A DNA stretch of 64,000 nucleotides from Pecten maximus. Lineage: Eukaryota. Every line of letters begins with the position of its first letter. The stretch's first letter is position 1. The position numbers and the translations under genes are program-made. The stretch lies in NCBI RefSeq assembly GCF_902652985.1, contig NC_047022.1:17298001-17362000 (forward strand), in the 5' to 3' direction. Below, in pieces: positions 1 to 64,000 of this stretch. The notes below the pieces were generated by a model. It did not search any database, had not been told where the DNA came from, and saw only the letters and a list, made by a program, of their open reading frames with translations.

Positions 1-228
1 GTACAAGAAGCGAATTTTGTCGTATTTGGGGTATATGAAGTAGATTACGGTAATGGCGAGTTGTACACTCACAGATATTTACATTTTGGTATCTAATTTG
101 ATAAGTCAGTTGTGTGCCCATTCATATACTACCTCTGTGGGTTTTTTTTAGAATTCGACAAGTTCGGATATCGGCTTGATCGTACAGAGTTCAAAGTCAG
201 TTACAAATGCCAATGTCACTAATCTACC

Positions 229-328
229 CAATCGCAACATCTCGGGGAAATTTCCGGCAACACTCGGAAATCTAAATCTAGTTAGATTTCCGAGTGTTGC
301 CGGAAATTTCCCCGAGATGTTGCGATTG
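229..328. mobile_element. 100-bp foldback MITE with 9-bp TSD (Mutator/MULE-like)
   Basis: Perfect 47-bp inverted arms 229-275 and 282-328 (CAATCGCAACATCTCGGGG...CCCCGAGATGTTGCGATTG) around a 6-bp spacer. Flanked by the direct repeat TAATCTACC at 220-228 and 329-337. Superfamily inferred from TSD length only. Confidence 0.85.
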
Positions 329-382
329 TAATCTACCGATTGTATTTACCGGACAAATCCTGATGAAACACGGACCGCGAGT

Positions 383-618
383 TACCCGTATAGGTTAGTG
401 TTTCTCGGGAAGTTGAGAACCCAGCCAGTCTGTGCTGCCGTGCTTGTGTGCTTGGGCAAGACACTTTACCCCCAATTGCTCTGGATGGCATGCGTCGTGC
501 CTCATGCATGTTGTTCAGTGAGGTAGTCACCAACTACTACAAGGAGTACAGACTACAGAGTGACCCTGGCTGTTTAATGGTCGATAAACCCAGCAAGCAA
601 AAAACAAACAAACAAACT
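383..618 (+). mobile_element. 5'-truncated CORE-type SINE
   Basis: CORE-like block GTGTGCTTGGGCAAGACACTTTACCCCCAATTGCT, 3' tail GTGACCCTGGCTGTTTAATGG followed by (CAAA)n. Homologous to the copy at about 54170-54330. Confidence 0.6.
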
Positions 619-2932
619 GATGAAGCCTCGCTGGTAGCATTGGATATCAGCCTTATTGGTCCCAGGTCAATATTACTAAAAAACAGAATTTACACTAAAA
701 CTTCAGAGATTTGTTTGAAATATCTCATAAAACACTTCAATGCCATATGATACAAATAACAATCTGAAGAGGGAAAAAACCCCAAAAAAAACAAAAATAA
801 TAGTATACAGCTTCTCCCTTTTCTCATTCAACATGTCTCCTACAAGTAGCATTGCTGAAATAACCTTATCGTGTAGTGTGAGCCAGGTCCTTTCTCCGGT
901 ATATTCCAGAAAAGTCGATATATGAATTGTCCCCACAAATTCAATTTCCTTCCAATTAAAGTCGCGACGGATTAGTACGTAGGAGATTTTTCATGTTACA
1001 TAGTACATGAGGCTGAATATAGATTCTGTATGTTTATTTGTTGTCATTTTCTGTTTACACAAGAAGGATCACAGGGATTTGACACGAATTGCCAAGTTAT
1101 ACGGGTCACAGGGTCTTGACACGAGAGTTTGGAATTCGTGCCCGGTCAAAGACAGATTGCAAGTTTCAAAGATACTTAAGCATTCCAATATACTTATATA
1201 TTTAATCAATTAAACGAAGACAATAGCTTGTATAATTTAGCACGTCTGTGAATTCTCTAGTGTTTGTGTAAATAGTGTGCGCCGGTCATTTGAATATCTG
1301 AAAATGAAATACAGCTCTGAACCGAGACCGGAAATTGATTTAACAGATGAAGCACGATACATATTAGTATCGGTATGCCGTCTTTTGTCATACTCTGGCT
1401 CGGGTACTCCAATAACCATTTCCTTTATTCTACCGGCCGACAAATACATTAATTTATTGATGAGTAGTATAAAGTACTGAACAGTAGCTCAGCTATGTAC
1501 AATGTAAATATAATATTCTGAGTAATCGATATCAAATGAATTACTGTACCAGTAGTATGTAGTCGGTAGTGTATCCTACCTTTGCTCACATTTAAAGGAA
1601 AGAAAATAATGTCTCAATACTTTGAAATGAAGAAATTTTGTTAAATCAGAAAGATACATTCGAAAGAGGCAGAGATTTGGGAAAAAGATAAGTATATATT
1701 TTAGAAATAATCTCATTGAGTGCCCAAGCGGCTTCATCACAATGATAACGGACCGTGATCTCTCGGACAAGTTCGAGTTTCAGGGGTTTGGTGACAAGGT
1801 CAAGGTCACTGTTACTGTTTTTAGCGGTTACTGGTTTATTTAAACAATGCTTTTTTGTTCACATCTGTTTTCTGAAAACTATGTTTTAGACAAAGACTTC
1901 GGAATGAAAATAATCCATCTGTCATTTTAGTTGCTGAATATTTAAATATCAGTCACTGATCAAACTTGCATTGTATGTGTCACCGCTATAGAACAATATA
2001 TTAACGATTTGCACAAGCTGATTAAAAAAAATATATACATACCCGTCATAGCCGATGTACGTCTTTTCCATTGTTGTCTTAATCCGGATGACGAACATAA
2101 TTAAGAAAATTAACACTGCGACGAACATTAAATATTTCAATCGAATCGTTTGAAGACTAAGAATTCTCATGATTGTTCTTCTAACAAAAAAGGCCGTTTC
2201 AGGCATCTGAGTGTCGACTGTACGTGAACGACACGTCGAGGCGATATGGAGTCAATAACAGCTAAGCCGCAGAATACCAGTTGTGAAATCAAGCATATCT
2301 GCCTGTGCTTATGCTCACCAATGTATTATTTATCTGTTTCCAATAACAGCATGATTGCAGATGTTAATTTGAAACCTCCGTAGACAATGGGCAAAAACAG
2401 ATGATACGGTCGTTAAAAGCCTTGTCACTTTATCGAAAAATAAAAAATAAAATAAAAAAATAAAAAACGTCCAAAACAATAAAATCCAAATAATTTAACA
2501 CATACACACCCTCCCCACCCCACACGTTTAAGTGATTAAGTAATTAACTTGTTTTAATGCTCTTAATAAGGACAATTGTTGTTGATAGGATAATTTTAGT
2601 CTAGCAAGATTTTTTTTTTTTTTTTTTTTTTGTATAATTCAAGCGGAATCGAAAATATATATACGCTGTAGACAGTTATCTGCTACTTAGCCAATGTCTG
2701 GTATTGTCAGTTAAATAAAAACAAAAACTCTTAAAACAAAAACAACAACAAAACGAAAACAATTTTAGTACATATTCTGGTATTTGGTATGACATTTGTC
2801 TGTAATTCCTAGATACCATGAAGTTCAATCATTACTATTCAAATGAAGGCTAAACGAAACAATTCTATCTAAAAAAAATTGTTAGTATTATATTTACAAC
2901 AGCACATTTAAGTTTCTGTGCTCGGGTGGACG

Positions 2933-3029
2933 CATCATCAGATACCCCCGGTTGAATTACACTACGCAACATTTATCATTGGTGATGTAGCGCAGTATAG
3001 TGCAATCAACCGTGGGTATCCGACGATTG
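2933..3029. mobile_element. Degenerate foldback MITE
   Basis: Imperfect arms CATCATCAGATACCCCCGGTTGAATTACACTA / TAGTGCAATCAACCGTGGGTATCCGACGATTG. Flanks (G)GGTGGACG / (G)GGTGGGCG look like an 8-9 bp TSD with one mismatch. Ends in CGATTG like the 229-328 element. Confidence 0.6.
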
Positions 3030-4039
3030 GGTGGGCGGTAGTAAGTCCATTTCAGTCGATGAAGCCGAAGACGCTTACCCTCTCATAACACCTGGTCTTA
3101 TTCTCCTTGTACTTATCCATGGGTCTCAACTTAAATCTTCATTTGTTGTTCAAACTTTGCCGTCGCGTTATTGATTTTGACTGTAAGAATTACACTTTCT
3201 GTATTATGTCAGTGTTCTCTGTTTTTGTATATACCTATAAGCCTAATTTTTTTTTATCTTTGTTAGAGAAGTCATTTGTGTGTTGTTTATATATCAATTT
3301 ATTTCAATTGGTCGTTTGTATATGATTTATGACAAAGCATGTGTTAAAATGCACCGATCTTGTCAGCTGACCAAAAGAATCAGGGAAGCTTGTTCAAAAG
3401 CGAATCAATATTGTTTTCTGATTATTTTGCGTTTGAGCCATTTCATGTGACGTTTCATTGACATTATTTGGTCAACAGGCAAATCGAAGGGAGATAACCC
3501 GTAGAGATACAGCTAAAGTTTTCTTCGGCACTTTAACAAAACAATGTAATTTACTTTAACATGGATTTTTGCCGCAGATCTCTTTCCAAAAGCTGTGATG
3601 TGTTGCATGGATTTTGCTCCATGCTTTCCTATCAATTTTAGTTTTGATTTTCTTCTTCTTCAATTTGCTTTTGTAACCCATCCATCTTGAATATTGTCGA
3701 GATGCCTACACCAATTGTTAACGTCTTATACCATGCAAGGCTCTTCTACAGTCTAACGTGATTATCTTGGAGACTTGTGTGGGTTGTTTGATTTGGTTGT
3801 CCCTAGATTTATCTTGGAGACTAGTATTAGTTCTTTGATGCGGTTGTGCCTAGATTTTTGGAGTTCTCGAAATCCGCCCCAGTATGTGGTAAAGGTCGAG
3901 TTCTTCCATCATGTTTCCAAATAAGTCACCGTTATTTTTTCTGACGACAATGGCATTGTTCAGCAAATGCATATGTTACTATCCGTTCTCAGGCTCCCGT
4001 CTTTTCAAGATATCTACACAGTTTTCATATATATGCATT

Positions 4040-4224
4040 TGTCTTTAACCACAGCTAGGCGCCAGCATCTGGCTGGTAGTTATAGGGAAAATACTGTCTT
4101 TAACCACAACTAGGCGCCTGCATCTGGCTAGTAGTTATAGGGGAAATACTGTATGTAGTAGGAGTAGGGGCTAATATCTTTACTATAGATACTAGCCAGA
4201 TACAGATACGGACGCCTGTGCTTA
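4040..4224. mobile_element. Small TIR element with duplicated left end and TTAA at both ends
   Basis: TTAACCACARCTAGGCGCCWGCATCTGGCTRGTAGTTATAGGG occurs twice in tandem (about 4045 and 4100). An imperfect inverted counterpart CTATAGATACTAGCCAGATAC...GACGCCTGTGCTTAA lies at about 4183-4224. Confidence 0.45.
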
Positions 4225-4852
4225 ACAAAGAAGGATATTGCGTTTTTGTAAACGTCATTAAGACATTTGTCATGGCACGTCCATCGTCAGCTCTTCCGTC
4301 AATTTAATTGGTCTAAAGTCGACCCTTGTCCCAGTATACAATACTTTCGATTTAATTCCTATCTTATAAGGAGCAAAGACAATCAAAATATGATGGTGTG
4401 TGACAATCAATATCCTGGATTTTCATTCTCGAAAATTGTATTTACTTTAAAAAGGCTATAGTTGCGTTAAATTTGTGGTGAATGATGAAGAATTCCATTT
4501 TTAAACCTCACTTGAATTGGCATACTATATATACACTGTAGCTTTGATTCAGCTTAATTCTTAGATAGATTAAGGATTAATCCGTGATGTCTGTCGTGTT
4601 TCTTGATAAACCACATCGCTTTGTATATGATTCCTGTGAATTACTTTCCCAGTACACTTTGGTTCAGAAAAAGTGCAGAAAATTGAGTGGAGGGGCTGAC
4701 AGCTGGACAGACAGGCGGACGAGGAGGAAACCTATATTTCCCCTGGTTTTACTTAAAATGTTAATATTGTAGTTATTACATGTACATGAAAGCAGGAACC
4801 TGGATGCACTAACCCATTTTTCAAGCAAGAAGATGGAAGAAACGGGTGTACA

Positions 4853-5983
4853 TTTTGATGATGGTGGGCTATTCAAATCGCCCTGCGTCCGTGGTCCGTC
4901 CGTCCGTAAACAATTCTTGTCATCGCTATTTCTGAGAAAGAACTGAATGGATCTTTCTCATATTTCATATTTAGGTTGCCCTTGGTCCTTAGTTATGCAT
5001 ATTGCATTTTGGGACCAATCGGAAAACAACATGGCCGACAGGCAGCCATCTTGGATTTTGACATTTGAAGTTTGTTATCGCTATTTCTCAGAAAGTACTG
5101 AAGCGATCTTTCTCAAATTTCATATGTAGGTTCCCTTTGGTCTGTAGTTATGCATATTGCATTTTGGGGCCGATCGGGAAACAACATGGCCGACAGACAG
5201 CCATCTTTGGTTTTGACAATTGAAGTTTGTTATCGCAATTTCTCAGAAAGTACTGAAGGGATCTTTCTCAAATTTCATATGTAGGTTGCCCTTGGTCCCT
5301 TGTTATGCATATTGTATTTTGAGACCGATCGGAAAACAACATGGCCGACAGGCAGCCATCTTGGATTTTGACAATGGAAGTTTGTTATTGCTATTTCTCA
5401 GAAAGTACTGAAGGGATTTTTTTTTTCAAATTTCATATGTAGGTTCCCCTTGGTCCCTTGTTATGTATAGTGCATTTTGGGACCAATCGAATAATAACAT
5501 GGCCGACAGGCAGCCATCTTGGATTTTGACAATTGAAGATTGTTATCGCTATTTCTCAGAAAGAACAGAAGGGATCTTTCTGAAATTTGATATATAGATT
5601 GCCCTTGGTTCCTAGTTATACATATTTCATTTTGGGACCAGTCAGATAACAACATGGCCAACAGACAGCCATCTTGGATTTTGACAACTGAAGTTATCAC
5701 TATTTTACAGAAGGTACTGAAGGGATCTTTCTCAAATTTCATATGTAGGTTCCCTTGGTCTGTTGTATTGCATTTTTGGACCAATCTGAAAACATTGTCG
5801 ACAGACCGCCATTAGTGCTAAATCTCAAATTTCATATACAAGTTCCGCTTGTTTGAACAGTACTGGAGGGATGTTTCTTAATTTACACAGATTAGTAAGA
5901 AAAATAGAGAAAAGATCAATCTGACATGGAACCTATAAAGATCATTCAATGGTGGGCGCCAAGATCCCTCTGGGATCTCTTGT
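4853..5983 (+). mobile_element. Helentron-associated non-autonomous element (HINE/DINE-like) with about 5.5 internal 155-bp tandem repeats
   Basis: Subterminal motif ATGGTGGGC at both ends (4861, 5949), (GTCC)n microsatellite at about 4886-4906, 155-bp units starting GATCTTTCTC at about 4950, 5105, 5260, 5415, 5573 and 5723, and a 3' hairpin AGATCCC-TCT-GGGATCT followed by CTTGT. This architecture matches known bivalve HINEs. Confidence 0.8.
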
Positions 5984-8900
5984 TGTATATACTAATGGAC
6001 CATGGATGATACCAGGGTGTCAAGTTTGATAAATCAAGTTATTTAGACATACTTGGGTATATGTAAAAAAAATCGTTTTTGTGAAATAGTTATTTTTAGT
6101 TTCATATTTACCGTGCTAATTACCTTTATATATTTGATATAAAATATGATCAATTTGGTCACTGGAGTACTGGGTGTAGATTTATAATTATAATACATTT
6201 CATGTCGTGTACTGCAGACTTGTTCAGGTTTCATTTTGATCTACTTGCATTCCTCAAAATTTTTGATTATTGATAATTAATTATTGATTAGTTTTGGCTA
6301 AACAAAAGATACATGTATATTTTTAGGTGTGAAAAGGTCTGGATATGAAATGTTCAAATATATAAAAGGAAAAATGAAGGGACAAAAAAATATCATTTTA
6401 TTTCATTTATTTTCATATTCATCATCTCATATTGAAATATTGTAAAGTTGGAAAGAAATTTTAGAAATTTAAAACTTAACACTTTTTCTGTCTGTATAAA
6501 TAAACAACTTTCCTGAGCACAAACTAAAAGTGTAAGAAATTGCAACCATTTAAAGTTGTCTTACATTGTAAGTACATGTACAAACTAGTATATGCTCACA
6601 GGAATCTGTCACTAATCCCCAACCCTACAATCTGTAGGTGTATTCAAGTCTATCATGTAAAAGTTATGTTCAATCATATTGTGTGGCCATGTCATGAAAA
6701 ACCATAAGACACACCTTCAAAAACATTATTATGTTATCACAATTCAATGACAAAAATTTTTTTATTTAGTTGTAATAAGCTTTTGATATAGGAATATAAT
6801 CCGAGATTTTTTGTTTATTTTCTCATAAATATTAACTCTCCATTAATATAATCTTAAACATTACTTGTTTTTTTTTAACAGGTCTCTATAACCTAAAGTC
6901 ACAAACCCTCACATTATATTGAAATAATTTGATAAAAACCTGAACATATTGACCATGGGGTAGAGAGCTTATGACAAATTCCTTTGTATATATGCTAATT
7001 CATGTATTGAATATAATCATCACATACCATGCCACATTTTGACTTCAAAATAAGAAAGACATTTTGGCACATGTACACATACCACATTATTCAGCAGTTA
7101 TAAACTGCAAAAATTAAACCTCAAACAAAGTTACAATATCTCGGGGCAATTGAGTTTTATGAAATGGGGATCAATGATGTCAGAGCTTCTGAAGTCCGAA
7201 TTAAGATTGATCATAACTTATAACCATCCACATATACCAGAATACTTATCTCTGATATAATTTGTTATCGTAGAATCAGCATTTATCCAGTCAATTTACT
7301 CCTGTAATATTCTCAGGAGCGTTTTTCAATGGCTGAGCCTCGAGTCAGAAATTGATTGTAATGTCATTATATGGACAATAACAATACTTCATGATTTGAA
7401 AATGGTGCAGCAAAATGGCCACCTTCATGTCATTTTGACATACACCTCTTGAATTCAAAACCTATCAAAATAAAATTTTCTGGCAGATGTGATAAAAATT
7501 ACCATATCTTGAAATTTGTTTTCATTTCATTTGAGATTTTATGAGACTTGTCTCAAAATTTTAATATTTTTCTCACTAAAACTCACAAAAATAGATATCT
7601 TAATACCTGTTTTATAAAATCTCATATGAAATAAAATCTTGTTACAGATATCATATCACAGATTACTTAAGAGGATGTATTAAGATGTACAATAAATCTC
7701 AGAAATCCAGAATCAAAAATCAATTTGTATTTTGAGTAGAATTGCATTCTTGCAGAATTTGTACATTAAATTCTGAGAATTTGTATTGGAGCTGTCCCTT
7801 TAACCTTCTAAAAATAGAAATAAAAAAGGACCCTCTTATTTTCATGACGTCCATTCGAGCTATACACAGAGTTCCATTAACTGAAAAGACCACTATATAT
7901 GTATTGATATTGAACATAAATTCTGTGTACAGAACACACTTTCTAATGATTTAACTAGAAATGTCTGAGCAAAATGAAAGGTCAAGTTCCTTAAATCGCA
8001 CCCAATATTTTGTCATTTAGAGTGTTCGCTCTATCAAGAGATCTACATTTTTCTCTTCTTTTTCTTCTCTGATATCCTATCTCTATCTCTCTTTCTCTCT
8101 CTCTCTTTTTGAAATTCCCACTGGAGTCAGACAAGGCTTCCCAAATTTTGTCCTACCGTTTTTGTAAAATTTTAATTACGGGAGATTATCAATTTCACTT
8201 AACCAAATCAAAACTTAACCTGCATATTGTCATTACACAACTTCTTACAAATACAGTTCTATATCTGTATCCCAAAGCGTCAATGAGTGGAAACAAAACT
8301 ATGACAAACAACAGTCAAGGCTAACACTACATGCCCTCGGCTGTAAAACGGGGAAGGCATTAAAAGTAATTAATGTTTCTAATTATAAACAAAGAGAAAT
8401 CAAGAGTCATGGTAATATCCAAAGATGGCATTAATATCAATCTACAGATTGTATAAAAGGAGGCCTCAAAAGGGTCAAGATACAAAAAAATAAAGGCCAC
8501 ATTAAAATTCAATAATCAATTCATGTATGTATTCGAATTCCTTAAGTTGTTGGGATATAGGTACCATTGTATTGTAAGTCTGTACGTTTGTTTTTAGTTG
8601 TATCACAGCATACTCACAAGGTAAACAAATTATATTAAAATACATTATCATCTAATCATCACATTATTCACCAATTACACCCATGCTATATTTTTGTTAA
8701 TTAATTTTAATGTATTATAGCCCATTGTGACATTCAAAGTGGCTATGAAATGTCAGTCTGTTCAGACTACATCACATATAGAGACCTATCACTATCAGAT
8801 AGAGCCTGCAGTGTCACTTCAAAAATTGACACAGAAAAGCTGGTTTTGTGCAATATATATGTTTTTGCAAAGTCATTTTGATTATTTAATTAAGATTATC

Positions 8901-9101
8901 TTAAAAGTAAAAAAATTGAAACTTTTGATTAATCACTTGTTTCATTATTCTCATGAAATGGAAGTTCTTAACCCATATCAAATAATTAAAAAAAAAAATT
9001 GGTGTTTCTATATCAATAACATACGGTAGTTACATGTATTTGATGATTAAAATATAATCCATGTACCCCGGTAAGCTTGTGTTCAGTGTTCTTTTGTAGA
9101 A

Positions 9102-10966
9102 TCAATCTGTAGCTAAATTAGTTTCCAGATCCTGGCTGGTAGATAATCGAGCCTGTTCCATTTCTCTTTTCTTAGCAAGTTCTCGTGTTTGATACGTCTC
9201 TGTGTCGCCTAGCGTCTCAAACTTATCAAACTTTACGTCTGACCTTAATAGAAAGTACATCACAGGAAAAACCACTAAAAACACTATTACAAGTTCTGTC
9301 CCAGTTTCCCCCGTGTCTCTCTTCTGTTTCACTTCCTGTCTTCCTACGTTAGCGTGGAATTCATCGAACTTTTTCCTTTCAGCATTCTTTTTCGCAAACA
9401 CTTCTGAATAGTGAGTACTGAAAAAAAAATTCCAATTTATACATATAGTTCTTGTGACCTGACATGGAAATTATAAGGTAAATATAGTATGATCCTATGT
9501 AATAGGAGATGAAAAATACAACGACCTGACCGGGACTTGAACCTGGGACCTCCAACTCTAGACAGGTTTCTATCAAAACAATACATTTATTTAAATTTGG
9601 TTTATTTTGTTTAACATCCTATTAACAGCTATGTGCCAGGTTTTGGAGGTGGAGGGAAGCCGGAGTACCTGGAGAAAAACCCCTGGCCTACAGTCAGTGT
9701 ACCAGCCAACTGTCCCACGTGGGTTTCAAACTTGTGACCCAGAAGAGGAGGACTAGTGATAAAGGGTCCAGACACCTTTACCACTCGGCCACCGCAGCTT
9801 CACACAGTTTCAATGTGATCTTTGAACATTTCAATCTTTCTGTTATTATTGACATTAGCAGCAATGTTGCTGTTTATCTGGCTTTGTTATAGCAATGTCC
9901 GTTCTATAACCCTTAGCTTGGGGGCATTTACATAATGTTTTATGAGAAAACTTCTAAATTGCAGTGCCAGGGCCAACACTGGGTAAAAACTTGGTTTCAC
10001 CAAAAATGATTTGCATACATGTACAATGTCAGAAAGCTGAGTGCATTGCAAATCTCTTTTTATTTCCATTCTAAAGAATTAGAATTAATGCAAATGTTTT
10101 AATCCAATAAATTCAAAATAACTTTTGAAATACAGTTAAGGTTGTTTTTTTTTCCGAATATTATAAGGGTACATTATTCAAATATTTATGCATTTATTTA
10201 ACAAAAATAAAGAGATACAAAAGTATAACATCTAAACATTTAACCCCAAAAATTATTCATCTAGAAGCAATGCATTTTAGTAGAAAGGGTGATTTTGTCT
10301 TTTATTTAAAATGTTCATTATTGTTATATACTTATTCTGAAATTAGTATATATAAAATAAAAAGTAAAAGGAAATGATACATATATACAGAGACATATAT
10401 ACGTATATATATGTCTCTGATATATAATTATAACAACATAATTAATGGTTGTGATAAAATATAACTGACCTTGTCCACTTATCAAAATCAAAGATTGATG
10501 TTCTACCGCGCATAGGAGGGCCATCATATTTTTTGAAACCCTTTCTGTATGACTTCCATCCATCAGGGTGTCCGGTGTTTCTGAAGTCTTCTTCCACCAA
10601 TCCTTTATCGTAAAGTCTCCGTGATTCTGGTCTTCCCAAAATTTCATATGCTTCCGATACTTCTGCAAATTTTTCAGCAGCATCTTCACTTTTATTGATG
10701 TCAGGATGATATTTTTTCGATAGTCTAAAGTATGCTCCTTTAATTTGAACACCTGTTGCCTTTTGTGACAATTCCAGAACTTCATAAAGATCTTTATCAT
10801 ATTTAGATTTTTTCCTTGGGCCTCGGCGACTGTAACCTCGGTTTATTTTCTGTTGGATAACCATGTTCACTGGAGCGAGAATTAACGGCTGATGCGCTTT
10901 CGATAATGTTTTCTGGGCACACAAACACATCTGTCCTTGTAAATGTCTTGTTAAATATCTATACAT
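9102..10966 (-). CDS. DNAJC30: DnaJ homolog subfamily C member 30-like (mitochondrial J-protein), about 270 aa
   Basis: Coding exons 10966-10470 and 9417-9102, with a phase-2 GT-AG intron that restores the frame (FDFDKWTS/THYSEVF). J-domain YEVLELS..IKGAYFRLSKKYHPD..EAYEILG, basic N-terminal presequence-like region, C-terminal hydrophobic helix LVIVFLVVFPVMYFL. Divergent from BUD23, as human DNAJC30 is. Possible 5'UTR intron about 11021-11290. Confidence 0.85.
9499..9567 (-). mobile_element. 3' fragment of tRNA-containing LTR (family A)
   Basis: Reverse complement reads ..GGAGGTCCCAGGTTCAAGTCCCGGTCAGGTCGTTGTATTTTTCATCTCCTATTACA, matching the B-box and 3' end of 12118-12246. Confidence 0.55.
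9595..9798 (-). mobile_element. tRNA-headed V-domain SINE
   Basis: Reverse-complement homologue of 56385-56603 and 63511-63736, in the DNAJC30 intron. Confidence 0.8.
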
Positions 10967-11734
10967 TTGAGGTCAGAGAAGACTTTTGCACAAACGCGTT
11001 TGTTTAGCAACCTTAGCCTGCTGTAATCCAAACACTAACAGACGTGTACCGTTGCTTCATGTGAATTTTCCAAAAAAAGTACTGTAATTTCTGTCATTGA
11101 CAAACATCTGGCAAGAATGCTTGTTTGTGAAACTTGAGACAGCACAATCTTCGAATAATTCACGGTTAAAAATATAAGACTTCACAACTAAATCTTTTAA
11201 CCGAGTTTCACCTTGTATTCGTCCGTCTGCATACGATCGCTGTCATCCAGACGTTTAGCATACGTAACACTAAATGCAGCCAATACTTACCTAAACAGAA
11301 TTTCCAACAACAAGAAAAAAACGTGTTTATGAACTACCACGTGTTATAGTCTACTGCAGTATATGAAACCGCCATTAACGCGTTTATTAACTAGAATTAA
11401 GTTAGTTTAAACAATATTTATTTGAGAATAAGTAATACAATACAATAAATCAAAAGTATACAAGAGGATTTGGTAACAAGCTTAGAGCTTATGTAAAACC
11501 ATCTCCTTATTAATTATAGACATAGATATAAAGTAGAGTGATCATGGGAATGCTGATGTTAAACAATAATGTTACTGTCCGAGTACTGTTCCTGTTTTCA
11601 TTATTACATATAAAATAATTATACAACAAGTATAAGAGACTAATGTAGTAAAGTTACATTACAGCAGGGACGTATAATAAGATATATGTCCCTGATTATA
11701 GGTACAATGTATTTTACATATGAGAAAACGACTG

Positions 11735-11970
11735 ATCCAAGTAAATACTATGTAATCACTTAAGGACTTTGTAAGCTTTGACTTAGCATAACTATATATA
11801 TTTTTTTTTGTAAGACATAAAAGTACACATGTTCGAGTGATGCGATACATACATACATACATGCATACATACATACATTATGATCCGAGTAGATACTATG
11901 TAATCACGGAAGTACTTTTTAAGATTTGACTTAGCATAACTACAGGCATATATATTGTAAGACATAAGGA
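11735..11970. repeat. Local direct repeat of about 90 bp, split by an (ACAT)n microsatellite
   Basis: GATCCRAGTARATACTATGTAATCAC...TTTGACTTAGCATAACTA...GTAAGACATAA at about 11734 and 11882, with (ACAT)n at about 11846-11878. Confidence 0.7.
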
Positions 11971-12117
11971 TTAGTTATACATCAAAACACCATTAACGTG
12001 TTAATTAACTAAAATTATACATTGTGACAATATTAACGCGTAAATTTTATAATTTATTAAAACGTGCTAAACTTTCTCAAACTTTAAACAACTACAGTAC
12101 ATGGTAAATCATAGTTA

Positions 12118-12310
12118 TGTAGCGGGACTACACTGGGTCGATCATCGGTGACCAGGTAGCTCAATTGGTTGAGCATCCGGCTAGTGTTCGGAGGTCTCGG
12201 GTTCGAACCCCGGTCTGGCCGCTACATTTTCTCCTCTCCTGTTACAAAATTGGCGCCCAACTAAAAAACCCACGGTCGTGGTATAAGGGTCTCGTGTGTC
12301 TTCGAGGGCG
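12118..12310 (+). mobile_element. Miniature LTR element (TRIM) with tRNA-derived LTR, family A: 5' LTR + PBS + truncated internal region
   Basis: TGT...GTTACA 129-bp LTR (12118-12246) containing A box TAGCTCAATTGG (12157) and B box GGTTCGAACC (12200). Followed by TGGCGCCCAAC (12251-12261), the start of the tRNA-Lys1,2 primer-binding site. Confidence 0.7.
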
Positions 12311-13930
12311 TTTACACCTAAACGTGTTTCATTCCTATTGTTTTAAATTTATAGGACTATCTAGCTATATAATAGGCCCATATTGATTAAAACGAAAAAG
12401 TTGTGTTGCATTAGTATGGAGGTAACCCCACAATAAGGTAATTTCCCTAAACTAGTTTAAATTCGCTTTATGGTAAAAATAAAACAACACAATAAAAAAG
12501 TAATTCAATTGAAAGGACCTCAACTAAATAACCTGTGAATTTTGAATTCCTCTCTCATATGTTCTTCACCGACAGGTTAAAATATGGAACATTGTTTTCA
12601 GTTTTTGGGAACATATTAATAAGAGCGCAGCTCATCGCGCCCGAAGGGCGCGAGAGCGAAGCTCTCTTTAAGACAACACGTGTGTAAGCTATATTTCCAA
12701 TCAATTCTATACCCCTTCAACTTTGAAATCGTGTCCCGCGGGAAAAGTCTCGCACCTCCAGTAGAGGCGGCCATGTTTGAAATCTCGTTCCCTACACGAC
12801 GAGATCTAAATGATTTCTCTCTCTCGTCGAAATAAGTAACTGAAAGATAGTTCAAATCACTTAAATGTTACCATTTCTATTTTTCTTTTGTCTGACGAGG
12901 TAAATGTATTTTGCGAATTCGATTGACTTGAGATCATGATTTCGTTGGTTACCTAAATCGGAACCTTCCCACGTTCGGTGCTGATCAATTGGATCCGAGA
13001 GTAGAATAAGAGTATATTTTGCTGCATATGTGCATGATATAGAACAGTTTTTAATTGTATTATCATTGGATAACCACATTATAAGCTCAACTTTCCAGGT
13101 TACAACCGAAAACCCTGAAATATTATTGAGTTGAACATCCCATTCAGAATGGTGCTGTCGTTAAGCGTGACGTCATAAGAATTCAACGTCAAAGATTATG
13201 CCACGGATTCCCGCACTTTCTCAGCGCATATATTTTAAGAGTTTTTCGTCTTCCAGATGTCTGAAATATGTGATATTTTACAGGAAACAATTCAATATCT
13301 TCTGTATTTTCTTAGTGGGTATAGACTGTATCAACTGCAGTAGTTGCTGTAAATTTGTGTCATAAAATGTTATCAAAACTTGTATTCAAATAATAAAATA
13401 CAGTTCATAATTTAAAAAATCTTACTGTGTCGATCTCTTTACACCTTGAACTTAAATTACTGGATATTATGATTAACAAGGCATCGTAAAAAAGAAATGA
13501 TAAGTTACCATTGTACAATGTACAGTGTGTATCAAAGCATTTATGTGAATGAGGAGTTTCCATTCTGTTTGTATTGGTCTAACTTTCCAAAATCTATGAG
13601 ATGTTCAATTACAAACTTCCACATTATAGTTCTCATTGTATAAGTATACAGTGAGGACGTTAAGTATACCAAACATTCACAGGAGAAAACAGACTTTGTA
13701 ATTTGGTTCTTTATGTGGAAAATGAAGCCCACTCACCTTCAGATTTAAATAAAAACATACATGTTTATAATATGTCTCAAATAATAGTTTAAGCGAGTGA
13801 TTTTGCTTCTTGTTACTACAACCATTGACTTTGATATACATACTAGAGTTCTAATATATGTCCGTGCTTCAATAAAAACAAAATCAATACCAAGCCCCAA
13901 CACGTGCATAAAATGAAAGATATAGATAAA

Positions 13931-14345
13931 CGTCGCAAGTTTTAATTGTAAGTAGTTTATAGTGATACGATTGCCTTCTAGCATCGCGTTAGTCCCCTTT
14001 AGCTCAGTCGGTAAAGCAGCTGTACAGTAAAGCCGGGGGTCGCGGTTCGATGTCGGTGGAGACACATTACTTGCTTTTCTGTTACATCGGGTAACCACTC
14101 CAAGTGCAAGCTATATGAAAATGAGAGGCTTCGTTGGGGTTAAAACCTGGGTTAATGTGTGTTCGGGATGAACACGTTTGAAAAGTGAGTAGTGAGGCAG
14201 GTTTTAATTTTAAATTGTGTACATCATGAGTGATTTCTATTGAGGGATTTCCCTTTAACTCAGTCGGTAGAGCGTAGGACCAGTAGGCAGAGAGTCGCAG
14301 GTTCGATCCCCCGTGGAGACAATATATTCGCTTTCCCGTTTTTAT
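13931..14345 (+). mobile_element. tRNA-LTR TRIM, family B: LTR - about 105 bp internal - LTR
   Basis: Two diverged direct repeats (about 13931-14086 ending CTGTTACA, and about 14193-14345). Each has CCCTTTARCTCAGTCGGTA (A box) and GGTTCGAT (B box). The internal region ends in hairpin GTGTTC..GAACAC plus purine-rich GAAAAGTGAGTAG before the second repeat. Confidence 0.6.
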
Positions 14346-14597
14346 GAACATCTTGTTGTATCGTCTGCCATTTTACGTTAAATTGTTAGGCTAGTAGCAT
14401 ATGAAATGTGGCAGTAGAATAGTGTGCCATTATTCAGTGCACATGTCATCACGGACGGGTACGATCTTTTTGAATCCGGCAAAGTAAAGACAATGACAGT
14501 CACATCGGGACAAACAGTAAGAATTTCAGGTGATATACGTATAGATGTAATACATTGTTATTTTTACAAGGTGTTTACATGTTGTTGTTTTTTTAAT

Positions 14598-14628
<31 letters not shown>

Positions 14629-16209
14629 GTATAATTTACAGTCTATATGACATTGTATTGGATTAGGACTTAATATTTGCCTAGTTTGTAGCATATTTTG
14701 CAGACGCGTTGTGTCATTTTTTAAGTTAACATCCTCCCTCCCCCCCCCCCCCCCCCCCCCCCAAAAAATAAATAAAAGAAAATATGGTACATCTTCTTAG
14801 ACTGTCCCTGTGTTTCCTTCTTGATTAACAGTGATCATGAGTGAGTCAGGTGATTATAGCTGCGCTCTTCTAAGGCTTTGCCTTCATTCATATTAAGAGC
14901 GCAGCTCATCGCGCCCGAAGGGCGCGAGAGCGAAGCTCTCTTTAAGACAACACGTGTATAAGCTATATTTCCAATCAATTCTATACCCCTTCAACTTTGA
15001 AATCGTGTCCCGCGGGAAAAGTCTCGCACCTCCAGTAGAGGCAGCCATGTTTGAAATCTCGTTCCCTACACGACGAGATCTAAATGATTTCTTTCTCTCG
15101 TCGAAACAAACAACTGAAAGATAGTTCAAATCACTTAAAAGTTACCATTTCTAATTTTCTTTTGTCTGACGAGGTAAATATATTTTGCGAATTTGATTGA
15201 CTTGAGATCATGATTTCGTTGGTTACCTAAATCGGAACCTTCCCAGTTTCGGTGCTGATCAAATTGGATGCGATAGTAGAATAAGAGGTTTGCTGCATGT
15301 GTGCATGATATAGAACAGTTTTTAATTGTATTATCATTGGATAACAGCATTATAAGCTCAACTTTCCAGGTTACAACCGAAAACCCTGAAATATTACTGA
15401 GTTGAACACCCCATTCAAAATGGTGCTGTCGTTAAGCGTGACGTCATAAGAATTCGACGTCAAAGATTATGCCACAGATTCCCGCGCTTTCTCAGTGCAT
15501 ATATTTTAAGAGTTTTTCGTCTTCCAGATGTCTGTGAAATATGTGATATTTTACAGGAAACAATTCAATATCTTCTGTATTTTCTTAGTGGGTATAGACT
15601 GTATTAACTGCTATTTTTTTTTGTCGTACAATTTTATCAAAATTTGTATTAAAATAATAAAATACAGTTCAGAATTTAAAAAAATCTTACCGTGTCGATC
15701 TCTTTACACCTTGAACTTAAATTACTGGATATTATGATTAACAAGGCATCGTGAAAAAGAAAGGATAAGTTATCATAGTATAATGTACAGTGTGTATCAA
15801 AGCATTTATGTGAATGAGGAGATTCCATTCTGTTTGTATTAGTCTAACTTTCCAAAATCTATGTGATGTTCATTTACAAACTTCCACATTAGTTCTCCTT
15901 GTATAAGTATACAGTGAGGACGTTAAGTATACCAAACATTCACAGGAGAAAACAGACTTTGTAATTTGGTTCTTTATGTGGAAAATGAAGCCCTTTTTCA
16001 TAACTTATCCAATATGCACTCACCTTCAAATTTAAATAAAAACATACATGTTTATAATATATCTCAAATAATAGTCTAAGCGAGTGGTTTTGCTTCTTGT
16101 TACTTCAACCATTGACTTTGATATACATACTGATATACATGTATGCCCGTGTTTCAATAAAAACAAAACCAATACCAAACCCCAACAAGTGCATAAAATG
16201 AAAGATATA

Positions 16210-16607
16210 TAATTGTAAGTAGTTTATAGTGATACCATTGCCTTCTAGCATCGCGTTAGTTCCCTTTAGCTCAGTCGGTAAAGCAGCTGTGCAGTAAAGC
16301 CGGGGGTCGCGGTTCGATGTCGGTGGAGACACATTACTTGCTTTTCTGTTACATCGGTTAACCACTCCAAATGCAAGCTATATGAAAATGAGAGGCTTCG
16401 TTGGGGATAAAACCTGGGTTAATGTGTGTTAGGGATGAACACGTTTGAAAAGTGAGTAGTGAGGCAGGTTTTAATTGTAAATTGTGTACATAGCGATTTC
16501 TAGTGGGGGATTTCCCTTTAGCTCAGTCGGTAGAGCGTCGGACCAGTAGGCAGAGGGTCGCAGGTTCGATCCCCTGTGGCGACAATTATATTCGCATTCC
16601 CGTTATA
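16210..16607 (+). mobile_element. tRNA-LTR TRIM, family B (copy in the duplicated unit)
   Basis: Duplicate of 13931-14345, with tRNA-like cassettes at about 16259-16330 and 16512-16582. Confidence 0.6.
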
Positions 16608-16994
16608 TATGAAAATCTTGTTGTATCGTCTGCCCTTTTACGTTGTTAGTAGCATATGAAATGTGGCAGTAGAATAGTGATGCCAATATTCAGTGCACAT
16701 GTCAACACGGACGGGATATGACATGTACGATCATTTGGAATACAGCAAAGTAAGGACAATGAAAGTCACATCGGGACAAACAAAAAGAATTTCAACTGAT
16801 ATACATGTAGATGTAATACATTGTTAATTTTACAAGGTGTTTATATGTTGTTGGGTTTTTTGTTTTTGTTTTTAAGGATGTATAATTTACAGTCTATATG
16901 ACATTGTATTAGATTAGGACTTTATATTTGCCTAGTTTGTAGCATATTTTGCAGACGCGTTGTGTCATTTTTTTTTAAATTAACATCCCCTCCC

Positions 16995-17029
<35 letters not shown>

Positions 17030-17499
17030 AAAAAAAAAGGAAAAGAAAATATGGTACATGTTCTTTGACTGTTATTCTCATGTCCCTGTGTTTCCTTCTT
17101 GATTAACGGTGAGTGAGTCAGGTGATTATAGCTGCGCTCTTCTAAGGCTTTGCCTTCATTCATATTATTACTAAGCGATAAAATATGTAAAAGATTAATT
17201 AAAATCGACAAATACAACTCAAAGCAGGTTTTGTTGTTCTTTTTTTACGAGGTTCTGTCACCGAATTGGAACAATTAACAGTTAGTAAAACGGCTCCCCA
17301 TATAGTACGCCCATAGATTAGATGGACAAGAAAATTATCTTCCTTTATCATTTTCTTTATATATAATTCGGTGACAACCTTCCATTAAGTGCGCGCAATG
17401 AACGACAACTCTGGATAGAAATTGACCTTGTCGCTTGTTGTCGTCAATTTTACTCAACAATCTATCAGTAAACACTTAGGTGACAAAGATTTCATATAC

Positions 17500-17535
17500 A
17501 TGTACTTCCGGTTTATTCGTCTGGCACGTGGGTCG
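17500..17535 (+). promoter_or_regulatory. Candidate BUD23 proximal promoter motifs (ETS and E-box)
   Basis: ACTTCCGG at 17504-17511 and CACGTG at 17525-17530, about 100 bp upstream of the ATG. Function is inferred. Confidence 0.4.
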
Positions 17536-17621
17536 ACTTGTCAATAACAATCATGTTGAATACGTAATACAATACGTTATATTTCTGATATTTTTAGATC
17601 ATTTATTTAAAAGATTTGGTT

Positions 17622-20600
17622 ATGGCCCACTCGTCGTCTGGAAGGCCCGAACGACAGGCCCCTCCTGAAATTGTAAGTAAAATGTAAATATAAATCATCG
17701 TTCAGTCAATATTTTTCTTCTACATTTTATTGGCATCATACGTATGCCAAGACTGTCTTTGTAAAGGGACTATTGATAAGACATTTTAATGTAAAGTAAA
17801 CCCCCGTGTTTAAATATATTTTGGCTATACAGCAGGCATAAACTATAATTTAGAAGACTTTCAGGTGCTTGGTTCAGATACATATGCACAGGGGCGTGAC
17901 ACATTTTACGCCCAGAAGTGCAGAACCCTGGCCTGTCCAAGCATTTTCCACTCGACTTACATTTGGTGCCTGTGACCAAACATATTACCTTGTTTCAAGT
18001 ATTAGGTGAATACTTTACTTGACAAGGTTACCTGAACCTGTGTTATGAGTTGTTAGGTCTTCGGGGTCAAAGACTTAAAAGGGAGGGAAGAGTTATGCAG
18101 AACTGGATGGTGTTGTTCGTCTGAGACAAGGTAGCTCATTTGGTAGAGCATCCGGCTAGTCTTCGGATGTCTCGGGTTCGAACCACGGTCTGGCTGTGCA
18201 TTTTTCAACTCCTCTTACACATGTACAGATGATGTATGCAATTGGCATTTGCTGTAGAACTCCAACACCTGTGCCATTGTATGTATCATAATAAACTCAG
18301 ATACTTTATTTTGATATACAATACACCAATTGTAAGGTTAGGTACTGATCTGGTCGTTCCATTTTCCCTCTTCTATTACACACAGTAGCTTGGCACAAAT
18401 TCTCAACCCGCAGTCCATTATATAGATTGGGTGCCGTAGATCGTGAGGTTGAGGCCCGGTCAGGGCACAAGTCAAAAAGTTGTCTTCCTTCGTCATTTGT
18501 GTTGCTAAATTATATGCATATGTAAATATATATATATATATATATATATCTATTTTTAAAATTCATATCTGTTTTTCTTTCTGGAGAGTTACTACTGCTG
18601 AGGGTTGGACTTCAAGAATTCCCCCGAGGGTTAAGATTTCTTTGTCACACTCCCTAGGTACTGGGTAGGGAAAGGTTATTTTTCTCCCACCACTGTCTGT
18701 TTGTAAGCAAATGCACATGGTCGGTGTACACATATATATCCTCATTTGAAGAAGCACCCATCCCACCCACCCACACACACACAATTGCATACCAATATCT
18801 TAACACAAGAAAATAAAGGTTTAAAATCAATTCACAATATTTATTCAAAAAGACGCTAAAATAAGGTGTCAGTGATACTTTTCCGACGTTAACAAGAGTA
18901 CATCTTGTCTCATTGCATAAAACTTTTGTCTCTTATGTACATTTAACATTAAATAACAACGCGGGAACTATAGTGACATCTACATTGTATCAAAGAGTAG
19001 TTCTGTAAGTACTTCTGGTTTAGAAGGTTAAAGCATGCAATCTGTCATACCTTAGGAGTTGACGGAGAATTCTCTCACATCTAAAACTGAAGATAAATCG
19101 GTGAACTGTGGGAGAGTAGAGGGTCCATCTAGAGTTCAAAGGGTGAAGTCCCGGTCTAGTTATTCACAATGTATTTTCCTCTCCTACCTATCACAGCCAT
19201 CAACTTGCGTAACAATTAAATTTGAAATAATTCTGTTTCTGAAGATAAAGTGAACCTATTCAAACAATATTAGAAGTGGCATGACAAGAAAATGATTACG
19301 GGGCAGTAGTTAAAAAAAAAAGTCAAATGTTAAATCTGACCACCAGTGGCCTCTTATGTTATAGGAGTAATGATACGCCATGTGTGCTTTTCAGATCTAG
19401 GATCTTCTATATACATTGTACATGTATTAAGAACATTCAAACGAAGGAAATTCTCAGGATTTGACCTGTAGAGGTTTATCAGAATGTACAGTATATACAT
19501 ATAATGTACATGTATTGTTTTTTATGTTCTGTTGTTATTTTCAATGTTCATTTCTTTTCTGTCAATTCAGTTTTATGGTGAAGATGAAGCCAGAAAATAC
19601 ACATCAAAGTAAGTTGGAAAGCATCAATTCAAACATATATATCTAGAGATAATAAGGTCAAAGATGTTCTAGACTTTCTCAATTGATTTAAAATAAAGTT
19701 ATGACACATAATTACACAATAATGTTGTGTGACATCTAGACTTGTTATATTGAAAAATGAGTCTGAGAGAGGACATGAGATTACTGTATGTCACATTTTA
19801 GTCGGTAAAGTCATGTTTCATTGCTGTCACTTTTGCATTATATCACAGACTTACAAGTTACTAATCTGTGATTACATTATTGCCCCAGTACTCGTATGAT
19901 AGAAATTCAAAGTCAACTCTCAGAAAGAGCTATGGAGTTACTACGGCTACCGGAGGATCAGCCATGTTTTATTTTGGATGTAGGGTAAGTATTTCGGTAT
20001 TTGTTTCGTAAGACTTACTAACCCTACACACATACAGTAGAGTCTGTTACCATGGTTACTTACTAAATTAGTTATAATGTATCTATATTTGGGATGTTTA
20101 GTACAATATTTCATGAGTATACGTATTTTTAGAAATTTAGAAATTCTGACATGGGCTTCTCCTTATATGATGTTGATAATAGTATGTGGACTGCTAATTA
20201 GAAATTACAAAAATTAAGGGGTTGGATGTTGACAACTGTTAAAATTTATTTGCTAATTTTGATTTTATTTGTCAAAATTGAGAAACCATCCTACTAAACT
20301 GAAGTCTGTCAAACATCACTTAAAAATTATGTTTAATCAAATTTGTGATGATGATTTTTGGCTAGGTGTGGCTCTGGCCTGAGTGGCGAAACTCTGACAG
20401 AACAGGGGCATTTCTGGGTCGGAGTGGATATCAGTTCTCATATGTTGGGTAAGTAAGAAACATGTTTAATACATATAGTAACATGCTCAACACATACTGA
20501 TCTTTTCCGAGAATGTCTTTAATATAAGATTGGAGTGAAGGATGTTGACATCCTCTGGGTGAAGTCATAGATATGATTTACACTGTATCATAAAAATAAT

Positions 20601-23600
20601 AGAATAATGTAACATTTCACAAGAGAATTCAGAAGGGTTTTGAGTACTGTACATGAATCCGAGATGAATAAAATACATGTTATGTTATTCTTTCCCCTGC
20701 AGTACAGTTTGAAGTTGTACCATTAAATTTACATGAAACATTTTAACAAAATTTCAAAAGTTTATTGTCATCACTTCCTTGCTGATTTCAGACGTGGCTG
20801 TTGAGAGGGAGACTGAAGGAGATCTTGTTTTGGGAGATATGGGCTACGGAATGCCCTTCAAACCAGGAACATTTGATGGCGTCATTAGGTATTAATGTAC
20901 AGAATATATTTGTTTACGGTCCCCGGGTGGAGCAGAGGAAACACACACACCTTTCACCTGACCTGGGTTTGATTCCCCAATTGGACATGAAATTGTGTGA
21001 TAGTCATCTGCCTGACCGCAATAAGACTCCTTGTGCACTTTTTTTCTTCTGACCAAGATTGATTAGTAATACATGTACATGTAGTTGATTTCACTTGTTC
21101 ACAATTATAAAAAAATCTTATCTATAAGTTATTTAAGGAGATATCAATTCAAGGGTAGTTGATGGCACTAAAACTGGAAATAAAAATAAAATATGATTTA
21201 ATAATAATAAAAGAAAATGAAAACATACACAATACACATCAAATTGTAATTCTTTATTTTACGTTCATTATGAGAGGCAATGATGTATAAATATGCTAAT
21301 AAACATAACGAAACATCTTTTAAGTGATTACTTACAGCCCTGTGAAGCATAACACATTTAAAGGATTCCACTTTTTCAGAAAGTCCATTCAAATTATACA
21401 GAGGGACTCCATTTATGAAATTCTCAGCAAAAACCCTTTTATATTTTTGTGATATAATAGGATGATGAGTGTTTATTTTTATTTTTCAGCATATCTGCTC
21501 TTCAATGGCTCTGTAATGCTGACAAAGCCTTCCACCATCCACCGAAGCGACTTCTTAAATTCTTCAGTACACTATATGCCTGTCTGGTAGGTCTGCCAGT
21601 CCTTGTACATGACAAATCATTCTGTGTGTGTGTGAATTTCCTTTTTCAAAACATGATTCAGTGTATTGTTTAACAAGAAATACTTTTGTTAGATCTGAAA
21701 AAAATTGTTTTGAAATTTTCAGCAGTAGATATAAAAATTGAATGTTTATTTTTTGCAGACACAAGGTGTCTTTGAGACAGAGATTTATTTAATTATTCTT
21801 TTAATAGCGTATTGAACTAAATCCTTTCAATAATTTAAAAGTTAAAATAAATGTTTCTACATTCCATGTTTCCAGAGTAGGGGAAGCCGTGCTGTGTTTC
21901 AGCTTTACCCAGAAAACAGCTCACAGGTTTGTACTTTGGTCGGATTTACTCTGATAAAGGTGGTCACTGGTGAACACTGTGACAATTTTCTGATAAAAAT
22001 GAACAAATTTCAAATTTAAGATTGTTTTTATCAAAAGACTGTCTAAAATAAATTCAGAGAAAGTAGGAATTGACATCTTGAGGAAATGATTTATATTTGA
22101 AATCTCAAAATTGTCAGATATTTTCATTATGCAAGAGGTGATCACCTTTTACATTGTTTTCTTTGCAATGAAATTATTTCTCTAATTATCTGTATTAAGT
22201 GTGAAGTGATACTCAAGTCATGATGTTTCAAGTCAAACGTAGTGATCTTTTCTATCAACATACAAGTTAGTTCTCGGATAGTGAAAGAGAAAAATTGCAT
22301 CAATATTTGACTCCGGACTGTGGAATTTGTTGAAAATTAGTACATTATTTTGTACTTTCTTTTTCATAAGCACATTTCGAAGATTCTGCAGAAAGTGAGA
22401 TGATAAACAAAACTGCAATTTTGTGTGGTATATTTGTGTGGCGAGTGAGAGCCCTCCTGTGTAGGAACACAGTGTATATATATATATGAAGGCTGATTCC
22501 AAGGCCCCAATTTTGACAGCCTTCCAACGTATACAGGTCTAGGCAATAAAATGTTTTGTGCTTGTGATAAAAATGAATGCAATTTTTGTTTCAGTTAGAG
22601 CTAATCACACAACAGTCTATGAAAGCAGGATTCACTGGAGGCCTGGTGGTCGACTACCCAAACAGTACAAAGGCCAAAAAGTAAGTTTAAAGATGTGGCC
22701 TACTCTCGGACATGTGATATATTGTAGGAAGTATGGCTTTGTCTCAAATGAGATTTTGTAACCAAATATCGGCCCTTGACTGAGAGTATTAGAACCAATC
22801 AAGATAACAGGTTCAGTTACAATATTTATCCAGCAATAAGCCTGTGTCTGAAAATAAACTTACCCATGTCCGGGGCTTACTCCTTGAATATTTTATAAAT
22901 GGATCCTTTCAAGATTACATGGAGCCTTTCTGTATAAATCGAATGGAAGTGGGTACACTTATTGTATCCCAATATTTAAAAGGCTTTGGCAATGATTTGA
23001 ATGCAAATATGTCCAATACAGTTTAATGAAACTGCTATTGGCCTGTAATAAGCCGTTGCTTTGAGTTTAGGTTTTGTATATTTTATCCTCTTCCCTCCAT
23101 TGAGAAAGATTTTGTTTTAGACCCACTGGGCTTATCGCAGGACAGTTACTGTAATATGCAATATTTAAAACCTCCCTTTTGTATTTTTGTAGGATATTTC
23201 TGTGTCTGTTTGCTGGTGGTCAGCCACAACAGTTACCAAAGGGACTGGGAACAGAGGTTGGCAGTAGTCAGGGACAACAGATCGACTTCAACACCAAAAG
23301 GTAAAGTTATACAGTTATACAGCTAAACTGAACAAGCTTGAAAGCTGGAGGCCAGATACCTCAAATGGTTGGAGCATCCGTCTAGAGTTTGGAGGTCCGG
23401 GTTTATGCCCTGGTCTGGTCGTTGTAGTTTTGACTCTCCTGTTACGTTATGCATCCAACTTAATACCCATGGAAAGTGATATACGGTCTTGTGTGTGTCT
23501 TTGGGGTTGAAGACCTTGTTGAATGAGGGAGGAATGCAGTGGAATTGGTCTGGGCTAAACACCAGTGGCCAGGTAGCTGAAGTGGTTGGAGTTCAGAAGT

Positions 23601-24613
23601 TCCAGGCTGAAGTCCTGGTCTGGTTGTTACAGTTTCCCTCTCCTGTTACACAAACTTTTATTTTTTTTACAACCATAATGACAAAACATGCCATTGGCAA
23701 TTACAAGGTATTATCCTGAAGGGTATTTAAAGCTGTAGATTAACTGCCTTCATATACATGTAGTTTGTTATTTTCGCTGACTTTTTACAATACAACTGTG
23801 TCACCCTAAAGATTCCACAGAGCCATGGGTTTTATGTACAAACATTTAGTGTCTATGCAGATATTTGTTTTCTAAACTGAGCTTATAGCAAAATATATTG
23901 GTTATACATTAATATCAAAAAATGATTCTCAGCTTCAAATCTTGAGAAAATATAAGTCTTCAGATCGAACAGCAGTAATAGTTTTAAATGAAATTATAAA
24001 AAAAAATATTTCAGGGAGAGGATGAAGAAACTGCGAGGTGCCAAATCTGCAAAGGGAAGCAGAGATTGGATCCTGGAGAAGAAAGAGCGTCGGCGAAGAC
24101 AGGGGAGGTAAGTCATGGAGAAGTATCGTAACAGCAGTATGTGGCAGAACTTTACACCCCTCCCTGATCATAGCTTTTATCTGTTGTTAAGAAGTGAAAT
24201 AGACAAATAGTATCAGTGAAAAATATGTTAATTAATATCTGTAAACTAGGGCATCTTCAATATAATTACCGAAGTGTTATCTTGGAGTATTGGTCATCAC
24301 AATGTTCGAGTACATGGGTCGGTTCATTACAGACAGAAAGTCCAGGACAACTAGTAGCTACACCCCCTTTGCAAAAAAGTATTACTCCTATTAAGTGTTC
24401 AGTGCCACTTCTTCTTATCAATTCTTCTAAAACTGATCTCCCCTTGATTGGATATTGAGCTAAAATTTATGTGATTTTAAAATCTTAATCATTAATTTTT
24501 ATAGCAACATAGCGAGAATAATCATTGTAAAGGTCTATTTTTTGTGTCTTTATTACAGAGAAGTCCGACCAGATACCAAGTACACTGCAAGGAAGAGGAA
24601 GGTCAAGTTTTAG
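17622..24613 (+). CDS. BUD23: 18S rRNA guanine-N7 methyltransferase BUD23/WBSCR22, 284 aa
   Basis: Eleven GT-AG exons: 17622-17672, 19571-19608, 19889-19984, 20366-20448, 20792-20888, 21490-21586, 21876-21926, 22595-22680, 23193-23300, 24015-24107, 24559-24613 (855 nt, in frame). Motifs [89 protein letters not shown]. Confidence 0.97.
18057..18219 (+). mobile_element. tRNA-LTR TRIM family A: internal 3' end + PPT + 3' LTR
   Basis: Hairpin GTCTTC-GGGGTC-AAAGAC, purine tract AAAAGGGAGGGAAGAG, then the cassette GGTAGCTCATTTGGTAGAGCATCCGGCTAGT..GGTTCGAACC..CTCCTCTTACA. Lies in BUD23 intron 1. Confidence 0.65.
23345..23650 (+). mobile_element. tRNA-LTR TRIM family A: degenerate LTR - internal - LTR
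   Basis: First repeat ends CTCCTGTTAC (23445). The internal region is homologous to 12247-12310 and has hairpin GTCTTT..GAAGAC and PPT GAGGGAGGAA (23525-23534). Second repeat runs TG(23535)...CTCCTGTTACA(23650). Confidence 0.65.
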
Positions 24614-25826
24614 CGTTGTAACTTATTACTCTGTACTTTGTGTATATAAAATATTGTTTTGTTATTATTAAATTCAAATATGTCAAATGGATTTTTCAAG
24701 TTTTGTTTTGATGTTAAAATGAGACAAAATTTGTAGTAAAGAAAAAGTAGTATCCAGACGGCAAGAGGACCAGCACATAGCAGGGCATTATACGAGGTGT
24801 TTATGGGAGGAAAGTACATTTCTCTTACTCTGGACAGGTGTAATTTCCTTATCACAGATTGCAGGAGGCTGGATGGAGTTGTTTCCTGATTGGAGACTTT
24901 CAGATCAATTCTTTCAGAAAAGCTTCTTAAATCCAGTAATTTGAAAAAAAATTTTGGAGGTATTTTAATTGGAAATCAGATTTAAATACCCTGGCCAGGA
25001 ATAAGACATTGTTTTTCTGTCGGTGCAAAGTGTTTAAAGCTTGTTACATGATTCACTCGATTTTACCAATTTTTTTTCTTCAGATTTTGTCACATGGTTA
25101 AAATCTGCAGCAGTCACAACAACAAAGTACAGTTTATCTTTATCAGAAGGCAAACTTTCACGACTCTCTCAACAATGTGTCTCAAAATATTCACTTGAAA
25201 ACTGGGACTAGATGCCGTCCTTATGATAATAAAAATACAAACAATGACGGACAAACTACATTTATTAGTACATGAATATGTATTTAACATTGTACAATGC
25301 AGAAAATATTGATATATATTCAGAGGTTTAAAATGTTAGATAACAGATAAAAATGTTATGTTTTATAAACTCAGGTTAATCATAGTTAAACTGTTGACAT
25401 TAAAGAGACCAGAGATTTTTTATCAGACATTTCGTAACATCACAAAAAAAACAAGTTTTTCATCCATTTTGATTCTGCAAGTGATGAATAATCCGGAATG
25501 GCCACGGCAGAAGAAAAACAGCTCTGAAATATAATCAGCTTCTGTGTTTGACACTGCTACGATTCATCTGAGGTAATTACACTTTCTCAGTATTCTCTGA
25601 CCAGAAACCAAAGGTTATTTCTTTTTCTAGAAGCAGTAAGCACTTCAATATGAGATTGCAGTCTTTCCCCTTCCAACTTCTTGCTGTGTAAATCGATGAA
25701 ATGAATAATGGCAAATGTAAAGCCGTCATCACCTAAAAGGTTTTACTTTTCTAGCTCGTTGACTGACATGAGCAGGGCTAGCTCCATCGAAAGTTAACAT
25801 TCAGCACTGCTGCACCTCGACAGAAA

Positions 25827-28800
25827 TTAAAAGTCATCATCGTCGTCTGGCAAGGAGATGTTTTTGGCCTGTTATCAGAAATAAAATTACAGATATACAA
25901 TATGATAATTATGGCTCAATATTCAAAAAGTGAATATTCCATATCTATAAAATTATTGTTAGAGGAATATATCCTCTTTCATCATGCCTTCCCGTAAAAC
26001 TTGACTGTTAGTCAACAATCATATGGATTGTATATATTGACTTGTATGCAAGATAATATTTCTTAACAATATTTTTTTTTTCCAATATTAGATATCAAAA
26101 AACCATTGTGTAAAAAAGTGTACTTTTTCCTATAATATCTTATGACTGTACATTTTAAAATCATATTGGAATACATGTATATGAAAATAATGAAATTTAT
26201 AGTATTCACTAAGAAAATTTAAAGACAGTGAGATTACTGATAAAATTCATCTAAACAAACCTCGTCCATCTCCTTCTCAAGTTGGGCGATTCTATCTTTG
26301 TCAATGACAACCATTGGTGGTAACAAGCCACAACAACCGGCAGCAAACTGAAGCTGGGGGTCGCCAACAAGTTGCCGTGCCAACCACAAAAATGGTTTCT
26401 CGTAGTTGTAGTTGCTCTTGGCACTCAGGTCATAGTACTGCAATTAGAGGGGAAAATTTGAATGCAATAAAAACAGATGGCCTTCATGTTGAAACGTAAA
26501 TATTTTGATTTGATCTTTGAATTGTAGACAGATTTAATAAAGTTTTATTGGTGGTTTACTTATAGATTCTTTATTGTTGTACAAACTATTTTAATTGTAG
26601 AAGAAAATATGAACTTCCAGGTATTTCATTTAAAGCTTCATTTTTATATTCCCGCTGATGGAATTAAAGTCAAGAAAAAATCTGTCAATAATGCATAGAT
26701 TTTAAAGATGGAATCTAAATTGGAAATTGGAAGGTAATTAAATACAGGCACCCTCCTATGACTCGGTTTGTTGGGTGGCTCCTGGAAAGCCATCCTCCTA
26801 TGACCTGGCTGTTGATGTCTCCTTGACACCTACCCTCCTATGACCCCTGGCTGTTGGTGTCCCCTTGACACCTACCCACCTATGACCCTAGCTGTTGATG
26901 TCTCCTTGACACCTACCCTCCTATGACCCCTGGCTGTTGATGTCTCCTTGACACCTACCCACCTATGACCCTAGCTGTTGATGTCTCCTTGACACCTACC
27001 CACCTATGACCCTAGCTGTTGATGTCTCCTTGACACCTACCCACCTATGACCCTAGCTGTTGATGTCTCCTTGACACCTACCCTCCTATGACCCTAGCTG
27101 TTGATGTCCCCTTGAAACCCACCCTCCTATGACCCTTTCTGTTGGTGTCTCCTAGACACCCACCCTCCTGTGACCCCTTGCTGTTGGTGTCCCCTTGAAA
27201 CCCACCCTCCTATGACCCCTTGCTGTTGGTGTCCCCTTGAAACCTACCCTGGCTGTTGGTGTCTCCTTGACACCCACCCTCCTATGACCCCTTGCTGTTG
27301 GTGTCCCCTTGAAACCTACCCTGGCTGTTGGTGTCTCCTTGACACCCACCCTCCTATGACTCTAACTGTTACCATAATTAGGTTTTACCCAATATAAATA
27401 AATAATAAATTTATCTGTTTTCTAAAGTTAATTAATTGCCTCTCAACTTTTGCAATCTGTAAGTAATGTGTGGCTGTTACAATACTGACCTGTAGGTTAT
27501 GTTTTCTGTGAAATCTGATGAGCTTTGCGGGAACTTTGCGGTCCTTGACATCCACTTTGTTACCACAGAGAACCATGGGAACATTTACACAAACTCGTGA
27601 CAGGTCCCGATACCAGTCTGGGACATTTCGATAGGTGATGCGGGATGTTACATCAAACATGATGATAGCACATTGCCCTACAAATCGAAGAGTAACAGAC
27701 AAATATTACCGTAAATATCCTGTTATAAGCCCATTTCAATATGTAAACTTTTGACTCAAAGTAGGAGGTAAGCTTTAAACTTGCAGGGCAATAAAATGTT
27801 TTTTTTTTCTTTAAATTTACTGAACTGCCATAAACAATGTAGCGTTTTACCAGACATAAGCTTATTCATCTTTGCTTGCAGAGGGTGTTCAATACGATAA
27901 TTTTGAAAAGAAATGTACTGGATGTTCCTGAGTTTCAGATGAAGTAAAAGATAAGTCGGTAGAATAACCAGGTATTTTGATATAGAAAGTGTAAAAGCTT
28001 AGGATTCTCAAATCATAATGACAGATATTGATAAAGTAGTTTTCTTTTTCATTGTGAGGAAAATTTTCATGCACAAAAATGATTTACTTATTTATTTAAC
28101 GAGTTTTACGTTCGCTGTTATATAAGCCATGGGGCCTTTCAACTGATGAGTTTCATTGATGCGAATTGATTACATTCATTATTTATACACAAGTTTCCAA
28201 GCATTGGGAGTCCATAAAAAAAGTCCACAGGTACCAGAATCAATTTTTTACACCTAGCTAGCAAGCAAAGAAATATGTATATCCTTTCCACAGGGACTCG
28301 GAACTTTAATTCCAAACATACAGTCTAAACAAAGAACATGTATATATTTTACAAAAATTGACTGCTGGTTTGATCTTTAGTAATATATGGACTGTGGGTT
28401 CGGAATAGCACCCAGTCCCTGTGATCTTTGGTAATATATGGACTGTGGGTTCGGAATCGCACCCAGTCCTTGTGATCTTTTGTAATATACGGACTGTTGG
28501 TTGGGAATCGCACCCAGTCATTGTGATCTTATGTAATATATGGACTGTGGGTTGGGAATCCCACACACGGACTGTGATCTTATGTAATATATGGACTGTG
28601 GGTTGGAAATCACACCCAGTCATTGTGATCGTATGTAATATATTGACTGTGGGTTGGAAATCGCACCCAGTCCCTGTGATCTTTTAAATATATGGACTGT
28701 GGGTTGGAAATCGCACCCAGTCCCTGTGATCTTTTGTAATATATTGACTGTGGGTTAGGAATCGCACCCAGTCTCGGTGATCCTTTGTAATGTATGGACT

Positions 28801-31800
28801 GTGGGTTGGGAATCGCACCCAGTCCCTGTGATCTTTTGTAATATATGGACTGTGGGCTCGGAATAGCACCCAGTCCCTGTGATCTTTTGTAATGTATGGA
28901 CTGTTGGTTGGGAATCCCACCCAATCCCTGTGATCCTTTGTAATGTATGGACTGTGGGTTGGGAATCGCACCCAGTCCCTGTGATCTTATGTAATATATG
29001 GACTGTGGGCTCGGAATAGCACCCAGTCCCTGTGATCTTTTGTAATGTATGGACTGTTGGTTGGGAATAGCACCCAGTCCCTGTGATATTTTGTAATATA
29101 TGGACTGTGGGTTGGGAAAAGCACCCAGTCCCTGTGATATTTTGTAATATATGGACTGTGGGCTCGGAATAGCACCCGGTCCCTGTGATCTTTTGTAATA
29201 TATGGACTGTGGGTTGGGAATAGCACCCAGTCCCTGTGATATTTTGTAATATATGGACTGTTGGTTGGGAATCGCACCCAGTCCCTGTGATATTTTGTAA
29301 TATATGGACTGTGGGTTGGGAATAGCACCCAGTCCCTGTGATATTTTGTAATATATGGACTGTTGGTTGGGAATCACATCCAGTCCCTGTGATATTTTGT
29401 AATACATGGACTGTTGGTAGGGAATAGCACCCAGTCCCTGTGATATTTTGTAATACATGGACTGTTGGTTGGGAATCACACCCAATCCCTGTGATATTTT
29501 GTAATACATGGACTGTTGGTTGGGAATAGCACCCAGTCCCTGTGATATTTTGTAATACATGGACTGTTGGTTGGGAATAGCACCCAGTCCCTGTGATATT
29601 TTGTAATACATGGACTGTTGGTTGGGAATCACACCCAATCCCTGTGATATTTTGTAATATATGGACTGTTGGTTGGGAATCACACCCAATCCCTGTGATA
29701 TTTTGTAATACATGGACTGTTGGTAGGGAATAGCACCCAGTCCCTGTGATATTTTGTAATACATGGACTGTTGGTTGGGAATCACATCCAGTCCCTGTGA
29801 TATTTTGTAATACATGGACTGTTGGTAGGGAATAGCACCCAGTCCCTGTGATATTTTGTAATATATGGACTGTTGGTTGGGAATCACACCCAATCCCTGT
29901 GATCCTTTGTAATATATGGACTGTTGGTTGGGAATCACACCCAGTCCCTGTGATATTTTGTAATACATGGACTGTTGGTTGGGAATCACACCCAATCCCT
30001 GTGATATTTTGTAATACATGGACTGTTGGTAGGGAATAGCACCCAGTCCCTGTGATATTTTGTAATACATGGACTGTTGGTTGGGAATCACATCCAGTCC
30101 CTGTGATATTTTGTAATACATGGACTGTTGGTAGGGAATAGCACCCAGTCCCTGTGATATTTTGTAATATATGGACTGTTGGTTGGGAATCACACCCAAT
30201 CCCTGTGATCCTTTGTAATATATGGACTGTTGGTTGGGAATCACACCCAGTCCCTGTGATATTTTGTAATACATGGACTGTTGGTTGGGAATCACACCCA
30301 ATCCCTGTGATCCTTTGTAATATATGGACTGTTGGTTGGGAATCACACCCAGTCCCTGTGATATTTTGTAATACATGGACTGTTGGTTGGGAATCACACC
30401 CAGTCTCTGTGATATTTTGTGTTGCGTTGTCTTTACCTTGTATGTAATATCCATCTCTCAGACGTCCATATTTCTCCTGCCCTGCAGTATCCCACACATC
30501 AAACTGAATTTCACCGCGGGTCGTGTAAAACTTCATTGGATGTACCTCAGCACCGATAGTAGCTACAAAACAATGATTATCCCGGATACAATATACATGT
30601 CACCCTGTGATGAAGAAGATTGTCCATAGCGTGAAAGGTATTGATGAGAAGGAGGAGGAGATATATATCAAAACATTTTGAAACTTATTTTCATAATGGT
30701 TAGGAGAAGGATTGTTTTGTTTTTATGGGTGAGGTGTATTGAGTCAATGAAGATGATGATACATGATGGTACCCATCCACATACAATATTCTAGGTGTGG
30801 AAGAAAATGTGTGTGTGGATCTTTATGTAATGTAAACAACTTCAAAATGTTTTTAAAATATATATGAAAAAAAAAAAAAAGGGGGGGGGGGTAAAAAAGA
30901 AATATCCTTGGGGAAAAAGAAAATAAGTAACTCTAAACCACAATACACTGAGAAATTGCTGCAATGTTCCTTCATGAATCACATAGTGTAGTATAATATA
31001 ATATAATGATATGTAAACAATGTTTATCCTCATTTTTTTCGCTGCCAATAGTTAAAATGCTTCTATTGTGTGTGCTTGTAGATACTGTGGTGCTTATGAG
31101 GTCAAATACAGTATACGACCTTGAGGTTGTTTAAAGTTCCTAGATTGCAGTATACAATAGTATATGTTAACTCAGAGCATTATTTAAATAATAGAATTAA
31201 GGTAATCTCGGGACCAAAATTTTTCGTTTTTTAATTATATTCTTTTAAAAATGTTGTGTACTGGAGACTTATTTCAGAATGAATACCCGATATATACAAG
31301 GTTTCACTTTACTGCACTCCCGCTTACCTATATACTTCTTTTCAAATTCTCCAGTCAAATGGCGTTTCACAAAAGTTGTTTTTCCAACGCCACCATCACC
31401 CACTACGATCAGCTTTAAATGTAAACAAGAAAATTAAAATAAGTGTCTACAAATCTTCAATTTCTATTGAAATTAACACAGATATAATAACAACACAGTT
31501 GGTCAAGACTTTCCTTTTTTTGTTTATCTGCCATGTTTCATATTGTTCCATTAACAATGAAAAAAAGTTACATCGTATATATCACAGGGGCTTGGCACGA
31601 TTTTCCAAATGATAGTCTATATATATATGTATATGTATAAATTATTTTTTTTAAAATACGTTCGTCTTCCCCCTCTTTGTAGTTACTACCCTTGATACTA
31701 TATACATATATATATGGACTATCATTTGGAAAATCGTGCCAAGCCCCTGTGGTATATATATACATACAGATTTCTGGTGAAATACATTGAGGATTCAATG

Positions 31801-31965
31801 GAGCACAGAGGTTCGTTACAAATGATATGATATCGCTAAATGTACAGCCCCTCTCATATATCATACCATTTGTATATATATAACGAACCCTGTGAATTCA
31901 TTTGTTTTTAGTTTTTTTTTTATATACATGCTTACCTTAAATTTGGGAACTGTCGGTGTAGCCAT
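25827..31965 (-). CDS. RAN: Divergent Ran GTPase paralogue (Ran-like), 215 aa, intact
   Basis: Coding exons 31965-31936, 31412-31328, 30562-30437, 27677-27490, 26437-26261, 25868-25827 (648 nt, all GT-AG, same intron positions as the neighbouring Ran). Motifs [23 protein letters not shown] and acidic tail LPDDDDDF*. Confidence 0.93.
26748..27360. repeat. 41-42 bp minisatellite, about 15 copies (Ran-like intron between coding exons 4 and 5)
   Basis: Unit GACACCTACCCWCCTATGACCCTAGCTGTTGATGTCTCCTT, with variant and partially deleted units at the right end. Confidence 0.95.
28370..30420. repeat. 51-bp minisatellite, about 40 copies (Ran-like intron between coding exons 3 and 4)
   Basis: Unit GTGATATTTTGTAATACATGGACTGTTGGTTGGGAATCACACCCAGTCCCT. 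It explains the 593-aa and 614-aa repetitive ORFs. Confidence 0.97.
31583..31751. mobile_element. MITE with long TIRs in TA-rich context
   Basis: CACAGGGGCTTGGCACGATTTTCCAAATGATAGTC / GACTATCATTTGGAAAATCGTGCCAAGCCCCTGTG form perfect 35-bp inverted arms that extend inward into TA-rich sequence. Confidence 0.8.
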
Positions 31966-33974
31966 GCCCTTTATCTTTATGAAACAAAATTCTTACTACG
32001 GAAAAAGAAAAAGAAATGTACATTTGATTTTATTTCTTAATTTCCAAACTATATTAAAACACTATTTTAATCTAACATATGTTTGCTTTGTGAGCACTAC
32101 TTCAAACATTGCTTCATCTAATAGATGATTTCTTAAGGAATACCGACAACTGTCGTTTAAAGTAGTCATAATTATATAAGAGTTATCTACCTTAGACCAT
32201 GAAATTACCTGATACAGGAGCAATTTCCAAAATACTTTCCGAAAATAAAACGAAAAAGTAATTCGCACATTGAACTATGAACGTTTTACAGCGGTATCTT
32301 GTACGATAAACTTACTTTACAAAATCAGCAGCCTACCTGCTTCAAGTTTCGTCTCTGAATGGAGGAGATTGTGGTGCAATATATGACCAGGATTGTACCA
32401 GCCATAACTGGTTGTAACCAGCTGAAAATCAAGCGAAAAAATTTCCACCATGATCATCTTATTCTTGTGTCATGGAAAATTACAGAATGTACCTCTGATA
32501 TTCTGAACTTAAAATAGACATTCTGTCATCTCGATCGCTTATAGACCGACAGGACCACTGAAATGTAATCATAGATTCATCTTTTTAGAAATATTGTGGA
32601 TGAAACTAGACGGTATCTACAGGATGGGGATACTATGTACAATTCAAGACACGAATTAGATACGGGGAAAATTAAAACATAAACTAAAAAATCTTCAAAA
32701 CTTGTTCAGATGAATTTTGATAATCGTCACAAAGTAAAATATATTTTGAGTCAGGAATTGGTTAATTCGTCAATAAAGATGTTACATTTAAACTAGTTAG
32801 TCCTAATCCATGTAGCCTAAATCTTGTAACTAGTTAATAAACACTGTTTAAGTATAGAAAATGGGAAAATAAATGTGTTTAATTTCAATGCTAAATACTG
32901 GCAACAAGAAGAACTCGAGATTCTGAAAACAGTTACTTAATATCCTATACCTAAGGTTTGTATAATTGAATTTGAACCTCAGATCGACATTTTCGGGTTT
33001 GTTTGATCAGAGACGTAAATATCACATACATATGTTAAACAGATCTGTAAGTCTCTAGTGTAATTAAGTGTATCACCACTTAATCGTTTTCAGTATCTAG
33101 TACTAGAAATGTTAGATGAAAAACAATCTACTCCTCAAATACAATTGAAAGCGTATATTACAATGTAGTGTGCATCAATCAAAATTTTGATTAACCCTAG
33201 CCATTGGTATATCATTAACAATTAAACAATACTTACTAGAGAAGATGGGAATAAATATGATTTGGGGAAATGCTTATTTTAAACACAAACAATGATTGAA
33301 AACTGTTTTTGTGAGCTTCGAAAGAATGAAAACGGCAGACGACCCATGCAATGTCTACAGGCATTCTGAGTAACCATTGATGTTTTGACTACTATACAAA
33401 ATGTATTCTACCTTTCTAACATCTGAGGCGGATCGTAATCCCTGGCAAGCGAAGTTGAGGCGAATCGCTACCCCTGTCTGATGAAGAACTTTAGTTTATC
33501 GTAAACCAAACGTTTGTTTTAAAATAAGGACAAACCTAGTGATTTTATGTTGCTTTCAGAAGAGATACCCAGGTTTAGACCATGATGGTATATTAACTAA
33601 ATCTGTGCAGGGGTCTACGAGATATCCTTGGCACAAGTTAATCACGGACGGACGGACCGATTACTTGTATTGTATATTGTACTGATGAGCTGTAAAGCTT
33701 AAAGTCAATAAAATGAATTGAATTGATTACTATTAACCCTCTTACTAAATTTTATAAAAGTATCTTGAAGGACATCCGAGATAGTTATCAATTATATTCT
33801 GGAAATATGAAATGAAGCAAGCCCTTCACTTGGTACCCGTCTTGAAGCATAGTAACAGAACAGAACATCCCTTATCTTCAGGAAGTCCATCACAAAGACT
33901 TAGAATACTGACTTCCATTTATGATGTACCCAGTGTTACCAGTGCGTGTGAACCTGGATGTTATGAAGACTCGA

Positions 33975-34420
33975 TTCCTCAACATTCCCAAGGAGACCTC
34001 ATAGGGGCAGAAACTTGGGACCGAACTTTTTTTTCAAACATAAATCTCCACAAGCTGAAGGTCAAAGGTCTAAACGACATACTTTGAAATGTCTTGCCTA
34101 TGTCAATTCATGCTAAGTATTAAGTCGAGAAACAGGCCGGTATACGTATATGCCGTCATGGTCTCGTCTTTACCCGAATTACCTTTTTTTGCCTTGCGAC
34201 GGACCCATGGTACCTCATAGGGGCAGAAACTAGGACTGATTGATAGAACCTTTTTTTCAGAAATAAATCTCCACCGGCTACAGGTCAAAACGACATATTT
34301 TGATACACAACGAAATGTCTTGCATATCATTTCATGACCCAAGTATTGCATTCAAACTATTTAGTCGATAAACAGGCCGGTATGTGCTGCCATGGTAGTG
34401 TTTTTACCCCAATTGCTCCG
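33975..34420. repeat. Two diverged 215-bp tandem units (probable HINE-like internal repeats)
   Basis: CCTCATAGGGGCAGAAACT..TTTTTTCA.A.ATAAATCTCCAC..AGGTCAAA..GAAATGTCTTGC..AAACAGGCCGGTAT at about 33998 and 34213. Confidence 0.6.
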
Positions 34421-36425
34421 GGCTAATTACCCCCTCCCGCCATATAAGGAGACCTCGCCTCCAAGATGAGCCTGGTTGTTCAAGGGGCGATAATCCCAAA
34501 CCAATTACAAGAAATGCACGATAGAACCCGAAGCCATTTTCTTTAATATACGGTCAAAATGCATTGCCTGGTCTAGGTGAACTGTATGCTCTTTGATACA
34601 CACCATCTTCCTATTGTCCCATCTGAAGGCTTCATTTTCCCCACAGAAACCTAGTTTTTTTTTTTGTGTACGGAAATAAGTAAGCACCATCCTTCTTGAG
34701 AGCCATACATGAACTTTGTAGAATTCAATATTAACATGGCAAGTGTATTTCCCAGTAATCTTGTATTCACTGAATGTTATTTGCAAGATCTGTTTCACTA
34801 TATAAGCAGTAAATGTATTGAATTATTATCATGATAAACAATGAAAAACAGACTTTTAAAGAATTTTGTTTTTTTATTGACAATAGGTCTGCATCTGTCA
34901 AACAAAACATGTATCACAAATCATACTTTACATTGTGATCTATAGTACAATTGGTTTACCGTGAAAAACAATGCTTATACATTGCCTTGAAAAATTAATT
35001 AGATCTTCAGACATTTAGTCTTCGACTTTGTTCTAATAATATCAAATTAACATATCTTTTCCACGAGAACTTAAATGATGCAAGTAACTTAAATGACGGA
35101 AGCAATATATTTAAAAACATGATCATAAAAAATCCTTTTTTAAACATTACACTTGATGTTCCATTTTGATAGTCTTCAAAATTATGTTATCACTGAATAG
35201 CTTATATATTACAAGTACATTCCACACGACATCACTGGAAAAAGGTTTAAATATTAAACAATCGCCATCAAACTGGAAAAGTTTTACAACAGTTATGAGC
35301 CATATTCTCCATCTGTCAGATATTATGAATATTCTGATATGGCTGATGTTAAAATAAAATCACCACAAGCAGCAGTCTTAAGAGTTATAATCTCTTTTTA
35401 ATATCAACTATTTTCAAATATTTCCCAAAACAAAAAAATTCAGGCCAAATCATTAAAACTTTATTCAACAATAATCCACTCCAAACAATATTGTTGCAAC
35501 CGAATACTTGGTCATAGAAAAAAAACACCATATATTATTATAACTCGCACAGGCAATAGGCATACATCTTCAATTACTATTTTCAGCAAGCAGTTGTTTT
35601 TGGCCATATGGACGATACATGTACACCTAGATTCCTTTATGAGAATATACAATATCTAGATAGTTATTTCCAAAAGGATTGTGCTGAATATCTGTTTACT
35701 TTGATTGCATTTTCCTTATCCTCAATTGCAGAAACATCAAGACAGCTATTTAACAACATCACAGTAGAACACCAATACAGGTGATAACGAACAAAAGAGA
35801 ATATTTGGTCTTCCCTTTGTATATTAATTCCGATTCAATTTGTCTATTCACTCCAGTGAGAATTGTTACAGTTCAGGGTCAGTTCACTACAGAAATCAAT
35901 CTGTCGCTATCAAAATTCCGAATTTGTCTTGTGCCAGCTGCTAACTCGAGTATCGCTGATGTAAAGTTCACTTAAACTGAATTCATCTGATTTGACTGTT
36001 ACAACATTTCTGAAATCCTAGGCAAACATCACAGGGAATCAGAAAGATTCATAACAATAAATAGGTGTCCATGAGGGAGATTGCTTTTGCGACATTCAAT
36101 GTCATTAGCTGGGCTATCCATGATCGCAATTTTTCTTACTAGTGATAAGCTCACGACTTCATTTACAGGTAGAAAAGTGGTATGTTTTTCGAAAAAACAA
36201 CATTGGTGACCTGAGTCGCAAGATTTCCACTAAACTTTTCGCAACATTCACATACGAAGAGCATAAACCTTTGCCAAAAATTCCCTCTAACATTGAAATG
36301 TCCCTGGTAATGATGGCTTAATGTATTATCACAAGTTTCTTATGTGACTCATTCCACAATCAATATCTATTTGTAGAGAGAATAGCGGAGGTTCATCCTC
36401 TTCGAACCATTAACACACTGTATGC

Positions 36426-40676
<4,251 letters not shown>

Positions 40677-40964
40677 TTGAAACCTGAAAAGTAAGACAAT
40701 GTGTTTTATTAAAAATTGTTAAACTAAGGGTTAAAGTGCAGGTTTGGTTAGCCAATCATTGCTTCACAGTCGGTACTGTCGCAATTTCAAGTCCACATAT
40801 AAGTTCAACAGAATAACACATATTTTCAATTTGTGGGCTGCCATTCAGCCGCATGAAATTTGTTCATGGTCAGCGAATAATGACACATTTTCACTGTAAG
40901 GATTTAAATTACAATAGGACAAAGTGCTAGCCAAACCACATTTCACTGAACTGAGGATAATTAT

Positions 40965-41110
40965 CAGGCCGATTCCCATCTGAGCACTTTGCAGGAATAT
41001 GTTTTTTTCCTGTTACTTTTTGCACTAAATTATATATGGAACGTGGTATATGGAGTTGTGTATCTTCAGGGTGACTGAGGGAGGAATGTAGCAGAAATGG
41101 ATTGGGCTGT
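40965..41110 (+). mobile_element. Degenerate tRNA-LTR TRIM family A remnant
   Basis: TCCTGTTAC LTR end (about 41016), internal GGAACGTGGTATATGG..GTATCTTCAGGG, PPT GAGGGAGGAA, then a TGTAGCAG LTR start. Confidence 0.45.
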
Positions 41111-42039
41111 AACAGGAAAGAGTAGTGTGCCTTCAGGATTCATCATGGATCAGACTCGAGACCCTCCACTTACTTGTCTGTGAAGCTAAATGGAAATCCC
41201 CATAGAAGGCCATCATATCACAATAAGTATGACTATTTAAAATTAAAACCTGCCACAGGATCTGGACTAATGCCTCATAGAACATGCATTTGCAGCACAG
41301 CGAATGTGATGGCAAGTGAGGACTACTGCTAACTGGTATTAAAAAATATAACCTAGTTGTGTCTCAAACAATAACTCGTTGGCTTCTCCCCATTGTTTTT
41401 TTTCAACAGCAAAAACAGTATCAGATTCCTTACCTCTGTTGTTATAAATGGTCGACAGCGCCAGAGTCAAAACGCAATATTTCTTTTTTTTCATCACATA
41501 AGTTACTTACCAGTGAAGTTGTTAGTACCAAAAGTGATCGCCTATTTCAAATTCACTTGTCAACTGGTGGACACTATGTAAGTTAAAATTTTATTGTGTA
41601 ATGTTTAAATGTGTAAATTGCGTACAGATCCGGCAAAAACCAAAATAAACCGGTTTCGCAATAAGGTGTTCACTACATAAATAGAAATCACGTGTATAAA
41701 TTAGTTTCAATATTGTAAATCAAAACAGCACGTCAAAGACAATATCTTACAATAATCATGACAAAACGTCTATGAATAGAGTTAAGAAAAGGGACGACGT
41801 GCATATTCTACGTAACAAAGAATTATACGGGACTTTCCAGAATGGTTGGTAAAAATATGTATCTGAAAATCCCAAATTACGACTTTTTGAATAATAAAAT
41901 TAAGTTAATTTTATCTGAAAAATATCTATTTACAAAATTGCTAACACAAGTAATTCAAACAAACGATGATTACGTTGATATTCCTGGATTAAACCTTACC
42001 ACTAGTCAGGTGAAATAAATACCGCTCTGTGATGGATTA

Positions 42040-42250
42040 CTCAAACAGGAAGTTGGTGTTTAAGCTATTTTTGGCGCGAAAGAGGGTGCAATATTATCAG
42101 TATGACCACAAATATTGACAAATGTAGTAAATAATTATGAATATTTGGAAGTTACAGATTAATGCACGATTCACAATGCTTAAATATTGTTCAGTTATTA
42201 AGACACGAATATTTTATACCTCGGAAGACCGGAAGTAGGAAACACCACAT
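42040..42250. promoter_or_regulatory. Candidate bidirectional promoter between Ran and syntaxin-1
   Basis: TTTGGCGCGAAA (42070-42081, E2F consensus), ACAGGAAGT (42045) and CCGGAAGT (about 42229) ETS motifs. They lie between the Ran 5' donor (about 41999) and the STX ATG (42417). Confidence 0.55.
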
Positions 42251-42416
42251 CGCACCTGCGCAAAACTGTTGTAATGGTTTCATGGTAGACAATATTAAAA
42301 TTGTATTGATCTTACATGTTTTATCGCAAGTCATGAAGCTTATATGACTCCTGGAACGTTTATTTTACCGTTTTACACCATCTGCGACAAGTTAGGTTAA
42401 AAACCTTCCATGCAAG

Positions 42417-45400
42417 ATGACCAAAGACCGACTAGCGGCTTTAAAGGCGGTAGGTTTCTAAATCCTCAGCATCTGTATCAACTGTGAACTTGTCGATGTC
42501 TTCCTCATAAACGAGATTTGGACCCTGTGTGCATTCGAAATTTCTGAACGGAATTTTAGTGATTTTCCTGCTGGGAGTTCTAATACTTGTGGATTAACAG
42601 AAGTTTAAGCGTGTTTTCCTGGTCGAATGTTGTTTTTGTTTGTATAATCCCCACCCATTAAACCGATTTGCCGGTGTATATGTTTAGCAATGATCAGGCC
42701 ATGTCTATGTATTCATTATTATAGATGTTACATTACACACTCGGTCATACTGTACAGTATTAGTCATGTGTTTTTATGTCCCTGTCATTGCCAATTTTAC
42801 GATAAAATGAAATATCTAATATTTGTAACAAATACATGTTAATTAAATGTTGTATTTGTCATAAATTAATTTCCTGTTAAACCAAAAGAGAACAATTATT
42901 TTAAGTGTGCACAGGAAAGACCTCTTTTATCAAGGCCTATCTCATATTGCAGCTTAAAATGAAAATGGGTTGAAAAAGTCTTAATACCAAGTCAGAGATG
43001 AAACTGTCTCATGACATCTGATCTCTGATTATAATGATGATTGGGCGTATCCTATATTATTCAAAATAAAATGTAAGTCATGCTACACCTTCTTTTTTTT
43101 GGGGGTGGGGGGGGGGGGTCGTATCTTTGAATGATTTTCTTATCTCATTCGGTTATCACAATCATCTGTTGTTTCAATTAGTAAATTTAGGTTAACAGTT
43201 AATGTGTTTTTTTTATGATATTTGCATCCTCTGAAAAATTTGTTTCGAAAACTTATAAGCATTGGAAATAGTTCAACAATATAAACTGTTTAGTAAAGGA
43301 TGGGGAAATGTATACATATGTAATTCCAAAGGGTACCAAATAAATAGTCATTGAAATTTTTAAGTGAAATATATATTGTTAATTCAGTTATGGACTTTGA
43401 TATATATATCTAAGTCTGTGATTGAGTTGAATAAAACAAGCAAGAACAGCTGTCCGAATTAACATATTAGGCCTTAATCTCAGTTTACATCCCAGGTAAG
43501 TCAGACATTTAAAAAAAAAATTAAATATATTCTTTTACAATAAGGTAACATGGAATCTTTAAAGGGATATTCCTCAGAAGTTGCAAACTTTATTGATCTG
43601 TACCTTTTAAGAGATCTTTCTAAATTAGACATTTAAATAAAGCTATTGACCACGTCAAAATATTCTTCCTGTAATCAAGTGAAAGTGGTGGGAATACCCC
43701 TGGCCAATATAAAATTAGACTGCCCAGGTTTTATGCAAAATATTGGGCAAATACACAAGTTTTTTTGTTTTTTTTATACTTTAAACTTTTTTAAGGGATT
43801 GCATTTTCATCGCTTCATTCGGCTTATTTCCTGCCAATTTTACAATGTATACCAGTATATCATACAGTTCATGGGTGTTAATATAGCCCTATTTATTTGC
43901 TGTTTATAAGTAAATTTTCCCAGCAAAATTATTTCCCCTGGCCTAGCTAGTAAAAGTTCCTCAAGTTACCTATTAATTCCCCCCATTCCCAATAATTAGG
44001 CCTGACAACTTTATTTACATTCAACCAAAATCAATATCATCTCATTGGATATTTAATATACTTAGATCACCTATGCTATAGATGCTCATTTATAAAATCA
44101 GCTGGAAAAACCTAGCAATCATATTGTACTATACTGAAGTGGAAGAATATATATAGCCCCCTATAGCTAGCTAGCTAGTGCATGGCCTTTTGCAATTGGA
44201 AATCGGGGGTTTCCCCCTAGATAATGAAAGGGGTATTTTCCCCTAAATTCTGCCTTGGTGCATGAGTTAGGCTCATACAATGCAACCTGCTATGATGGAA
44301 TCAGGGACCATATATATGAAGTTTATAGATCCATCTAGGTAGATATATAATATTTCCACAAATTACCATCTTTGTTTATTACAGTAAATTGAGGCATACA
44401 TGTACAGTTTCCATAAGAACTAAGAAGATTCTTTTGTAAATGAAATTTCAAACTAGTATGAAATATTCCTTTAATAGCCCTTAAATTGAAAATGAATAAA
44501 ACTTTAATTTAGGGTAGTCTCAAAAATAGATCAACAGTAGAGGTACAGTATTTTTATGCCTAATGTGTGACTCCCATATGATATATAGAATGAACCTACA
44601 GAAAACATAAAAATATTGAATACTCTTTAGATTTTTCTTGTTATAAAAGCTGATGATTGTTTTAAACAAGAATTTTTAACTGCATTAATTTAATTCATAA
44701 TCAAATATGGTGTAAAATTACAGAAAAGGTAATGACAGTATTGTAAATTTAGATCAATGAGAGCTAGTAGTATGTATAATGATTGTAATATATACAACGT
44801 ATGTATTGTATATATGATACCATACAGTATTACGATACACCTGAGCAATTTACCTGCAATATTCTTCTATAATGATAATACTGAGGAAAGTAAGAAAGAC
44901 TGATGAAATCTAGTGTGTTTATATTTAGAAGTGTCCAGCTCAATTCTATTGTTTTGTTGAAAGATGTTTTTGTTCTAAAATTAAAGGAGACAAAGGGATC
45001 AGACACAAGTTATCATAGCGCCCTCTCTATGTACAATAAAATATATACTGCAACATACAATAGACCTAGAGTCCTACAAAGCAGAAATTTATCTAAAATC
45101 TTTTACTGGACTTGATGTAATGGTCTAAAAATATCCAATCTTTAAAGTGATACATACATGTAAATTTAAAGTATATTATGATAATCGTGACTTATTAAAT
45201 TTCGTGCAACTCCTCTTATTTTTGTTAGATTTTGTGGACCTACATCTGTTTTGATGCATAAAAAGTAGATTCAAATTGAATGTGTCAAGTCATGTAACCT
45301 GACTCAATTTTCATGTAATCTATAAGTTACGGGTACATTTCACATATACACACCATGAGATACCATACCACAGTAAATGATATGTCTTTGTTGTATGTCC

Positions 45401-46618
45401 TGGCTTTTATGGGAGTTAGATTACTAGTATCAACAGATACCTGGGAATTAGGCCAAAACTTTCCCACAAAATGGATCTGCATCCATTTGAAACAAGATCT
45501 TTAATATTTAATTTTCTTTAGGAAAAAGTAATATGCTGTCATAGAAAATAAGGTTAAAAGAAATATTGATAATTTTAAATGGTATCACAGTTCAGCATTA
45601 AGGATGTTTGGCCACGGTCTGTTTCCCAAATGGGATTTTTTTTCACCTGGTAATGAAAATGCAATGCATTATCTAAATATTTAAATTGAAGTATATGATC
45701 TTTTCTATAAATTTTTAATCTCAAGTAAAACTGAGCAAAAAGAATGATTTCTGGTTATTCAAATAAAAAAAAAAATCAGTATTTCAATACCAAAGGTCTT
45801 CTTTCCACACCCATTGCAAGACTTTGAGCAAATGAAGAAAAAGAAAACAGAAAAATTGCTTGAAATCATACTACAGATTTGTAACATATCTACTGTGGGT
45901 ATGACATATTTTTATGGCTAAAGGGGAAATAGGGAACATTGTGATTGTTCAAGAATTGTTTTAAAAATCAATAAAGGTGTCAAAGCAGCCATCCTCTAGT
46001 GCCAAAACAATTAAGACAAATCTCCAGGAGGGAAAATTGGACATAAACTTTTTTTTTTTAATTCCTAAAATCCTTACAATGGTTTAAGTAAAACAGTGTT
46101 TAAATTTGTATTGAGACAGTGATGTGACTGTTTGTATTATATTTGGTTGTTTCAAATATAATTAAAAAGTTTTCTTCTCTTGAAAAATATTTAAAATTTA
46201 AAATATGTCAAGAAAATATGACAATATACATGCCATAAATACAGATTTTCATGTAGAAAGTATCTTGCACTCCTTATTTTGCGAACAAAACACTATATGC
46301 AAGTTAACTAGTTGAATTTTTTTTTCTTATTTTGATTTGAAACATATCGGAGTAAAATTGCTGTTTGATCTATCTAATTACATCATTATACAGTAGTGAC
46401 ACATGTAATACTGTTTTGTAAGACATGTTTATTCAATATGTGAATTTATTCTATTTTCATTTTCAAAATAAATAATTTTATCTTACCTGTATAATTATCT
46501 CTTAGTTACTTAGATTCACTTGTTGATTTTACTGTAGGCACAAAGCGACGATGAAGAAGCTGATGATGTTGCCGTTAATGTGGATAGTAGTGGGTTTATG
46601 GAGCGGTTCTTCGGACAG
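42417..46618 (+). CDS. STX1A: Syntaxin-1 (Syx1A-like), first two coding exons; the gene continues beyond the window
   Basis: Exon 42417-42449 MTKDRLAALKA and exon 46538-46618 AQSDDEEADDVAVNVDSSGFMERFFGQ, both with GT-AG phase-0 junctions. Matches the invertebrate syntaxin-1 N-peptide. The next expected exon (V[ED]EIR...) was not found before 64000. Confidence 0.93.
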
Positions 46619-48301
46619 GTAGGTCATGCCAGTTATAGAAATTCCATGTGAAATTCCACTACTTCTGAATTCAGATCATAACGATACACCTGTGTCAGTT
46701 GTATCTAAAAAAAAGGTACTGTCGCTTGAGAATTACACTAAGTGTCCACTTTAAGAGGTGTCTGATTCTATTGCTGAGAAGTTTGTTGAGGGAAATATTT
46801 ATATATTTCTTCAGAGTATTTCTGACAAGTATAGGTGTGACATATCTTACTTATTATATAACTGTGAGTACCTCTGTTTCCTGTGGCCTGCCAGGCATTG
46901 TAATTAACATCTCACCTGTAGTTGGCCAATTGTACCTGTCATTAAAAGGTGCTATAAGTGTATGGTTCACAGTCTTGAACCAGAGGGGGGTTAAGGGCTT
47001 TGAGGGTCACTGACCCATAACTAATACTTTAATGAGAGGTGTGTGTGTTTAATTGATGGTAATTGATATATTATACACAGGTAACACCCCACAAGTCTAC
47101 TGTACAGGAAGTCCCAGTATGTCAAATAATCTGTTTGGCATGCTGTATTATAATGTATATAGTAATGAATTATTTTCTGAAATCTGACAAAGTTACCAAC
47201 ATGGATGTTTGAGAATAAATCCATTCTCTTTTTATGCAAGTACAGTACTTATTTTCAAATGCTCCTGAACTTCAATTTATTGCAAAATGTTCTGTAAAAT
47301 TTGAAATCCTTTCCATCATTCCTGCCATTAAACTCATATCAATACATGTATATAAATATATATGTCTCAAATCTGAAATTAATTCTTATAAAAAATATGC
47401 ACTGTTACTATATGGTAACAAATCTGGCCCCTTGTTTCCATGACGTTAGCAAACATTTCAGATTGTGATTTTGTTTGAGCATTTGCTGTTCGTTGCCTTG
47501 TTCTGCAATGTATCATCGTGATGTTTTACCAATTAAAGTGTCCATAATGATGACTGAACATACATAATATATGATACGTAGTTGTGGCTGTATTGAGCAA
47601 TAACACTTCATGTTAAATGTCAATATTGCGAGAATTGTTAAAGGTTGCAAATAGTGAACAAACTATTAGATTCATCCAAGCTGTTGGTAATTCATGTACG
47701 GCATTGGTTGGAAAAAACTTGTAGTAATAATTTATTTTTTGTTGGTAATAACTACATCAATAAGAATTGTCAACATTTGACAACTGTAACATGCAATATC
47801 TGCTCAGTAGAAATGTTTATTATGACATTATTATGGAAACACTATGTTGCTGTCTGGTTGAAACAAAAAAACACTGACATCAATAAGATATGATAACGAC
47901 TGACCCAATCATTGTTTTGTTTCCAGCCAGCACTGGCAATGAAAGGATAACAATTTTATGCATGGGTCTGAGGAAGTCTGACTCTAAAAACTCCTAATTG
48001 TATTTGTATATATGGTAGACTATATATACTATTGGTTTTCCTGCCTTTAGAGCTGGTACCATTTATTATAATATTTAGGTCCGAATTTGCAAGTCCCAAT
48101 CTATCCCTGAATTGTGCTTGTTGTTTGTTTTCCAAATATATTCATGAAAATTCCTTAAATTTTAAATCTGATATACAGTATTTTATATGAGACCAAAACA
48201 CACAATCCAGGCCTAAAATTCCTTAAAACTTTAAATCTGATATTTCTTAAATGAGGACTGGACACAACCCAGACCAATGTTAGTTTTTCAGGTGCATGTA
48301 C

Positions 48302-49030
48302 CGGTGCGTGCCAAACTTTCAAATCTTTTACAGGGCATTCGGTCTGGTGAAATAGAAATGTTTACCAGACCAGACAAAATTTTACCAGACCAAAAAAGAT
48401 AAAAATTCAAATTTCACTTCTATCAGGTTTTAATTGAATAATGTTATATTCAACAATGAACAATTCAATGCAATGACATTTCCAAGTTTTAAATGGTATC
48501 CAAAGTTTTGTATAGGAAACAACTAAACACAGATATTGAGATTGGCATTCTTTATTTCCAGGGCTTTTTTGTGCCCCTGCGCTTCTCTCATGGTCCTGAA
48601 TTGCTGAAATCTTCAAATTAGTACACCCAGTTAAGAACGTATTTTGATATGAATTGGGTTACCTTTAGTGATAGCAGTCTGATTGATGCATATAGGACAC
48701 ATGTCATCACGGCACCGTCAAACCATAGCCATTCCTCACGCCCATCACACCACTTAGCTAAAAACTTTCGCTCCCTCTTTTCCTCATACTGTTGTTTTGA
48801 GCTTGAATTGGAACTATCAGAACTTTTACGCTTTAAAGCCTTGCCCGGCACTGCACCGGGAACTATTTCAATGGCGGAAACATCGCCCATAAGTTATGAT
48901 AGAAACTATAATAAATGGCCCTTAAGAATTCCTGACCGGACATTGGGTCCGGCGATACAAATTATCGAATCGGACCGACGACAGTTTTACCGGATATGTC
49001 CGCCGGTCCGATGTAGTTTGACATGCACTG
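48302..49030 (-). mobile_element. Internally deleted hAT-like DNA transposon with 6-bp TSD
   Basis: Imperfect TIRs CGGTGCGTGCCAAACT / AGTTTGACATGCACTG, with ATGTAC on both flanks (48296-48301, 49031-49036). Subterminal CGGACC/CAGACC repeats. Relic ORF RKFLAKW..WLWFD..MTC resembles hAT N-terminal zinc-finger regions. Confidence 0.65.
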
Positions 49031-50603
49031 ATGTACTCAGACTCTTAACTTTATTTGTTTGATGCACAGAAAAATCACAATTTTCACCAGGTGGCAAATG
49101 GCCAGGAGATGCTGACCTTATGGAATTACTTTATATGTAAGGTTGTCTATGGGAGAATTAAGGGGACACTGGATCGCTTGGGACAGTCTTTCCCATTATA
49201 CCGGTATTTGCGTGTGCTGATCTGTAAACATTTTCTACAAAGTTAGATGTGTCTGTAAAAATGTAATCTTTATTTGCTTTACTACAATTACGAAAACATT
49301 AGGTATATCAACTTGGTTCGAATTGAAGCGCACAAGGGGTCTTGCTGTGGGAGGAAACCAGAGTACCCGAAAAAAAAACACCATGTGGTTCGACAGGTGA
49401 CCCCTAATAATAGTAATATAACCTTTTCACATCCAGTCAGGGAATGTCAATCACAGCCACCTATATTCTGGGTATGTTTGAAGAGCAAGGGAGTTATGAT
49501 ACCAACTTATATCATCTAACGAATGGGGCTCTAATTTTTGACCAAGTTAAAAACTTTGATAACATTAGATCTGACAGATACATGTAAATTTTGCACCAAA
49601 AATTTTATTTTTAATGTATTTGTATTTCAATTTGAGAGATATATACATTGTTAAACAAGAAATTGAAACTGATAATCCCTTGATAAAATATATATCCCTC
49701 TGAGATCATATAATGACGACTGAGACAAGATATAATGTTGGCTACATACCCATTTTAAATAATTCTGTGAGGAAGATCACATGTACACTACTGATTCAAA
49801 TACTGAATGTCATTGAAAGTAAATCTTACTACATTTCATTTTTCAATAAACTGATTGTAAGCCTATATTATATATACATCAATAGTTTGTGTAAGCCCAT
49901 ATTATATATACATCAACAGTTTTTCACATTGGGGTGTGTTATAATATATATGAGTGTGTCAGTCACAATAGTTATAATGAATAAATTATATTGGCAGTAT
50001 GTATGCGAGATTGTTCATTGGCATTTTTTGCACTGTCTTTCAGCATAAACAGTAATGTAGGCTGTTTCTTTTCACTGAAAGATTGCTATTTTCCCAAAAT
50101 GAATGTAAAAATCACGAATGTTTTCTAAATTTTTAAGAAACTTTACTTTTCTCAATTGATGAAAGCATGGCCTAGCCTGCTGAAAAAAAAGCATTAGCAG
50201 AAAAAACAAAGTTACATTATTTTAATATTTTCATTAAGAATCCAAGACCAATCAATATTTAGTCCCCAACATATGTCAAACCCTTTATGATTGTCTGTTC
50301 TGGATACCACAGTTTATTGCTTGGTTTATTTATCGGAAAGTATGCCAAGATATTTGTGTTGGATTTCCCCATCAGGCATAGCACTTGGTGATATGCTATA
50401 TAGGTGAAAAAGTGCTCACATTTAGGGGAAATGTCTTTTTTTTTTGCACCATCATAATGATATATTATATATATGGTTTGCATTAGTGATTTGGTTTGCA
50501 CTAGTGATTCCTCTATAATATATAAGGGTTTATAGTGTGGATGTGAAATGAACACAGAAGGTCAGTTAAGATATAGGGATGCCTAAACGGTATAGAGTTA
50601 ATA

Positions 50604-50740
50604 TTGTTTCATGCCTTATCAGTCGACAGTAAAAACTCTTCCCCCAAGGTGCTCGGACCAACCTTATGCACAGTTCATCAGGTTGGTCCCATCACCGAGA
50701 AGGGAGAATTTTTACTGTTGACTGATAAGGCATGAAACAA
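50604..50740. repeat. 137-bp imperfect palindrome (MITE-like)
   Basis: TTGTTTCATGCCTTATCAGTCGACAGTAAAAA / TTTTTACTGTTGACTGATAAGGCATGAAACAA, with an inner pair GGACCAACCT / AGGTTGGTCC. Confidence 0.75.
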
Positions 50741-51180
50741 CTGTTTTATTACCTGAATAATCCACAAGATCCCCGTTTTCAATAAGATTCAACAAACCCT
50801 GGTCAGAGGTTCTTTTGAACCTTTAATTTCTGGTTTCAAATTAGGGTTCATCACTAGGCGTTTCAGAGGATACTGTTTTCATGATCAGAAACATGCATCA
50901 TTGTAAGCATTTGAATATTTTAGTGTGTGCAGATATTCCTTGTAGGTCAACAGTCAAAAATATGGACGGGTCAATATTTGTTAGCATAGACAGGTTTGTT
51001 ACGATTTTGTAGTAATATTGCTGGGAAACAGTGGAAAGTATTTAATTTACATTTACATAGAAAATCGGGTAATAATTCAAATTGCATGATGAGGAGCAAT
51101 TGTCTAAAATCTACTTCATGTGGAAAGGTCAGAGGGTTGGGTCAGAAAACCTATAGTAGCTGTCAAATACAATAAGTATA

Positions 51181-52307
51181 CAGTACATTCCAGTTGATCG
51201 AGTAATGCTTAATAGGGTATTTCGTTTATTGGGGTAAAAATTCAGAAACCAAAACCATTTTCTCTTGAATCATGTTAAAAAAATCGTTTAATTGGGTTAT
51301 TCGACTACGATAATCTGACTCAAAAAATGGAAATGCTCCAATTTTCACGAAAGTCATCACGTATACCTTTAAGTTTTAGACATTTATCAACAAATAGGGT
51401 AATCAAGATGGTTATAATGTCAAAAAACGGTAAAATATTACCTTAAACGATAATGTTATGTCAGGGTTTTGTCATGTTTAGAACTGTGTTGTTTTTCTGC
51501 CTCGTGGGGTTTTTCTCCCAAACAGGAAATCGATTAAGCATTGTGGGTAAAATTAAATGTTATTTTTAGAGTCAGCAGCAGGCAAACATAATGGGGGTTT
51601 AAAAGCATAATTAAGCTACTAAACAATTAAACTTTTACTTCTGGGATGTAAAATCTTCGAAGCAGAAACCAAAACAATAGGTTTTGACCTGGGTCTGACA
51701 TTGCTACAGACCGATTGATATCACCGCTAACTGTGGCGAATTAAAAGTGAGGGGTTCGCCACGGGGAAATGTGACGACACCGGTACACAGGTGAGTTATT
51801 AAAAAAACAGTAGTAAACTTGGTTTCTCCAATCTCTGTGCTTTGGCAATTGAAAATAATATGGAATATTAAAAACTTCATAGCGAACAAAAGATTGCCTC
51901 TATGATAAACATAAATTATTTTAGCTGTACTTGTCGGTGAGTCCTTAGATTGTATGTCAAATTAGGAACACGTGGATGAAACAGGGATGTATGGCCTCGA
52001 TTTGAGGTGCTACGATTGTACCGTGTTATGAATAAGAAACAAGTTGTAAGGTTTTATTATTTTACTACATGTATTTTTATACAATTAGTAATAGTAGTCT
52101 GACAACTTGACATCAGTAAAAGCACAAACAAAAACACAATTTATTAACAATAATAAATGCAAATATTTTCATCCAAAATCAACCCAAATCTGACAACCAT
52201 TACGGACCAAATCTAAGATGGCGACGTGCACTTCGACTTATTGCGAAAGTCAGTTAATCGGGTAAAAATCCCTCGCAAATAGGCAACCCAATAAGCGGAA
52301 TGCACTG
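51181..52307. mobile_element. Non-autonomous Tc1/mariner-pogo type element
   Basis: TA|CAGTACATTCC ... GGAATGCACTG|TA termini, with subterminal TTAATCGGGTAA-like repeats. Confidence 0.6.
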
Positions 52308-54169
52308 TATATACATGTAACATGTCTAGGTTATTATCGTGACAATTTGTACTTTCTTGAAGGAATGGATACAGTATGCACATTATATATACAATGATAT
52401 GAAAATTTGATACTACATAAAAGAAAAACGATACATTTGTGATGTATTATGTATTAAAGTATAATAAATTACTGATAGTTTCATATCAGGATGTTGGTCG
52501 ATCTTTCAGGCATTTGTTGATTAATAGCAATGCTATTAATGTAAAAGAGATGGTTGCATATTTTCATACGTTTTTTTTTTTGGTCAGCTTGTATACCGTA
52601 GATAAGCATTGATGTCAATTTTTTTTTAGTTTAATTGGGGTATTAAAACAATTTTGTTAGCAAACTGTATGAATCAGATTCTTACAAATTTTACATACTA
52701 TGAAACTAAAAAGTAATTGACATTAATGCTTTTAATTAATTTTTGAAATTGATTTTTAAAATCAAAACATGCTTTATAATCAATTTAACTGATCTTATAA
52801 GGGATTCTTTTTCACAAATTTATCAATACGCAACATCAATTAATGGCTGTATTGTGACGTCACATTTTTCACACCATTTTTGTATTTTTTTTCATAGAGG
52901 TATGGAAAAAAAATCTCAACCAATCACAAAACCGCATTCTGCATACAAACAATGAAAAATTAATTATTATGTATTGAAAAAAATTTAACTTCAGTTTATA
53001 CCTCAAATTGCTTTGTTTCCAGAAGCACATAGTTTGCACAAGACGAGTTTTGAATCTAATGTGCTTAGGTTTAGTACTTCAAGTCTGGTCTGTTGATGAT
53101 GAGACTTTTTAGTTCGTACATTTATTCAGGGATAGGTTTAATTATCAAGCTTCCTTTGTCTAGCAGTATTCTTAGTTTGCGTGATAGGTTTAATTCTCAA
53201 ATTGTCTAGCTGTGTTCTTAGTTTGCAACTTTGCCCTGATATTGGATTGCTTGGTCTCCTGATTTAGAGCTCTGCTTATTTTGACTGCTTGGTTGTGTTA
53301 CCAACTAACTGCTCCATTGATATGGAGACTGTGGCTGGAGTTTTGAGTTCTCTACAGCATTTAATGGCCTGGGAAGCCCAGACAGTCAGCTTGTCATTCG
53401 AGTCACATTCTCTTCTGTGAAAAAAAAGACCAGTCTTGACTGTGATATTCGTAAAATCCTAGTTAGCTTGTTTGTTAAGATTTTTTTTGAAAAATCAAGT
53501 TTGGCTTTTAATACTGTAGGTATTATGGTATTTGGTTATAAAGGATTATTGTTACCACATATTAGTGTAGCAAAAGTTCACTCCCCTCATAACAAAGTAG
53601 TAATATCTTATGATATATTACTCATGTACAGTTGATGTGACCGTATTTGCATACACCGTTTAACCTTTAAGACTTTTCAGAATCTTTGCTAAGTTACTCT
53701 TAGAATCTAAGTGTAGGCTGTGAAGGAGTGTATTTAAGCCTGGCTCAATTAATATTAATTCATCCATTTGTAATTAAAAGAAATTTTCAATTCTATAAAA
53801 TTATTTTTAGAAAATACTGTTGAAAACAAGGGAAAAATAAACCATAAAGACCTAGAAATAGAAAATGTAGGGTAAATAATATGGTTTGGTATTGTATTGT
53901 TTAATGTCCTTTCAACAGCTTTGGTTATTTAAGGAATGCCTCGATCCCCTGTGTGTGAAATACATGCCTTTAGTGTAAGTGTGTGTGTTTTGGGAGGCTG
54001 TGGTATGTTTGTCTTTTTGTGAAAGCCTGAAACGGATGTCGACTATACATAGTGCTATCTTACTGAAGCACCTTCTACCAACGACATTCGGCAGGACACC
54101 TGACACGAAAACATTGGCAACGGCAAACTTCTCTCGTAGGCGCTGTGATAGCATTGATGGGTACAGAGG

Positions 54170-54332
54170 GCCGGCCACATAGCCTCAGGTTGAGATCAGA
54201 GGTGAGTGGTTCGACACTCCCTACCCGTGTCAGTTCAGTATCAGGAAGCTGAGAAATGGACTGCTCTGTGCTGTCGTGGTTGTGTCCTTTGGCAAGATAC
54301 TTTTACCCTAATTGCTCTTGGTGGCAGGCATT
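54170..54332 (+). mobile_element. CORE-type SINE, degraded
   Basis: B-box-like GGTTCGAC, then a block homologous to 383-490 including GTGTCCTTTGGCAAGATACTTTTACCCTAATTGCT. Confidence 0.55.
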
Positions 54333-56384
54333 CCAAAGACATCGGACCACCAGATCCGACTGTTAAAACTACCGACAATTTGCTTTAGTATACCGGACTG
54401 CCAGGAATCCTGTATTCTGATTGGCTGATGACAACACACAAATCTAGGTTATTTCCTAACCTGAATAATTTTTCTTGCTAGTTCATTATAGACTCAATCA
54501 TTGCTACAGATGGTATGGAGTATACCAATCATGTTTGTCCTGTGTAAAACACGGAGACATCCACGAAATAAAATGTTCACTCAGCGATATCAGTTCAATT
54601 GAAGATCAAGTTGAATTGAATTCTAAAATAAGTCAGGAATTGAGGGGAAATGATGCATCTTTGTAAAACATACATTTACCCAATGGGCCAATACCTAATT
54701 GTTACTTAGAAATGATCACATCAAAACTTCTGTTAAGAGTCAATATTTTTGTATTCAATCCATTTTAAATTTATTAACACTTTTATAATTACAACTATAA
54801 TTTGATGGCAAAATATGTACAAATAAGTATAACCTTGATGCCTTGATCAAATCATACACACAAATAGTAAAATGTAAGGTATCTAAGATTATACTGAAAT
54901 CATACACACTTTTATTGAATTTGTATTACCTACAATATTAATACCAGGTATACATTAATTTTGTATGTATATTTTTGTAATGTATTCATGATCATGCTTC
55001 ACAAAGCAACCATACCTGTTTCTTGTTGAATACGTTTAAGGTATATTTAATGATGTCCTGTTGTGATTAACATTGAGTAGAATTTGCTACTTGTAACTTA
55101 ACAAATTATATACCGCATGTGTATTTGGGAAAAGATGTAGCACTACTGTTCGATTTAAATCAAGAAAATGCAAATGGTGTCGGACTACCGTTTTTTCTGT
55201 GGAATTCTTTTAGAACAGAGATACATTTGTCACAGAGATGTAGGACATTTTAAGCTTGCCAAGCATAGATACAGGCCTCAATGAAGATCAATAAAATTTA
55301 AGCGCCTCCTCCTGGTAACATTAAGTAAAATTAAGGGATTTCAGGCACTCGAAGGAATCAGGTGATTTAGATCAAGATAGACGTCACAAAAATTGCCTGT
55401 TTCTGCTAAGCTTGACAGAATTGGTTGTCACTCATGTTTGTACTGTTCGGGGTGAAGGTAGCAGATTTGAATGTTGGAACTCGATATTTCCGCTATAGTA
55501 GGAAAACTAAGGATATTGTCAAATTTTGCTTAGTGAAGCAGAATCTACATGACAGTGGCTGCTGTTGGAGGTTGAAAGAGAATCTGTCAAAATTGATCTA
55601 ATTACAAGCACAGTATCTTTTGAATTCAGGTCATAAGAGATGTATGTGGAAATCTATTGGAATCTGGAAGACGAGCTAATGTCATTACTAAGGGAAGAGC
55701 ATTTTGTTAACAGTTAAATACTTCTGCTATTAGACACCATGATCAAAATAGAAATAATATAATATTAATTTGACAGTTTTAGTAATTATTGAAATAGGTT
55801 TGAGTGTTTAATTGTGTTAGCTGTGATTAGTCTCAGTCACCAGGCTTGGTGATGACTTTATGCTGTGGTGTTGTCATCATGCCTGTGTATGGTGTGATCA
55901 ATACCTGATGAGTAAGTCTTACTTTATGACTGGATTTCCTTTGGGTCTTAGTAATCAGTGTTTTTCCTGCCAATATAAATGAGTTTGCTAAAAGACCCCA
56001 CTCCCAATGCTATTTATATTCACCCTCATTTTTTTCTACCTCAAATGAACTTTGAAATTACTAGTTGATAATTGCTTAAAATCCTATAAAATCCCAAAAA
56101 AAGTGTACAAGTTCAGATTAAATTTCCTTTAGGTATAGAAGTATGTTCAATTAGTTAACTGTAAATTTCTAAAACTGGCCACATCTTTCGGTCAAACACA
56201 TGTTTAACCATATATTTGCATGTAGTTCATCGTAGTCGACTACGTAGATTGAATTAGGGTTCAGTAGATAAACTCCAACCTTCATGCTTGTGGTTTCCTA
56301 GTTAACCCAGCTGGACTGTAGCATGGTATTAGCTGCAGTGTTAATTGTTGTGCCATCATATAATACGTGTAGTACGCTACGGTA

Positions 56385-56603
56385 GGCCAAGGTGGCCGAG
56401 TGGTGAAGGTGTCCCGACACTTTATCACTAGCCCTCCACCTCTGGGTTGCGAGTTCGAAACCTACGTGGGGCAGTTGCCAGGTACTGACCGTATGACAGT
56501 GGTTTTTCTCCGGGTACCCCGGCTTTCCTCCACCTCCAAACCTGGCAGATCCTTAAATGACCCTGTCTGTTAATAGGACGTTAAACAAAATAAACCAAAT
56601 CAA
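56385..56603 (+). mobile_element. tRNA-headed V-domain SINE with 11-bp TSD
   Basis: A box GTGGCCGAGTGG, B box GTTCGAAAC, V-like core GGTTTTTCTCCGGGTACCCCGGCTTTCCTCC, A/C-rich tail. TSD ACGCTACGGTA at 56374-56384 and 56604-56614. Confidence 0.9.
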
Positions 56604-56767
56604 ACGCTACGGTAAGCACTACAGGTCAGTTTGGGTCAGTTACGGTCAGCTACATTCAAACTACAGTTACAGTAGGGTCTTGACATTAAAGCTCACTGTA
56701 GAGATATTTAAAAAAAAAGATTTGAAAAATTTTGTGCTAACCATTGAAGTTCAAACTATGTTTTAAA

Positions 56768-57180
56768 GTTATGTTGAACTGTGGTACGTTTAACTAGGTA
56801 AACTATAGGTTATGTTGAACTGTGGTACGTTTAACTAGGTAAACTATAGGTTATGTTGAACTGTGGTACGTTTAACTAGGTAAATTATAGGTTATGTTGA
56901 ACTGTGGTACATGTTAAACTAGGTGAACTATAGGTTATGTTGAACTGTGGTATGTTTAACTAGGTAAACTATAGATTATGTTGAACTGTGGTACGTTTAA
57001 CTAGGTAAACTATAGGTTATGTTGAACTGTGGTACGTTTAACTAGGTAAACTATAGGTTATGTTGAACTGTGGTACGTTTAACTAGGTAAACTATAGGTT
57101 ATGTTGAACTTTGGTACATGTTAAACTAGGTGAACTATAGGTTATGTTGAACTGTGGTACGTTTAACTAGGTAAACTATG
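56768..57180. repeat. 41-bp minisatellite, about 10 copies
   Basis: Unit GTTATGTTGAACTGTGGTACGTTTAACTAGGTAAACTATAG, head-to-tail with no spacers. Confidence 0.95.
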
Positions 57181-59199
57181 GTAAGCATCCCCCCCCCCTT
57201 ACAGCCAACTATGTGCGTGAAAATGAGATGTGATCGCAGCTTTAAGCTTAAACAGCATGAATTTTGCAAATATTAAAGAAGTATTACCCCTAAGTGATAA
57301 GGAAGGTCAAGCTCAAGGAATAAAATTTAGTGTTTGCAAAAATTAGCATGCCATTCATAAAAATGATTTGCATGTAAATATTTCCAAGTGTGATACAATA
57401 GGCATGTAAAATTTCCCAATTTTGCAAATTTGATTTTACTTCAGGACTCCAAATCTTTTTTTTATTTTGTTACCCATTGTTAACTTATAATAGCATCAGG
57501 TTTTATTTGAGCAACACAACATGGATTTTTTAAATTTTAATCACTGCCTAAAATATCATAACCTAATGCAATGTTTACTGGTACAGGTATATATATAATT
57601 TGAACAAATACAAGGATTTAATTGCCCAGGTATATACTTCATTACCAACAGATTTTTACACAAGTAAAGTACCGTATTAAGATATCATTTATTTAAAAAA
57701 AAAAGTATTTTCATTTCTTAAAAAAGTTTCAAGAGATAACCGAAAAGTTTCAACACATACAAACAGAATATTAAATGGAGTAGATCTTTGAACTGCATTC
57801 TTGTTTGCATATTAAATTATGAAATGCAAAAGTGGTTCCTTTTGTTGACGGGAGTCGGAAGCCTCAAGAGATGAGCTCACGGAATTACGTTGCTGTAACA
57901 GTGCACGACAGTGATTAAACATCGGCGCGCTCTGACATCTCGGTAGCAAGTCTTGCTTGAGTTTAATGGCGTCTTTGAAAATTGATTCCCAGCTCTGTTT
58001 TAATTACTTGGCGTTGTGTTTCAACAGGATGCTTAAGCAAAGCTTGCAAGCTTTTCATGATCAATAATTTTCTGCAGTGAAGCCTTAACTGGTTGTACAG
58101 CTTCTGATTTACAGAACACATCATTTTAATAGTGACATTAATTAAACCTATAAACAACCATGGCCCTTTGTATACCAAGATAACGTTTTGTTTGATAATA
58201 TCAAAATCTTGTGTGAAATCAAACATATTTTAACATCATCTTATTTCATCAGTTAAAAGCATTGTTAAATTTTGATAGTACTAATTACACTTTCTAGATA
58301 ATTATTTTCTATGGCGTCATAATTGTCTGTTGAAATTCGGTATGTGCTAAAGTTACGACTTGATTTATAATTCTCTGGCATTTGGTAATATGTATTTGTG
58401 TACTCATAAGTCAGAATAATATTGATGCAATATAAAACATTTCTGTTGTACAAAAATCGAGAGAAAAAAAAATTACAGATAATGATGTTTTTAGATAGAC
58501 GATATGATATTTGAAGAGGTATTACAAGGTGCCTGACATTACAAGGTTTAAGGATATATATGCATGTCTTATGTGATTTCTGTGTTGAACTCTACCATAG
58601 AAGATATAAAATTCCTGACACAACCCTCTGAAACCACTTTTTACAATCCCTTACCTGTCCATTCAATGTTTTGATTAGCTATTCTTATCTGTATGTCGAC
58701 CAACTCCTTTATATATATATATAAGTACCGCCCACCTGAAGTCAGCCTACCAAACATATTCTCACCCAACATGTAACCACACCTTCACCAAACAATATTC
58801 TGGAAGCTTCAGGCTTCAGTATTTGTATCTCACTTGAAATTGCACAAGAACCCTGAATTAGTCATAATTATAAAGTGTTCTGAACATATGTATCACATGA
58901 TCAAAACATGAAACCCGTTGCTATATATATAAAGTCCACTCTTGTGAGGCAACTTCAAATGTGGACTATATCAGTATCTAGCAGTACATCTCAAGTATTT
59001 GTGCACTACTGTCCGGGCCTTCAATAGTGATTTAGTTGATATAAATACAATTGTTGTATACAGTTAGTTATAGTTTACTCAATTTCAACCCTGTTTTGTT
59101 GCAAGTCTGCTTACCCCTGTACTGACGAAAAAAATCCAAAGTGCCTATCAAACATAAGACGATATCGACGAGTATAGTCCTATCAACAGTATACTTAGC

Positions 59200-60260
59200 A
59201 ACCCCTTCACCTGGATACACCTTTAACCTGGATACACCTTTAACCTGGATACACTTTTAACCTGGATACACCTTTAACCTGGATACACCCTTCACCTGGA
59301 TACACCCTTCACCTGGACACACCCTTCACCTGGATACACCCTTCACCAGGATACACCTTTAACCTGGATACACTTTTCACCTGGATACACTCTTCATCCG
59401 GAGGTATCCTTCACCTGGATACAACCTTCACCTCGATACACTCTTCACATGGGTACACCCTTCACCTGGATACACCCTTCACCTGGATACACCCTTCACC
59501 CGGATACACCCTTCACCTGCATACACCCTTTACCTGGACACACCTATCATCTGGATACACTCTTCACCCGGATGCACTCTTCACCCGGATACACCCTTCG
59601 CCTGGATACAGTCCTTCACCTGGATACACCCTTCACCTGGATACACCCTTCACCTGGACACACACTTCACCTGGATACACCCTTCACCTGGATACACCTT
59701 TAACCTGGAACACCCTTCACCAGGATACACTCTTCACCTGGATACACCCTTCACCTGGACACACACTTCACCTGGATACACCCTTCACCTGGATACACCT
59801 TTAACCTGGAACACCCTTCACCAGGATACACTCTTCACCTGGATACACCCTTTACCTGGATACACCCTTCACCCAAATACACCCTTCACCTGGATACAAC
59901 CTTCACCTGGATACACCGTTCACCTGGATACACCCTTCACCTGGATACACCCTTCACCTGGATACACCCTTCACCTGGATATACCCTTCACCTGGATACA
60001 CCCTTCACCTGGATACACCGTTCACCTGGATACACCGTTCACCTGGATACACCCTTTACCTGGACAAAACCTTCACCTGGATACAACCTTCAACTGGATA
60101 CAGTCCTTCACCTGGATACACCCTTCACCTGGATACACCCTTCACCTAGTACACCCTTTACCTGGACACACCCTTCACCTGGATACACCCTTCACCTGGA
60201 TACACCCTTCACCTGGATTCACTCTTAACCTGGAATACCCTTCACCTGGATACACTTTTT
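59200..60260. repeat. 17-bp minisatellite, about 60 copies
   Basis: Unit CCCTTCACCTGGATACA with point variants. Confidence 0.97.
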
Positions 60261-60297
60261 ACACTCTATGCCCTCTCCTCTCAGTCTCTTTTCTTTC

Positions 60298-60606
60298 TGC
60301 TTCTGCAGAAAAGAGGCAAAGCTGAAATAGTAGAGTAAAACATGTTAAGAAAATATTGTAGATGAAATCCTCTTCCCCAAAGATGTTTAATTATATAATT
60401 GAGCTTCCAGTTTCCAAGTGTTTTCCTTGTATAAATCATGTACACATTCTTTTTGCTTCTGCAGAAAAAAGGCAAAGCTGAAATAGTAGAGTAACACATG
60501 TTAAAAAATATTGTAGATAAAATCTTCTTCCCCAAAGATGTGTAATTATATAATTCAGTTTCCAGTTTCCAAGTGTTTTTCTGTTTTTCTTGTATAAATC
60601 ATGTAC
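60298..60606. repeat. Tandem duplication of about 155 bp
   Basis: TGCTTCTGCAGAAAA..GGCAAAGCTGAAATAGTAGAG...TGTATAAATCATGTAC at about 60298 and 60455. Confidence 0.85.
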
Positions 60607-61589
60607 TCCCCCCCCCTTCCTTGAGGCATCAACCACATGACCCAATCTCCACTACGGCCACCTGTCATGGCCCCCTTGTCACTTAGGACCTCTCTGTGGA
60701 CCTCTCTAGTCCACTGTCCCTAACTTGCAGTGTGCACATATTGATGACTGCCACCTCAGAACATTCCAGGAGAGACCTATATTGATCTGTGGCAGTAGTG
60801 CTGCTAATCATTGCTTCAGACCCCACCACCAACAGCTGTAAACACAACTACCAAACCACTACCGCTGGCAGCTTGTTGATCAATTTTTCATAAAAAGAAA
60901 TGTATCCCAATAAAATAAATTTGGAAATATTTCATGATAAAATGTTGTTTAGACTACAAAGCCAGAACTGGTTTGATCCAGGACTTAAAGCTCTGTTTCC
61001 TTTATAATAACATTACTAAAGATTTTTTGTGAAATATGATGGCTGTAATATTGCATCGTTTGGACCACTCCAGTCAGTTTTTCCGAGTTGTACTACACAA
61101 TGTGTAGTCATGTAAAATAGAGATGACGCGATTCTATTCTGACATAGTGAAATTAAAGTCTATGTCTCTCATAAGGCAAAACGCTGTTGGCACAAATTTA
61201 TATTTGTTAAAAAATGGAAAAAATATTCTGTTCATTCAAATTAATTTTAAGAAAGTTAACTACATTTTTTATTAAAAAAGTAACAGGTCTACAAATTGAG
61301 ATCGAGTTCTTTTTGTTGATTTTAGCTCACCTATCTTGATCAGGTGTAAATCGCTAAAGATTCTCTTGTTCAAAACAACATTTTAACACATGCTATGTGT
61401 AAATTTGATGCCAAAATAGACATCAAGGGAATGGTGTTGTCTGATTCAATGACGACACCCGCCGTGTAAATTTAGGTCAAATCAAAGTAAAATGTCATCT
61501 CTCAAAATGAGAACCGGGGTAGGGACTAATAATTGACACTTCTTCCTCTTTATGGGATAACATAGTGAAAGTAACTATGAATAAAGCTT

Positions 61590-61855
61590 CATTTGAATAT
61601 TCATTGAGTAATATCACTTAAATTGATATTGAGTATTCATTGACTGATATAATCATTGAAATATTCATTGGGGTGCCACTGAAATTCTGTTGAATATTCA
61701 TTGAGTGAATATTAAAATTCTGTTGAATATTCATTCTTTGTGAGTGATCATTAAGATTCTGTTGAATATTCATTCTTTGTGAGTGATCATTAAGATTCTG
61801 TTGAATATTCATGCTGTAATAATTAAAATGCTGTTGAATATTCATTGGATGATCA
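61590..61855. repeat. Degenerate tandem repeat built on TTGAATATTCA (33-39 bp period)
   Basis: Recurrent CTGTTGAATATTCAT units. Confidence 0.75.
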
Positions 61856-63510
61856 CCCAAGAGCCCAGTCTAGACATTTAGTTGAGAATAATGATAATGT
61901 TGTGTTTTACATATATATGGTATCAGTGTTTGGAATTTTGAAATTGTTTAAAAGAACTGTCTATAGCTGTCATTTGTATAGCATAGTTTGAAAAAAAATG
62001 ATCTTAGGATTCTGTATAGATATAGCTATTTTATATACTAACCAAGCACATATTATGTATATTACTTTTTACCATCATTTTATACAAAACAACAAAGTCC
62101 AGTAGTAAGGTTAATTGGATTTATTAATGAACCGAAACTAACTAACTATATTTTGGCATTCTTAGGGGCTACTCTGTAAAACTAACATTCTGCCTGGGGT
62201 TTATAGTACCAGCACTATAGGTTTGTTCAGGTACAATGTTAACAAGACCTATATGTAAATTGAAAGTTGGGGCAGGTGTCAAATGCCATCACAGATGGAC
62301 TACCTGTAATTTGGTCAGTTGTTATGCCATGGTAATCAGACACCATGTGTTATTATTGCCCACAGGTAAATGTCTGGCTCAATAAACTGTTGTCTAGCTG
62401 TATCTGTATTGGGAACTGTTGTCTTTGTTGGGCTGCAGCTAATATTATAGATGACTCCCACTATTATTGTACCAGTCTATAGACCAAGGTTCACATGTGA
62501 TTGTCTGTATATAAAGGTCACGAGAATCATCACCAATTACCTACAGGTCATGATTTATTGACTATACTGGCCATGGATAGCTCTAGAAGCAAGAACCCAG
62601 GTCCTGTTTATCCTGGGTCTGTTGACTTCTGTATAGGGGCAATACTGGATCAGTGACATGCTATATTTGGATTATTATATAATCTTTCAGCAAACTAATT
62701 TTGAGCTCCAGAAATAAGACAAATTTTGTGCAGTCAAATATTTTCTCCAGAAATCAGATTTGATATTCACAATCAAAGAGAGTGTGCATCAGAGCCTTAT
62801 ATAATGGACAATTTGTTGAATGATATACAGAAGTCTTAAGTAGTAGACGGTTACCATACCTGTCAAGTTTCCCGCATTGGACTGGAGACTTCCGAATATT
62901 CAATACAAAAATCAAATTCTCCAGTTTGAAATTAATGACCCGCGCGGGTCCAGAATTTTATTAAATTCTCCAGTTTTCTCCTGCTTGGCCCTCGGGTCAT
63001 TGACACAGCAACATGACGTGCGTCAATTTGACGCTTCAAATTCTCACTAACACTAGTGTGTATACAAGTCTTAAAACGTTGTCCAATATACAGACTCAAC
63101 AAAGGGCATATTAGCTATGGTCAGTGACACTAATTGACCCCTAGGGGTTAATTAAAAGAGTCAGTCAACTGTGACAAACCCCGACTGTCACCAAATTGGG
63201 TCTCAGGTGAAGTTACCAATAATCAACATACCTGTTGTGAAATAAGCTATTTGCAACGCAGATTTTTCCAAAGAAGTTATAATTATACAAACCCCAAACA
63301 AGCCATATTTGCCAACAAATCGGTATATTTTTTATTGATTTAAGAATGTTGGCAAAGAACTGCAGTCAGACTCTCAAAAATATCGGCACCGTGCTTTTGA
63401 AGGCGGCCTGATTTTAGACAATTAATTGTTTTCGGGAAATAACAACTAAAAAAAGAAAGATACTTATTTTTTTTTTTTTCAGCGAAACTTATAGATGGAT
63501 TTGATATAAA

Positions 63511-63736
63511 GGGGCCGCGGTGGCCGAGTGGTTAAGGTGTACCAACACTTTATCACTAGCCCTCCACCTCTTGGTTGCGAATTCGAAATCTACGTGGGGC
63601 AGTTGCCAGGTACTGACCGTAGGCCGGTGGTTTTTCTCCGGGTACTCCGGCTTTCCTCCACCTCCAAAACCTGGCACGTCCTTAAATGACCCTGGCTGTT
63701 AATAGGACGTTAAACAAAAACAAACAAACAAACAAA
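63511..63736 (+). mobile_element. Full-length tRNA-headed V-domain SINE with 10-bp TSD
   Basis: GGGGCCGCGGTGGCCGAGTGGTTAAGG head, V-like core, (CAAA)n tail. TSD TTGATATAAA at 63501-63510 and 63737-63746. Confidence 0.9.
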
Positions 63737-64000
63737 TTGATATAAAATGAAAAGCCTTCAATTTCTATATTTAGATTATTAAAAAAAATATATTATTTAT
63801 TTAATATATGGAATTATTGGAAGATAAATTCATTTGAACTAATGTTTTTGAACAGTATATATTTGAAAACAATTCATCTCAGAATTTTTTTTATTTTTTT
63901 GATGAATGCAATATATTTAGTAAAAATGTCGTTGCACACAATCTCCAGTTTGAGGAAAGTCCTCAAACTGGAGATCTCCAGTTTGTCAACATTTGATCCT

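Follow-up and report, generated by a model that had tools for sequence, protein, structure and literature searches.

A DNAJC30-BUD23-Ran-STX1 gene block in the scallop Pecten maximus, a probably inherited assembly of two ancient head-to-head gene pairs

Introduction

Hundreds of ancient gene pairs of the kind considered here are known and, in the account given by Irimia et al. (2012, PMC3514665), such pairs are enriched for the 5'-5' orientation. One of them couples Ran with a syntaxin. According to the text of Coppola et al. (2018, PMC6177115), Stx1 is the neighbour of Ran in Nematostella, Lottia, Saccoglossus and amphioxus, and the same text, following Irimia et al. (2012, PMC3514665), places Ran adjacent to Stx2 in human and Ran1 adjacent to Stx3a in fishes. 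Neither BUD23 nor DNAJC30 is mentioned in that text or in its S3 figure (PMC6177115).

A second pair consists of DNAJC30 and WBSCR22 (BUD23), which are listed in the supplement of Davila Lopez et al. (2010, PMC2871058) as being 115 bp apart in human and kept together in mouse and three fishes. In the same supplement, a row compiled at the Pfam level records a DnaJ gene and a WBSCR22-type methyltransferase that are convergent in Drosophila, Anopheles and Aedes. In chicken, DNAJC30, WBSCR22 and STX1A are consecutive, the last two with overlapping coordinates (PMC13560938, Table 2), and a catfish synteny comparison includes WBSCR22 in the dnajc30a block (PMC4277396).

A block containing all four genes was not found in the literature searched; the pair table of Irimia et al. 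(2012) may list a wider group. WBSCR22, BUD23, DNAJC30 and STX1A are absent among the rows listed in the supplement of Robert 2022 (PMC8851819), and the block genes have 0 occurrences in the supplements of Simakov 2022. Block 9841 of Robert 2022, as listed, places a syntaxin of unspecified paralogy beside OXCT1 in Lingula and Crassostrea; it was not used as evidence. Here, we describe a scallop locus in which both pairs are present. The window analysed is a stretch of 64,000 nucleotides of the Pecten maximus genome (G000:C8:17298001-17362000), and positions are given relative to its first nucleotide.

Results and Discussion

Gene content and order of the scallop locus

Exon-chain models with canonical GT-AG borders gave the gene order DNAJC30(-) BUD23(+) Ran-like(-) Ran(-) STX1(+) in the window (Table 1), bearing out the five genes and strands proposed in a previous sequence-only reading of this DNA. 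The four genes located wholly within the window (DNAJC30, BUD23, Ran-like and Ran) are intact, their models yielding open proteins, and STX1 extends beyond the window to about G000:C8:17418700. The coordinates of the cluster of about 38 kb described in that reading hold, but this span takes in just exons 1 and 2 of STX1, and the block covers about 112 kb once the whole of STX1 is counted. The block is composed of four genes with unrelated jobs, and the Ran paralogue is the sole intervening gene. Conserved ancestral microsyntenic pairs and blocks have been defined by unrelated genes with no more than four genes between them and by linkage in at least four major lineages (Irimia et al., 2012).

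Table 1. Positions of genes, repeats and the predicted promoter in the window
Feature	Position	Strand	Description
DNAJC30	9102..10966	-	2 coding exons (10966-10470, 9417-9102), 270 aa; J domain and C-terminal hydrophobic stretch
Dispersed repeat, DNAJC30-BUD23 spacer	11400..11880	.	many 79-94% copies elsewhere in genome
tRNA-derived SINE-like repeat	12110..12310	+	ARAGORN tRNA-Thr at 12150-12222; 94-97% copies genome-wide
Dispersed repeat, two tandem copies	12618..17167	.	copies of about 2.3 kb each, 91% alike; self-comparison
BUD23 (WBSCR22)	17622..24613	+	11 coding exons, 284 aa; PF12589 on exon 10; named BUD23 relatives
Ran-like	25827..31965	-	6 coding exons, 215 aa; intact tandem paralogue, intron phases as in Ran
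Ran	36426..40676	-	6 coding exons, 216 aa; PF00071
Predicted compact divergent promoter, Ran-STX1	41999..42416	.	probable non-coding Ran exon donor 41998, STX1 ATG 42417
Syntaxin-1 (STX1), exons 1-2	42417..46618	+	ATG 42417, exon 2 46538-46618; gene runs on past window

The wider Williams-Beuren order is not kept in the scallop, in which the block has a sulfotransferase and a chitin synthase gene at one end and a Tcp10_C (CENPJ-type) gene at the opposite end. A BCL7 gene and a VPS37-like gene are located on the same scallop chromosome, at distances of 3 Mb and 26.5 Mb, respectively.

The DNAJC30 model is identical to the named Pecten maximus protein P0001, and its J domain is matched by PF00226. 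The protein has the features of a DNAJC30 orthologue, namely a J domain with HPD, the post-J motif of the family and the C-terminal hydrophobic stretch, and its nearest named relatives are DNAJC30 proteins. The best human J domain match in the PDB was WBSCR18 (DNAJC30 under its former name), narrowly ahead of DNAJB1 (E values of 8.2e-15 and 8.7e-14), and bacterial and yeast J domains in the PDB outscored WBSCR18. The orthology of the scallop J protein to DNAJC30, as proposed in the sequence-only reading, is thus supported by the nearest named relatives, the post-J motif and the PDB match, and the orthology of BUD23, Ran and, provisionally, syntaxin-1 that it assumed is likewise supported. The best PDB matches of the STX1 SNARE exon were squid syntaxin and syntaxin-1A, with no STX2, STX3 or STX4 chain among the 30 hits. 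Assignment to syntaxin-1, as the ancestor of STX1A, STX1B, STX2 and STX3, rather than to syntaxin-4/11 follows the tree described in the text of Coppola et al. (PMC6177115).

As in the Ran-Stx pair described in the texts of PMC3514665 and PMC6177115, Ran is head-to-head with syntaxin-1 in the scallop, vertebrates using Stx2 and Stx3; the scallop block differs from the published pair in having a second, diverged Ran. DNAJC30 and BUD23 are likewise the same genes in the same 5'-5' orientation as those listed in the supplement of PMC2871058. The two divergent pairs recognized in the sequence-only reading are therefore real, but both were already in print (PMC2871058, PMC6177115), and what appears to be new is the join between them and its support from mites.

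A tandem Ran paralogue in scallops

The Ran-like gene is a full-length paralogue rather than a gene fragment; its model equals the named Pecten maximus protein P0155, and it is 70.6% identical to Ran, with all five intron phases in common. A donor site near 32336 points to a possible non-coding first exon. A genome search yielded five Ran matches, the two strong ones both lying within the window. Orthologues of Ran-like are present in Ylistrum and Argopecten, with 86-88% identity among the three scallops; identity is 92.7% (177 positions) for Ran between Pecten and Mizuhopecten and 95-98% for BUD23. The Ran tree placed the Ran-like clade with low support (47), and Ran-like would be a later tandem copy that arose in scallops.

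In all three scallop Ran-like copies, the switch II residues at the positions of vertebrate Ran Phe72 and Gly74 in the alignment are altered. Phe72 of Ran is described as an NTF2-binding residue in PMC4758718. Since this position is changed, we predict that nuclear import by Ran-like may be altered. The Ran duplicates of Drosophila are described by Mirsalehi et al. (2021, PMC8645118) as mostly fast-evolving, testis-enriched retrogenes tied to possible meiotic drive. As in the scallop, a diverged second Ran is kept there alongside a conserved Ran; unlike these fly retrogenes, the scallop gene arose by tandem duplication at the DNA level and retains all five introns.

Linkage in other scallops and other animals

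Accession numbers are close for Ran-like (...593), DNAJC30 (...595) and BUD23 (...599) in Ylistrum, near-adjacent for BUD23 (OWF56623) and Ran (OWF56625) in Mizuhopecten, and adjacent for DNAJC30 (...312) and BUD23 (...313) in Argopecten, in which Ran-like is on the contig of BUD23, yet 1,777 accession numbers from it. Outside scallops, 7 of 19 DNAJC30 representatives examined bore a name, and accessions of DNAJC30 and BUD23 were compared in Lineus and two Mytilus species. The two genes are on one chromosome in Lineus, 773 accession numbers apart, and on one chromosome or contig in Mytilus edulis, whereas they are on different contigs in M. trossulus. Two large Ran clusters contained arthropods and fungi and provided one species usable for such a comparison. 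In Anopheles nili, Ran and BUD23 are on different contigs.

Metagenome contigs were scanned with a BUD23 alignment, giving 550 relatives, of which 80 loci were examined; 32 of these 80 were placed among animals in the tree. Ten animal loci had at least 1 kb downstream, where Ran was sought, and ten had at least 600 bp upstream, where DNAJC30 was sought. Ran was tail-to-tail with BUD23 in three of the former (L068, L076 and L099), all mite-like. In L068 and L076 it lies directly beside BUD23, the two stop codons being 250-260 bp apart; PEX3 intervenes in L099, a genomic contig of 91.6 kb. The Ran proteins of the three loci cluster with that of a named mite (UFBoot 95), and we counted them as one lineage. 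Chimeric transcript contigs were considered for L068 and L076 and rejected, since two diverged contigs, differing by 5% in the stretch between the BUD23 and Ran stop codons, have a common junction with which the genomic L099 agrees.

DNAJC30 was head-to-head with BUD23 in one of the ten testable loci, L070, with 137 bp from ATG to ATG (profile E value of 2.7e-37); the family of this protein was confirmed by an atlas comparison. The BUD23 of L070 was placed apart from those of molluscs, arthropods and annelids; L070 is probably non-bilaterian and, at a guess, cnidarian. Ran was not found downstream of BUD23 in the other seven of ten loci, one of which, L100, is sister to L099 and has 10 kb of sequence on either side of the gene, and DNAJC30 was not found upstream in nine of ten. 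L061 and L063, which have identical BUD23 sequences, are possibly concatenated contigs and count as weak negatives. A syntaxin was absent from all 80 BUD23 loci examined, and the gene upstream of Ran in L099 is not a syntaxin. All four genes together were not seen in any genome outside scallops. The block is not universal, and the join is often broken. A search for the linkage in other invertebrates, proposed in the sequence-only reading, thus recovered BUD23-Ran in mite-like contigs, but most animal loci lacked the expected neighbour.

Origin of the block

We consider it likely, with a probability of roughly 0.75, that DNAJC30-BUD23-Ran-STX1 is an inherited block in which two old head-to-head pairs meet tail-to-tail through BUD23 and Ran. 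Every link of this chain is supported outside scallops, but in different animals. The join of BUD23 with Ran or Stx1 was found in three lineages (scallops, mites and, via STX1A, amniotes), and DNAJC30-BUD23 linkage in molluscs, vertebrates and L070, with dipterans at the Pfam level only. By a rough estimate, and even on a shared ancestral chromosome, the chance of a given gene lying no more than two genes away from BUD23 is about 2 in 1,000 per lineage, and inheritance is therefore the simplest explanation. The mite contigs indicate that the BUD23-Ran join, as in the scallop, is the protostome state. The block would then date back at least to the protostome ancestor and probably to the bilaterian ancestor.

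The Williams-Beuren core of amniotes, in which DNAJC30, BUD23 and STX1A are consecutive, has these three genes in common with the scallop block, and they are consecutive in human as well. Unlike the scallop block, the amniote core lacks Ran and has STX1A at the 3' end of BUD23. Since STX1A, not Ran, is found there, one inversion is needed, which in the vertebrate line may have affected either the whole Ran-Stx unit or just STX1A. After genome doubling, DNAJC30-BUD23 would have stayed with STX1A, and Ran with STX2 and STX3, the reciprocal loss being most simply placed after the first doubling.

The sequence-only reading had suggested that the scallop retains the pre-duplication order, which reciprocal loss after duplication then split into two human neighbourhoods. 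Such a loss fits the published vertebrate pairing, but the vertebrate arrangement calls for an inversion and for four paralogous regions instead of two, the fourth presumably being the STX1B region. The scallop order cannot simply be equated with the pre-duplication order, given the 3' neighbour of the vertebrate BUD23. The number of neighbourhoods must also be revised, since a third region, with Stx3 beside Ran1 in fishes according to the text of PMC6177115, is involved.

It is unlikely that the two old pairs instead met independently, as BUD23-Ran in protostomes and as BUD23-STX1A in vertebrates, having been shuffled within one ancestral chromosome. Such meetings would account for the differences between scallop and vertebrates in the facing genes and in orientation, and are in keeping with the presence of genes of both human regions, not adjacent, on the scallop chromosome; nor is there a deuterostome invertebrate or a cnidarian among the three lineages with the join. 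However, the same two units would have had to become neighbours twice among the approximately one thousand genes of a linkage group, at a chance roughly estimated as well under 1% each, and one inversion is a simpler account of the difference.

Promoters and persistence of the two pairs

The spacing of DNAJC30 and BUD23 is 115 bp in human (PMC2871058, supplement) and 137 bp in L070 versus 6.65 kb between start codons in the scallop, about 5.2 kb of which consists of repeats. The first 783 bp of the 12618..17167 repeat had 209 candidates in the genome, with identities of 82-97% elsewhere among the 40 scored. The distance greatly exceeds the limit of less than 1 kb between starts used for bidirectional promoters. 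Given these repeats, a shared promoter does not appear to be required for the scallop pair, which was probably compact at first, like its human and L070 counterparts, and then survived separation.

The DNAJC30 intron is joined in contigs from three of four sequencing runs (three of the four being only presumed RNA). The 5' contigs, from two studies, stop at 11032 and 11138 with no loose end. Contig cover is missing at 11232-11359, which carries no weight. We considered whether DNAJC30 might start beside BUD23, with the repeats in its first intron; no splice to an upstream exon was found in the contigs covering its 5' end, a weak hint against this arrangement, as contigs cannot fix the start.

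The predicted Ran donor is about 420 bp from the STX1 ATG, both starts being predicted. Motif matching placed an E2F-like site at 42070 and an ETS-like site at 42229 in this interval, and an ETS-like site at 17504 and an E-box at 17525 upstream of BUD23. Both ETS-like matches of the window are thus at the BUD23 5' end and in the Ran-STX1 interval (background of 0.039 per kb). Ran and STX1 probably still have one common promoter in the scallop. The shared promoters proposed in the sequence-only reading fit this pair, but not DNAJC30-BUD23, separated by repeats.

Each pair may endure because two needed genes start close together, leaving few harmless breakpoints between them. The BUD23-Ran join would be the weaker link, maintained chiefly by the proximity of the 3' ends and by a slow pace of rearrangement, and broken many times. 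We favour a scarcity of harmless breakpoints where the 5' ends face each other as the explanation, rather than joint regulation of the four genes. That the whole block is one co-regulated unit, with shared promoters or enhancers in every lineage, has some appeal in view of the short human and L070 spacers, the predicted interval of about 420 bp serving both Ran and STX1 starts, and the 5'-5' enrichment of ancient pairs reported in PMC3514665, but is improbable given the repeats in the scallop spacer beside a DNAJC30 that is still spliced and whose contigs stop near 11.0-11.1 kb (a weak hint), the convergent orientation of the dipteran pair in the Pfam-level row of PMC2871058, the frequent breakage of the join and the unrelated jobs of the four genes.

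An extension of the inherited-block reading, which we regard as speculative, is that the Williams-Beuren core derives from a pre-bilaterian DNAJC30-BUD23-Ran-Stx1 block, the join being held because the BUD23 3' end interlocks with whichever gene lies tail-to-tail with it, Ran in protostomes and STX1A in amniotes, and human BUD23 and STX1A having a common 3' regulatory sequence inherited from the block.

Implications

The gain is incremental, a modest extension of known ancient microsynteny, because so many ancient pairs of this type are known. If the inherited-block reading is true, two published ancient pairs would become one block, part of a human disease region would be traced to an invertebrate neighbourhood, and the STX1A, STX2 and STX3 regions would provide a worked example of reciprocal loss. 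With repeats splitting one pair and the other pair compact, the scallop provides a natural experiment on whether promoter sharing matters.

Neighbours of BUD23 and structure of STX1

In three arthropod-like metagenome contigs (L058, L075 and L113), BUD23 was found tail-to-tail with a close neighbour other than Ran: in one case an FGGY kinase, identified by Pfam, and in the other two a gene identified by eye only. A close 3' partner is therefore common even without Ran. The CpG ratio was low over the bodies of BUD23 and STX1, as expected from gene-body methylation.

The distance from STX1 exon 2 to the next exon found was about 47 kb (window 46619 to G000:C8:17391296). One STX1 exon is present in two tandem versions with matching splice sites, and these are likely to be mutually exclusive. 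A second syntaxin, a single long open frame of 305 aa, is probably intron-poor.

Features located in the window and elsewhere in the scallop genome (G000; C4 and C8 are contigs)
Feature	Position	Strand	Remarks
Young dispersed repeat	window 12618-17167		2.3 kb, two copies
Ran-like	window 25827-31965	-	intact tandem paralogue of Ran
Minisatellite array	window 26760-27360		in Ran-like intron
Minisatellite array	window 28380-30420		in Ran-like intron
Minisatellite array	window 59240-60250		
STX1 tandem exon, version 1	G000:C8:17408361-17408469		
STX1 tandem exon, version 2	G000:C8:17408907-17409015		
Second syntaxin	G000:C4:34935861-34936277		
TRIM-like array	G000:C8:17185000-17258000		upstream of chitin synthase

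Repeats and tandem arrays

The dispersed repeat contains tRNA-like segments and has one GC-rich, hairpin-like end, and its first 783 bp are present in at least 40 genome copies. Elsewhere on the contig, RING/B-box (TRIM-like) genes whose ends are NHL-like form a tandem array, identified by eye from open frames.

The Ran-like paralogue

Ran-like is retained across Pecten, Ylistrum and Argopecten, and the copies from these scallops share alterations of switch I and close to the basic patch. In switch II they likewise share a change of the NTF2-binding phenylalanine and the replacement of a glycine by arginine. The acidic tail is retained. Scallop Ran-like is possibly a specialised Ran.
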